In this document: positions 1-32,000 of the stretch, one piece after another
Position numbering within the stretch: position 1 is the stretch's first letter
Layout: the number at the start of each line of letters is the position of its first letter
Assembly (NCBI GenBank): GCA_030429145.1
Contig: JAUIDC010000001.1
Location: 180,001-212,000 of the forward strand
DNA length: 32,000 bases
Reading direction: 5' to 3'
Origin: Candidatus Saccharimonadota bacterium
Lineage (GTDB): Bacteria; Patescibacteriota; Gracilibacteria; Absconditabacterales; Absconditicoccaceae
Made by a program: the position numbers and the translations under genes
The notes under the pieces: model-generated
What the model was told of the DNA's origin: nothing
Seen by the model: only the letters and a program-made list of their open reading frames with translations
Database searches by the model: none

Positions 1-189
1 GTAATCGATTTGTTAAAAAGAATTATCGCAACGGGAAAGACGGTGATCATCGTAGAACATGACTTTGAATTTTTGGGAGAGTTTGTAGACACCATAGTAG
101 TGATGAATGACGGGAAAGTGATCTTGAAGGGAGATTATGAGGAGATTAAGGATAATCCGAAGTTGAAGGAAGTGTATTTTGGAAAATAA
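1..189 (+). CDS. ABC transporter ATP-binding protein, C-terminal fragment (LivG/LivF/LptB-like); 5' end lies outside the window
   Basis: Frame 1 reads VIDLLKRIIATGKTVIIVEHDFEFLGEFVDTIVVMNDGKVILKGDYEEIKDNPKLKEVYFGK, ending at TAA 187-189. It shows the Walker-B/H-loop region (IIVEHD) and the ..EVYFG tail typical of this ABC ATPase subgroup. Confidence 0.6.
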   Translation, partial: VIDLLKRIIATGKTVIIVEHDFEFLGEFVDTIVVMNDGKVILKGDYEEIKDNPKLKEVYFGK

Positions 190-217
190 AAAAAGCCCCG
201 GATAAGCCGGGGTTTTA
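188..217. terminator. bidirectional rho-independent terminator between convergent genes
   Basis: Stem CCCCGG (196-201) / CCGGGG (207-212) with loop ATAAG, an A-run upstream (188-194) and a T-run downstream (213-216). Confidence 0.75.
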
Positions 218-229
218 AATTCTTTCATC

Positions 230-685
230 TTAACTTTCATTAAAGCTCAGCAAAAGCTCTTCATGAGTTTTAATACTCTTTTCTTTCTCTTGAAGTTCTT
301 TTTTCAGTTTAACTACTGCATCTTTATCTTCAGCAATATTCTCAGAAAGATATGCTTTTACTAGGATATTTGACTTACCATCTTCTATCACAGGGTCTAC
401 ATATAACAACATATGAAAACCCAATAGAATACCTGCTATTGCCATACCGACCCCAGTAGACGTAATTAACACAAACACAATAGTCATAACAATATCCGTA
501 TCAGCGACAGGGAGAGATTTGTCCCCTGTATGAGTTGATATAAAAAACACTTCTATAATAAGCGTCAATAATCCAATCACCAATGAAGCTTTATTAAAAA
601 ACCGTAATTGATTTTCATTTCGCTCTCTCTTTAGATAGTTCTCACGAACGATTTTCTTAATTTCTTGTAATTTGGGATTTTCCAT
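230..685 (-). CDS. hypothetical membrane protein (two hydrophobic helices, K/E-rich C-terminal coil)
   Basis: Intact 151-aa ORF ending in TAA (230-232). Hydrophobic stretches ASLVIGLLTLIIEVFFI and IVMTIVFVLITSTGVGMAIAGILLGFHMLL. I recognise no family motif. Confidence 0.55.
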   Translation of the reverse strand: MENPKLQEIKKIVRENYLKRERNENQLRFFNKASLVIGLLTLIIEVFFISTHTGDKSLPVADTDIVMTIVFVLITSTGVGMAIAGILLGFHMLLYVDPVIEDGKSNILVKAYLSENIAEDKDAVVKLKKELQEKEKSIKTHEELLLSFNES

Positions 686-725
686 GATTATATGTTTTTA
701 ATATTTTTTTATTCAATGTAATGAA

Positions 726-751
726 ATGGCGGAAGCAATAACTTCCGCCAT
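726..751 (-). terminator. GC-rich hairpin downstream of the 778..1641 gene (terminator-like)
   Basis: Perfect 10-bp stem ATGGCGGAAG / CTTCCGCCAT with a 6-nt loop, 27 nt past the TAA of the minus-strand gene. There is no clean U-tract, only TTCATT. Confidence 0.4.
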
Positions 752-777
752 AAGTAAATTCCACGTACATACCAAGC

Positions 778-1641
778 TTATAGCGAAATCAATAAGTATG
801 ATTTCACACTCTTTGTTTCATAGGCATAACCTATACCAAAGAGAGCTTTGAGGTATTTAGCTTGTACAAGCTTAAGGATTCCTCCTTCTAGGCGTACTAC
901 ACACTTATTGGGCAATGAATAGCCGAAATCTGAGTATAGTAATAAGTGCTGCTTGCGATGAATCATGAACGTGTTGAGGTTGGCAATGGCATCATTGCTT
1001 TTCCAGAGCACAGTTGTGCTAAAACGCTCATTCTTATAGTCGAAGCCTATGCCAGTAGTCTGGGTCTTTACCTGGTAAAAACCGCTAATGCGAAAGTTCT
1101 TTACCGTACCTGACAACTGATACTCAGGCATGTTTTGGCGAAGAGATAATCCTCCACCGATCATGCTATTTTCAGTTGGTAGATATCTGACCATAACTCC
1201 TGGTGCAGCACCTGGGAAGCGACCCTTCGTTGAAGGTTCAAACTGTCCAAAATGTGAAGCGGGATGTGGCCTATGCTGCAAAGCTGTCAGCGTAGGACTA
1301 AAACCTGCATTTACAATCCACTTACGATGAGGAACATACTGAACATAAGCAGTAGCTAGTCCATACGATACTTGTGATATCGTTTCATACTCTGCAAATG
1401 TCCACGAGTAATACGTTAGTTTCTTGCTCATCTTCCAATGAATAGCTGCACCGACACGGGTATACATAAAGTTGTTGAATTGCTTCGTCTCAGGCTGATA
1501 CAAAGCGCCCGACAATACGCCAGCATATACTTTATCTATCATCACCGCGCTGTCACCTACAGGTATATTGGTAAGCTGTGCTTGAACTGTTAATGAACTC
1601 ATGGTGATAACGCACACCAACGCGATAATTAGTCTTTTCAT
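778..1641 (-). CDS. secreted beta-rich protein with signal peptide (possible beta-barrel/porin-like fold)
   Basis: 287-aa ORF running ATG 1639-1641 to TAA 778-780. N-terminus MKRLIIALVCVITMSSLTVQAQ looks like a signal peptide. The rest is rich in short alternating hydrophobic/polar strands with many Y/F/G/T residues. No family motif recognised. Confidence 0.55.
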   Translation of the reverse strand: MKRLIIALVCVITMSSLTVQAQLTNIPVGDSAVMIDKVYAGVLSGALYQPETKQFNNFMYTRVGAAIHWKMSKKLTYYSWTFAEYETISQVSYGLATAYVQYVPHRKWIVNAGFSPTLTALQHRPHPASHFGQFEPSTKGRFPGAAPGVMVRYLPTENSMIGGGLSLRQNMPEYQLSGTVKNFRISGFYQVKTQTTGIGFDYKNERFSTTVLWKSNDAIANLNTFMIHRKQHLLLYSDFGYSLPNKCVVRLEGGILKLVQAKYLKALFGIGYAYETKSVKSYLLISL

Positions 1642-1719
1642 ATTTTTCTTTTATTTTGGTTTTTGTGTTCATATTATAATACATATCTCTTATCTGTCAA
1701 TTATGTTGATTAACTTTCT

Positions 1720-1741
1720 GTTGTTTGAAACCACCAACAAC
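1720..1741. repeat. inverted repeat GTTGTT-N10-AACAAC in the divergent promoter region upstream of the TrmB-like gene
   Basis: GTTGTT at 1720-1725 and AACAAC at 1736-1741, read directly. An operator role is only a guess. Confidence 0.2.
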
Positions 1742-1802
1742 CCCCTAAATTTGCGTAATAGCAAAAGTACGAATATACTAGGATATATCTTATTTCTTAC
1801 GA

Positions 1803-1808
1803 TATTTT
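1803..1808 (+). promoter_or_regulatory. -10-like hexamer TATTTT 6 nt upstream of the TrmB ATG (short or absent leader)
   Basis: The sequence gaTATTTTacgcacATG is read directly. No Shine-Dalgarno-like purine run lies in between. Confidence 0.3.
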
Positions 1809-1814
1809 ACGCAC

Positions 1815-2558
1815 ATGGAATCATTACTTTTGACTCTCCAACAGTACGGTCTTTCTGAGAAGGAAGCGAAGGTCTATCTCACTGCCCTGCAACTCGGTTC
1901 AGCGCCCGGCAGCACTATTGCAAGAAATGCAAAAGAGAATAGAGCTACGGTCTATACCATCCTCAAAGAGCTCCAGAAAAAAGGGATCGTCAACGAGATC
2001 AAGAAAGACAACGTCACATTCTTCTCAGTCATCGCTCCTGACCTCCTCCTCAGAGAATTAGAAGACAAGTACAATAGCTTCAAGGAGAAGATTCCTGAGT
2101 TTCTCGCACTTGCAGAGACATTTGGCAATAAGCCAAAAGTACAGTTTTTTGAAGGCATTGAGGGTGTGAAGAAAATGTATGAGGACCTTCTTAGTTCACA
2201 AACAGAGATCTGTTCATTTCTCGGCATTGAGCACAGCAACAAAGAACTACTACAATACCTCAACAGAGAGTTTCTTATACGTCGCATCAAAAATGACATC
2301 TCTGCGAGAGTGATACTTTCTGACACAGAAAAAAATCAGAAATATGCTGGTATTGATGAAAAAGCGAAGAAACACTCTATCATTATTGAAAAGCCTGACT
2401 TCACTATTGACGGTGAAATAAACATCTACGGTCCAAACAAGATCAGCATCGCTCTGATGCACGATACAGAGATGTCGGGCATCATCATCTCAAGTGAGAA
2501 GCTATACTCTACCCTCAAAAATATATTCGATTTAGTTTGGTCGCAGAATAGTAAATAA
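1815..2558 (+). CDS. TrmB-family helix-turn-helix transcriptional regulator
   Basis: 247-aa intact ORF. The N-terminus LQQYGLSEKEAKVYLTALQLGSAPGSTIARNAKENRATVYTILKELQKKGIV is the TrmB-type winged HTH pattern (GLSxxEAKVYxxLLxxG...). Stop is TAA at 2556-2558. Confidence 0.7.
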   Translation: MESLLLTLQQYGLSEKEAKVYLTALQLGSAPGSTIARNAKENRATVYTILKELQKKGIVNEIKKDNVTFFSVIAPDLLLRELEDKYNSFKEKIPEFLALAETFGNKPKVQFFEGIEGVKKMYEDLLSSQTEICSFLGIEHSNKELLQYLNREFLIRRIKNDISARVILSDTEKNQKYAGIDEKAKKHSIIIEKPDFTIDGEINIYGPNKISIALMHDTEMSGIIISSEKLYSTLKNIFDLVWSQNSK

Positions 2559-4945
2559 TGAGCATGAAAGCTCCAGCACGCGGAGCCTGAGTTAATGAAA
2601 ATCTAGAATCAACAAGAGTTGATAAGATTTGATATTATCTTGATCAACTCTTTGGGCCTAATCCAGACCCAAATGGTATGTTTCTGTATGACTGGGGAGA
2701 CCCGCTTGGCAAAGACAATGGTGCACACCTCTTTTCAGAAGTCACACAGACCAAAGGCTACCAGCGCCTATCGCAATGAGAAAAAAACCTCTACAAGACT
2801 CACGCACATATACTAAAAGATATCCTCGATGAAAACACGAGAAACATCATCGACATGGGATGTGGAGATGGCGAGAAAAGTGCACAGGTACTGGATGCGG
2901 CGCTTGGTGAACAACTTGCATGAAAAACCTATATCCCTGCTGACATCAGTCCTTATTTTGTCGACCATGCAGGCGACAATGTCAAAGACCATTTCTCAAA
3001 ACAAAATACAAATATCAAAACAGTAGGAATGAATATCGACTTTCTTACATCCGATGCATTCAAAGATATCAAACATAAAATCTACCTCCTCCTTGGATGA
3101 AGTATTGGTAATTTTTCTGATGAAGAGATAGTACAAATATTACAAAATATGGCTGACAATAGCTACAAGGAGACGAGCAAGGCAGCCTTCAGTTACTTCA
3201 CTGCTCCCGATAAAGAGAGTGAGACATATCAAGATGATATCTATAAAATACTTGCTGCATACGGAGACCCTGACACTACAAACCCTTATTTTGATCAAGA
3301 AACACATCAAAAAACATCAGAGCGAATCCTTAGATGATTTGAATCTCTCGGCATCGAGAGAAACTCGATAGAGTTTTGTGTAAAGTATGATAAAGAGAAA
3401 AAAAGAATAGTAAGTGGCGTAAAAGTAAAAAAAAGGATCGTGATTAAACGTAATGGGAAAAATTATTTAAAGGAACCCGGAGAACACATATGGGCGATAC
3501 AATCAAGAAGATTTTCGAAGGAAGATATAAGTGCATTAATTAGCCAAGCATGAGGCGAAGTCATAGACAACTCCCCTCTTCAAGAGGGAATGGCAGCTAT
3601 CAGTTTTGAGGTAGGAAAAACACCTGAAGCTATAGAATCCAATAGAAAATTGAGAAAAAACAAGTTGGTCACGACCATCACTACTCTTGCTCTTCTTGCA
3701 GCATTAGGATGAGGTATGAAAATAGGCGAGAAAAGAGCTCAGGAAAAAGAAAGGAAAGAACGAATAGAGCGAGCTTCACCCTATGTCAATTTGACTCAAT
3801 CGTACAGATGACTTAGCAACGATCTGACTAATAAAGGTGATCAGAATGCTGAACAATTACGGGAACATTACGAGATAACATATGCTGAGCGCTTTAAGAC
3901 AGCCTACAATATAGATGATGCTAAAGCAAAAGAGATGAAACGCAGCTTTCTTTCGTGGTATGTGAAACAAACGGCCAACACGAGATATAGCCTTGATACC
4001 CGAGGTGGTTATGGAGAAAGCTATATCCACCTGATGCATGACTTTATCAATGAAAGAGGCGAAGAGTTTTGATTGAGTCAAAAAGATTATTTTGGAAATA
4101 TAGATGTTTATATGAGTCTTACTCGTAATACATTGCATTCTGAGTTGTCTGGAGAACTTCCTCAGGGCACAAAGATTACGAACGAGAAAATAATAAGTCA
4201 TAACCATCACTTCAACCTTTTTGATGAGGAAGGAAGAACAATTGGCAAAGTAGCTCAAGCAGAGATCAATGGGCAAAAAATGTTGGTCGCTGCATATGTG
4301 GAGGGACAAGATCAATACAGTAGCTACTCTGTAGATGCCGGCAAAGAGTTTCTCAAGATCTACTATATGAACTACCCATGACTGTACGATTTTTCTAAAC
4401 AGCTAGCTGCGAAGTATCAATTTAAAGAAGATAACTCAATGACTCATGAGGCAAACTGAAGGGAATACAATAGAGCTTCACAAGAGTTTATTCAAAAACA
4501 CATCGCATGATTACTCATGCAAGGATACGAGTTTGATTTCTATACACTAGGTTTACACTCTAATGAATATCAAATAAACTATTTTGCTAGTACATTCCTG
4601 CCTTACTCCAAAGAGGACTATGAGAATATAGATATGGGTAATCGAGATTGGTTTGAGTCATACAATGTACAGTGACTACTCGATGAGTGTATTGAATATG
4701 TCAAAAAGAATATTATGAGCAAAGAAGACACTCTCTCTCTTAAAAGAGAAAATCGCCTCAGAAGCATCATCTTCACAGCGATCTACAATAACATGACTCT
4801 AGGAGTAAGAACATTGACTGCCGAAAAAGCAGTTGCAGATCTTGAAGAAGAAATTAAAGCGTGACTAGTGAACCAAATTGTGTCTGAGAAAACGATAGCT
4901 GCTGGAAGAGGCAACGGACAGACCATCAAAATATATGAAGAGTAA
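2558..4945 (+). CDS. 795-aa fusion: EgtD-like SAM-dependent N-methyltransferase (Methyltransf_33 type) + TM-like segment + ~400-aa uncharacterised C-terminal domain
   Basis: ATG 2558 overlaps the TrmB stop (TAATG). One frame stays open to TAA 4943-4945 if TGA=Gly, with in-frame TGA starting at 2588, 2630, 2777, 2921, 3098, 3335, 3551, 3710, 3809, 4070 and 4379, among others. It absorbs track ORFs 3149..3337 and 4073..4381. EgtD-type motifs: LYDWGD..GAHLFSEVTQTKGY, IIDMGCGDGEKS, YIPADISPYF, LLLG-G-SIGNFSDEEIVQIL, WAIQSRRFSKEDISALISQAG. Hydrophobic LVTTITTLALLAALGGGM lies at about 3662-3720. Confidence 0.7.
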
Positions 4946-5006
4946 CACGAAGATCAGCGATAGCACTACTCTACTAACTGTTGGTGGAGATAAACAACAG
5001 AAAAAA

Positions 5007-5036
5007 AGTTCATATAATTTACATATGAGCTTTTTC
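5007..5036 (+). terminator. rho-independent terminator after the methyltransferase-fusion gene
   Basis: Stem AGTTCATAT (5007-5015) / ATATGAGCT (5023-5031) with one G-U pair, a 7-nt loop and TTTTT at 5031-5035. An A-run precedes it. Confidence 0.6.
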
Positions 5037-5078
5037 AATTATAATTATTAATAATTTATACCTCACTTAACTATTTTA

Positions 5079-5792
5079 ATGAATCATATAAACAAACTTA
5101 ATGACGAGAGGATCAATAATATCCAGGAAGCTGGCAAATGAAACCTCCTCAAAAAAATCTCTGCCAGAATCGCCAACGAATTTCATGAAGAGAATATTGA
5201 AAATCTTCGCACGGCATTTGATGTGCTATTCTGAAAAGGAGAGATGACTGCAGAAGTCAAAGAGGCACTCAAAAAGTTTAATCTTGCTGGACTTCAGCTT
5301 TCTGACGATGAAAAAACCATAGACAGTGAAGCAAAAAGCAAATGGCTCATACAATACTGGCAAGATTTAGCTCATGTTTCAATGGGTGTTTATACCAATA
5401 TGAGACCAGTTGACATCAATATAGATATACCTCAAGAGTCAGGTAAATATAAATTTATTTTTATCAATCCTGGAATTATGCGAGACAATGAGTTTGCCCT
5501 TGTATCATGAACAGAAGATGCCCATATAGATATCTTCAGACGTTATCACAGTGAACATACCCAAGAAGATAACGAGACAACTGCAAAAATGAAAAACAAC
5601 AGCGGCCAAGCGATGGTTCCCGGTGGTTGACGAATAGAGGTCGACGCTAAAAACAAGCACCTTCGTTTTTATGGAAGCTCAGGAAATTATGGATATATAG
5701 CTGATAAGGTTATTGAATGGGCGACGCAGAAATTAAGGAATCAGTGATGGGAGACGAAGATTGAGATGGATTATGCAGGGAGAAATCATTAA
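5079..5792 (+). CDS. hypothetical protein (237 aa), no recognisable family
   Basis: ATG 5079 to TAA 5790-5792, open only if four TGA codons are read as Gly. It absorbs track ORF 5244..5510. The C-terminal segment is AMVPGG-G-RIEVDAKNKHLRFYGSSGNYGYIADKVIEWA. The start codon is uncertain. Confidence 0.5.
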
Positions 5793-8700
5793 TTACTTCA
5801 CCACCTTACCCATCTCCAAATACACAACCTCATCTGCAAACTTCAACAGGGTCTTATCATGCTCAATCATCAAGATTGTATCTCACTTATCGAGGAACTG
5901 CTTCAATACGAGGAGCAGTTTTTCGATATCCGAAGGATGAAGACCGACCGTTGGTTCGTCGAGGAAGTAGACGGTATGACCTCTGTATTGTTTAAGGAGA
6001 TGTTTGACGAGTTTGATACGCTGTGATTCACCTCCTGAAAGCGTATGTGCTGGCTGCCCCATTCTGAGGTAACCGAGCCCGATATCGATCATCAGTTTGA
6101 GCTCGTCGGCAATAAATCCGATGTCTTTGAAGACCTCGTAGGCCTCATAGACGTACATTTCGAGAATATCAGCGATCGTGTGCCCATGCCGATGAATATT
6201 CAGTATTTCCGTTTTGTAACGCTTACCGTGACAAAGTTCACAAGGAACATAGGTATCTGGGAGGAATTGAAGCTCTATTTTCTTGTGACCGTAGCCATCA
6301 CACGCTGGACATGCACCCTTTGACGAGTTGAACGAAAAGTGTCCCGCTTGGAAACCCATAAACTTCGCCTGATCGGTTCCAGCATAAATCTTACGAATAT
6401 TATCAAATGTGCCAATAAACGTACCTGGACAACTACGCGGCGTCTTACCAATACTCGTCTGGTCTACATAAATAACATTATCAACTTTATCGTGACCCGT
6501 GATAGTCTCTACTCCTATCGTATGATAAAATTCTTGTAGTGCGAGATTTTCAAGATTTGAGTACTCTTCACGTTTCATGACTGGCGATGCAACAATCTCG
6601 CTCCACGACATTCCTTTTTTCAAAAGCTGCAGTCTAATCCATCACTGTACGAATTTTGTCTTCTCTTCAAAGAACTTATAAAGCGTCTCAAACATAAGCG
6701 TCGTTTTACCTGCTCCCGATGGACCGGTAATGATACTAAATGCACCAAGACGAAGATTGACATCTATCCCCTGCAGATTGTTTTGCGTTGCTTTCTTTAC
6801 CTTAATCCACTTATCTTCTGGCTTATGATCAAACGTCACATCTATCTTTCTCTTACCAGTAATATAGTCTGCCGTCAATGTTTCAGACTTTTCAAACTTG
6901 TCATATGGCCCAGAGAACAGTAGATGTCCACCAAAATCACCTGATCATGGTCATATCTCGACCACCCAGTCCGATGCTTTGATAAAAGCTTCATTGTGCT
7001 CTACCACGACGATAGTATTTCCCATATCTTTGAGCGTCTTGATCGCTTTTATCGTACGTTCAATCTCACGATCATCCAGACCAATAGTCGGCTCATCGAG
7101 TACATAGATGATACCAGTCAACTTATTACCAAGCTGTTTCGCCAATCTCAAACGCTGGATCTCACCTCCGGAAAGCGTATCGATCTGTCTGTGCAGATTG
7201 AGATGCCCAAGTCCAAGACTACCAATTGTGTTGAGCCTATCTAAGAGTGGTGTCATGATACGATTGACCAACATTTCTGGCTTGTCGGTCGTCTTCTGGT
7301 AGTATTCCAATTTTGCTACGAGATCTGCGATAGTCATCCTCTGCAGATCATAGATGGTGAACATCTCGTCAACCTTATCAGTGAAAATATTGTCGGGCTG
7401 TTTTCCTTTTGCACCCATATATAAAAACACATACATAGACTCTTTACGGAGCTTACTTCCATGACATTCTGGGCATAGTTGCATATGAAACATCGCCTGA
7501 AAGTCTACACTTAGTACACCCTTGTTGTACTGAGAGGTCAATACGTCCTGTATACCATGATATTTCATACTTACATACTTACCTCCCATACCAAGCCTGA
7601 GGAGTTCTCCATCACCATCTATCACTACTTGTTGAAACCACTGTGGTAGTTTGTTCCATGGGAGATCCTCATCCATCGAATATTTCTGCGCTAACTTCTT
7701 CAAGATAGTCTGCCCAAGCACACTATCTTTCCATGGAATAATCGCTTTTGAGAAAACTGCTCCCGTATCGATGATACGATCCATATCTACCTGCAATATT
7801 TCACCTAATCCATGACAGTGCTGACACGCACCCTCTGCTCTATTTGGCGAAAAATGCTGCGTTGTAAACTCAGGATACGAGATATCATAATCCGGGTCGT
7901 AGTTCTTATCAGTAAACCACTTGATACTGTTCGACACAGTAAATACATCTTTATCTAACCCTTTCGACAGCTCATTTTCTCCATCCTGTTTCTCTTCCAA
8001 TGCCTCATAAACACCGAATTTCTTCGTCAATGACAAAATCTTAATAATATCTTCTTTCAAACGCCCCATCTTGCTCTCCTCGATCGTCACACGGTCAAAG
8101 ATCCCATAGACTTTTATCGGGAAAAACTTCTCCGGAATATGTGGAGATTCGAGATAGAAATACTCGATAACACTTGCGTCAGCGACAGATTCTACTGCTT
8201 GATGTTTGTGCTCTTCTCTTGCATGAGCAATAATATTGACATTTGAACCTTGCGTCTCTAGCTCCTTTTTTCCTTTCTTTTTTGTCGTTTCTTCTTCGAT
8301 ATCATCATCTTCGCTCGCTTCTTCCGTATCCTTTCCTCCCATAAGGATAAGATATCTTGTGAATCACTCTCCATTTTCTACTTTCGTGCGATTTTTCTTC
8401 ACAAATTTGAGAAAACTCATCTCATCGTCAAATCTTCCTGCTTCCTGCACAAGGTAGATTTTCTTATTGAGATATTTTTCTTTAATCTCTCCTACTATCT
8501 GATCAATACTCTGTGGTCTGATCATCTTCCCCGAACCATACGAGTAGATATCACCAAGCTTTGCATACATCAGACGTAGATAATCATCGATCTCTGTCAA
8601 CGTTCCCACTGTCGAACGAACATTTCCGACACGTTTATTCTGTTCAATAGCAATCGCCGGAGAAAGCCCTTCTGTGTAGTCTATATCTGGCCTCTCACCA

Positions 8701-9050
8701 AGATTAAAAAACTGTCTGAGATACGATGAAAGTGACTCAATATAGCGATACTGCCCCTCTTTATAGACTGTATCAAATGCAAATGATGACTTTCCGGAAC
8801 CAGAAACTCATACCACTGAAACTATGTTGTTCTTCGGGATAGTAATATCAACATCACGAAGATTGTGCGTCTTGATACCACGGAAAACAATTTTTTCTCC
8901 CTCTGGCTGATAGACCTCAGAGTGGATATGCTCTCCGGCAGCGATAATTTCCTCATGGGTTACCGCCTTCATTACCTTCTTTTTCGCTGTCGTTTTCTTC
9001 TTTGCTACTGATTTTTTCGCTGGAGTCTTCTTTTTTGCGCTACTCGGCAT
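5793..9050 (-). CDS. uvrA: excinuclease ABC subunit A (UvrA) with a K/A-rich N-terminal tail
   Basis: Track ORFs 8808..9056, 8364..8609, 6951..8342, 6642..6878 and 5883..6623 share one frame and are separated only by TGA (8808, 8364, 6951, 6945, 6642, 5883). The true stop is TAA at 5793-5795. Motifs: Walker A VV-G-VSGSGKSS, EI-G-P-G-SG (= IGPGAG), zinc modules CQHCHGLG, CPECHGSK and CPACDGYG..CELCHGKRY, and signatures LSGGEIQR and LSGGESQR. I place the start at ATG 9048-9050; an alternative TTG is at 9054-9056. Confidence 0.92.
8970..9050 (-). other. low-complexity segment coding the UvrA Lys/Ala-rich N-terminal tail
   Basis: MPSSAKKKTPAKKSVAKKKTTAKKKVMKAV precedes the conserved UvrA N-terminus (..FRGIKTHNLRDVDITIP). 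Confidence 0.7.
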
Positions 9051-9060
9051 AAGCAAAACA

Positions 9061-9066
9061 ATTATA
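9061..9066 (-). promoter_or_regulatory. -10 hexamer TATAAT 10 nt upstream of the uvrA ATG
   Basis: The minus strand reads agtgTATAATtgttttgcttATG. No Shine-Dalgarno motif is present, which implies a very short leader. Confidence 0.4.
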
Positions 9067-9112
9067 CACTAAATCGAATATTCCTTTATAGCCTTTTTAA
9101 CGCAAATTACAA

Positions 9113-9149
9113 TCATAAAAAAGTGCGCAAGGAAAGAAAACCTCGCGCA
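9113..9149 (-). terminator. rho-independent terminator (minus strand) inside the uvrA-upstream spacer
   Basis: The minus strand reads TGCGCGAGG-ttttcttt-CCTTGCGCA followed by CTTTTTTAT: a 9-bp stem with one mismatch, then a U-tract. Confidence 0.55.
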
Positions 9150-9190
9150 TAGATCATTTAATGGTGTCGTGGCAGTAAGTAAGAGCCACC
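9113..9190 (-). ncRNA. candidate small RNA / orphan transcription unit (~70-80 nt)
   Basis: It is bounded by a sigma70-like promoter (9194-9221) and the terminator at 9113-9149. It contains a second hairpin, GTGGC..GCCAC (9169-9189). There is no ORF, and I recognise no known RNA family. Confidence 0.25.
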
Positions 9191-9193
9191 CCC

Positions 9194-9221
9194 AGTATGA
9201 CAAATCTGTTATTGATTGCAA
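9194..9221 (-). promoter_or_regulatory. sigma70-like promoter TTGCAA-16 nt-CATACT (minus strand)
   Basis: -35 TTGCAA at 9216-9221 and -10 CATACT at 9194-9199, with a 16-nt spacer. It lies immediately downstream of the 9222-9256 terminator. Confidence 0.3.
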
Positions 9222-9256
9222 ATAAAAAAAGAGGGCGCTGGTGAAAACCAGCCCCC
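9222..9256 (-). terminator. rho-independent terminator of the 9416..10387 gene
   Basis: The minus strand reads GGGGGCTGG-ttttca-CCAGCGCCC followed by TCTTTTTTTATTT. Confidence 0.6.
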
Positions 9257-9415
9257 ATTAACCCATTAAATTCACTTCTTAGCAACAAAAAAGTTTATGA
9301 ACAAAGCTGAAATGTCATAGCTTTTGTTAACCGCGGAAATGAACACAGAGAAGGATCACAACTCCTTCAATGTCAGCACGTAGTATACCTATAAATCAAT
9401 AGAAAGCAAGGTTAT

Positions 9416-10387
9416 TTACTGCGCGAAATTGAGCATCGTCAGTACGTCAATTTCGTCACTGTCTCGCTGTCTTTGAAAGGTATGGAGATCGCTTGTGTGG
9501 TGAAGTGGCACTATGAAGCCATTTGTCGTTTTTCTATACTGTTCGTTAAATCTTTCGAGAAAATACTTATTTGATAAAAGTGATGATGCGATAATGAGGT
9601 CTTGTCCAGGCTTGACGAACTCTTTCATCCAACGGGTCAAAGTTTCAGAAAAGAAGTCTACAGACTGGATCACCAAGTTTTTAGCAAACTCATTGAGGTC
9701 GATCTCGGCAGCAGATTTGAAGAAAAATGGCAGTACATTGTTTTCCTTGTAGATATCTTTGAGCATGCGCACACCAAGATTGATTCTCTCACATTTGGTA
9801 TATTTTCCGTGGGTAAGCGTGATTACCTTTGCGTATTCGTCGAATATGTAGAGAAGTTGTAATTGTGGTTTATGTAAAGATTTTTTGAGATAGCCCACCG
9901 TGTAGAAACTTTGTGGATAGATTTTTATCTTGGATGTTTCACGACCGAAGATGGATTTTATGATATTTGCCGTACGTTTTTGGAGGAAAACAAAGGTCAG
10001 AGTTGCGTGGATAGTCCCGATTTCACCAAGAATGTAAGGCTTCGTTTGACCGTCAACAGTAATATTATCAATCAGGTAGAAAAGCTTTTCCCCCCCTGCT
10101 TTGAAGTGAGATTTTATATAACCGAGCCTCTCGTTGACGATCTCCTGAATATCTCTCACTGTGATCTTATCCGTAGTGCAAAAGTCGAGATCAACCGTAT
10201 ACAGATCGAAGTGATCCTCATCGAGCAAGATGGCAATTGACTCTTTTTTTGTGTGAAAACCATAGGCATCGCGCACCATCTGCTTCAAATCTCCGGATTT
10301 TTGCGACGTCTGAAATTTGCCTCCATGTTTATGAAAGTAGCTGTATCATCCTTTTTCGTTGCCCTGTCTCTCCACAAAAATGTGCAT
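9416..10387 (-). CDS. hypothetical protein (about 290-323 aa); start uncertain
   Basis: Track ORF 9416..10288 stays open upstream through one TGA (10346-10348) to ATG 10385-10387; another candidate ATG is at 10277-10279. Stop is TAA at 9416-9418. No confident family motif. Confidence 0.45.
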
Positions 10388-10534
10388 ATTTTCGCAAAAA
10401 CCGATATGTATTAAATAGAAAACAGCGCTACTATATTTATATAGGCGTTATCAATCAAGACAGAAAAACCGTTGTAATCATTGACAATAAACCTAGTATA
10501 CTGATTGTACGCTATTTAGTTAGTAAACGAGTGC

Positions 10535-11632
10535 ATGGGTAACCTCTTCCCGTATATTTGATCAGCCATCTTGTGTATTATGGTCGCCATCTTTGGGATC
10601 GAAGTTTTTACAAAATGGAAAATCCTCGATAAACCAGGACCTGATGTACCTGCTCGTGCAGGGGTGCCAAACATGCAGGGAATATTTCTTGTCGTTGGAT
10701 TTATTGCATCGATGCTGATCTTCTTTCCAAGTTATCTGCAACAAGATGCCTTTCTTGGACTCCTCTTTGGTGGGCTACTCATCGCAATTGTCGAAAGTGT
10801 CGATACCATCTTGGGTCTCAACTATAAGGGCTTAAAGACAAAATGACTCAATAAGAAAATCAGAGTGCTCGTGCAGATCGTTGTTGCTCTGATGGCCATG
10901 TTTGTCGGGGGTATCAATATAGAAAATATCACATTGGGAAATCTTACTATCACACTCCCCTTCATCGTGACGGTAATCATCTTGATCGTTTGGTTTGGCG
11001 TCTTTATGAATGCCATCAACCGGTTTGATGGTATCAATGGCCTCTCCAGTGGTGTCTCAACTATCTGATTTTTGACTATCTATCTCCTCTTACAACAGGT
11101 TGTTTTCCCGTCGTTTCCTTACATGAGCGCACAAAGTGTTGCGACTCTTAGCATGGTCTCAGATATTGCATTTGTCATGACCATCCTTGGTTTGATCTAT
11201 ACTACAATAGAATACAAACCAATGGGAAGACTCAGAGACATAGGAACGATGTTTATGTGATTTGTGCTCGCCTATCTGGCACTGCTTGGTGGGGCAAAAA
11301 TTGGAACTATCCTTGTAGCACTCTCTCTTCCTATCTTCGACGCCATCCGAGTATTCATCAATAGACTATTTATCATGAAAAAATCGCCTCTGAAAGGCGA
11401 CTATACTCACCTCCACTACAGACTGCTTGCTCTTGGGCGAAATCGCAATGAGATACGTCGATTCGTATGGTGACGATCTATTTTCTTTATGATCATCATC
11501 CTCTTACAAGACACTGACAGGATCGCCAAAGTCATCATCTTTATCATGATGGCAGCCATCTTCTTTGGCGTCAACATCTACCTATTCCGAGTAAAAAAAA
11601 TGCCAATGGAATATAAGCCGGAGAAGAAGTAA
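10535..11632 (+). CDS. glycosyltransferase family 4 polyprenyl-phosphate sugar-1-phosphate transferase (WecA/MraY-like)
   Basis: Four track ORFs (10571.., 10865.., 11072.., 11264..) share one frame and are joined by TGA at 10844, 11066, 11258 and 11471. ATG is at 10535 and TAA at 11630-11632. Motifs: LDKPGPDVPARAGVPNMQG, NAINRFDGINGLSSG, RDIGTMFM-G-F, PIFDAIRVFINRL..GDYTHLHYRLL. The protein is multi-pass hydrophobic throughout. Confidence 0.8.
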
Positions 11633-11666
11633 TCTAGATTTTTATTATTCTACTATTGAAACACCC

Positions 11667-12440
11667 ATGGAACACTATGTACAATTTGCGAAAGAGTTTG
11701 TGCGTGAAGCAGGAACTATTGCAAAAAAATATTTCAATAGTGACACTACTCAATGGAAAGATGATATGACACCAGTTACTAAGGCTGATCTAGAAATCAA
11801 TACTCTTCTTATAACAAAAGTTAATGAGCTTTTTCCCTGACACAGAGTCATTGGCGAAGAAGAAAGCACAAACAATGAGTCGGACTACTGTTGGATTTGC
11901 GATCCCATAGACGGAACGATCCTATATAGAGTTGGTATTCCTGTATTCTCTGTATGTATCTCGCTTCTTCACAAGTGAAAGCCACTCCTAGGTGTCATTT
12001 ATGATCCCATCATGGATAGATTGTTCTACGGCGATGGACAATCCTCTTACCTGAACGACGAGATCATCAACGTCAACAATGAAGACAATTTAGAAAAATG
12101 TGTTATTGCAATAGAGAATTTTCCAAAAGATGTATATGATTTAGGAGAATTATATAAACAGCTAACTGCTTTAAATATAAAAGTAGTACAATTTGCATCG
12201 ATTGCATACCCAACTGCTCTTATTGCATCTGGGCAAGTAAGTGCCACAATTTTTCCTATGAACCAAATCTGGGAATTTGCTCCTGCTATGCCCATTATTA
12301 CAGGTGCGGGAGGCAAGGTAACTACATTTACTGGCGACAACCCAGACTTTCTAGACCCCGCCCACTGTTATGTAGCATCTAATGGAAAAATTCATGACTT
12401 CATACTTGATATTATTAAGAAGACAGTAAAAATAGATTAA
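11667..12440 (+). CDS. inositol monophosphatase family protein (SuhB/IMPase-like)
   Basis: ATG 11667 to TAA 12438-12440 with two in-frame TGA codons. Motifs: VIGEEES, CDPIDGT, WEFAPAMPIITGAGGKV (WDxAAG-like). It absorbs track ORF 12012..12440. Confidence 0.8.
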
Positions 12441-12441
12441 C

Positions 12442-14778
12442 ATGCAACTCTTAGCAACGACCTATCAGAATATATGACCTTTTTTGGACCGTACGTTGAC
12501 GGTATGTTTTCGTCAGGGGAAATTTTTGATTAAGGCGCCAATAGGAAGTGGAAAGTCGTTTCTGTTTTTTGACGGGCCGGTTTTTGGGCTCTACAAGTAC
12601 AGCTGACGTACGATGCTGAGTATGAAAGCAAAGGAAGGATACATTAAGGTGCTTATGGAGGCGTGAGATGGTTATTTTCTCGTCGTGAGGAATCTTACTC
12701 GTACGAAATCATGAGGAGATAGTGTGAAATCAAAGTTATTTCAGGTAGATATGGATGCGTCATCGGCGCAACAAATTATGAGTGACCTCGGGAATGTGAT
12801 CAATGAAAATAGTGATATAGAAAATGTTTTGTTGGATAATAATATTAAGCTAGAAGAGGTTGTCTTCAAAAATGAGACTGACCTACAGCAAAACATGACA
12901 GACTTTCTGCCGCCGAGAGAGGTCTATACGAGCACGACATTTCTAATGCAGGATAGCGAAAATATGTTTGAGATGACACCTGCTGATAGGATCAATGTAT
13001 TTAAGAATATCTTTGGACTGCTCGATATTGATGAGGCAAAAGATCTGATTTCTGATGCGAAAAAAGAGACTACTGCTCTGCTCAAATCGAGACGCAATAC
13101 CGATGATGTAAATACGAAGTTGCAGAGAGCTGTGCATGAGTATCTCGAGCTTGTAGAAGAAAAAAATGAGCAATGGAGCGACGAAATTTTGTCACATGCG
13201 AGCGACTGGACTCTTGTGAAAGAGAAGCTGAGTATCGAGAATTTTGACATCGCATCGCTACCGCTCGCATCGTGGCAGGAGCTGGCGGTCAGATATGATC
13301 AAGAAAGAGCGAAGTATCAAAGCCTGCTAGGCCAGCTCCAAGCGCTAGAGAAGCAACACAAAGCCAACAACGAAGAGACAGTAAAACTAGCAAAACAAAA
13401 AGAGGAAGCAAAGCAACAGATCACAGAGCTAGAAAAGAAACTTGCGACAGACAATAGTTCTATCGTGAAGAAGCTACAACAAGAAAAAAACTCACTCATA
13501 CAACAACAAGAGCAAATCATCACCGCTCTACCTCTACAAGAACTTCACATAGATTCTATCTCTGATTTGGTCATTCATATCAATGATCTCCTCCAAAAAG
13601 GAAAGAGCATCAGTAAAGATAAAGACCATCTGGATGAGAAGTTGAAGACGGTAGAGAAACAGATGAAAGAGTTTGATCAGAAAAAAGTATCCATTGAAGA
13701 ACAGCTGAAACTTCTTGCTGAGAATCGTAAAAAACAAGAATTTGTCTGTGATCTCATCGGAGATAAACCTTGTCCGTACGTAGACCTTATCAACAAAGGA
13801 AATCTCAAAAGCCTTGATAAACAGGAAGAACATTTTCAACAAGCACTGAAAGATCTTGATAAAGACGCGCTCGAGAAAGAGCGTGAAAAAATAGTAAAAG
13901 AAATCACGCAGGTCGAGAAAGAGTTAGCTACAGCAAGAGATGAATATAAAAAATATAGTTCCCCAGAGATAAAAGAGAATATAGAGACATACAACACTCT
14001 GGATAAGAAACGTCAAGAGATAGACAAAGAACTACTGAAATATGAGAATGAGCAAGACAAACAAGATAAATACAAGGAAGAGATCGTACAGTTGAAAGCG
14101 AAAATAACGCATTATGAGGACGCTCAGGCAAATATCGCACAACAAGAGAAAAAGCTTGCGGATGAGATCGCTCAGTTAAAATCACAAACTGATATTAATC
14201 AACTGGATAAGATCGAGGCGACACTTTCCTCTATCTCGAAAGGGATGAAAATACTAGAATATATCTCTGAACTTGTGGGCACACACAAAAACAATCTCCT
14301 CATGATCAAACAACTTGAGGAAAAAGAGACCATGCTTGGACAGCTCTACAATATTTTTAGCAAAGAGATCATGATCTATGTGCTGCAACAGACGCTTCCA
14401 CTTTTTGCAGATGTCTTAAACAATCTACTAGCGAAGGTGGTTGATTATACTGTGAGTTTCGAAACGAAAAATGTAAGAGACAAGGTGGAACTTGAAATTA
14501 AGATTCATGACTCAAAAGGCGAAAGACTAGTGAAATCCCTCTCTGGTGGACAAAAAACCGTGCTCAGACTCACGTGGACGCTTGCGATCTGTATTTTCAC
14601 TCGCAGCAATGCACTTTTCCTTGATGAAACAGTGAATAACATTGATAGAGACACTATTGGAAAAGTAGCAGACCTGATTGAGGACTTCACGAAAACACAT
14701 GAGATTACTTTCTATATTATCACTCACTCTGAGGCTATTCAGGAGATGGAAATTTGGGATAAGGTGATTAGCCTTTAA
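12442..14778 (+). CDS. SbcC/Rad50-like SMC-type ATPase (778 aa)
   Basis: ATG 12442 lies 1 nt after the IMPase stop. The N-terminal 94 codons are missed by the ORF track because of four TGA codons. Walker A is KAPIGSGKSFLFFDGPVFGLY, followed by a long K/E/Q-rich coiled coil. The C-terminus has LSGGQKTVLRL, ALFLDE and ITHS. Stop is TAA at 14776-14778. Confidence 0.8.
13747..13776 (+). other. Cys pair at the coiled-coil midpoint (possible zinc-hook variant)
   Basis: FVCDLIGDKPCPYV lies at about residue 435 of 778, where Rad50/SbcC proteins carry the CxxC hook. The spacing here is C-x7-C-P, which is not canonical. Confidence 0.3.
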
Positions 14779-15802
14779 CATCAGCATGACAAAGCTCTTC
14801 CCGATCCTCTACATTACTCATAAGATAAGCCCTTCTACTAGAAAACACTGTATCCAAGTTTTTTTCTATAATAGCCACTTGTTCTTTTAAAGCATTCACA
14901 TCTTGTAGGTTTTTATCAAAGTGATGGTCAAATGCAGTATGTATAACCATCTTCACAGGAACAACCTCAAGAGTCTCGTCTTTTTTGTTCGACTTTACTA
15001 GCTGATCAAGTTTCTGAAAAAGAGGTGTATTATGCTTCTTATAATTTTTCCATTGCTCATAATGAGGCACAACATGCTCCCCATATTCTCCTATAAAAGA
15101 TTTTGCATCGATTAAGTAGACGATAATATATTTCTTACCAGATCTGTGCACCACCCTATCCGTCACTACGATATCCACTCCATTGTTCAGATCAAAAGCT
15201 TTAACATGCGTACTTTCTAATTGAAGAATAGATAGTCATTGCTTTTTATCAAACAAATCGAGAACCAAAGCATGTGAAAAGAATCATTTCACTGCATTGC
15301 TCAGCGATATGTGAGTTTGTGCAGAAAAAGTAGGTGGAACTTCGCGTTGCACGATTGACTTAAAATGATTGAGAAACTCTGGTAACCTCTCTACGTGACT
15401 GTGTTTCAGGAAATAACGCTGAATACAAGATGCCATTTTCTGTTGTAAAAAACTGCTTGCCAATAATATCCTGTAACGCTCCTCTGGAGTATTTTGAAAT
15501 GTTGGTAGGTTAAAGTTTTTCAGTTCAGAGGTAATTTCTCCTTCTAGATAAGCTATAGCCTCTTGGAAAAGCTGAATCTCTCTATTTTCTCTCTTTTTCT
15601 CTCTACGACGAATAGCATCAGCTATCTGTTGCGCAATTACGGGAGACAAATTCACGTTTGACTCTGTCAATCCCCTAGCAAGCTTCTGTTTGGTATGCTC
15701 TGTTACTAACTCTTTTCCATGGTTAAATTGTTCTCCATTGTGAGGAGAACGCTCTTTTGCACCTATATCTTTCCTAAATACACTCCTATAATTTCTTGCC
15801 AT
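14768..15802 (-). CDS. hypothetical protein (344 aa); C-terminal half carries a PD-(D/E)XK-nuclease-like motif
   Basis: Track ORFs 15284..15835 and 14768..15178 share one frame and are joined through TGA at 15284 and one further TGA. I place the start at ATG 15800-15802; stop is TAA at 14768-14770. Candidate motif: LQLES..GVDIVVTDRVV..KYIIVYLIDAKSF (E...D...D-x-K). It overlaps the SbcC-like gene end by 11 nt, convergently. Confidence 0.5.
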
Positions 15803-15807
15803 ATCCG

Positions 15808-15813
15808 ATAATA
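15808..15813 (-). promoter_or_regulatory. -10-like hexamer TATTAT 5 nt upstream of ATG 15802 (leaderless-type arrangement)
   Basis: The minus strand reads gaTATTATcggatATG. Confidence 0.3.
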
Positions 15814-15886
15814 TCAAAAATTGAGCATATAACACTTAAAAAGCATTATACAGCTCAATTATGTAAAGTCAAGGGTCTTAGAAAGG

Positions 15887-18256
15887 CTATTCCTTAATAT
15901 TCTGCGTATTTTTACAGTCAGGATATTTATTACATGCAAGGAAGTAACCGCGTCTTGATTTCTTCACGTGCATAGTACCTTTTTCACACTTATCACACTT
16001 CTTTCCGCCAAACTTCTCCTCAAGTTCCTCCATTTTTTCATCAGGGATAGACGAGATCCACTTTACCTTTGGATATTCTGAGGATGTCAGGAATGGACCG
16101 AATCTACCCATCTTCACGACGATAGTTCCACCCTCTGGACATGGCTTCCCTTCATATTTCTCACGTAGTGGAGCCAAAGCGTCTTTCTCTTCCTGTGTCT
16201 TCTCCGTGTAGTCACACTCTGGATAGTTACTACATCCTATAAATTTGCCAAAACGAGTAAACTTATAGATAAGATCACCGTCTGTACATTTTGGACATTT
16301 TTTCCCAACAGGCACCACTTCTTTCTCACTCTTTTTCGCAGCATTAATCGTCTTTTCAAAGCCTGTATAAAACTCTTCCATCATCTTTTTCCAACCCTTC
16401 TTTCCTTCTGCGATCGTATCGAGTTCATCTTCCATCTTCGCTGTGAACTCATAATTCATCAAATTTTCAAAATTCTTCTCCAAAAAATCTACTACCAAAA
16501 AGGCTATCTCGGTTGGATGAAGCTTTTTATCCTCTTTCTTTACGACGTACCCTCTCTCCTGCACAGTAGAGATAGTCGGCGCATATGTTGAAGGACGTCA
16601 TACTCCGTATCATTCTAGAGCTTTTACAAGCGACGCCTCGGTGTATCTTGCTGGTGGACGCGTAAATGATTGGTGTGCTCTGACGTAGTCAGCAGGTAGC
16701 GTTATTCATTTATCAAGATTTGGTAACGTCTGATCACCTCCTTCTTCCTCATTTTCCTCATCCTGTCCATAGAGAGCAAGAAAACCAGGGAAGACTATAC
16801 GCTTTCCTTTAGCAACCCACTCCTGCTCTGTTCCTTCAGGAGTAAATGTATAAGTGGTATTGAGTACCTTAGCACTTGCCATCTGTGATGCAACCGTACG
16901 AGCCCAAATCAGCTCATAGAGCTTCAGTTCCTGACCACTCAGCCCCGACGTTTGTGGCGTACGATCCACATATGTTGGTCTGATAGCTTCATGCGCCTCT
17001 TGGGCATTTTTACTCTTTGTTGAAAATTTTCTCACGGTCAAATAGTCTTTGCCGTATGCATGTTCAATATATTTTGCCGCAGCATTGATTGCCATGCCAG
17101 AGAGATTGACACTATCCGTTCTCATATAGGTGATGAAACCTCTTTCGTAGAGCTTCTGTGCTGTCATCATCACCTGTTTCACTGACCACCCTAGTCTTGA
17201 TGCTCCTGCTTGTTGGAGCGTAGACGTTGTAAACGGTGCTGCAGGGTTTCTGGTAGAAGTTTTTTCCCCGATATCCATGAGACTAAACCTGCTGTCAGCC
17301 GAGTAAGTATGTACAAGCCACCCAGTCTTTTCATTCGTTTCGACCTGAGGAGTCAGATTGCTCGTCAAAGTTTTCACCATCGCCTCGGCATCAGCGAGGG
17401 TATGAAGCTTAACAGCCTTGCCCGCATCTTTATGTAGCTCACAAGATAAAGAAGTTTTTTCATATTTCAGATCTGTTTTGAGTGTCCATGACTCTTCTGG
17501 TTTGAAGTTCTGTATCTCTCTTTCTTTCTCTACTATCATTTTTACTGCTACCGACTGTACACGTCAAGCAGAAAGTCCACGACGAATCTTTGTCCGTAAG
17601 ACTGGTGATACATTAAATCACACGAGACGGTCAAGTACACGTCTTGCCTGTTGCGCATCTACGAGATTCATATCAATATGTCTCGGATTTTCTACTGCAG
17701 CTTGTATAGCATCTTTCGTAATCTCATGAAAAACTATACGTGGCGTCTTGTCTACGGGCAAACCAAGGACATGAGAAACATGCCAAGCAATAGCCTCTCC
17801 TTCGCGGTCCTCGTCCGTTGCAAGCCATACTTGTTTTGCCACTTTTGCATCTCTTTTCAACTCTGCAATGACTTTTTTCTTGTCTGCTGAAACCTCATAG
17901 GTCGGTGTAAAGTTTTCTTTTACATCAATACCTAAAGTCTTTTGCGGCAAATCAGCCACATGTCCAAATGAGGCCTTTACTTCTCGGTCTTTACCAAGAA
18001 ATCACTGGATAGTTTTCCCTTTTGCAGGAGACTCCACAATGACAAGATTTCTTCCTGTCACGTCTGCTCCTGAAAGCGTATATGATCTTGTTGCTCTTGC
18101 TGTTGTCTTCTTCGCGGCAACTTTCTTCGTCGTCTTTTTTGTAGCTGTCTTCTTCGCTGATGATTTTTTTGCTACTTTTTTCGCTGTAGTCTTTTTTGCC
18201 TTTTTCGCTGGTGCGGCGCTATCGGCAGAACGCTTAGTCGTCTTTTTCGCTACCAT
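15887..18256 (-). CDS. topA: DNA topoisomerase I with a Lys/Ala/Thr-rich N-terminal tail
   Basis: Track ORFs 18002..18256, 17618..17959, 16706..17539 and 15887..16564 share one frame and are joined only by TGA (18002, 17618, 17564, 16706 and two more in 16565-16705). Motifs: TOPRIM [50 protein letters not shown], and C-terminal zinc ribbons CPKC..CSNYPEC and CDKC..CNKYPDC. Stop is TAG at 15887-15889. Confidence 0.93.
18086..18256 (-). other. low-complexity segment coding the TopA Lys/Ala/Thr-rich N-terminal tail
   Basis: MVAKKTTKRSADSAAPAKKAKKTTAKKVAKKSSAKKTATKKTTKKVAAKKTTARATRS precedes the TOPRIM core. I found no alternative ATG between the tail and the core. Confidence 0.8.
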
Positions 18257-18330
18257 TGTCTGTAATGATCAATCTTAGAGATACAAAATGAATTTCACTA
18301 TAGTCAAACAAAAGAATGATTGCAAGATTA

Positions 18331-18356
18331 AGAAAAAAGAGTCCTTTCGGACTCTT
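18331..18356 (-). terminator. rho-independent terminator after the DsbA-like gene
   Basis: The minus strand reads AAGAGTCC-gaaa-GGACTCTT followed by TTTTTCTT. Confidence 0.75.
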
Positions 18357-18370
18357 CTATGAGTAACTTG

Positions 18371-19237
18371 TTATTTCATCCATTGATCTATGATCTGAAT
18401 GAATGTGTCTGTAGGATAAGCTCCTGATACCAATCTGTACTCACCTGTCTCATTGTTGATAATAAGATTACCAGGTGTTCCTGATGATTGGAACGAGAGA
18501 GCCTCCTGCCAGTTTGCCTGGTAGTCAGCAAGAAATTCTTTGTCTTCAAGACATGATGCGAAGCGAGAACTATTGAGTCCAAGTTGCTGTGCAAACTCAG
18601 GAATCTTGCTATTAGCCACTACTGTACTAGGCGTTGACTGACCCATGATCAGATCATACATACCATAGTATGCTTCTGCTCCTCCAAGATCTCCTGCACA
18701 AAGCATAGCAAGCGACTTAGACTCTGTATTGGTGTGATCTACACCCTGCACAGCCTTCACGATATGATTTACATCACCATCATAGTTGTCCATCACTGAT
18801 TTGATCGTACCATCATTGTGGTGTCTGATACAAAACGGACACTCTGGATCACTATACTCAACGATAGTAATTTTTGCATCCTCATTTCCTTCGATGTACG
18901 CTCCCTCTTTTATCTGTTCAATCTGAGCGGCATTGATCTGCCCTGAAGGAAACTCTTCCTGTGAAGGAGAAGTCGCTTGCTGACCAGCATTCTGCGCACC
19001 ACCACCCTGTGAAAGTGCAGCGTTTATTTGCTGTTCTTGTGCGTCAGCAAACCAGTCACTCTTATATAACTCTTTCAATTTCTCATAATTTTCTTTACCA
19101 CCTACTTTCATTGCTTCATTATTCTCTATTGCACGATTGATATATCCTTTTGCCATAAAGAACTGTGCTATCACAAGAAGCAAAGTCAACAAACCTATCG
19201 TTAACAGTAACGTATGCATTCAACCTTCTTTTTTCAT
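18371..19237 (-). CDS. membrane-anchored DsbA-family thiol:disulfide oxidoreductase
   Basis: Track ORF 18371..19219 extends through TGA 19220-19222 to ATG 19235-19237, giving MKKEG-G-MHTLLL.., a charged N-terminus followed by a TM helix. Thioredoxin-fold active site EYSDPECPFCIRHH. Stop is TAA at 18371-18373. Confidence 0.8.
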
Positions 19238-19271
19238 AGAGTGTCTATACTAATAGGATAAATAGGGTGTT

Positions 19272-19658
19272 TTATTGTGCCATCATTGCTTCATCTCCTG
19301 TCATCATCATTGATCCATCAGGCATTGTTTCAGTACTCATACCTTCTCCTGATCCGTCTTCCATCATCATAGCGTCACTATCTACCTGCATCTGCTGATA
19401 CATCTGGAGCTGAGCTTCGATTTGATCTACCTGCTCACCGAAAACCTCAGCATTTTCCTGATAGATTTTCTTGAGCTGCTCATATCTTTCTTGTCCTCCA
19501 ACTTTTAGTGCCTCTACTCTTTCTACTCCACTTGTTACCATAGCTGGTAGCGTGAAGTATGTAAGAGCTGAAAATACTGCAGCGATAAATGCGAAAATAA
19601 GCGCAGCAGTTGCAACACCATTACCATTTTTTTCAGTATGACTCATTGAATAATCCAT
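19272..19658 (-). CDS. membrane-anchored protein with a methionine-rich acidic C-terminus
   Basis: 128-aa intact ORF with TM helix VATAALIFAFIAAVFSALTYFTL. It shares the module EALKVGGQERYEQLKKIY with the DsbA-like neighbour (EAMKVGGKENYEKLKELY). The C-terminus is DSDAMMMEDGSGEGMSTETMPDGSMMMTGDEAMMAQ. Confidence 0.6.
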   Translation of the reverse strand: MDYSMSHTEKNGNGVATAALIFAFIAAVFSALTYFTLPAMVTSGVERVEALKVGGQERYEQLKKIYQENAEVFGEQVDQIEAQLQMYQQMQVDSDAMMMEDGSGEGMSTETMPDGSMMMTGDEAMMAQ

Positions 19659-19752
19659 AAATAATAAAAAGCCCTTTACTCTAGTATTTTAACCGCAAAA
19701 AATCAAGCCGTCTCATCAACTTGCGATTGACAATGCTACAAAACACACTTCA

Positions 19753-20223
19753 TTATTCCTCGACATTTGGCGCACCACACGCAGGACAGTACTCATAGTG
19801 TACCTGATAGTGATGTTTACACTCTTTACATTTTGTCGTTAACTCACTCCCACAAGCAACACAGTGATCATGATAGAGCGGGTTTCTACTACCGCACGCA
19901 TAACACTGCACTATTTGCAATGCAAGAGACTCTCTCCATCACATACGATCCCATTTATATCTCGTAGGTCTTAATAGTCGATAGAGCGGAAGCCCAACAA
20001 CAGGTGTTCCAATACCTACCAATAAGATACACAATATCTGTATCCACACACTATGTGTTCTTGCACCAATATCCTTCATAGTCCACAGAATTGCGACTAC
20101 CCAAATAAAGAGGATCAGTCCGATACTCCAGGTAAATGCATCCGTATTCCCTTGAAAAACTGAGACAATCTGCTCAGCAAATGGTATTTGCATCAGATTT
20201 TCTAACATGTCATTGAGAAACAA
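19753..20223 (-). CDS. small membrane domain (PLDc_N-like) fused to a double zinc ribbon
   Basis: Track ORF 19939..20223 reads through TGA 19939-19941 to TAA 19753-19755. The N-terminal half is WTMKDIGARTHSVWIQILCILLVGIGTPVVGLPLYRLLRP. The C-terminal half has four CxxC pairs: CYAC..CVAC..CKEC..CPAC. The start is either TTG 20223 or ATG 20206-20208. Confidence 0.65.
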
Positions 20224-20238
20224 GATAAAAGCATACTA

Positions 20239-22449
20239 TTATTCGAGTGTCTTCTTTACTATCTTTAGGGAACCGACGTGTCTTTTCAATTCATTTATCA
20301 AGAATTGTATTTTAGAAGGATTATTTACATCGACTGTTAGATAGACGTACTGCTGTGCTTTTCCATGCATCTCTGAGTGGATGCCAGTAATATTGAGACG
20401 AAGCTGTGAGAATACCTCAAACATCTCTAGGAGGATACCTGGTTCATCTGCACACAGAAGCTTGAGAGAGAATCTGTATGTATTTCTCTGTTGGCCCACC
20501 CAGTGCGCTTCCATCAGTTTATTATACGAGATACTTTGGAGTGCTACACAGTCCATACGATGTACTTTGATACCATCTTTGCCTGAACGAGCAATAATTT
20601 TTTCTCCTACGGACGGACGACATTCAGGACAGAGGAAGTATCCAATACTGAGATCTCCATCAACCACAACAGTCTCTGCCAGTGGGGTTGGTGATGTTTT
20701 TGCTCTTTTTGCCTCTTTCTGTTTCAAGTGTTTGTCAGGTAGTATATCTTTATATATTTTTCTGACGAAAGTATAGTAACCAAACTGCTTATCAAGAAGT
20801 TGCAACAGCACACGATCAAATACCTCATTTTTATACTCTTTCGTGATACGGTCTTCTTTACTGTAGAGAGGTGGTAGATTAAGCTCTTTCAGTTTCATAT
20901 CCAGTAGCTTCAATGATTTGTCGAGAAGATGTTTTCTCTCTTTTGTCTTGAGGAATTTTGTCAATTTCGATTTTGCACTTGGTGTGTGTAAGTACTCAAA
21001 CCAGTTGCTTGACGCCGTGTGTTTGCTTTTGAAGGCGTTGACTACAACAATATCCCCTGTTTGTAAGGTATATGAAATAGGAGCAATACTACCGTTGACT
21101 GTCGCATTGTTAAATCTCAAACCAAGGTCAGTATGGATACGAAATGCAAAGTCTAAGACAGAGCTTCCTGCTGGCATCTCTATCACGTCACCTTTCTGGG
21201 TATACACGAAAATATTACGATCAAAAAGCTCTATGTTGAGTTCTGTTTTAAATTTTTCTTTATCTAACTCCGTTGTATATGCAGAGACAATCTCTTGCAG
21301 TTTTTTAATCCACTGCGCCTGACGCTCACTAATAGCAGTAGACCCACTATTTTCTGCATATGCAAAGTGCGCTGCCACGCCGTACTCTGCCACCTCGTCC
21401 ATCTCTTGTGTACGAATTTGAATCTCCACCGGGAAGTCAAACATACCGAGAATAGTAGTATGGATACTTTGGTATTCATTTGATTTAGGGATAGCGATAT
21501 AGTCTTTAATTTTTTTAATAAGTGGAATATAGTGTGCATGGATGATACCAAGGATATTGTAGCAGTTACCTATCGAGTCGGTAACGATACGAAACGCGAT
21601 CAGGTCGGTCACTTTCGATATATCCATAGAGTTGTATTTACGATTGAGTTTCTCGAAAATTCTGTAAGGACTCTTAATTCTACCGATAATATTGATCATC
21701 GGAAGTTTCTCCTCCTCGAGTAATTTTCTAATAATCTCCATTCACTTCTGCGTCACAGCGTCGTGTGCACCAAGCATCTTTTCAAGATAACCGAAAATCC
21801 TTTCAAACTCTTTCGGATGAAGAATCTTGAAAGCACCATTTTCCAAAAACTGTTGATAGTGGAATAACCCTAGTCTCTTTGCAATTGGCACGTAAATTTT
21901 CAACGTCTCCTCCGCGATACGATCTCTTTTTTCTTTTTTTGGATGGTAGTGCAGTGTCTGGATGTTATGGATACGGTCGACAAGTTTCACGAAAATTACA
22001 CGGAGGTCCTTACCCATAGCAAGAAATGTTTTCTTGAGTGTCTCAAGTTGTCTCTCCTCTCCAGAGTAACGCACCTTTGATACTTTTACCAACCCTTCAC
22101 AAAGTTCTGCGACCTCATCACCAAACTCTTTTTCAACGTCCTCGTAGGTAATAGGCGTATCCTCTATGACATCGTGCAAAATACACGTTTGAATCGTAGG
22201 AAGGTCCGGCTTCATAAGCATCAAAAAAAGAGTCGCACGAAGTGGATGTACGATGTAGGGCTCACCAGAAAGACGTTTCCCCTCTTGATGTGCCTTCTTT
22301 GTGAACTCATATGTACGTTGAATTTCTTTCAGATGTTTTGCAGGGAGATATTGTGCCGCAAGTTCTTTGATTTCGTCTACAAGAAATTGAGGATCCTCCG
22401 AGAAGATCGGCTCGTAATCAAAAAAGTGTTGGAGCTCTTTCAAATGCAT
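20239..22449 (-). CDS. rel: bifunctional (p)ppGpp synthetase/hydrolase (RelA/SpoT homologue, 736 aa)
   Basis: Track ORFs 21742..22449 and 20239..21741 share one frame and are joined by TGA 21742-21744. Domains: HD hydrolase (HPLRATL..ILHDVIEDT), synthetase (YIAIPKSNEYQSIHTTI..EIQIRTQEMDEVAEYGVAAH), TGS (FVYTQKGDVIEMPAGSSVLDFAFRIHTDLG) and a C-terminal ACT-like region. Stop is TAA at 20239-20241. Confidence 0.92.
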
Positions 22450-22456
22450 GTTTTAG

Positions 22457-22462
22457 ACTATA
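22457..22462 (-). promoter_or_regulatory. -10 hexamer TATAGT 7 nt upstream of the rel ATG (leaderless-type arrangement)
   Basis: The minus strand reads tgtgTATAGTctaaaacATG, with no Shine-Dalgarno motif. Confidence 0.35.
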
Positions 22463-22497
22463 CACATTGGTTTTTTTCTTTGCAAGAGAAAGTGAGA

Positions 22498-23040
22498 CTA
22501 TTGTCGGAGAATGAGAAGCAAATCAAGCAGATAGTGGATAAGCTGCTGCTGCCGAAGGACTATAGCAACAATCATAATACCCAGGGCGGTTCCCCAGAAA
22601 ATATCAGCTGGAAAATGTTTATTGAGAACAATACGCGAGAGACTCACCGCACTGTAAAATAGCACGGCAGCAGCAGCGACTAACCCGACAAACACTGCCT
22701 GTATTCCCTCGATCTGTCACAGTAAAAATAGCGTAAACGCAGCTACAATAAAGCTATTTGACGTATGGATACTCGGAAACGCACTTGCATTTATTTTCTG
22801 TCGCCACTTCGTAAATGGCATCGGATGAGGTCTTTCTTTAAAATAGAAAAATTTGATAACTACTCCGATCCCGTATGATAGCCCCAGCGCGACTACGAGC
22901 ATTGCACTCATAAGAACAGCCTGATCAATATCAAGATAGCTATATGCTAGCAACGCAAACAAAGCCACTGGTATAATCAACACAGGGATCTTGCCGAAGT
23001 GGGTGATAAACTGTCGTAGTCTTACTTCTTTATGATGCAT
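22498..23040 (-). CDS. PAP2-family phosphatase (undecaprenyl-diphosphatase/BcrC-like)
   Basis: Track ORFs 22717..23040 and 22498..22695 share one frame and are joined by TGA 22717-22719. PAP2 motifs: KFFYFKERPHP, FPSIHTS, SRIVLNKHFPADI. Stop is TAG at 22498-22500. Confidence 0.8.
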
Positions 23041-23058
23041 TCTCTTTATCTATATCAT

Positions 23059-24822
23059 CTAAAATCCGCTTTGTAGCTCAAGCATCTTCGCATAGTGTCC
23101 CTGTTGAGCGACGAGCTCATCATGCGTTCCTCTTTCAATCACCTTGCCCTGATCCAATACGATGATATCATCAGCCTGCTTCACCGTTTGTAGTCTGTGG
23201 GCAATAATAATGACTGTTCTTCATTGAAACAAGTTATGCATTGCTTTAGTAATAGCTTCTTCGCTCAAAGAATCAAGCGCAGAGGTTGGCTCATCCAACA
23301 AAACAATCTTTGGATTTTTCAAGAATATCTTTGCTATAGCCAAGCGCTGACGCTGTCCTCCTGACAAACGGATACCTTTCTCACCAATTTCTGTTTGCAG
23401 ACCGTCTTTGAAATCATAGATAAATTGACATTGCGCTAAGTCGAGGGCAGATTGTATATCTTGTAGCGTTGGATTTTTTGACAAGGAATATACGAGATTA
23501 TCGTAAATCGTCCCATCAAAAACATTTGGTTCCTGCGTAAGATACCCTATATGCGCATAATACGATTGTAATGACACAGATTCTTTTAGATTGTCTGTGG
23601 TCGGCAATTGTTGTCAGTCAACTGCGATATAGCCACCATCTACATGAAGATATCAAGCAATCAACTTCATAATGGTAGACTTACCTCATCACGAGACTCC
23701 AACCAAAGCCGTTTTACTTCCTCCTCCAATATCTAGACTAAAATCAGACAATACTGGTGTACTATGATACATAAAAGCTACCTTCTCAAAATGAATATCT
23801 CATCTTATATGCTCGAACTTCTTTCATGTATTATATCCTTTAATTTGTGGCGTTGTATCAAAAGTACGTCGCAGCTTAGTGACTCTTTGAAAGTTCTTTA
23901 CAAAGGCCTGATATATATCAATAGCACTTCTTGTCCCTGTGTCTAAGCTATTTGCAAGACCTAGATAGAGCACAATATCTGCGTAGCTAATATTTCACTG
24001 GAAAAAGTAATTATATCCTAACAGCAAGAATAATCCAATCGTGATAATTGTAATTGTTACCGTTGGAACATTGAAACCGATGTATTCATAGTGGTTCTTT
24101 TTTACATCGACTGCTTGCACTTTGTGGAATATGTCGCCCAGATTATTCGCCTCTACAGTAATTTTATTATTCACTAATATTTCAAACTTTGACATGATTG
24201 ACTTGATCGTCTGTCTCGTTAGATCATCGACAAGATCATTACGTTTCTCTCTCCAATGGTGACTAAAACGCAGAACATATATCTCAATCAATAAAGTAAT
24301 AATGAGAAATACATATAAAATCGTTGGCCCATACCAACCAATACGCGCAACAAGATAGGTCACAAATAGAAGTTGCATCACTGCTGACGATCACTTCACT
24401 GCAACATCCATCAGTAAACTGCCCCAAGCATCTATACCTTTATCAATAATAGCAAACATCTTTCACGTTCCGATAGATTCAGCAGCATTACTATCTAACC
24501 TAATAAACTTACCTAAATATTTGCGCCATAGGTTATTGAATAAAGTCCACATAGTCTTCACTCAAAAGTGCTTCATAGCAAAGTTATATAGCTGATAGCA
24601 AACAGCAAAAATCGCATACGCAATGATCGTATTGAAAAAAGCTCTTTGATCCCCCGTTTGTAGAAAGTGTGCTGCACGAGAAAGAACAAGAGTCGTGACT
24701 ATGCCATACAATGGCCATACCGACACATGTGCTACAGCTAATCAATATAATTTTCTAATATCCCATGCTGGTGCAAAAAACCTTTTCACCCCTCTCAAAA
24801 AAGAGTTCTTTTGTCAAGCCAT
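23059..24822 (-). CDS. ABC exporter, fused permease-ATPase (MsbA/multidrug type, 587 aa)
   Basis: One frame runs from ATG 24820-24822 to TAG 23059-23061 with at least ten TGA codons read as Gly. The N-terminal half holds six hydrophobic helices. The P-loop GVS-G-G-GKST has two consecutive TGA codons (23686-23691). Also [24 protein letters not shown] and IIIAHRL. Confidence 0.88.
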
Positions 24823-24852
24823 ACAATAGAAACAATGAGGAAATAATGAATC

Positions 24853-25260
24853 CTAAGACATCCCTAATGAGATAATACGATTATACTCTTCCTTTGTGAC
24901 CGGAGCAACCGATAAACGCTGCTGTTTCAAGAGGGTCATCTCTTGGAGGTTTTTTTCTTGTTTAATCTGTTCGAGAGTGACTGGTTTGTTAAGTTGCTTT
25001 TCAGGCACTAGGTCAACAGCCACCCATCTATCATCATCGGTTGTCGGATCTTGATAGGCTTCTTTGACGACCTTCGCTGTTCCAATAATTTCTTTTCACT
25101 CATTGCTGTGATACCAAAGGCAGATATCTCACTTTTTCATAGCCTGCAAGTTGTTGCGAGCCTGATAGTTTCTCACACCATCCCAAAATGTTTTCTTCTC
25201 TTTCACAAATTTTTCCCACGAATACTTATATGGTTCTGTCTTAATCAATCGATATTGCAT
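24853..25260 (-). CDS. EVE (PUA-like) domain protein (135 aa)
   Basis: ATG 25258-25260 to TAG 24853-24855. It is absent from the ORF track because of two TGA codons. The sequence MQYRLIKTEPYKYSWEKFVKEKKTFWDGVRNYQARNNLQAMKK-G-DICLWYHSNE-G-KEIIGTAKVVKEAYQD...LKQQRLSVAPVTKEEY matches the EVE pattern (KxEP..WDGVRNYQARN..GD..YHS..RLSV). Confidence 0.8.
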
Positions 25261-25293
25261 ACAAAAACATTCATATTGTAAATCTTCTAGTTC

Positions 25294-28071
25294 CTACTCA
25301 ATAATCTCTATCGGCGAGGTACTAATACGCGTCTTTCCATCTTCACCGAGGAGCACTGCTCTGACTTTGTCTCACTGCACAAGGTCTGCTGCAGCATCTA
25401 CGTACGGACACGGGCAGACATTACACTGCCCTGCGATGACACCTGCTGGAGTGTCAGGGATATCAATAAACTCAGGACAGCCATCTTCATCTTCCACTCC
25501 GTTCATATTTTCTGGCGTGTCTGGGCAGGCATCTTTGCTATCGGTGATACCATCACCATCTCTGTCATCATCAGGGATGATAAGACCTTCACAGATGTCG
25601 CCGATGAAATTACCATTGATATCTGCTTGGTCTGGATTGACAGTGAGTGAGCAGTTATCAAGTGTATCTCCCCTGCTGATACGATCAATCATCGTAAGGA
25701 TGATGGAGTTGTTAAGATCTGATGGGCGATATCTACACTGTGGTGGTTGACGAAGGATGAGGCCAAGCATATTTTTCTTGCCATCACCGTCAATATCCTC
25801 ATCACACATGTCTGGTATGGTGTCACCATCCATATCACATGCACCTGCTACTGGAGGCTTTTGCAAACAAAGTGGTACACCGAGCACTGTCACATGTGCT
25901 GCAGGATAAAATCGCTGCCCATCAGTATCTTCTACGCGAGCACGTATACGATAAATACCTGGTTTGATGTAGGTATACTCGTACCCATTGGTGATGCTAT
26001 TGTCAAATGTCAGTGACTGCCCATCTCACATATCGACTATGATGCGAGAGATATCAGGCCAGTTCAATCCATTGAGCACAAAGCGATAGTTCACTGGCTC
26101 GCCAGTATTCATCACAAGCTTTGCTGGAATAAGATCTACTCCTTGGTCGTTTCATGCTTGTAGTGGGAGTACGTTGATATTGATAATATTTGTTAGTTCG
26201 CTGCCATCAAGTAAGTAGATAGTTTGTTTGACGATCTTTGGTCCTGCTTCTGCGTAGGTATGAGTATATGTTGAAGAGTTGTTTGTTTGAATGATCCCGT
26301 CACCAAAATCCCATTTGATAGAAACGATATCTCTTCTCTGGATACCAGCTGTCACTGTTGTAAACGTAATAGGTTGTGAGATGGTAGGGTTGAGGTTGGA
26401 TGCTCTGAGATATGCAGAGATGTCACCATTGAGCGAGACAGATCCCTGTGCATATGCGACTATTTGTTGATCGTCGTATGCTTGTGCAACGATTGGATAG
26501 GTGCCTGCTGACTCATAAGCGAAAGAAACGACCTGTCCATTTGCACCCTCTTTTTGCTGAGTATTACTCTCCCACGCGATGCGTCAGACAGGACGAGTTG
26601 TGACAGGCGTGACGTTGATAGTTGCAGGCACATTTGCCGTCAGTGGATTTGGTAAAATTTGGAAACCGAGCGCTGCCTGCAAGTCCGGCACTACGACAAT
26701 CGTCGTTGTTGCTACATAGGTCTTTTTACCACCAAGCGCTGTAAGCACAACCTCATAGGTTCCTGGTCCTGGGAATGTGTGAGACACGGCTCTACCCTGC
26801 CCATAGGTACCATCACCAAAATCCCACGTAAAATCTTTCAACGCTCAGGTATATTGTGCTGCCAGTGCATAGGTACCATTTCTTATTTTTCTGCTGACAA
26901 TAGTGAGGCCAAAATATTCGCTCTCTGAACATGCGTCCCCTATCTCATCGTTATTGAAATCAGATTGGTCGGTATTGATAGTGAAGAGACAATTATCTAT
27001 TGGATCAGGATATTCTGCAATTACTTTCGTGTTAATATTTCCATTGTCATCAACGACTCCAATAGGGTTTTTCACTGTATCACCATCTATATCATCATCA
27101 CAGACGTCACCAATACCATCATTGTCTAGATCTCTCTGTGTGGGATTATAAGTCAGATAACAACTATCCGCATAGTCTTTGATACCATCCTTATCTTTAT
27201 CATCATCGTACACACAAGCCACCTTCTCTTTTACTCTTGCAAGAGAGGTCAACACCGTCGTTCCATCTACATAATCTCCAACATTGATACTATCTGCCTC
27301 ATCGGCAGAGATAATATCTTCAAGCACTAATATATTGAGTTCTGCAACCGGCCAAAATTGCTCTTGTGCGGTATCAAACTCACGCATACCACAGGCTTGG
27401 AGGTTAAACGTACAGTATTTGAGATAGACATTGAACTCATCGGCTGATTGCAGTGGCTGAGGCTGCGTGTATTGTGCAGCATTGCCTACAACAACGCCCT
27501 GCTCCTTGAGTGAAAAATATCTTCTGATGAGGGTGCTGTTGGCTGAACTTTGCATCCACTGCTCTATCTGTTGCCAGTCTGCAACATAGTGTGATGCTAT
27601 ACGCTCAGAAAGTATATTGATAATCACCTGTATAAAATCAGCAACCGTCGTATTGTTTGTTCCACAAAACTTTCCTCAACAAAGAGGACTCGTCTGTCTT
27701 GGGTATCCAGACATATATCACTGCTCAGCAACATAGGCAACACAGTAGTAGTTATTGTTCTCTTGTGTAGCAGGAGGTATGTATGAAACATCATCGAAAT
27801 TGACCGAGAGGTCGCTACGGAATGTTGTTCGCCAGGCAGAAGTAAGTCTATCTACTAGATCGCTACTCGGTCTACGACAGTCGTGACAGTCAACAAAGTT
27901 GAGCAGTCTTGCCACATCAAATCTTGAGACCACTGGTGCTGATTCTATGCTCGCAACATCTACGTTTACACTACGAAGCGAACGAGTAAAACTCTCGTAG
28001 TCGGCAAATGCTGCTCCTCCTACAAGTATCATACAGAGCGCTGACCACACTACGAGTAGTTTTTTTATCAT
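25294..28071 (-). CDS. 925-aa secreted surface protein: signal peptide, SLH-like region, thrombospondin type-3 (TSP3) Ca-binding repeats, about four PKD domains, second TSP3 block
   Basis: Track ORFs 27718..28071, 26845..27627, 26584..26841, 26152..26355 and 25372..25893 share one frame. I translated the gaps by hand and they hold only TGA (e.g. 27718, 27676, 26845, 26584, 26152, 26026, 25372). The true stop is TAG at 25294-25296. Signal peptide MIKKLLVVWSALCMILVGGAAFA. TSP3 strings DKDGIKDYADSC..NPTQRDLDNDGIGDVCDDDIDGD (about 26929-27210) and DMDGDTIPDMCDEDIDGDG..NPDQADINGNFIGDIC..DRDGDGITDSKDACPDTPE. PKD signatures WDFGDG (twice) and VDM-G-DG. Confidence 0.82.
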
Positions 28072-28103
28072 CCACTAATCAGTTGGGCAATATAAACAAG
28101 TTT

Positions 28104-28949
28104 TTATCTGAAACGAAAGAACGGACTTGCTGCACAGTTTTGCTGACATTCAAAGCCATTGATGACATACTGACCATTCTCTCTAATGATGTACGAATAC
28201 CATGTTTCACCATAAGTCAATCCGTCATTTTGCAAGATGTATGATGTGTTATACTGTACTACCATAGCATCTTCATTTCTTTGTACGATTGGATGATCTA
28301 TAACTGCATTTACATCACTTAGCTGTATGTCTCCGATGATGTTTTGCTTTCGACTCTCGAGTCTTGATGGACTGAAATACTGTACTAAGCCTGGATCAGT
28401 TGTGAATGTCGAATCAAACAGCGTTGGCATCTGATCAAACTTTCACTCATTGAAATACCCGTAAAATGTCTCAACCATCTTCTGTGCGTCGACAGGAAAT
28501 GCAGCATTGTCATTTGCTGGAAGCGGTAGCTGAGCATTTTGCTCTGTGTCAGTTGCACTTGCTCCGTTATTGTCCTGCTCTTCTCCACTCATAACATCTG
28601 CGCTATTGTTCTGCTCTGCCGGTACTGTGGTAGGCGGGTTATCTTTGTTGATCTGAATGTAGATACCCACGAGAACTAAGAGTGTTCCTAGCCCGAGAAC
28701 TATTAGTGACAAAAAATTATTTTTTCTCATGGCTGGATATTGTGATGTGAGTTCATCTTCTCGTAGGTTTTCATATGCCAAATCTTTGTCGATTGTTGCC
28801 GTACGATTGGCCGCTGTCTTTTTCGCTGTCGTTTTTTTCGCTGCAGTTTTCTTGGTTGTACTCTTTTTTGCTACAGCCGTTTTCTTCGTTTTCGCAGGTG
28901 CAGAACGGCGAGTAGAAGTTTTTTTTGCTGTTGTTTTTTTTGCAGGCAT
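28104..28949 (-). CDS. single-pass membrane protein with a histone-H1-like Lys/Ala/Thr-rich N-terminal tail and a C-terminal globular domain
   Basis: Track ORFs 28443..28955 and 28104..28430 share one frame and are joined by TGA 28443-28445. ATG is at 28947-28949 and TAA at 28104-28106. Order: tail, TM helix FLSLIVLGLGTLLVLVGIYIQI, a low-complexity linker, then about 150 aa (AQKMVETFYGYFNE-G-KFDQM...YIIRENGQYVINGFECQQN). Confidence 0.65.
28794..28949 (-). other. low-complexity segment coding the Lys/Ala/Thr-rich N-terminal tail of the membrane protein
   Basis: MPAKKTTAKKTSTRRSAPAKTKKTAVAKKSTTKKTAAKKTTAKKTAANRT. Confidence 0.7.
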
Positions 28950-29090
28950 AAGCACAAAATAGAAAATAAATAAAGCACTATTAAAAGTTTTATAGTAAAT
29001 TAATTGCCTATTGCAAGCACATAACAGAAAGAAAACTATTGAGAATACCTCGCATATAATTACTATCTCCTCCTGTGAGATTATTTCATT

Positions 29091-29102
29091 TTATCGCGAT
29101 AA
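29091..29102. promoter_or_regulatory. perfect 12-bp palindrome TTATCGCGATAA 18 nt upstream of the SET gene ATG (candidate operator)
   Basis: The palindrome is read directly. It lies in the 171-bp divergent spacer 28950-29120. No binding protein is known. Confidence 0.25.
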
Positions 29103-29120
29103 AAACATATTTGTCTTTCC

Positions 29121-29558
29121 ATGAACTATAGTACGTGACCACATCAACTACTCAGACCAGATGCATATAGCGTTCGTCGCTCCTCTGCTTGACTCGGTCT
29201 TTACGCAGAGCAACCTATCAAAAAAGGACAAAAAATTATTGAATATATTGGAGAAAGGATTTCAACTGCAGAAGCAGATCGTCGTGGTGGAAAGTACCTC
29301 TTCACTGTAAACTCACGCATCACTATCGATGGCACACCAAGATATAACACCGCTCGCTATATCAATCATAGCTGTAAACCCAATGCTGAACCTAGAGAAA
29401 ACAGTGGAAGAATTTACGCATATGCAATAAAAAATATTGCCGCATGAGAAGAGATTACCTACAATTATGGGAAAGAGTACCGAGAGCACTATATCAAACC
29501 TTACGGATGCAGATGTGCTGCATGCAAAAAAAATGTATGAACTAAAAAGAAAAAATAA
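29121..29558 (+). CDS. SET-domain protein-lysine methyltransferase (145 aa, minimal SET)
   Basis: ATG 29121 to TAA 29556-29558. It is missing from the ORF track because of four TGA codons. Motifs: SSA-G-LGLYAEQPIKKGQKIIEYIGERIS, RYINHSCKPNAE (NHSCxPN), IAA-G-EEITYNYG (ELTxDY), and a post-SET-like Cys cluster GCRCAACK. Confidence 0.85.
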
Positions 29559-29580
29559 TTTCTTACCTTGATTTTTTATA

Positions 29581-29616
29581 AGAAGCAGATACGAAAGAAC
29601 TGCTTCTTTATTTTGT
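29581..29616 (+). terminator. rho-independent terminator after the SET gene
   Basis: Stem AGAAGCAG (29581-29588) / CTGCTTCT (29600-29607) with an 11-nt loop, followed by TTATTTTGTT. Confidence 0.65.
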
Positions 29617-29627
29617 TATGAAAAAAC

Positions 29628-30248
29628 ATGACACACAACATCATCGAAGCATTGCAATGGCGCTATGCGACAAAGCACTATGATACAGAGAAAAAACTTG
29701 AAGAAGACAAATTACATACGATCCTAGAAGCGTGAAGATTGGCACCTTCTCGGGCGAATACACAACCACGAACATTTGTTGTCGTGAGCAATCCTGAAAT
29801 AAAAAAAGAGCTCGGAGAGCATTCAGGAAATGCACAAGTAGTAGAGTGTTCACACCTCATTGTCATTTGTGCTATAACTGACTTTAATACTGACTATATC
29901 AATAAGCACATAGAGCATACAGCGCAGACGCGAGACAAAGATATCTCTGCAGTGGAGTGATATAAAAAGATGCTTCTCGGTATGGAGAAGACGCAAGACA
30001 AATGGTTGAAACACAATCCATTTATCGCACTTGGCACGATGATCTGTGCAGCGGCTGAACTACGCGTTGATAGCTCACCTATGTGAGGATTCGATCGCGA
30101 ATGATTTACAAAAGTGCTACAACTTGAAGAAAAAAAGCTGACACCACTAGTACTCCTAGGGCTTGGCTATAGAAGCAAAGATGATAAAGCAGCAGAGCGC
30201 AAGAAAGTAAGGTGGGATCATGAAGACGTCATCATCCGTCTTGATTAA
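29628..30248 (+). CDS. NAD(P)H nitroreductase family protein (206 aa)
   Basis: ATG 29628 to TAA 30246-30248 with four TGA codons. It absorbs track ORF 29739..29960. Motifs: RYATKHYD, ILEA-G-RLAPSRANTQPRTFVVV, SSPM-G-GFD, LLGLGYR. Confidence 0.85.
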
Positions 30249-30251
30249 CTG

Positions 30252-31106
30252 CTACCCCAATAGACGAGATAATACGACAAAAAACAGCACCATCCCCGAA
30301 AGTGTATTTACTCGAGGAAAGATTTTATATATAGAGAAAAGTGTTCATTTTTTATATTGCCACAATGCTACTATCATCAGCGCTATATAGAGAACGCCTA
30401 GCAGTCCGAGAATCCAATGATAGAAAAAAGCGATGCTACCTGCCAAAAGATAAAGCAAGAGGCACAAGAATATAGTCCCCAAACCTCAAAGCAACGTTGC
30501 GACGGTATCTACCCCTCACTCCTTATCAGCTTGTATGTCAGGCACAGCTGAAAATGCATGCATCGCCATAGCCCAGGCCAGTGCGGCAAGCACAAACATC
30601 CAGCCAATGTTTTCTGGTCCAGCGATCAGCAAAAATCAAAACAGCGCTGTTGTTACATAATGTCATGCACTGAAAAACATATCTAGCAACGGTAGACCTT
30701 TCGCTCTTATCGGCTTTGCCGAATACTGTCCTGAGAAAAAGAGGAAAAGCAAGAACGCTACGATAGGAGCGATCTCCCATGGGATAAATAAAAGAAAAGG
30801 AAGTGTTGAAAAAGCTATTCGCCTCCACAGTTTTAGATGCTCTTTCGGTTCAACAAGAGCCTCATAGGCCTGTTTCTTTGGATTGAGCTTATCTGTTTCA
30901 TAGTCGTAGATGTCGTTGATCCCGTATATCCAAATGTTTGCAGGGATGAGAAAATATAAAAAGAATACAGCGATGAGGAACCACATACTCTTATCTCAAG
31001 GCACACCAAATAGTGCCATCCCAGCTATAAGACCAATCATGTATGGCCCCAGTTCATATATTCGAAATCTTGGTCTAGAAATACGCAACACTCTCTGCAA
31101 ATGCAT
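30252..31106 (-). CDS. UbiA-family prenyltransferase (284 aa), lycopene-elongase (CrtEb/Lye)-like N-terminus
   Basis: One frame runs from ATG 31104-31106 to TAG 30252-30254 with TGA at 30996, 30663, 30636, 30516, 30486 and 30345. It absorbs track ORF 30663..30986. Asp-rich motifs NDIYDYETDKLNPKK and DIQADKE-G-GVDT. The N-terminus LRISRPRFRIYELGP resembles, from memory, the SRPRFW signature of carotenoid-elongating UbiA enzymes. About 8 TM helices. Confidence 0.72.
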
Positions 31107-31133
31107 AGTTATATGAGAACAAAAGATAAAAGA

Positions 31134-31976
31134 TTATCGGATATGTTGTAATAAAATACGACCTTTATCAACTTTCGTTGTTCTCGCCGAATGAGAAAAA
31201 ACATCATAGTTGTTTTTTTCTATTTTTCTGAGTATTCACTGATAGAGCTTTGATGCGAGAAAGATAGGTTTCTGAGCAAACTCAGGCAAAAACTGTAATC
31301 ACTCCTCTGCCTCAGCATAAAGCTGATCTGCATGTTCAATTTGCACACGCATAAAATCTTGCCGTGACGCATCAGGATTTTCTCTTCATTCTACATACGC
31401 ACGCACATCATCGTGCGATAAGCCATGTTGACGAAGCTCTTCTTGTGGCATATAAATGCGCTGAAAGTCTCTTCGATCCTCCGCTACATCACGCAAAAAG
31501 TTAGTAAGTTGCATGGCCTCTCAAAGCGCTCTCGCATATGGCAACGCGTGCTCTTTATCAGCGTCCACCAGATAACACATCATCTCTCCGACCACCATGG
31601 CAGAACCATACATATATTGTTGTAACTCCTCATATGTCTCATAAAGACTCTTCTCTGTATCCATTAACATCGCATCCCAAAAACTCTCGCTAGAGAGAAA
31701 TGGGATCTTTTTACGATGAAAAAGCTCTACGGCACTGCCCCAACGCTCATGTGCTATATCTTTTTCCTCATATGCTTTCTGCCACTCTTTCCACATCTCT
31801 TGGAGTATCCTCTTTGCATCTTGTCCCGATCTCTCTTTATCGTCTACGACCAAATCAGGGATGCGAACAAACGCATACAGTGTCATCACATCCTTCTTTA
31901 CATGACGAGGAAAGAACAATGTCGCATAGTAGTAACTTGTTCCATACTTTCTCATATAGTATGACACTGAACGCAT
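31134..31976 (-). CDS. phytoene/squalene synthase family enzyme (CrtB/CrtM-like, 280 aa)
   Basis: Track ORF 31521..31976 continues through TGA at 31521, 31386, 31299 and 31236 to TAA 31134-31136. Motifs: TSYYYATLFFP, LYAFVRIPDLVVDD (first Asp-rich), YMYGSAMVVGEMM, NFLRDVAEDRRDFQRIYMP (second Asp-rich), NYDVFSHSARTTK. Confidence 0.8.
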
Positions 31977-32000
31977 CTAGTGATTTTTACCTGCTAAAAC

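Follow-up and report, generated by a model that had tools for sequence, protein, structure and literature searches.

Comparative evidence for UGA as a glycine codon, and for CGA and CGG behaving as tryptophan codons, in a DNA stretch attributed to the Absconditabacteria/Gracilibacteria group

Calling open reading frames under the standard code shattered most genes in the 32,000-nucleotide stretch of DNA analysed here (the window), which raises the question of what the interrupting TGA codons specify, and of whether a published code accounts for the remainder of the sequence. The window (GC = 0.403) is covered to 93.8% by 25 genes, each of which ends at TAA (n = 19) or TAG (n = 6), as a sequence-only reading of the same DNA had proposed. 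That reading had also held that conserved genes were broken by TGA alone and in a single frame, and this was borne out; 21 of the 25 genes contain in-frame TGA, 91 in total and always within one frame, with no in-frame TAA or TAG; out of frame, each of these two triplets occurs 101-237 times. Single Pfam matches run uninterrupted across TGA sites, for example Topoisom_bac (residues 194-626) and SQS_PSY (residues 8-267). Four genes had been described as effectively invisible under table 11; indeed no open reading frame of at least 60 aa is obtained for the SET and EVE genes or for the N-terminal part of the SbcC-like gene, but the gene at 5079 yields one 88-aa piece.

In order to identify the residue encoded by TGA, translations were aligned to PDB homologues from organisms treated as using the standard code (Table 1). 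Glycine was the majority residue at 18-20 of the ~31 alignable TGA sites, and tryptophan, the residue that would have spoken against glycine, was found at none. The positions given in the sequence-only reading for the uvrA Walker A and IGPGAG codons, the topA codon at 17564-17566, the ABC exporter P-loop pair (23686-23691) and the PKD codon were exact, but its statement that TGA sits on invariant glycines applies to ~60% of the alignable sites, the others falling on variable columns (K, E, R, S, N, D). Only one codon of the exporter pair (23689-23691) falls on glycine, and the TGA of the SET motif 'IAA-TGA-EEITYNY', cited as an invariant glycine, corresponds to N or S in the PDB SET1 homologues shown.

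Closer relatives gave the same picture. When TopA was compared with 11 GTDB loci, the TGA columns were GGN in 7/7 TGA-free relatives, and relatives displayed a matching pattern; in a 120-protein TopA alignment, 3 of the 20 invariant-glycine columns carry TGA in the window. Across 10 genes shared with a syntenic relative (L002; 4,763 aligned codons), window TGA was paired with TGA 7 times, with GGN 17 times, with other codons twice and with TGG never (Fisher test against background, P = 1.5e-31). Rescoring of Pfam domains, a check which the sequence-only reading had suggested, favoured glycine over tryptophan in 10/10 domains, with summed scores of 1252.3 bits for tryptophan, 1288.3 for an undefined residue (X) and 1367.0 for glycine. 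Where tryptophan did stand at a TGA site, the sequence was a database translation from a recoded relative. Together, the structural alignments, codon pairs and profile scores confirm the predicted assignment of UGA to glycine, not tryptophan.

Table 1. Positions of recoded codons in the window and the residues found at the corresponding columns of homologues.
Feature	Position	Strand	Observation
Whole window	1-32000	.	Stops TAA/TAG only; sense TGA 91 (Gly), CGA 33 and CGG 9 (behave as Trp)
uvrA	5793-9050	-	TGA 8808-8810 (Walker A G), 6951-6953 and 6945-6947 (IGPGAG), 5883-5885: Gly in both PDB UvrA alignments shown
uvrA CGG	6189-6191	-	Aligned to Tyr
MraY/WecA-family glycosyltransferase	10535-11632	+	TGA 11258-11260: G in 90/93 distant homologues
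Glycosyltransferase CGG163	11021-11023	+	93 distant homologues: W 48, F 30, L 12, R 0
Glycosyltransferase CGA272	11348-11350	+	93 distant homologues: W 46, R 4
topA	15887-18256	-	TGA 17618-17620, 17564-17566, 16706-16708, 16598-16600: Gly columns
topA TGA	18002-18004, 16610-16612	-	Variable K/E columns in alignments
topA CGG, residue 221	17594-17596	-	TGG/Trp in 11/11 relatives and in E. coli TopA
topA CGA, residue 91	17984-17986	-	TGG in L002; Tyr/Phe in 10 others
ABC exporter (13 TGA)	23059-24822	-	TGA 23800-23802, 23689-23691 (Walker A), 23614-23616, 23221-23223: Gly in all PDB alignments shown
ABC exporter, non-Gly TGA	23686-23688, 23653-23655	-	S/C and R, respectively, in PDB alignments
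EVE-domain gene	24853-25260	-	TGA 25129-25131: Gly in 4/4 PDB homologues
EVE CGA	25249-25251	-	Trp of YWLxKSEP in 4/4 PDB homologues
PKD-repeat TGA	26026-26028	-	'VDM-TGA-DG' matches 'WDFGDG' of the same protein's two other repeats; Pfam PKD match
SET-domain TGA	29445-29447	+	N/S in PDB SET1 homologues shown; Pfam SET score: G 87.7, X 82.4, W 80.5
Nitroreductase gene	29628-30248	+	CGA 29769-29771: Trp of QPW motif in 4/4 PDB homologues
Nitroreductase TGA	29733-29735	+	Gly in 2/4 PDB homologues
Nitroreductase misfits	29751-29753, 30084-30086	+	CGG at Ser; TGA at conserved Glu (closest PDB homologues)
Phytoene/squalene synthase gene	31134-31976	-	TGA 31521-31523, 31299-31301: G in 97 and 90, respectively, of 120 homologues
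Phytoene/squalene synthase CGA	31473-31475	-	Among 89 homologues taken to use the standard code: Y 51, W 10, L 8, R 0

The sequence-only reading equated the code with table 25, and here it did not hold. The ~10,000 codons of the window genes include 33 CGA and 9 CGG, and these exchange with TGG between the window and L002. Window TGG was matched in L002 by TGG (19), CGG (11) and CGA (6), and window CGA by TGG (6), CGA (1) and TTA (1); among the same codon pairs, CGT, CGC, AGA and AGG were never paired with CGA or CGG. On the same contig, just beyond the window, a sigma-70 gene reads TGG-CGA-ATT-CGT-CAA over its invariant WWIRQ motif. Within TopA, arginine occupies 15 columns in six or more of the 7 standard-code relatives, and at these the window uses CGT, CGC or AGA (13) or alanine codons (2), and CGA or CGG at none; a second TopA set, from the 120-protein alignment, gave 15 R and 1 K at 16 conserved-arginine columns, again without CGA or CGG. 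Five conserved-tryptophan columns of TopA carry TGG (4) and CGG (1), and near relatives of the glycosyltransferase exhibit binary W/R columns at the CGA/CGG sites. Reading CGA and CGG as tryptophan produced a net gain of 22.4 Pfam bits, which includes a fall of 2.3 bits for Toprim. Informative alignments cover ~13 of the 42 codons, and at all of these the evidence points in the same direction; the other ~29 are uninformative, and a few would be natural as arginine too, e.g. 'KERKE-CGA-IE-CGA-ASP' (3761-3772). If counted as tryptophan codons, CGA and CGG make up 31% of that class in the window and ~46% in L002. By these comparisons CGA and CGG behave as tryptophan codons. Table 25 alters UGA alone, and it is therefore incomplete for the window, in which its use would leave 42 codons mistranslated, several at positions of invariant tryptophan.

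The case for plain table 25, in which CGA and CGG are still arginine and the tryptophan-column positions are real substitutions, is that it is the official code of the lineage, with which NCBI-annotated relatives are translated; moreover, CGG differs from TGG by a single C/T transition, and some CGA codons lie within stretches rich in arginine and lysine. Substitution by single transitions fits poorly with the codon pairs, as exchange between CGA and TGG takes two changes yet was as frequent as that between CGG and TGG (6+6 against 11+1 pairs), and true arginine codons would have to avoid every swap with the other four and every conserved-arginine column of TopA. In homologues treated as standard-code, arginine was not seen at the relevant W of WWIRQ, QPW or YWLxKSEP, or in the transmembrane segments. 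We regard this explanation as very improbable, and give equally little credence to ambiguous or context-dependent decoding, whereby CGA/CGG or UGA would specify two amino acids, or UGA would terminate some genes. U34 wobble could make UGA/UGG ambiguous (Shulgina and Eddy, PMC8629427), rare non-glycine peptides have been recorded at UGA (Hanke et al., PMC4032931), the ~29 uninformative sites leave room for a second meaning, and TGA usage is uneven between genes (chi-square P = 4e-4); against this, homologue length never requires a TGA stop in the window genes, all of which end at TAA or TAG, and the informative CGA/CGG sites are unanimous.

Table 4, in which UGA is tryptophan as in Mycoplasmatales and several insect endosymbionts, shares with the window a sense UGA and predicts identical gene boundaries, so that coding density alone does not distinguish it from table 25; a public protein collection moreover shows W at 4/4 TGA sites of the phytoene synthase (P0001). 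This reading is opposed by the homologues treated as standard-code, none of which has tryptophan at a TGA site, by the lack of TGA/TGG pairs with L002, and by the Pfam domains, for all 10 of which reading TGA as W gave the lowest of the three scores; it would also lift tryptophan content to 1.84%. We attach almost no probability to it, and still less to an artefact of pseudogenes, sequencing errors or assembly chimera, for which no supporting point was found. The identical sequence is present on two contigs of that collection (63,211 bp, Logan; 936,577 bp, credited to NCBI and Logan), the 91 interruptions are TGA only, in frame and concentrated on glycine columns, and relatives have the same pattern. 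Selenocysteine recoding was considered and rejected, given 91 UGA in 21 genes, none on a cysteine column in the alignments shown, and no Rfam match in the window.

With these alternatives weighed, the three-codon recoding (UGA to glycine, CGA and CGG to tryptophan) in a member of the Absconditabacteria/Gracilibacteria group is, with high probability, the best explanation of the sequence data. The earlier placement of the source in this group is probably right; among named organisms, TopA is closest to Ca. Absconditicoccus praedator and Ca. Absconditabacteria, at 58% identity, and many Ca. Gracilibacteria come next, while the MraY-family transferase shares 51% identity with its counterpart in Ca. 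Vampirococcus lugosii. The window would be chromosomal and would come from an uncultured member of GTDB class JAEDAM01, which comprises Absconditabacterales and BD1-5, with the Absconditabacterales side as the most likely position. The nearest GTDB representative is labelled 'Patescibacteria group bacterium'.

Under the three-codon reading, UGA would be a sense glycine codon and termination would therefore fall to UAA and UAG alone, while arginine would be specified by CGU, CGC, AGA and AGG. From the lineage literature, we infer a tRNA-Gly with anticodon UCA, tRNAs of tryptophan identity with anticodons UCG/CCG, a tRNA-Arg(GCG) serving CGU/CGC, and loss of release factor 2. ARAGORN detected tRNA genes neither in the window, nor in two flanking loci of the same contig (41.6 kb, for a total of 73.6 kb), nor in four loci of recoded relatives, and Rfam at gathering threshold gave no match in the 73.6 kb; tRNAs were found only in loci L005 and L031, which are uninformative on UGA decoding because both are TGA-free.

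The biology itself is already known, UGA as glycine since 2013 and CGA/CGG as tryptophan by prediction since 2021. Campbell 2013 and Rinke 2013 are reportedly the sources for table 25, the Candidate Division SR1 and Gracilibacteria code. This table shares with the window the lineage, a glycine UGA and stops at UAA and UAG only, whereas it keeps as arginine the CGA and CGG that behave here as tryptophan. Glycine at UGA in SR1 and Gracilibacteria was confirmed by proteomics (Hanke 2014, PMC4032931), CGA and CGG as tryptophan were predicted by Codetta for Absconditabacteria (Shulgina and Eddy 2021, PMC8629427, section 11), and all three assignments are taken as given for Absconditabacterales (PMC13092985). 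That Absconditabacterales code (PMC8629427, PMC13092985) matches the window at all three codons and in its use of mostly AGA and CGU for arginine. CGA exceeds CGG in both (33 and 9 per ~10,000 codons in the window; <37 and <7 in PMC8629427), and the GC content of the window (0.40) is slightly higher than the 0.26-0.38 of the CGA/CGG-reassigned clades (PMC8629427). In Anaerococcus and RFN20 Bacilli (PMC8629427) an arginine CGN codon has likewise been taken by tryptophan, but in these, members of an unrelated phylum, only CGG is reassigned, CGA is arginine and UGA is unchanged. Together with its closest relatives, whose TopA proteins are 57-83% identical, the window may represent a sub-clade of GC 0.40-0.42 in which the CGA/CGG change is unusually advanced, possibly outside Absconditabacterales proper, although we consider this rather unlikely; such a sub-clade would lie outside the low-GC range invoked for CGA/CGG reassignment and, if it lay beyond Absconditabacterales proper, would add a new branch to those with the CGA change.

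The value of the finding is practical and concerns annotation of recoded proteins. A public protein collection translates the proteins of this contig with table 4, rendering glycine sites as tryptophan and tryptophan sites as arginine, which amounts to 133 wrong residues in ~10,000 codons, clustered where conservation is highest; table 11 has fragmented some relatives in the same collection. The sigma-70 WWIRQ, nitroreductase QPW and EVE YWLxKSEP motifs offer clean test sites for the prediction that CGA/CGG encode tryptophan. A foreign origin was considered for the three genes without TGA that occupy the left end of the window (230-2558) and rejected, because the first of these (230-685) carries one CGA and one CGG, like the remaining window.

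When only TAA and TAG were treated as stops, 25 genes covering 93.8% of the 32,000-bp window (GC 0.403) were recovered, 19 of them ending in TAA and 6 in TAG. Their reading frames hold 91 in-frame TGA codons, which interrupt 21 of the 25 genes, and no in-frame TAA or TAG, although each of these two stop codons is found 101-237 times out of frame. Pfam matches ran unbroken across TGA sites, as in Topoisom_bac (residues 194-626), SQS_PSY (8-267) and Inositol_P (2-251). The sequence-only reading, which had described genes interrupted by TGA and closed by TAA or TAG, was borne out, and every coordinate that it quoted was exact upon re-check. It had also held four genes to be effectively invisible under the standard bacterial code (table 11); no ORF of at least 60 aa was present for SET, for EVE or for the N-terminal part of the SbcC-like gene, and the gene at 5079 yields one 88-aa piece. 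The TGA share of glycine codons was uneven across genes (chi-square P = 4e-4). Even so, one CGA and one CGG are present at 230-685, the first of the genes that lack TGA.

TGA codons were masked as X and the proteins aligned to solved structures (PDB) from standard-code organisms, with the outcome for each protein listed in the table. In an alignment of 120 phytoene synthase homologues, two TGA sites fell on glycine columns (G in 97/120 and 90/120). With the structures and this homologue alignment taken together, glycine was the majority residue at approximately 18-20 of the ~31 alignable TGA sites and tryptophan at none; the claim that TGA sits on invariant glycines was overstated, since the remaining sites are variable or carry other residues. 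A TopA codon alignment with 11 GTDB loci placed GGN opposite the window TGA columns in 7/7 TGA-free relatives. Codon pairs were then counted against L002 (JAGOPC010000005.1, 'Patescibacteria group bacterium'), the closest GTDB representative, over 10 syntenic genes and 4,763 aligned codons; window TGA was matched by TGA 7 times, GGN 17 times, other codons twice and TGG 0 times (Fisher P = 1.5e-31), and L002 TGA faced TGA 7, GGN 21, other codons 8 and TGG 0 times in the window. When three translations of TGA were scored against Pfam, the bit sum over 10 domains rose from 1252.3 (W) through 1288.3 (X) to 1367.0 (G), with G the best in every domain. Structures, codon pairs and domain scores all favor glycine, as had been proposed, over tryptophan; by these comparisons UGA encodes glycine in the window organism.

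Features of the window and flank, and residues at aligned TGA sites
Feature	Position (strand)	Observation
First three genes	230-2558	TGA at 0/41 Gly codons
EgtD-like methyltransferase fusion, 795 aa	2558-4945 (+)	N-terminal histidine-specific (EgtD-like) SAM methyltransferase domain, transmembrane segment, large C-terminal region; TGA at 15/61 Gly codons
ABC exporter	23059-24822	TGA at 13/47 Gly codons; 7 TGA sites aligned: Gly-majority 5, S/C 1, R 1
UvrA N-terminal tail	8970-9050 (-)	Lys/Ala/Thr-rich 'AKKTTAKK', histone H1/Hc2-like
TopA N-terminal tail	18095-18256 (-)	Lys/Ala/Thr-rich 'AKKTTAKK', histone H1/Hc2-like
Membrane protein N-terminal tail	28810-28949 (-)	Lys/Ala/Thr-rich 'AKKTTAKK', histone H1/Hc2-like
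Isoprenoid/carotenoid-like gene cluster	30252-31976 and L036 (flanking locus):4784-10000	UbiA prenyltransferase, phytoene/squalene synthase, CrtI-like amine oxidase, polyprenyl synthase
UvrA		4 TGA sites aligned: all Gly (Walker A, IGPGAG, C-terminal G)
TopA		6 TGA sites aligned: Gly 4, K/E 2
EVE		2 TGA sites aligned: Gly in 4/4 structures at one, 2/4 at the other
Inositol monophosphatase		2 TGA sites aligned: Gly in 3/4 at one, D/S/N at the other
Phytoene synthase		4 TGA sites aligned: 1 conserved Gly in PDB
Nitroreductase		4 TGA sites aligned: G/I 1, conserved Glu 1, variable 2
SET		2 TGA sites aligned: N; N/S

Following Shulgina and Eddy 2021 (PMC8629427), CGA and CGG were also checked; the window contains 33 CGA and 9 CGG codons alongside 93 TGG. 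The TopA CGG at 17594-17596 is TGG/Trp in 11/11 relatives and likewise in E. coli TopA, and the TopA CGA at 17984-17986 is TGG in L002 and Tyr/Phe in the others. CGA also lies on the tryptophan of YWLxKSEP in EVE (25249-25251) and of QPW in the nitroreductase (29769-29771), each in 4/4 structures. In a sigma-70 gene 3.2 kb past the window on the same contig (L036:6754-6756), the invariant WWIRQ is written TGG-CGA-ATT-CGT-CAA; here CGA at Trp and CGT at Arg stand no more than 3 codons apart, making this site a compact proteomic test of CGA=Trp versus CGT=Arg. Among 93 distant homologues of the membrane glycosyltransferase, the residue at the CGG163 column was W in 48, F in 30, L in 12 and R in none, and at the CGA272 column it was W in 46; among near relatives these columns are binary W/R, the signature of database mistranslation of CGA/CGG as Arg.

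Exchange with L002 followed the same pattern: window TGG was matched by TGG 19, CGG 11 and CGA 6 times, window CGA by TGG 6, CGA 1 and TTA 1, and window CGG by CGG 2 and TGG 1, while the arginine codons CGT, CGC, AGA and AGG replaced one another but neither CGA nor CGG. In TopA, 15 columns are Arg in 6/7 or more of the standard-code relatives; here the window has CGT/CGC/AGA 13 times, Ala codons twice and CGA/CGG 0 times; at 5 conserved-Trp columns it has TGG 4 times and CGG once. Reading CGA/CGG as Trp changed Pfam scores by a net +22.4 bits (EVE +8.4, nitroreductase +8.9, PSY +3.9, Topoisom_bac +3.5, Toprim -2.3). Some ambiguity in CGA/CGG decoding is possible, since ~29 of these 42 codons gave no information on the residue. 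Together, these data indicate that CGA and CGG are also reassigned, to tryptophan, in the window; table 25, which had been named as the code, is therefore incomplete, and the window is best read with UGA as Gly and with both CGA and CGG as Trp.

Neither reassignment is new, as both are already in the literature. In 2021 a computational analysis predicted the same three-codon code for Absconditabacteria (PMC8629427, section 11), and a 2026 paper assumes it for Absconditabacterales (PMC13092985); UGA=Gly is supported by proteomics of a BD1-5 bacterium (PMC4032931). From these three papers, decoding would involve a tRNA-Gly(UCA) for UGA, Trp-identity tRNAs with anticodons UCG/CCG for CGA/CGG and a tRNA-Arg(GCG), and RF2 would have been lost. 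Searches for tRNA genes and for Rfam families (gathering threshold) found neither in 73.6 kb (the window plus flanking loci L001 and L036 of the same contig), and tRNA genes were likewise absent from four loci of relatives.

Among named relatives, the closest TopA sequences, at 58% identity, belonged to Ca. Absconditicoccus praedator and Ca. Absconditabacteria; numerous Ca. Gracilibacteria came next (51-58%), and the glycosyltransferase was 51% identical to its Ca. Vampirococcus lugosii counterpart. At the TopA conserved-Trp columns, Arg appeared only in the closest clade (collection proteins P0394-P0408) and was absent from 'Gracilibacteria'-named sequences. These relatives would fit an Absconditabacteria/Absconditabacterales lineage, and the earlier assignment to a Gracilibacteria/Absconditabacteria-type organism was right. 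Two loci of relatives, L003 and L004, are from MAGs labeled 'uncultured Candidatus Peribacteria'; their TopA genes (L003:9968-12289, L004:2294-4678) carry 9 and 16 in-frame TGA codons, mostly on Gly columns, so both read UGA as glycine even though they bear this label. Retention of CGA=Arg in L003 is suggested by a CGA that lies on a conserved Arg column.

The window corresponds to positions ~16,567-48,566 of Logan contig ERR3428547_5626 (63,211 bp), and its proteins are also encoded by a contig of 936,577 bp for which NCBI and Logan are both credited. The public collection applies table 4 to the window contig, such that its copy of the window phytoene synthase (P0001) has W at 4/4 TGA sites; collection translations of these genes (P0001, P0126 and relatives) show W where TGA stands for Gly and R where CGA or CGG stands for Trp. 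In alignments of the families, these table 4 translations give rise to columns split between G and W or between W and R, an artefact seen in many relatives. IMG members of one phytoene synthase cluster are 36-131-aa pieces of a 320-aa protein, consistent with table-11 gene calling. The problem of table 4 versus table 25 is treated in a 2026 preprint (10.64898/2026.05.24.727570).

The C-terminal region of the EgtD-like fusion had no Pfam match; its TGA count is the window maximum, and it also contains six CGA/CGG codons. The membrane-protein tail gave a weak Pfam HC2 match, and among 11 aligned relatives the TopA tail was present only in the closest, L002. The PSY-UbiA pair and the CrtI-like oxidase were seen again in two loci of recoded relatives, L037 and L038.

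What the first reader, a model, noticed from the sequence alone, without database searches (positions are those of the whole stretch)
1815..4945. TrmB-type regulator translationally coupled to a membrane-tethered EgtD-like methyltransferase fused to a 400-aa unknown domain
The regulator's TAA and the next ATG overlap (TAATG at 2556-2560). The 795-aa product starts with a domain matching the EgtD/Methyltransf_33 pattern. In characterised members this domain trimethylates the alpha-amino group of histidine or other amino acids to form betaines such as hercynine. No ergothioneine or ovothiol partner genes (egtB/C/E, ovoA) are nearby. Unusually, the domain is followed by a TM-like segment (about 3662-3720) and a large domain with no motif I recognise (3720-4945). 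The unit is insulated by its own terminator (5007-5036). A betaine-type methyltransferase is unexpected in a metabolically reduced lineage, and I have not seen the fusion architecture described.
Basis: partly seen in the sequence, partly recalled or inferred. Interest (0 to 1): 0.65.

Follow-up and report, generated by a model that had tools for sequence, protein, structure and literature searches.

The report
Regulator-coupled membrane methyltransferase with hypervariable tail
A small-genome bacterium that reads TGA as glycine carries a conserved two-gene unit: a DNA-binding regulator overlapping a probably membrane-anchored enzyme related to the histidine-betaine synthase EgtD, whose fast-evolving, swappable tail matches no known protein family.

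Summary
Under genetic code 25 (TGA = Gly), a 247-aa TrmB-type winged-helix gene (1815-2558) overlaps by one base a 795-aa ORF (2558-4945). That ORF has three parts: a Methyltransf_33 domain with a confident EgtD fold, a moderately hydrophobic helix (residues 370-387), and a ~400-aa region with no detectable relatives outside its own clade.

New findings:
1. EgtD's backbone-binding and catalytic residues are conserved, but the imidazole-recognising ones are replaced, so it is not a histidine methyltransferase.
2. Close relatives of this TrmB are always followed, within -16 to +5 nt, by a Methyltransf_33 gene (14 gene pairs, 11 loci, all TGA-sense).
3. The regulator is about as conserved as UvrA. 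The enzyme evolves 4-7 times faster. The TM-plus-tail module has been exchanged between lineages, with a sharp breakpoint near 3620.
4. The tail types share five colinear motifs, so they are hypervariable alleles of one new domain.
5. A TGTTG-N11-CAACA palindrome marks both ends of the unit (10 copies against 0.25 expected).

Best reading: an autoregulated operon for a membrane-anchored, non-histidine amino-acid N-alpha-methyltransferase with an exposed variable domain. Substrate, topology and purpose are inferred, not shown. It is a new variant of a known enzyme family.

The parts
1719..1739 (.). Upstream palindrome TGTTGTTTGAAACCACCAACA (TGTTG-N11-CAACA), a candidate operator. It lies 76 nt before the TrmB start codon and 19 nt from the -35 hexamer of the divergent promoter.
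   Evidence: It is conserved upstream of TrmB in the window, L002, L003, L006 and L007, while the flanks diverge in L003. There are 10 exact copies in 315.8 kb against 0.25 expected, and all lie at module boundaries.
1815..2558 (+). Gene for a 247-aa regulator: a TrmB-type winged helix (residues 8-75, nt 1836-2039) plus an unassigned ~170-aa C-terminal domain.
   Evidence: PF01978 at E=3.7e-14. No family matches the C-terminal half. It is 82-88% identical to its orthologues in the full-length comparisons (L002, L003, L006), similar to UvrA.
2556..2560 (+). TAATG stop/start overlap between the regulator gene and the fusion gene.
   Evidence: Read directly from the sequence. Spacing of -16 to +5 nt holds in all 14 TrmB/Methyltransf_33 pairs in 11 loci.
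2558..4945 (+). Gene for the 795-aa fusion protein (code 25, 15 TGA = Gly codons).
   Evidence: The same architecture is found in 9 other loci.
2681..3565 (+). EgtD-fold SAM-dependent methyltransferase domain (Methyltransf_33, residues 42-336).
   Evidence: PF10017 at E=2.8e-29. The AlphaFold2 model has pLDDT about 85-95 across the domain. The top 15 Foldseek hits are all EgtD, E about 1e-15, target TM-score 0.72-0.80. Y44, F59, Y68, G180, N185, Y235 and S316 align with EgtD Y39, F47, Y56, G161, N166, Y206 and S284, whereas T213 becomes N242, E282 becomes I314, and M252 falls in a gap.
3620..3660 (+). Recombination breakpoint between the window and its closest relative, L002.
   Evidence: Nucleotide identity is 68-88% from 1642 to 3619 and about 30-49% from 3620 onward. 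The methyltransferase domains are 78.8% identical while the C-terminal regions are of different types.
3665..3718 (+). Hydrophobic, Ala/Gly/Thr/Leu-rich helix (residues 370-387), a probable single transmembrane anchor preceded by a Lys/Arg cluster.
   Evidence: The Kyte-Doolittle mean is 1.46 and the Hessa sum is +3.5 kcal/mol. An uncharged run of 18-23 residues sits at the same position in 8 of 10 homologues and is 12 residues in L005/L006. Mean net charge is +4.4 before and +2.2 after. It lies in a predicted helix spanning 356-382.
3725..4942 (+). Hypervariable C-terminal domain (residues 390-795, 'type I'), lineage-specific.
   Evidence: No Pfam hit. An exhaustive HMM search found 6 hits, all self or fragments. 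The AlphaFold2 model has pLDDT 57 and no fold match. It shares colinear motifs with the other tail types.
4979..4999 (.). Downstream palindrome TGTTGGTGGAGATAAACAACA. Its reverse complement is 17/21 identical to the upstream copy.
   Evidence: Equivalent copies lie 3-34 nt after the last Methyltransf_33 gene in L008, L009 and L011.
5003..5035 (+). Intrinsic-terminator-like hairpin with an A-run before it and a U-run after it.
   Evidence: Free energy -11.3 kcal/mol, z = -4.28, and 0 of 200 shuffles fold as well.

Best explanation
This is a clade-specific two-gene operon of small-genome bacteria that read TGA as glycine.

Shown: a winged-helix TrmB-type regulator gene is tightly joined to a gene for a three-part protein. 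The parts are an EgtD-fold SAM-dependent methyltransferase domain, a short hydrophobic helix, and a ~400-570-aa region that is hypervariable and has been exchanged between lineages.

Inferred:
(1) The enzyme domain methylates the alpha-amino group of a substrate that carries a free alpha-carboxylate, i.e. an amino acid other than histidine. The residues that hold the backbone and drive sequential methylation in EgtD are kept, and the imidazole-binding ones are replaced by Asn and Ile. The likely product is an N-methylated amino acid or betaine.
(2) The hydrophobic helix spans the membrane, with the enzyme in the cytoplasm, where SAM is available, and the variable region outside, where exposure to hosts, prey or phages would explain its rapid divergence and allele swapping.
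(3) The regulator binds the TGTTG-N11-CAACA palindromes at both ends of the unit. It thereby controls its own operon and insulates it from the next gene.
(4) Close paralogues of this regulator pair only with Methyltransf_33 genes of three different architectures. Its unassigned C-terminal domain therefore most likely senses a substrate or product of that chemistry.
For: Architecture and family: (EgtD fold, E about 1e-15, target TM-score up to 0.80, clearly separated from generic methyltransferases at E of 1.5e-9 or worse).

Active-site logic: the alignment, with residue roles taken from PMC8593015 (Tyr56, Tyr206 and Ser284 bind the carboxylate, Asn166 binds the alpha-amine, Thr213 plus a water binds the imidazole, and Glu282 is named an important residue) and PMC9103826 (Asn166 and Gly161 are critical for sequential methylation). 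The SAM motif DMGCGDG is intact and D129 is invariant. The best structural match is the EgtD M252V/E282A variant bound to tryptophan.

Membrane anchor: the hydrophobic segment is conserved in position, 13-18 residues after the domain end, even in homologues only about 23-27% identical. A Lys/Arg cluster precedes it in all 10 proteins.

Regulator-enzyme link: all 14 close TrmB genes with readable downstream sequence are followed by a Methyltransf_33 gene (one via a second TrmB). TrmB-likes of 39% identity or less are not.

Rate contrast and exchange: for window vs L001, dN is 0.08 (UvrA), 0.41 (methyltransferase) and 0.61 (tail). For L003 vs L006, dN is 0.05 (TrmB) and 0.36 (methyltransferase). 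Domain trees are discordant and the DNA breakpoint is sharp.

Palindromes: 10 exact copies against 0.25 expected, all at module boundaries.

Terminator.
Against: No activity, topology or DNA-binding data exist.

The hydrophobic segment is marginal. Hessa sums are positive (+1.7 to +7.6 kcal/mol), and the uncharged run is only 12 residues in L005/L006. The region just after it is rich in Lys/Arg as well as Glu, which does not favour export.

The residue mapping rests on a multiple alignment at about 14-20% identity. Neither the window domain alone nor a six-sequence profile of the family found EgtD in the PDB by sequence.

No convincing sigma-70-type promoter was found for the regulator gene.

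The downstream palindromes in distant loci share only the 5-bp arms, so they could be weak terminator stems or sites for another protein.

The regulator's C-terminal half has no recognised ligand-binding domain.

Only 11 loci from one clade were available.
Confidence: 0.5

Rival explanations
1. Conflict-system reading. The unit is a variable-island gene, either an anti-phage or anti-competitor effector or a surface interaction factor. In this reading the hypervariable C-terminal region is a sensor or specificity module, the methyltransferase is the effector (for example depleting or modifying an amino acid pool or SAM), and the winged-helix protein is a conserved island regulator. The arrangement would be analogous to the BrxR/CapW regulators that sit directly upstream of diverse defence systems.
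For: The regulator is highly conserved next to a gene that evolves 4-7 times faster and has been replaced or recombined. Gene content between TrmB and UvrA is variable: extra cassettes, unrelated downstream genes, and an IS1595 transposase in L003. A precedent for conserved wHTH regulators upstream of variable defence systems is described in PMC9122601.
Against: There is no meaningful PADLOC match, only generic wHTH and methyltransferase-motif hits. No relatives were found on viral contigs. The regulator pairs strictly with Methyltransf_33 genes rather than with diverse systems, which fits a metabolite-linked regulator better. No WYL or other known sensor domain is present. The unit sits at one syntenic position, not in a mobile island.
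Confidence: 0.2
2. Soluble-protein reading. The hydrophobic helix is not a membrane anchor but a linker or oligomerisation helix, and both the enzyme and the C-terminal region are cytoplasmic. The C-terminal region would then be a regulatory or substrate-recruiting domain.
For: Hydrophobicity is marginal: Kyte-Doolittle means of 0.75-1.8, and all Hessa sums are positive. The uncharged run is only 12 residues in L005/L006. Both flanks are strongly charged. AlphaFold2 models the segment as part of one long helix continuing from the domain. There is no signal peptide, and a large C-terminal region would have to be exported.
Against: The segment's position and composition (Ala/Gly/Leu/Thr with GxxxG-like spacing) are conserved, while its sequence is not, across homologues down to about 23-27% identity. 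Eight of 10 have an uncharged run of 18-23 residues. A Lys/Arg cluster always precedes it. This pattern is typical of a signal-anchor. Extreme variability of the tail is easier to explain if it is exposed.
Confidence: 0.15
3. Lipid head-group reading. The enzyme is held at the membrane because its substrate is membrane-bound: an amino-acid head group with a free alpha-amine and alpha-carboxylate on a lipid or cell-surface precursor. This would resemble the N-trimethylation step of betaine-lipid (DGTS) synthesis by BtaB (from my own knowledge, not tested here).
For: The backbone-binding residues are conserved while the side-chain pocket has become more hydrophobic (E282 becomes Ile). Membrane tethering is conserved across the family.
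Against: No lipid-synthesis partner such as a BtaA-type gene was seen next to the unit in any locus. EgtD-family enzymes are known only for free amino acids and dimethylallyl-tryptophan. The standalone and N-extended Methyltransf_33 paralogues in the same loci lack any hydrophobic segment.
Confidence: 0.07
4. Canonical EgtD reading. The enzyme makes hercynine from histidine for an ergothioneine-type or ovothiol-type pathway.
For: It matches the Pfam 'histidine-specific methyltransferase' family and has the EgtD fold.
Against: The imidazole-binding residues are not conserved (T213 becomes N, E282 becomes I, M252 is a gap). It scores 72 bits against the EgtD equivalog model, whose cutoff is 290.9. 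No EgtB, EgtC, EgtE, OvoA or EanB-type domain was found among the scanned ORFs of the 32-kb window or in the flanks of related loci.
Confidence: 0.03

Closest known systems
EgtD (Mycolicibacterium smegmatis / M. tuberculosis), L-histidine N-alpha-trimethyltransferase of ergothioneine biosynthesis; PDB 4pim, 4pio, 4uy6, 7scf
   Same: Same fold (Foldseek E about 1e-15, target TM-score 0.72-0.80) and same Pfam family. The SAM motif is intact. The residues for the alpha-carboxylate (Y56, Y206, S284), the alpha-amine (N166, G161) and the C-alpha contact (Y39, F47) are all conserved.
   Different: Sequence identity is only about 14-15%. The side-chain (imidazole) residues are replaced. It scores far below the EgtD equivalog cutoff. 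It carries a hydrophobic helix and a ~400-aa tail that EgtD lacks. It has no EgtB, EgtC or EgtE partners, and it is paired with a winged-helix regulator.
Engineered EgtD M252V/E282A (PDB 4pip) and other non-histidine members of the family such as EasF (TIGR03439)
   Same: They show that changes at positions 252 and 282 go with a non-histidine (tryptophan) ligand, and the window protein differs at exactly these positions. 4pip is the best structural match. The EasF-family model scores about the same as the EgtD model (73.4 vs 72 bits).
   Different: It is below the curated cutoffs of both models. The substrate here is unknown. Those enzymes are soluble and single-domain.
TrmB / TrmBL sugar-sensing regulators of Thermococcales and haloarchaea
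   Same: The N-terminal winged-helix DNA-binding domain (PF01978, E=3.7e-14), and a palindromic candidate operator next to its own gene.
   Different: No match to the TrmB sugar-binding C-terminal domain. It scores 37 bits against a cutoff of 650 for TrmBL1. It is paired with methyltransferase genes, not sugar transport or metabolism genes.
BrxR / CapW WYL-domain regulators upstream of phage-defence systems (PMC9122601)
   Same: A conserved winged-helix regulator lies immediately upstream of, and tightly joined to, a much more variable gene. This is a resemblance of layout only.
   Different: No WYL domain. No defence-family match. The partner is always a Methyltransf_33 gene rather than diverse systems.

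Membership tests
Methyltransf_33 / EgtD family | Match to the family profile above the curated cutoff | tested here: met
   PF10017 scores 102.6 bits against a cutoff of 23, E=2.8e-29, profile positions 20-287 of 304.
Methyltransf_33 / EgtD family | EgtD-type two-part fold (Rossmann methyltransferase core plus substrate-binding subdomain) | tested here: met
   The AlphaFold2 model has pLDDT about 85-95 over the domain. The top 15 Foldseek PDB hits are all EgtD, with target TM-scores of 0.72-0.80, while other methyltransferases reach 0.64 at most.
Methyltransf_33 / EgtD family | SAM-binding motif and residues that bind the alpha-amino and alpha-carboxylate groups (Y39, Y56, G161, N166, Y206, S284) | tested here: met
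   All are conserved in the window protein and in all 7 close homologues. Residue roles come from PMC8593015 and PMC9103826. The alignment is at low identity.
EgtD proper (L-histidine N-alpha-methyltransferase, TIGR03438 equivalog) | Score above the equivalog cutoff | tested here: not met
   72 bits against a cutoff of 290.9.
EgtD proper (L-histidine N-alpha-methyltransferase, TIGR03438 equivalog) | Imidazole-recognising residues (T213, E282, M252) | tested here: not met
   These positions are N242, I314 and a gap in the whole family.
EgtD proper (L-histidine N-alpha-methyltransferase, TIGR03438 equivalog) | Sulfur-transfer partner genes (egtB/C/E, eanB, ovoA) nearby | tested here: not met
   No such domain was found among the window ORFs scanned or in the flanks of related loci. 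The rest of the genome was not available.
EgtD proper (L-histidine N-alpha-methyltransferase, TIGR03438 equivalog) | SAM-dependent methylation of an amino acid in vitro | not testable with these tools
   This needs an enzyme assay.
TrmB family regulators | TrmB-type winged-helix DNA-binding domain | tested here: met
   PF01978 at E=3.7e-14, residues 8-75, in all 7 members scanned.
TrmB family regulators | C-terminal sugar/effector-binding domain of archaeal TrmB, or an equivalog-level match | tested here: not met
   No Pfam hit beyond residue ~96. TrmBL1 scores 37 bits against 650, and TrmB scores 17.9 against 500. The PDB profile search found nothing relevant.
TrmB family regulators | Binding to a palindromic operator at its own promoter | not testable with these tools
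   A candidate site exists (TGTTG-N11-CAACA), but binding was not tested.
Single-pass (bitopic) membrane proteins | One hydrophobic helix long enough to span the bilayer, with a positive-inside charge bias | tested here: inconclusive
   The uncharged run is 18-23 residues in 8 of 10 homologues and 12 in two. Kyte-Doolittle means are 0.75-1.8. Hessa sums are +1.7 to +7.6 kcal/mol. Mean net charge is +4.4 before and +2.2 after. No dedicated topology predictor was available.
Known anti-phage defence systems (PADLOC) | Match of any component to a defence-system model | tested here: not met
   Only generic wHTH matches (Csa3/CasR, E of 2e-5 or worse) and a methyltransferase-motif match (mad2, E=5e-4) were found.

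The most novel reading that the evidence does not exclude
The unit is a new kind of one-pass receptor enzyme pathway. A hypervariable outside domain that recognises a host, prey or environmental cue gates a cytoplasmic amino-acid betaine synthase. The methylated product of that enzyme is the effector read by the co-translated TrmB-like regulator. This would be small-molecule transmembrane signalling based on N-methylated amino acids, in TGA-recoded bacteria with very small genomes.
Probability: 0.12. Interest if true: 0.85.

Novelty: new variant of a known kind. Interest (0 to 1): 0.6.

Why it matters
EgtD-family enzymes are known as soluble, single-domain makers of amino-acid betaines such as the ergothioneine precursor. 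Here the same catalytic scaffold is retargeted away from histidine and probably tied to the membrane. It is fused to a domain that evolves and recombines like a surface or conflict protein, and it is locked to a dedicated regulator.

The organisms have genomes of about 1 Mb and are thought to depend on other cells. That such a genome keeps one to three paralogous copies of this unit suggests it matters for their lifestyle.

The finding yields three concrete, testable items: a candidate new substrate specificity in the EgtD family, a new orphan domain family with five signature motifs, and a candidate operator for a regulator family that is uncharacterised in these bacteria.

It also shows that public protein databases translated these genes with TGA = Trp, which puts 15 wrong residues into this protein alone.

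Tried and rejected
- Sequence searches of the PDB with the methyltransferase domain, alone and as a 6-sequence profile, did not find EgtD. The link was made through Pfam, bridging sequences P0012-P0014 and the fold search.
- The AlphaFold2 model of the C-terminal domain was poor (pLDDT 57, pTM 0.37). Its Foldseek search gave nothing (best E = 0.73), so no fold assignment is offered.
- The word-indexed database search with the methyltransferase profile returned only three distant canonical family members. The search with a 10-sequence profile of the C-terminal core returned nothing.
- The metagenome scan with the methyltransferase profile found nothing. The conserved regulator worked as a probe instead.
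- Viral contig scans for both proteins were empty.
- PADLOC gave no real hit.
- dN/dS could not be used because synonymous sites are saturated in every available pair (pS 0.65-0.79). Only relative dN is reported.
- I considered that the different C-terminal types were unrelated domains. I rejected this because of five colinear shared motifs and profile-profile matches (II vs V, E=7e-5; III vs V, E=1.3e-4). Type I is linked to the others only weakly (E=0.0035-0.007).
- I considered that the Janus/Ocnus-like gene downstream belongs to the unit. I rejected this because it is absent from, or separated from, the unit in other loci, and the gene following the unit is unrelated between loci.
- The absence of TGA from the regulator gene (0 of 12 Gly codons) is not significant given a window-wide 14%.
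- Literature searches for Gracilibacteria plus ergothioneine, and for the Pfam name or accession, found nothing relevant.
The database (Trp) versions were used instead.


Full report
**Genetic code and gene models.** Under table 11 the window yields 6,364 aa of ORFs of at least 100 aa, and under table 25 it yields 13,093 aa. The region 2558-4945 is broken up under table 11 but is one 795-codon ORF with 15 in-frame TGA codons under table 25. TGA codes for Gly, not Trp. The window's TGA codons 74, 122 and 181 align with true Gly codons in homologues. Conversely, a homologue's TGA codons fall on the window's GxGxG glycines. The public protein database holds this protein translated with TGA = Trp, which explains its 98% identity to my translation. 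The source contig is 936,577 bp. The only named relative is a 1.1-Mb chromosome labelled 'Candidatus Peribacteria', and it also needs TGA read as sense.

**The observation.** TAA (2556-2558) and ATG (2558-2560) overlap by one base. The upstream ORF (247 aa) matches the TrmB winged helix (PF01978, E=3.7e-14, residues 8-75). The rest of that protein matches nothing, and the TrmB/TrmBL1 equivalog models are far below cutoff. The 795-aa protein matches Methyltransf_33 at E=2.8e-29 over residues 42-336. Residues 390-795 have no Pfam match. The claimed terminator folds at -11.3 kcal/mol (z = -4.28) and is followed by a U-run. None of the window ORFs scanned carries a domain of the ergothioneine or ovothiol pathways. 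The neighbours include UvrA, topoisomerase I, RelA/SpoT, an ABC exporter and others.

**The enzyme domain.** By sequence it is a very divergent family member. Neither the domain alone nor a six-sequence profile finds EgtD in the PDB. The EgtD and EasF curated models score 72-73 bits against cutoffs of 291 and 206. An AlphaFold2 model of residues 1-478 is confident across the domain (pLDDT about 85-95). Its 15 best PDB matches are all EgtD (E about 1e-15, target TM-score 0.72-0.80), well separated from generic class I methyltransferases.

I recovered the EgtD sequence in M. smegmatis numbering through a bridging homologue and aligned it with the family. Y39, F47, Y56, G161, N166, Y206 and S284 correspond to Y44, F59, Y68, G180, N185, Y235 and S316, and these are invariant in all close homologues. 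According to PMC8593015, Tyr56, Tyr206 and Ser284 hold the substrate carboxylate, Asn166 holds the alpha-amine, Tyr39 contacts C-alpha, and Thr213 (through a water) contacts the imidazole; Glu282 is named among the important residues. PMC9103826 states that Asn166 and Gly161 are critical for sequential methylation. In the window family, T213 is Asn, E282 is Ile, and M252 falls in a gap. The best structural match is the engineered M252V/E282A EgtD bound to tryptophan.

My inference is that this is an active N-alpha-methyltransferase for a substrate with a free alpha-carboxylate, and that the substrate is not histidine.

**The hydrophobic segment.** Residues 370-387 are the hydrophobicity maximum but only moderately so (Kyte-Doolittle 1.46; Hessa sum +3.5 kcal/mol). 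Across ten fusion proteins, some only about 23-27% identical, a Gly/Ala/Leu/Thr-rich uncharged run sits 13-18 residues after the end of the enzyme domain. It is 18-23 residues long in eight proteins and 12 in two, and a Lys/Arg cluster always precedes it. Mean net charge is +4.4 before and +2.2 after. Its position and character are conserved while its sequence is not, which is what a membrane anchor looks like. The numbers are marginal, though, and I could not run a topology predictor.

**The unit is conserved and specific.** In eleven loci from relatives, all needing TGA as sense, the regulator gene is followed at -16 to +5 nt by a Methyltransf_33 gene. Some loci carry a second cassette: a regulator paralogue (48-50% identical) followed by a standalone 394-399-aa Methyltransf_33 protein. 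Others add a 614-616-aa version with an N-terminal extension. TrmB-like genes of 39% identity or less, found with the same probe, have no such neighbour. The regulator therefore tracks the enzyme family and not the tail.

**Rates and exchange.** The regulator is 82-97% identical between loci, and UvrA is 83-92% identical. The enzyme domain is 48-84% identical. The tails fall into at least five types that BLAST cannot align with each other. Synonymous sites are saturated, so only relative dN is usable. For window vs L001, dN is 0.08 for UvrA, 0.41 for the enzyme domain and 0.61 for the tail. For L003 vs L006, dN is 0.05 for the regulator and 0.36 for the enzyme domain.

The domain trees disagree with each other. 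The window's enzyme domain is closest to L002's (78.8%), but its tail type matches L001's (39.5% over 392 aa). L006's regulator is 93-97% identical to those of L003 and L004, while its enzyme and tail belong with L005. Against L002, nucleotide identity is 68-88% up to about position 3619 and about 30-49% from 3620 onward, just before the hydrophobic segment. The TM-plus-tail module, and in one case apparently the whole gene, has therefore been exchanged.

**The tail.** An exhaustive profile search of 1.84 billion representative proteins found only the protein itself and five fragments. No tail type has a Pfam match. A profile of the shared core found nothing. The structure model is poor and has no fold match.

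The types are nevertheless related. Five colinear motifs recur: RY[NDE], NT[LI], GKxY[IL]VA, SYS[IL]xxG[KR] and [EQ]GY[EKD]F[DS]. The hairpin motif occurs in 8 of 10 tails against 0.014 expected from shuffles, and in seven of them a copy sits 183-200 residues after the anchor. That pattern was derived from these sequences, so the statistic is post hoc. Profile-profile comparisons give colinear matches (II vs V, E=7e-5 over 166 columns; III vs V, E=1.3e-4 over 268 columns), but type I is linked only weakly.

**Boundary palindromes.** Written as TGTTG-N11-CAACA, it has a second exact copy at 4979-4999, between the fusion gene's stop codon and the terminator. The reverse complement of that copy is 17/21 identical to the upstream copy. 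Every one lies at a boundary of the unit, including sites 3-18 nt after the last Methyltransf_33 gene in three distant loci, where the spacers are unrelated. The downstream copies occur only where a co-directional gene follows, and those following genes are unrelated between loci. I read these sites as candidate operators for the regulator. This is an inference only.

**Interpretation.** The layout, the fold and the residue pattern are shown. The activity on a non-histidine amino acid, the N-in/C-out topology, the binding of the regulator to the palindromes, and any sensing of a methyltransferase-related metabolite are inferred. The main rival is a conflict or variable-island reading, which the hypervariability and exchange favour, but which the strict regulator-enzyme pairing, the fixed syntenic position and the lack of defence or viral matches disfavour. 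A soluble-protein reading cannot be excluded. Canonical hercynine synthesis is very unlikely.

**Novelty.** In the library searched I found no description of a membrane-tethered or tail-fused member of this enzyme family, nor of this regulator pairing. The enzyme belongs to a known family. The architecture, the tail family and the operator are new. I therefore rate the finding as a new variant of a known kind, with moderate-to-high interest that depends on experiments.

Noticed in passing
window 4979-4999 and 1719-1739; also L007 544-564, L008 11449-11469, L009 6428-6448, L011 11756-11776: The TGTTG-N11-CAACA palindrome occurs only at boundaries of the regulator/methyltransferase unit: 10 exact copies in 316 kb against 0.25 expected. 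In the window the two copies form an inverted pair 3.26 kb apart. L007 has copies on both sides of the divergent upstream gene.
   Followed up: partly
window 5079-5792 (+): The gene just downstream matches the Janus/Ocnus family (PF05005, E=8.8e-9), which includes phosphohistidine phosphatases. It has orthologues (52-53% identity) in L002 and L003, but there they are separated from the unit by other genes, and it is absent from L001 and L006. A promoter-like site (TTTACA-16-TATAAT, 5018-5045) overlaps the terminator.
   Followed up: partly
window 778-1641 (-), promoter-like site 1700-1673: The divergent upstream gene encodes a 287-aa protein with an N-terminal signal-like sequence and no Pfam match. 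It evolves fast (38-51% identity to syntenic orthologues) and is preceded by a perfect TTGACA-16-TATAAT match.
   Followed up: partly
window 5793-9050 (-), 15887-18256 (-), 28104-28949 (-): UvrA, topoisomerase I and a 281-aa membrane protein all begin with long Lys/Ala/Thr-rich 'AKKTTAKK' tails resembling histone H1/HC2-like DNA-binding tails. The 281-aa protein has a weak PF07382 HC2 hit (E=1.5e-5, below cutoff).
   Followed up: no
window 29121-29558 (+): A 145-aa SET-domain protein (PF00856, E=8e-25), i.e. a lysine methyltransferase-type domain that is unusual in bacteria.
   Followed up: no
window 25294-28071 (-): A 925-aa secreted-looking protein with PKD domains and thrombospondin type 3 (Asp-rich, calcium-binding) repeats, a likely surface or adhesion protein.
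   Followed up: no
window 30252-31106 (-) and 31134-31976 (-): An adjacent UbiA-family prenyltransferase and squalene/phytoene synthase (PF00494, E=1.4e-62). This is isoprenoid chemistry in a genome expected to be metabolically reduced.
   Followed up: no
P0001-P0006 (database proteins); L006 (OZ246420.1): The public protein collection translated these genes with TGA = Trp, which puts 15 wrong Trp residues into the window protein. The record labelled 'Candidatus Peribacteria' needs TGA read as sense in this locus (1,871 aa of ORFs under table 11 against 6,105 aa under table 25).
   Followed up: partly
L002 8388-10327, L003 8318-10243, L004 2988-4150; L008 5197-6735 and 9583-11433; L011 9894-11738: Relatives carry extra paralogous cassettes. 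These include a second regulator plus a standalone 394-399-aa Methyltransf_33 protein that lacks several EgtD backbone-binding residues, two regulator genes in tandem (L008), and 614-616-aa proteins with a ~270-aa unknown N-terminal extension before the methyltransferase domain.
   Followed up: partly
L003 13964-14800: An IS1595-family transposase lies about 5.7 kb downstream of the fusion gene in L003, within the variable stretch that follows the cassettes.
   Followed up: no

Follow-up and report, generated by a model that had tools for sequence, protein, structure and literature searches.

Lysine-, alanine- and threonine-rich tails on TopA, UvrA and a membrane protein of an Absconditabacteria (SR1)-type lineage: probable non-specific DNA anchors

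Why should a topoisomerase, UvrA and a membrane protein, all encoded within one stretch of 32,000 nucleotides (hereafter the window), each begin with a tail rich in lysine, alanine and threonine, and what might such tails do? An earlier note on this DNA took them to be one and the same tail, grafted as a proteome-wide module onto unrelated proteins. A critical issue is whether the tails are real; a second is whether they are copies of one another; a third is the nature of the ligand.

Three tailed genes and their starts

The tails become apparent once TGA is read as sense. That TGA encodes glycine (code 25) is supported by the match between TGA codons and invariant glycines of non-recoded homologues, at residues 213, 231 and 553 of TopA and 81, 229 and 700 of UvrA; six of the seven in-frame TGA codons of topA could be mapped onto homologues, and uvrA contains six. 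Three minus-strand genes then open with K/A/T-rich tails, just where the earlier note had placed them. The first, topA (15887–18256), specifies a type IA DNA topoisomerase I of 789 aa with Pfam Toprim, Topoisom_bac (405 bits) and two Zn_ribbon_Top1 domains; its tail comprises residues 1–57 (18086–18256; 19 K, 3 R, 1 D; net +21) and Toprim begins at residue 71. The second, uvrA (5793–9050; 1085 aa; Pfam ABC_tran and UvrA_DNA-bind), has a K-rich tail over residues 1–26 (8973–9050; 11 K, no D/E; net +11). The third (28104–28949) encodes a bitopic membrane protein of 281 aa, the first 50 residues of which (28800–28949; 15 K, 3 R, no D/E) carry a net charge of +18. When a tail is defined as a 20-aa window with at least six K+R, 18 or more residues drawn from A/K/T/S/P/R/V/G and neither D nor E, exactly these three are recovered from the 159 ORFs of 50 aa or longer in the six frames, against a mean of 0.15 and a maximum of two among residue-shuffled proteins: the pattern exceeds chance.

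Shine-Dalgarno motifs are absent upstream of every gene in the window, so that the starts are not confirmable from ribosome binding sites. Candidate starts are moreover present downstream, at Met27 of UvrA (8970–8972), at GTG66 of TopA – there is no internal ATG ahead of Toprim, as previously reported, and GTG codons occur at positions 66 and 74 – and at Met74 of the membrane protein. Were translation to begin at these codons, the tails would be 5′ leaders left open by chance, an objection foreseen for Met27 from the outset. The comparative data already disfavour it, and we regard mis-called starts as highly improbable. In more than ten genomes the tails keep their frame and contain no stop although their lengths change; the MPAKK start is kept in 13 orthologues of the membrane protein, with M1, P2, K4 and K5 invariant (head consensus MPAKKTxAKKTxARRxAPAKK); and a start at Met74 would cut off a conserved juxtamembrane helix (residues 53–70). 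In the closest relatives (L001, L038 and L041) Met27 of UvrA is not kept, and an upstream start is thus required in those orthologues.

The lack of Shine-Dalgarno motifs, along with the use of AAA and AAG for lysine, also accords with selection at the level of the mRNA, whereby A-rich 5′ coding sequence would serve as an unstructured initiation region and the lysine-rich peptide would be a by-product. There is very little to recommend this possibility, given that the tails run to 26–94 codons (much longer than an initiation ramp), that GCN and ACN codons equal AAR in prominence, that the GC content of the tails (0.41–0.44) is no lower than the roughly 0.40 of the window as a whole, and that tails occur in only three of the 25 genes in the window.

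Ancestry of the tails

The history of the tails is best seen in TopA. All 19 relatives from the Absconditabacteria (SR1)-type group possess a tail, 30–94 aa long, in frame and free of stops, which is kept in every clade orthologue down to a core identity of 48%. Net charge ranges from +7 to +25, the fraction of D+E does not exceed 0.09 in any TopA tail, compared with a background of 0.127, and the head motif M-x-x-KKTT(K)RS-x-x-SAA-x-AKK is conserved across the clade. The tail is absent from the 100 TopAs of Gracilibacteria and other CPR that were compared, and canonical TopAs – including those of Planctomycetes, Saccharibacteria and other phyla – have 2–19 residues ahead of Toprim. In a neighbour-joining tree of TopA cores (from which P0029 was left out as too short) the window protein groups with 17 of the 19 tailed homologues in a single clade that contains only tailed proteins; the TopA of Ca. 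Absconditicoccus praedator adjoins this clade, and the untailed Gracilibacteria TopAs together form its sister. As judged from these comparisons, the TopA tail is specific to the lineage, arose once and has been inherited vertically.

Canonical UvrA has only 3–6 residues before its core, whereas relatives of the window protein carry basic extensions of variable length (8–95 aa). The earlier contentions that canonical cores start directly, and that the tails of TopA and UvrA were added within this lineage to proteins that are otherwise canonical, are thus borne out by orthologue comparison. Downstream of the UvrA tail, and still upstream of the canonical start, alignment reveals a non-basic, clade-specific extension (residues 27–58, MKAVTHEEIIAAGEHIHSEVYQPEGEKIVFRG...; 8877–8972) that is conserved in L001, L038 and L041. 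The tail itself is weak in these closest relatives (e.g. MARISKVNDRIAGSGKKKPASAKAK), and by comparison the AKK repeats of the window UvrA look like a recent expansion. The acidic-then-basic internal insertion previously described in UvrA is indeed present (residues 238–263, GGKDTEEASEDDDIEEETTKKKGKKE; 8262–8339): insertions of the same character are found in L001, L038, L041 and P0135, and none in P0138, P0140 or canonical UvrA. A Pfam search of the window UvrA did not detect PF17760 (UvrA_inter).

The notion of a single, copied module fares less well. DNA words common to the tails are no longer than those in synonymous-resampled controls, with the exception of one 19-nt word common to the UvrA and membrane-protein tails (p ~0.01, in one of three tests); relatedness at the DNA level beyond composition was not found. 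Being alike in composition and not in DNA, the three tails are most readily understood as convergent, and not as grafted copies.

Within the tails codons differ synonymously, which indicates that amino acids are maintained and not a DNA repeat. This weighs against the possibility that the tails are neutral low-complexity expansions, generated by slippage in A-rich lysine codons at 5′ ends and tolerated, being disordered, without any selected function. Such a process would fit the fast turnover of length and sequence in TopA and UvrA, the apparently recent AKK expansion in the latter, and the want of DNA-level homology among tails. It sits poorly with the presence of a tail on every clade TopA, with strong charge throughout and depletion of acidic residues, with the conservation of head motifs, and with a subclade (below) that swaps its tail instead of losing it. 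We consider neutral expansion improbable.

The loci sampled lend no support to the suggestion that the tails are a proteome-wide feature. Across 14 clade loci (~290 kb), terminal tails are found in four of 106 protein families: TopA, UvrA, the membrane protein and, at the C-terminus, a SET-domain protein. Several DNA-transacting proteins are untailed, no tail being found on the sigma70, RadA, SMC/SbcC-like ATPase, TrmB regulator, DinB or LexA-like protein of the same genomes. Tailed families account for 2–3 of about 11 DNA proteins versus 1–2 of about 95 others; since the carriers include a membrane protein, which has no further DNA-related feature, this sample shows a weak enrichment among DNA proteins. 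The SET-domain gene (29121–29558, plus strand; 145 aa; Pfam SET 87.7 bits) is the divergent neighbour of the tailed membrane-protein gene, from which it is separated by 171 bp. Its product has a short basic tail, KKNVGTKKKK (29526–29555), at the C-terminus, and an orthologue (L042:7490-7963) has a K/A-rich C-terminal tail of 30 aa. The SET-domain protein may be part of the same phenomenon.

An AT-hook in place of a tail

In the membrane protein the tail is predicted to be disordered (pLDDT 30–38 over residues 1–52). Beyond the juxtamembrane helix lie a TM helix (residues 78–100; 28650–28718), a T/G/N-rich linker and an NTF2-like domain (residues 153–270; 28140–28493) with a conserved ECQxNC at its end. 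The family was found in this clade only, as 12 orthologues plus two variants, from L040 and L046, in which KRGRGRPRK occupies the position of the AKKT tail. Orthology of the variants is supported by hhalign (99.9%, E 6.5e-31) and by synteny. KRGRGRPRK is identical to the AT-hook 1 peptide of human HMGA1, which has been crystallised in a minor-groove complex with AT-rich DNA (PMC11526092); matches to Pfam AT_hook and HC2, on the other hand, all fell below their gathering thresholds, and a database search with the tails alone returned zero matches. The alignment indicates that in this subclade the basic tail was replaced, not lost, and the exact HMGA1 AT-hook at the tail position strengthens the case for DNA binding.

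The tails could nonetheless be genuine cationic appendages whose main ligand is some other polyanion – RNA or ribosomes, polyphosphate, anionic membrane lipids – or whose role lies in condensate formation. PhaF has a histone-H1-like disordered region that binds RNA (PMC12818456), AlgP associates with polyphosphate granules and helps their even spacing in Pseudomonas (PMC9239181), and an A/K-rich region is also carried by ribosomal protein uS19 in Parcubacteria (PMC9297842); closer to hand, the tail of the membrane protein adjoins the inner leaflet, and the L046 head matches Pfam 'RNA binding Region' weakly. But TopA and UvrA, two carriers out of three, are enzymes devoted to DNA, the AT-hook that stands in for the membrane-protein tail is specific for the minor groove of DNA, and every precedent established by experiment (the tails of TopA, of Ku and of HU) has to do with DNA. 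We consider a different main ligand unlikely. A non-specific DNA-binding role, as the earlier note supposed, is the reading best supported by the sequence data.

Precedents and a proposed role

The idea of such tails is not new: their enrichment has been tested in Strzalka et al. 2017 (PMC5714199), and the principle was set out by Kushwaha & Grove 2013 (PMC3553676). In Streptomyces, lysine repeats of TopA stabilise the complex with DNA and confer processivity; proteome-wide, repeats of this kind are over-represented in DNA-binding proteins, and the trait was suggested to be typical of GC-rich genomes (Strzalka et al. 2017, PMC5714199). As in the TopA of Streptomyces and Mycobacterium, the carrier here is TopA, the repeat grammar is one of 1–2 K spaced by A/T-type residues, and the tail is lineage-specific, its type recurring in the same genomes on other proteins that are unrelated and for the most part bind DNA; by analogy, complex stabilisation and processivity may be shared. 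However, the actinobacterial tail is C-terminal, on an enzyme without Zn fingers, whereas here it is N-terminal, directly before Toprim, and the Zn-ribbon C-terminal domains are kept; here, shorter, T-rich spacers are found in a genome of ~40% GC, and UvrA and a membrane protein are among the carriers.

PAKKA repeats are found on mycobacterial Ku and HU (Hlp/HupB) and, N-terminally, on HU of Deinococcus radiodurans (PMC3553676; PMC5676037), and Kushwaha & Grove 2013 argued that tails of this kind evolved repeatedly and modulate unrelated DNA-binding proteins (PMC3553676). These too are terminal, fast-evolving, low-complexity K/A/P-rich sequences on unrelated DNA-binding or repair proteins, with lengths that differ among close relatives, and Deinococcus HU offers the N-terminal parallel. 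The phyla and carrier proteins differ, the tails here being T-rich and P-poor (AKKTT, not PAKKA), and neither UvrA nor a membrane protein is described as a carrier in that literature (PMC3553676; PMC5676037). Alternation between AKKT and KRGRGRPRK heads recalls myxobacterial CarD, whose orthologues, as Garcia-Heras et al. 2009 are summarised in PMC2919716, bear HMGA-type AT-hooks or a histone-H1-like K/A-rich domain, interchangeably, at the same position. CarD itself is soluble, an RNAP-binding transcription factor whose basic domain is C-terminal; here the basic head is N-terminal, on a bitopic membrane protein that also has an extracytoplasmic NTF2-like domain, and the heads appear interchangeable from their phylogenetic replacement.

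A likeness to Hc1/Hc2 (PF07382, HC2) and the C-terminal domain of eukaryotic H1, which are K/A-rich, acid-poor and disordered, had also been proposed. HC2 is the top Pfam match of the membrane-protein tail, at 25.6 bits under a cutoff of 40. Hc1, Hc2 and H1 serve chromatin as whole, dedicated proteins, whereas the tails are appendages, borne by two enzymes and a membrane protein. In chlamydiae Hc1 is bound and methylated by cpnSET (PMC3980110), and here a SET-domain gene adjoins that of the tailed membrane protein.

The tails are genuine, translated and vertically inherited features of an Absconditabacteria (SR1)-type lineage, predicted to be disordered in the case of the membrane protein, and they most likely act as non-specific DNA anchors. 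Having arisen within that lineage of code-25 Patescibacteria, they vary freely in sequence and length but retain a make-up of K with A/T/S/P and hardly any D/E, and they would anchor their carriers to DNA electrostatically or through the minor groove in the manner of the histone-H1 C-terminus, Hc2 and PAKKA tails. [quoted passage not shown] Streptomyces, mycobacteria and myxobacteria already exemplify the principle: these tails are a further example, in a new lineage.

Reading frame and composition of the tails

Under translation table 11 the ORFs of the window are fragmented, UvrA being reduced to just 463 aa; with TGA read as sense, 25 long and tightly packed ORFs appear. The code is table 25: in-frame TGA codons match glycines that are invariant among non-recoded homologues, at aa 213, 231 and 553 of TopA and at aa 81, 229 and 700 of UvrA. 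The GC content is ~40%, and a Shine-Dalgarno-like motif was found upstream of none of the window's genes, so ribosome-binding sites are uninformative on start codons. Among the plus-strand genes, one (2558..4945, +) encodes a 795-aa protein with an N-terminal Methyltransf_33 domain (EgtD-like histidine methyltransferase), a hydrophobic segment, a ~400-aa C-terminal region lacking a Pfam match and 15 in-frame TGA codons. Another (5079..5792, +) encodes a 237-aa protein matching Janus/Ocnus (PF05005, 35.9 bits), which we take to be a mainly eukaryotic phosphohistidine-phosphatase family, which would be unusual for a CPR bacterium.

Three basic N-terminal tails are present as the earlier note had described. 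UvrA (5793..9050, −) begins MPSSAKKKTPAKKSVAKKKTTAKKKV (8973..9050), followed by Met27; TopA (15887..18256, −) carries a 57-aa tail (18086..18256) ahead of a Toprim domain that starts at aa 71; and a 281-aa bitopic membrane protein (28104..28949, −) carries a tail of 50 aa (28800..28949). The tails have net charges of +11, +21 and +18, respectively, and a K+R fraction of 0.36–0.42, and each has at most one acidic residue – one in 133 positions over all three, against 12.7% D+E across the window's proteins overall. A terminal, lysine-enriched and nearly D/E-free composition is likewise a property of 19 TopA orthologues. We defined such a segment as 20 consecutive residues that lack D and E, include six or more K or R, and draw at least 18 members from the set A/K/T/S/P/R/V/G. 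The six frames of the window yield 159 ORFs with a length of 50 aa or more, and only these three contain one; residue-shuffled proteins yield a mean of 0.15 qualifying proteins. Selection at the level of the mRNA is disfavoured as the cause, given the length of the tails and their GC content of 0.41–0.44.

The proposal that one tail had been ‘grafted’ onto three genes goes further than the DNA permits. Tail codons differ synonymously (AAA/AAG, ACN, GCN), and the tails are therefore not a simple DNA repeat; moreover, words common to pairs of tails are no longer than those of synonymous-resampled controls, with a single exception. That exception is an identical 19-nt word, AAAACGACAGCGAAAAAGA, found in the UvrA and membrane-protein tails, which exceeds 99% of the controls (p ~0.01) and has no equivalent in the other two pairs; it may be due to chance or may be a trace of gene conversion. 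Since word lengths are otherwise those of controls, we reject recent copying at the DNA level: what the tails have in common is composition, not recent descent.

Distribution of the tails among orthologues and families

The window TopA has the architecture of a type IA topoisomerase I (Pfam Toprim 72 bits, Topoisom_bac 405, C-terminal Zn ribbons 110). Its nearest named relatives are Candidatus Absconditicoccus praedator (58% identity) and ‘Absconditabacteria’, followed by Gracilibacteria. Nineteen of 120 homologues have 30–94 residues before Toprim, with a net charge of +7 to +25 and D+E of at most 0.09; 100 of the 120 have merely 2–16 residues there and no basic stretch anywhere, and TopAs from other phyla have 2–19. 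In a neighbour-joining tree of catalytic cores (P0029, a database homologue, was too short to include) the window sequence groups with 17 of the 19 tailed homologues in a single clade from which untailed proteins are absent; A. praedator lies adjacent, and the untailed Gracilibacteria together make up the sister clade. Only two of the 19 carry an additional lysine-rich stretch at the C-terminus. A search of genome contigs with TopA recovered one close relative, L001; the remaining loci from that search (two distant matches and loci of Gracilibacteria-type, other CPR and Planctomycetes origin) have no long basic tail. Two matches that seemed to begin inside the tail (L005, L010) were discarded as artefacts of long upstream ORFs.

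Tail length and sequence turn over rapidly among orthologues – 30–94 aa in TopA, 8–95 aa for the UvrA extensions – and composition is kept; the membrane-protein head has a conserved start and is variable thereafter. The TopA tails open with a conserved head that is not purely low-complexity (M-[PV]-x-KKTTRS-[AT]-x-SAA-[KP]-AKK; 18200..18256, −, in the window, and database homologues P0001–P0015), and the membrane-protein head has a similar motif, KKT-x-ARR-x-APAKK. The TopA motif may serve as a defined short linear motif, a site of interaction or modification, as opposed to bulk charge.

Could the tails be the product of mis-called start codons? Comparative data on orthologues speak against it. 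At syntenic loci of nine further assemblies (L001, L035, L038, L040, L041/L042, L045, L046, L047, L048), and at L037, a TopA locus of Ca. A. praedator that is not syntenic, the tails stay in frame and free of stops despite many changes in length; comparison of orthologues argues strongly that they are translated. The codons of TopA before Toprim include no ATG, as previously claimed, the only GTGs being at 66 and 74. For UvrA, canonical proteins have 3–6 residues ahead of the core and clade members 8–95, mostly K/T-rich at the opening. A downstream start at Met27, which the earlier note had allowed for, is unlikely, because the closest relatives conserve a segment upstream of the canonical start (DEIIAAGEHIxxEVHLPEGEKIVFRG) and, in the alignment, do not conserve Met27. 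Annotation of these MAGs should thus leave the long N-terminal extensions untrimmed, as they are real coding sequence.

The internal acidic/basic insertion attributed to UvrA is also borne out (aa 238–263; 8262..8339, −), its character being conserved solely in the closest relatives. Pfam detects ABC_tran and UvrA_DNA-bind in this protein; PF17760 (UvrA_inter, the UvrB-interaction domain), which canonical UvrAs show, was detected neither in the window UvrA nor in its clade relatives. The insertion, together with further clade-specific insertions, falls in the UvrA_inter region (aa about 120–330).

How widespread the tails are was assessed across 14 clade loci (~290 kb), which yield 239 ORFs of 90 aa or longer, grouped into 106 families. 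Terminal tails recur in only four: TopA (12/12 members), UvrA (5/8, by the strict criterion), the membrane protein (4/7, the others being two AT-hook heads and L048, which is cut at the locus edge) and a SET-domain protein (1/3, C-terminally). About nine other DNA-related families are untailed; no tail was found on sigma70 and RadA (both just beyond the window), an SMC/SbcC-like ATPase or a TrmB regulator, nor on DinB and a LexA-like protein of L037, and the non-syntenic 21-kb locus L044 held no further carriers. An exhaustive phmmer search of 1.84 billion representatives with the tail alone returned no match, but the low-complexity query was suppressed, making this search of no use for listing additional carriers. 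The tail is a recurrent module within the clade, and its preference for DNA proteins is no more than suggestive in a sample of 106 families; ‘proteome-wide’ goes further than these loci show.

The membrane protein and its alternative heads

For the third protein an identical database entry exists; no exact record was found for the protein encoded at 778..1641. The third protein has 12 orthologues, every one in this clade. A search with its full length, tail included, retrieved no other tailed families, and a metagenome search with the family found two loci only. M1, P2, K4 and K5 are invariant, the head reading MPAKKTxAKKTxARRxAPAKK before a basic stretch of varying length. An AlphaFold2 model, built for this protein alone of the three from a 13-sequence alignment, leaves aa 1–52 disordered (pLDDT 30–38, no secondary structure), followed by a conserved juxtamembrane helix (aa 53–70), a transmembrane helix (aa 78–100), a disordered T/G/N-rich linker and a confident alpha+beta domain (aa 153–270, pLDDT ~90). 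Foldseek against the PDB matches this domain to the N-terminal domain of PBP5/PBP2a, the sensor NTF2 domain of RsgI9 and Bd1075 (E 1.6e-4 to 6e-4 over 115–126 columns), and we assign it an NTF2-like fold; Pfam MecA_N is sub-threshold. From the positive-inside rule and two paired cysteines conserved in the C-terminal domain we infer that the head is cytoplasmic.

The best Pfam match to the head is HC2 (PF07382, chlamydial histone H1-like), at 25.6 bits against a gathering threshold of 40; the tail alone scores 20.2 bits, that of TopA 8.7, and that of UvrA has no match. With all scores below threshold we reject membership of the family: the likeness is one of composition only.

A more informative clue to the ligand comes from a more distant subclade, in which membrane-protein orthologues are syntenic, upstream of a PKD/TSP3 surface-protein gene. 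Here the AKKT repeats are replaced by KRGRGRPRK: one orthologue (L040:1028-1789, +), matched to the family profile by hhalign at 99.9% (E 6.5e-31), begins MVIESSQQPVKRGRGRPRK, and the other (L046:1148-1987, +) begins MVLKSDQQPVKRGRGRPRK and has a second motif, KKRGPKPR. Pfam AT_hook (PF02178) scores these heads 15.2 and 14.8 bits (cutoff 17.4). The nonapeptide is exactly human HMGA1 AT-hook 1, which has micromolar affinity and whose crystal structure places it in the minor groove of AT-rich DNA (PMC11526092). The window protein itself lacks a GRP core and is no AT-hook protein. The alternation parallels that of myxobacterial CarD, in which H1-like and HMGA-type domains are reported to be interchangeable (PMC2919716, citing Garcia-Heras 2009); according to a 2010 paper, CarD and one orthologue were at that time the sole prokaryotic HMGA-like proteins known (PMC2919716). 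Because of the AT-hooks in orthologues and the same alternation in CarD, DNA, especially the AT-rich minor groove, is most likely the ligand of the head; by extension, it is also most likely that of the tails of TopA and UvrA, which are equivalent in composition. The exchange of AKKT repeats for an AT-hook within one family amounts to a natural experiment pointing to DNA binding. Other polyanions are plausible ligands of such tails, among them RNA (PhaF, PMC12818456) and polyphosphate (AlgP, PMC9239181). Neutral low-complexity expansion is disfavoured, since the tails persist over deep divergence, retain charge and conserved head motifs, and in one subclade have been swapped for an AT-hook instead of lost.

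Immediately downstream of the membrane-protein gene, in a synteny kept across the clade, lies a gene whose secreted product of 925 aa contains PKD and thrombospondin type-3 repeats (25294..28071, −); next comes one for an EVE-domain protein (24853..25260, −). Further off, SQS_PSY (phytoene/squalene-synthase-type), UbiA prenyltransferase, amine-oxidase/desaturase-type and polyprenyl synthase genes are clustered (30252..31976, −; L039:5492-6973) and resemble a set for isoprenoids of the carotenoid or squalene type, which is notable for a CPR genome of reduced metabolism. Clade loci hold, in their flanks, many tandem type-IV-pilin-like genes (N_methyl motif, FTLIEMLIV...; L035:18970-22421; L042:2662-3243, 6933-7466 and 8106-8648; L048:17202-18443), in keeping with the proposal that these bacteria are rich in pili and live attached to hosts.

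A SET-domain neighbour, precedents and significance

Divergent from the membrane-protein gene, and 171 bp from it, is a gene for a SET-domain protein (29121..29558, +; Pfam SET 87.7 bits), an adjacency confined to the closest relatives. The protein terminates in KKNVGTKKKK, and one orthologue (L042:7490-7963, −) has a 30-aa K/A-rich C-terminal tail (SKKPAAKKKPAAAKAGSKKTVKKKK). Because chlamydial cpnSET methylates the H1-like protein Hc1 (PMC3980110), the SET-domain protein might, by analogy, modify the lysine-rich tails. A bolder scheme, which taken whole we regard as improbable, would give Absconditabacteria a small eukaryote-like ‘chromatin toolkit’. The clade-specific bitopic protein would anchor the nucleoid at the cell membrane. 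Its cationic head, interchangeably made of H1-like AKKT repeats or of an exact HMGA1-type AT-hook, would do the anchoring and would be joined to an NTF2-like sensor domain outside the cytoplasm; the neighbouring SET lysine methyltransferase, itself basic-tailed, would tune the DNA affinity of the head by lysine methylation, and likewise that of the TopA and UvrA tails. Such a scheme, if true, would have parallels in cpnSET acting on Hc1 in Chlamydia and in SET enzymes acting on archaeal chromatin proteins.

Bacteria were already known to equip DNA enzymes with a disordered, lysine-rich anchor for DNA. In Streptomyces, C-terminal lysine repeats make the complex of TopA with DNA more stable and the enzyme processive, and 22 proteomes hold 554 lysine-repeat proteins, with DNA-binding proteins (FtsK, HupS, Ku, HrdB) over-represented (p<0.001; Strzalka et al. 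2017, PMC5714199). Ku and Hlp have PAKKA repeats, as does Deinococcus HU at its N-terminus, and lysine-rich low-complexity sequences were concluded to have evolved repeatedly on unrelated DNA-binding proteins (Kushwaha & Grove 2013, PMC3553676); Parcubacteria uS19 has an A/K-rich C-terminal region (PMC9297842). Whereas actinobacterial TopA bears its repeats in a C-terminal domain without Zn fingers, the window TopA has an N-terminal tail (aa 1–57) and two Zn_ribbon_Top1 domains, and is not of that type. Lysine repeats have been suggested to be typical of GC-rich genomes (Strzalka et al. 2017, PMC5714199), which tailed genomes of 31–44% GC contradict. Our literature search found no report of such tails in Absconditabacteria.

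What survives of the earlier interpretation, once ‘grafted’ and ‘proteome-wide’ are set aside, is that the tails are specific to the lineage, resemble H1 and probably bind DNA. What sets them apart is that the TopA tail is N-terminal, that the other carriers are UvrA and a bitopic NTF2 membrane protein, that the lineage is a recoded CPR one of low GC, that AKKT and AT-hook heads alternate, and that a SET-domain gene lies next door. The known strategy is thereby extended to the reduced, recoded and host-dependent Absconditabacteria, and to the N-terminus of TopA, to UvrA and to a membrane protein that is a testable candidate for membrane–nucleoid tethering in ultra-small cells.

What the first reader, a model, noticed from the sequence alone, without database searches (positions are those of the whole stretch)
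29121..29558. Minimal SET-domain lysine methyltransferase transcribed divergently from a lysine-tail protein: a possible bacterial chromatin writer/substrate pair
The 145-aa ORF is visible only with TGA=Gly. It is a bare SET domain with NHSCKPN, the GEEITYNYG motif and a CRCAACK post-SET-like cluster, and I see no signal peptide. It shares a 171-bp divergent spacer with the gene whose product starts with a roughly 50-residue AKKTT tail, and the spacer contains the perfect palindrome TTATCGCGATAA. Established knowledge: SET enzymes methylate protein lysines. Prokaryotic SET proteins have been reported to methylate histone-like chromatin proteins (chlamydial Hc1/Hc2, Methanosarcina MC1) or host histones. 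Inference: the tails on TopA, UvrA and the membrane protein are the obvious lysine-dense substrates in this genome. That would amount to a histone-tail-like modification system in a CPR-type bacterium. The alternative is an effector aimed at the host cell of an episymbiont.
Basis: partly seen in the sequence, partly recalled or inferred. Interest (0 to 1): 0.75.

Follow-up and report, generated by a model that had tools for sequence, protein, structure and literature searches.

The report
Small bacterial SET-domain lysine methyltransferase gene
This is a real, intact gene for a small SET-domain protein-lysine methyltransferase of a type widespread in bacteria, but its position next to a lysine-tailed membrane protein comes from a recent gene deletion, so nothing yet links the enzyme to those tails.

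Summary
29121-29558(+) encodes a 145-aa stand-alone SET domain, readable only with TGA=Gly (Pfam SET 87.7 bits). All catalytic motifs and a four-Cys post-SET cluster are present. An AlphaFold model of an 86%-identical orthologue matches MLL1 SET.

- The protein belongs to a large, highly conserved bacterial mini-SET family: more than 4,800 clusters, 49-64% identical across Patescibacteria, Microvirga, Acidobacteria, Bacteroidota and others. Lysine tails are rare around those genes.
- In seven sister genomes an HI0933-like flavoprotein gene lies between the tail-protein gene and SET. The shared 171-bp spacer is therefore a deletion product specific to this genome.
- The palindrome occurs at chance frequency (9 observed, 9.3 expected) and is not conserved.
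- With 3 of 25 genes tail-bearing, adjacency to one is unremarkable.

New points:
- The genome is Absconditabacteria-like and also appears to read CGA/CGG as Trp, so SET residue 121 is probably Trp.
- N-terminal tails on TopA are specific to this clade.
- In the nearest relatives the SET enzyme itself carries a C-terminal lysine-rich tail.

The gene is a new member of a known kind. Its substrate is unknown, and tail methylation remains an untested possibility.

The parts
29121..29558 (+). SET-domain protein-lysine methyltransferase CDS, 145 aa. In-frame TGA=Gly codons at 29136-29138, 29190-29192, 29445-29447 and 29538-29540.
29187..29207 (+). AGLGLYA: the GxG S-adenosylmethionine-binding motif. 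Its first Gly is encoded by TGA.
   Evidence: Gly in 97/97 homologues
29355..29384 (+). RYINHSCKPN: the SET pseudoknot / cofactor motif. Cys85 is the predicted fourth zinc ligand.
   Evidence: (N82, C85, P87, N88 invariant)
29445..29471 (+). GEEITYNYG: the motif carrying the catalytic Tyr (Y116 invariant). Y114 sits at the Phe/Tyr-switch position.
29481..29483 (+). CGA codon (aa 121), most likely decoded as Trp rather than Arg.
   Evidence: the column is F/V/W/Y in 94 of 97 homologues, and W in the nearest orthologues (KEYWNFY)..
29508..29525 (+). CRCAAC: short post-SET cluster (CxCx2C). C130, C132 and C135 are invariant in the 19-sequence alignment.
29526..29555 (+). KKNVGTKKKK: short basic C-terminal tail. 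It is 13-47 aa long and K-rich in 12 of the 13 nearest orthologues (P0002-P0014; P0012 has a 10-aa one).
29580..29617 (+). Hairpin (AAGAAGCAG / CTGCTTCTT) followed by a U-rich run. This is a possible intrinsic terminator that would make SET a single-gene transcription unit.
   Evidence: z = -2.4. The consensus scan did not call it.
28950..29120 (.). 171-bp divergent spacer. The part next to the membrane-protein gene is homologous to the spacer between that gene and the HI0933-like gene in relatives. The flavoprotein gene itself is missing here.
28986..29001 (.). AGTTTTATAGTAAATT: the only strongly conserved block of the spacer, present in five relatives. It is a candidate promoter element.
29091..29102 (.). 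Palindrome TTATCGCGATAA (14 nt with its flanks). At chance frequency and not conserved.
28104..28949 (-). Clade-restricted bitopic membrane protein, 281 aa. It has a disordered K-rich N-terminal tail (aa 1-52, 28794-28949), one transmembrane helix, a low-complexity linker and a C-terminal NTF2-like domain.
15887..18256 (-). Topoisomerase I with an N-terminal K/T/A-rich tail of about 56-70 aa (18089-18256).
5793..9050 (-). UvrA with an N-terminal K-rich tail of about 28 aa (8967-9050).

Best explanation
The gene encodes a stand-alone, cytoplasmic, S-adenosylmethionine-dependent protein-lysine N-methyltransferase. It belongs to the widespread bacterial 'mini-SET' family: about 130-145 aa, a SET core plus a short CxCx2C zinc cluster.

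Shown:
- Family membership, intact catalytic motifs and the SET fold (the fold on an 86%-identical orthologue).
- Stronger sequence conservation than its neighbours.
- A genome of Absconditabacteria type that reads UGA as Gly and very probably CGA/CGG as Trp.
- Adjacency to the lysine-tailed membrane protein that arose when this genome lost an HI0933-like flavoprotein gene lying between them in every related genome examined.

Inferred mechanism:
- Cys85 together with Cys130, Cys132 and Cys135 binds zinc and closes the lysine channel.
- Tyr116 is the catalytic tyrosine.
- Tyr at the Phe/Tyr-switch position suggests mono- or dimethylation rather than trimethylation.
- The basic C-terminal tail is short here and 13-47 aa in 12 of the 13 nearest orthologues. 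It is of the same kind as the TopA and UvrA tails, and it probably holds the enzyme on nucleic acid. The enzyme would then act on basic, nucleic-acid-associated proteins.
- The substrate groove is conserved at 50-65% identity across phyla whose nearby genes rarely carry such tails. The primary substrate is therefore more likely a broadly conserved protein than the clade-specific tails, although the tails could be additional substrates.
For: Identity and fold:
- Pfam SET 87.7 bits. The best solved-structure sequence matches are Set1/KMT2/ASH1L SET domains, around 1e-16.
- The AlphaFold model of orthologue P0003 has pLDDT 85.8. The top Foldseek hit is MLL1 SET 2w5z_A, E=6e-11, 36% identity.
- Invariant residues include C85, C130, C132, C135, Y116 and N82.

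Family:
- 4,806 clusters at E<=1e-10.
They include cultured free-living Microvirga, Pyrinomonadaceae, Chitinophagales and many Patescibacteria at 49-64% identity.

Constraint within the clade: SET is 79-91% identical, the membrane protein 48-65%.

Synteny: the order membrane protein(-) | HI0933-like(+) | SET(+) holds in seven relatives, and the window has no remnant of the flavoprotein gene.

Tails:
- 12 of the 13 nearest SET orthologues (P0002-P0014) have a K-rich C-terminal extension of 13-47 aa, and 17 of the 120 top hits have a basic extension.
- Actinobacterial TopA lysine repeats stabilise DNA binding (PMC5714199).

Genetic code.
Against: - No substrate evidence of any kind was obtainable, so every statement about substrates is inference.
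- High cross-phylum identity could also reflect horizontal transfer rather than a shared substrate.
- The tail-protein gene, the flavoprotein gene and SET stay close together throughout the clade. That is compatible with a functional link, although these genomes are syntenic over the whole 20 kb.
- The prediction of mono- or dimethylation rests on analogy with MLL1 and SET7/9, recalled from established knowledge and not tested here.
Confidence: 0.7

Rival explanations
1. Tail writer. In this Absconditabacteria clade the physiological substrates of SET are the K/T/A-rich tails on TopA, UvrA and the membrane protein, and on SET itself (automethylation). Methylation would tune their affinity for DNA, giving a histone-tail-like modification system, although the genes are not a co-regulated pair.
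For: - Tails are real and clade-specific. The 16 or so nearest TopA orthologues, including Ca. Absconditicoccus praedator, carry N-terminal tails of 30-94 aa, while Gracilibacteria-labelled and other Patescibacteria orthologues start directly at the Toprim domain.
- The enzyme carries the same kind of tail in 12 of its 13 nearest orthologues.
- The membrane protein's tail is predicted to be disordered and to lie N-terminal to its single transmembrane helix. By the positive-inside rule it should face the cytoplasm, where a cytoplasmic enzyme could reach it.
- Precedents exist: cpnSET with Hc1, and Go1-SET with MC1-alpha (PMC3980110).
Against: - The family is equally well conserved in phyla where K-rich tails are rare: 11 of about 1,380 flanking ORFs, against 3 of 25 here.
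- Other code-25 SETs (P0020, P0038, P0073, P0103) have no tail. The one of these whose locus was examined (L087, the P0020 locus) has no K-rich protein among its 16 ORFs.
- Tail sequences evolve fast, with no conserved target motif beyond the 'MPAKK' start.
- Lysine repeats on TopA already have a sufficient known role in DNA binding and processivity.
- No co-occurrence test was possible.
Confidence: 0.17
2. Co-regulated divergent writer/substrate pair. SET and the tail-protein gene would share a regulatory spacer whose palindrome is an operator.
For: In this genome the two genes are divergent, 171 bp apart, and a 12-14-nt perfect palindrome lies 18 nt upstream of the SET start codon.
Against: - Seven of seven relatives have an HI0933-like gene between them.
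- The palindrome count equals expectation (9 against 9.3), and the palindrome is absent from the relatives.
- The promoter scan is not above shuffled controls.
- The chance of a tail-bearing neighbour is about 12-23%.
Confidence: 0.03
3. Secreted effector. The SET protein is delivered into the host or prey cell and methylates host proteins, like NUE, LegAS4/RomA or BaSET.
For: - Absconditabacteria are epibiotic predators.
- Several bacterial SET proteins are nucleomodulins.
- There is a weak NCBIfam hit to the SET part of LegAS4.
Against: - There is no signal peptide and no room for one.
- The LegAS4 score is 36 bits against a cutoff of 550.
- The family is present in free-living Microvirga, Acidobacteria and Bacteroidota.
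- The known prey are gammaproteobacteria, which lack histones.
- No secretion-system genes are adjacent.
Confidence: 0.04

Closest known systems
Stand-alone bacterial SET-domain proteins annotated 'SET domain-containing protein-lysine N-methyltransferase' in Patescibacteria and other phyla (e.g. P0064, P0067, P0070; loci L002-L081)
   Same: Same one-domain architecture and length. 49-67% identity. All four SET motifs and the invariant C...CxCx2C cysteines are present.
   Different: - This one is written in a code with UGA=Gly and probably CGA/CGG=Trp.
- Its clade adds a lysine-rich C-terminal tail.
- No member of the family that I could find has a known substrate.
Eukaryotic KMT2/Set1 (MLL1, MLL4, yeast Set1) SET catalytic domains
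   Same: Best matches by sequence and fold: about 1e-16 and 36-39% identity over about 120 aa. Same GxG, NHSC and ELTYDY motifs, and Tyr at the Phe/Tyr-switch position.
   Different: - No flanking domains and no partner-binding regions.
- The post-SET spacing is CxCx2C instead of CxCx4C.
- No histone H3 is present.
Chlamydia pneumoniae cpnSET with Hc1/Hc2, and Methanosarcina mazei Go1-SET with MC1-alpha
   Same: The same concept: a small prokaryotic SET enzyme methylating the organism's own basic DNA-binding protein (PMC3980110).
   Different: - No Hc1/Hc2 or MC1 homologue was shown here. The tail scores 25.6 bits against the Pfam HC2 cutoff of 40, and 22.5 against the NCBIfam cutoff of 135, so the match is compositional only.
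- No interaction or activity data exist.
- Sequence relationship to cpnSET and Go1-SET was not tested.
Viral minimal SET proteins (chlorovirus vSET type, phage SET proteins)
   Same: Comparable minimal size and fold. The best-covered match is the 116-aa protein M1IDW8, with TM-score 0.78 normalised to the target.
   Different: Only 23-29% identity. They are viral and, from established knowledge, directed at host histones.
Lysine repeats of actinobacterial topoisomerase I
   Same: Lysine/alanine-rich disordered extensions on TopA that stabilise DNA binding (PMC5714199). This is the simplest explanation for the tails on TopA and UvrA here.
   Different: They are C-terminal in Actinobacteria and N-terminal here. 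Here the same kind of tail also occurs on UvrA, on a membrane protein and on SET.

Membership tests
SET-domain protein-lysine methyltransferases (Pfam PF00856) | Profile match above the curated threshold | tested here: met
   87.7 bits against a cutoff of 22.4, E=8e-25, covering the full profile 1-105
SET-domain protein-lysine methyltransferases (Pfam PF00856) | GxG cofactor motif, (R/x)xINHSCxPN motif, and ELxY/FxY motif with the catalytic Tyr | tested here: met
   AGLGLYA, RYINHSCKPN and GEEITYNYG. The residues are invariant or nearly so in alignments of 19 and 107 sequences.
SET-domain protein-lysine methyltransferases (Pfam PF00856) | SET beta-fold | tested here: met
   AlphaFold model of the 86%-identical orthologue P0003: pLDDT 85.8. 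Foldseek hit to MLL1 SET: E=6e-11, TM-score about 0.6. The window protein itself was not modelled.
SET-domain protein-lysine methyltransferases (Pfam PF00856) | Post-SET zinc cluster (canonical CxCx4C plus the Cys of NHSC) | tested here: inconclusive
   Four conserved cysteines are present, but with CxCx2C spacing. Metal binding cannot be tested here.
SET-domain protein-lysine methyltransferases (Pfam PF00856) | Lysine methyltransferase activity | not testable with these tools
   Needs a recombinant enzyme with TGA recoded to GGN and CGA recoded to TGG
Prokaryotic chromatin-protein writers (cpnSET/Hc1, Go1-SET/MC1-alpha type) | A cognate basic DNA-binding substrate homologous to Hc1/Hc2 or MC1 | tested here: not met
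   The tail matches HC2 only below threshold: 25.6 against 40 in Pfam, 22.5 against 135 in NCBIfam
Prokaryotic chromatin-protein writers (cpnSET/Hc1, Go1-SET/MC1-alpha type) | Demonstrated interaction with, or methylation of, the organism's own nucleoid protein | not testable with these tools
   No experimental or proteomic data are available
Writer/substrate gene pair (conserved linkage) | Adjacency and a shared regulatory region conserved in related genomes | tested here: not met
   An HI0933-like gene intervenes in 7 of 7 relatives. The palindrome is not conserved. No neighbour is conserved across the family.
Writer/substrate gene pair (conserved linkage) | Phylogenetic co-occurrence of SET and tail-bearing proteins | tested here: inconclusive
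   - SET occurs widely where tails were rare in the flanking DNA.
- TopA tails are specific to the Absconditabacteria-like clade.
- The SET status of tail-bearing genomes such as A. praedator could not be determined: there is none within +/-10 kb of its TopA.
Secreted SET nucleomodulins (NUE, LegAS4/RomA, BaSET) | Secretion signal or effector-family membership, and a eukaryotic host | tested here: not met
   - No signal peptide.
- LegAS4 model 36 bits against a cutoff of 550.
- Characterised relatives prey on bacteria.

The most novel reading that the evidence does not exclude
Absconditabacteria have appended histone-tail-like K/T/A-rich extensions to DNA-transaction enzymes (TopA, UvrA), to a membrane protein and to the SET methyltransferase itself. 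The SET enzyme methylates these tails, in trans and on itself, to tune their DNA affinity. That would be a bacterial tail-modification system that evolved independently of histones.
Probability: 0.12. Interest if true: 0.75.

Novelty: new member of a known kind. Interest (0 to 1): 0.3.

Why it matters
As it stands, this is a routine annotation: a conserved bacterial SET methyltransferase whose family has no known substrate.

Three things give it modest value:
- It removes the apparent genomic link to the tail protein.
- It shows that correct decoding needs CGA/CGG=Trp as well as UGA=Gly, which matters for any expression construct.
- It shows that lysine-rich tails are a clade-specific trait of Absconditabacteria-like genomes that extends to the SET enzyme itself.

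If the tails were shown to be methylated, it would be a rare example of a regulated tail-modification system on bacterial DNA enzymes. Identifying the conserved substrate of this very widespread mini-SET family would also be a worthwhile result in its own right.

Tried and rejected
- Palindrome as operator: rejected. Its count equals the Markov expectation and it is absent from relatives.
- Sigma-70 promoter scan of the spacer: 3 sites against 2.8 expected, uninformative. The terminator scan found nothing, but folding shows a hairpin plus a U-run after SET.
- Conserved-neighbour search over 76 family loci: only local synteny turned up. The largest clusters cover 6-9 loci: a histidine-kinase-like protein, an acetate-kinase-like protein, a phosphoketolase-like protein, a pseudouridine-synthase-like protein and a basic-tailed membrane protein. 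These identities are my reading of the sequences and were not checked against Pfam. None gave a substrate clue.
- Automatic choice between code 11 and code 25 by ORF coverage was too permissive, so the code was set by hand.
Orthologue P0003 was used instead.
- Cluster look-up gave no organism names. Taxonomy was inferred from TopA homologues instead.
- Literature searches for SET together with Gracilibacteria or Patescibacteria, and for lysine-rich tails in CPR, found nothing relevant. The Vampirococcus paper does not mention SET, methyltransferases or histones.
- The A. praedator TopA locus has no SET within +/-10 kb, which says nothing about the rest of that genome.
- The Hc2-like hit of the tail was rejected as compositional.

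Full report
**1. Observation**

With table 11 the region 29121-29558(+) is broken by four TGA codons. With TGA=Gly it is one 145-aa ORF.
- The product matches Pfam SET over the whole profile: 87.7 bits against a cutoff of 22.4, E=8e-25.
- Its best solved-structure sequence relatives are the SET domains of yeast Set1, KMT2A-D and ASH1L, at about 1e-16.
- The TGA codons at aa 24 and 109 fall on columns that are Gly in 97/97 and 95/97 homologues. Three TGA codons in TopA fall on columns that are Gly in 40/40.
- The conserved core starts at about residue 14, so there is no room for a signal peptide.
- The spacer to the ATG of the tail protein (28949, minus strand) is 171 bp and contains TTATCGCGATAA at 29091-29102.

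**2. Organism and genetic code**

The nearest named TopA homologues are Candidatus Absconditicoccus praedator and an Absconditabacteria MAG, both 58% identical. Gracilibacteria follow at 51-58%.

Shulgina and Eddy predicted that Absconditabacteria read CGA and CGG as Trp in addition to UGA=Gly (PMC8629427). The window agrees with this:
- The TopA CGG codon at aa 221 sits on an invariant Trp column (40/40), and its CGA codon at aa 91 sits on Tyr/Phe.
- The SET CGA codon at aa 121 sits on an F/V/W/Y column, and that position is W in the nearest orthologues.
- The membrane protein's CGA codon at aa 63 is W in the three orthologues read.
- The nitroreductase CGA codon falls on what I recall as that family's conserved QPW motif; this was not checked against an alignment.

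There are 33 CGA and 9 CGG codons in the 25 genes of the window. SET residue 121 is therefore most likely Trp.

**3. What the protein is**

An AlphaFold model of orthologue P0003 (86% identical) has pLDDT 85.8. The tool would not accept the code-25 translation of the window itself.
- Its best Foldseek match among solved structures is the MLL1 SET domain: E=6e-11, 36% identity, TM-score about 0.6.
- Among viral models it matches phage and giant-virus SET proteins, including a 116-aa minimal one.

In alignments of 19 and 107 family members the conserved positions include the GxG glycines, Y42, Y59, F61, N82, C85, N88, Y116 and C130/C132/C135. The four cysteines presumably form the zinc cluster that closes the lysine channel. 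The spacing is CxCx2C rather than the canonical CxCx4C.

NCBIfam offers only a sub-threshold hit to the SET part of the Legionella effector LegAS4, 36 bits against a cutoff of 550.

**4. The family**
- The 5.8-billion-protein search returned 4,806 clusters at E<=1e-10. Most are 130-145 aa, and several are already named 'SET domain-containing protein-lysine N-methyltransferase' in Patescibacteria.
The best 80 include many Patescibacteria classes, Bdellovibrionales, Gammaproteobacteria, cultured Microvirga strains, Pyrinomonadaceae, Chitinophagales, Xanthobacteraceae and Caulobacterales, at 49-64% identity.
- At 50% clustering the representative library has 49 clusters at E<=1e-30 and 1,323 at E<=1e-10.
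- The SET protein is more conserved across Patescibacteria (about 55-67%) than TopA (47-50%).
- Other code-25 lineages also have it: P0020, P0038, P0073 and P0103.

**5. Neighbourhood**

Seven related contigs share the gene order of the window over about 20 kb: L082, L083, L085, L089, L091, L092 and L093, with SET 79-91% identical. All of them carry an HI0933-like (TIGR00275) flavoprotein gene of about 400 aa between the tail-protein gene and SET, on the SET strand. The window has no trace of it.
- The half of the window spacer next to the membrane-protein gene aligns with the relatives' spacer between that gene and the flavoprotein gene. It includes a conserved block, AGTTTTATAGTAAATT, at 28986-29001.
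- The palindrome lies in the unconserved half, is absent from the relatives, and is one of 9 perfect 12-nt palindromes where 9.3 +/- 3.1 are expected.
- A more distant code-25 SET (L087) sits after yebC, in an unrelated context.
- Across 76 loci of the family no neighbour recurs beyond local synteny.
- A hairpin plus a U-run follows the SET stop codon.

The 'shared divergent spacer' is therefore a recent deletion scar, not a conserved regulatory arrangement.

**6. The tails**

In the window, 3 of 25 genes carry K-rich tails: UvrA, TopA and the membrane protein. In the other family loci the figure is 11 of about 1,380 ORFs.
- TopA tails of 30-94 aa occur in the 16 or so nearest orthologues, including A. 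praedator. They are absent from about 65 Gracilibacteria-type orthologues, which start 'MAKN' directly before the Toprim domain, and from other Patescibacteria.
- The membrane protein belongs to a family of only 16 database clusters, confined to this clade. All full-length members start with MPAKK (two with one extra residue after the Met) and have a variable basic tail.
- The model of the membrane protein shows a disordered tail, one transmembrane helix, a disordered linker and a confident NTF2-like C-terminal domain.
- The tail's matches to Hc2 and other H1-like models are far below threshold and are compositional.
- Unexpectedly, 12 of the 13 nearest SET orthologues (P0002-P0014) themselves end in a K-rich tail of 13-47 aa, for example ...KKTTTKKVETKKTVKKKK. 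The window's copy retains only KKNVGTKKKK. Basic extensions also occur on scattered distant family members: 17 of the top 120.

**7. Mechanism and rivals**

The best-supported reading is an ordinary cytoplasmic SET lysine methyltransferase. Its own basic tail probably keeps it on nucleic acid, alongside other tail-bearing DNA enzymes. Lysine repeats on actinobacterial TopA are known to stabilise DNA binding (PMC5714199).

The catalytic core and the presumed substrate groove are conserved across phyla whose nearby genes rarely carry such tails. I therefore consider a broadly conserved basic substrate more likely than the clade-specific tails. This is inference.

Rivals:
- Tails as substrates, including automethylation: possible, about 0.17.
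- A co-regulated pair using the palindrome: contradicted by synteny.
- A host-directed effector: unlikely. There is no signal peptide, the family occurs in free-living bacteria, and the characterised Absconditabacteria prey on gammaproteobacteria (PMC9698310).

**8. Comparison with known systems**

None of their defining substrate features could be shown here. The gene is a new member of a known, already annotated family.

**9. Limits**
- No whole-genome co-occurrence test, no activity data, and no model of the window protein itself.
- A. praedator shows no SET within +/-10 kb of TopA. The rest of that genome was not searched.

Noticed in passing
window-wide: e.g. 29481-29483 (SET aa 121), TopA aa 91 and 221 (gene 15887-18256 -), membrane protein aa 63 and 200 (gene 28104-28949 -), nitroreductase aa 48 (gene 29628-30248 +): CGA and CGG codons (33 and 9 in 25 genes) fall on Trp or aromatic columns of homologues. 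This fits the Arg-to-Trp reassignment predicted for Absconditabacteria (PMC8629427). Table-25 translations of this genome are therefore wrong at these codons.
   Followed up: partly
window 15887-18256 (-) and TopA homologues P0121-P0240: N-terminal K/T/A-rich tails on TopA (30-94 aa, starting around M-P/V-x-K-K-T-T-R-S...SAAxAKK) are confined to the 16 or so nearest orthologues, including cultured Ca. Absconditicoccus praedator. Gracilibacteria-type orthologues lack them.
   Followed up: partly
SET orthologues P0002-P0014; L082 10001-10492; L091 8056-8577; also L053 and L005: The SET enzyme itself carries a C-terminal lysine-rich tail of 13-47 aa in 12 of its 13 nearest orthologues (short in the window and in P0012). 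Basic extensions also recur in a few distant family members.
   Followed up: partly
window 28950-29120, compared with L082 8693-9922, L083 8712-9905, L091 8635-9861, L092 1471-2700, L093 1917-3131: This genome has lost an HI0933-like / TIGR00275 'aminoacetone oxidase family' flavoprotein gene that lies immediately upstream of SET, on the same strand, in all seven relatives.
   Followed up: yes
window 28986-29001: The 16-nt block AGTTTTATAGTAAATT upstream of the membrane-protein gene is conserved in five related genomes. It may be a promoter element.
   Followed up: no
window 2558-4945 (+) and 5079-5792 (+): A 795-aa protein with an N-terminal Methyltransf_33 domain (EgtD-like histidine-specific methyltransferase) and 15 in-frame TGA codons is followed by a Janus/Ocnus-family protein. 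From memory, that family contains the phosphohistidine phosphatase PHPT1 and is mostly eukaryotic; I did not check this here.
   Followed up: no
window 30252-31976 (-), continuing in L001 12857-18073: An isoprenoid/carotenoid-type gene set: squalene/phytoene synthase, a UbiA prenyltransferase, an amine-oxidase/phytoene-desaturase-like flavoprotein and a polyprenyl synthase. It stood out to me in a genome of about 0.94 Mb (contig length); I did not check whether it is unusual for CPR bacteria.
   Followed up: no
window 1-2558: The first three ORFs (230-685, 778-1641, 1815-2558; 685 codons) contain no TGA codon, against an average of about 91 per 10,000. The two CGA/CGG codons there sit in Arg-like contexts (KRE[R]NE). 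This could be chance or a segment of different origin.
   Followed up: no
window 28104-28949 (-): The neighbour of SET is a clade-restricted bitopic membrane protein with a C-terminal NTF2-like domain. Its fold resembles the NTF2-like domains of PBP2a (N-terminal), RsgI9 and Bd1075. Two Cys are invariant near its C-terminus.
   Followed up: partly
P0257 (264 aa) and P0266 (4,769 aa): The representative search returned a protein with two tandem mini-SET copies and a giant protein with 12 matched stretches. The family therefore also occurs in fused or repeated form.
   Followed up: no
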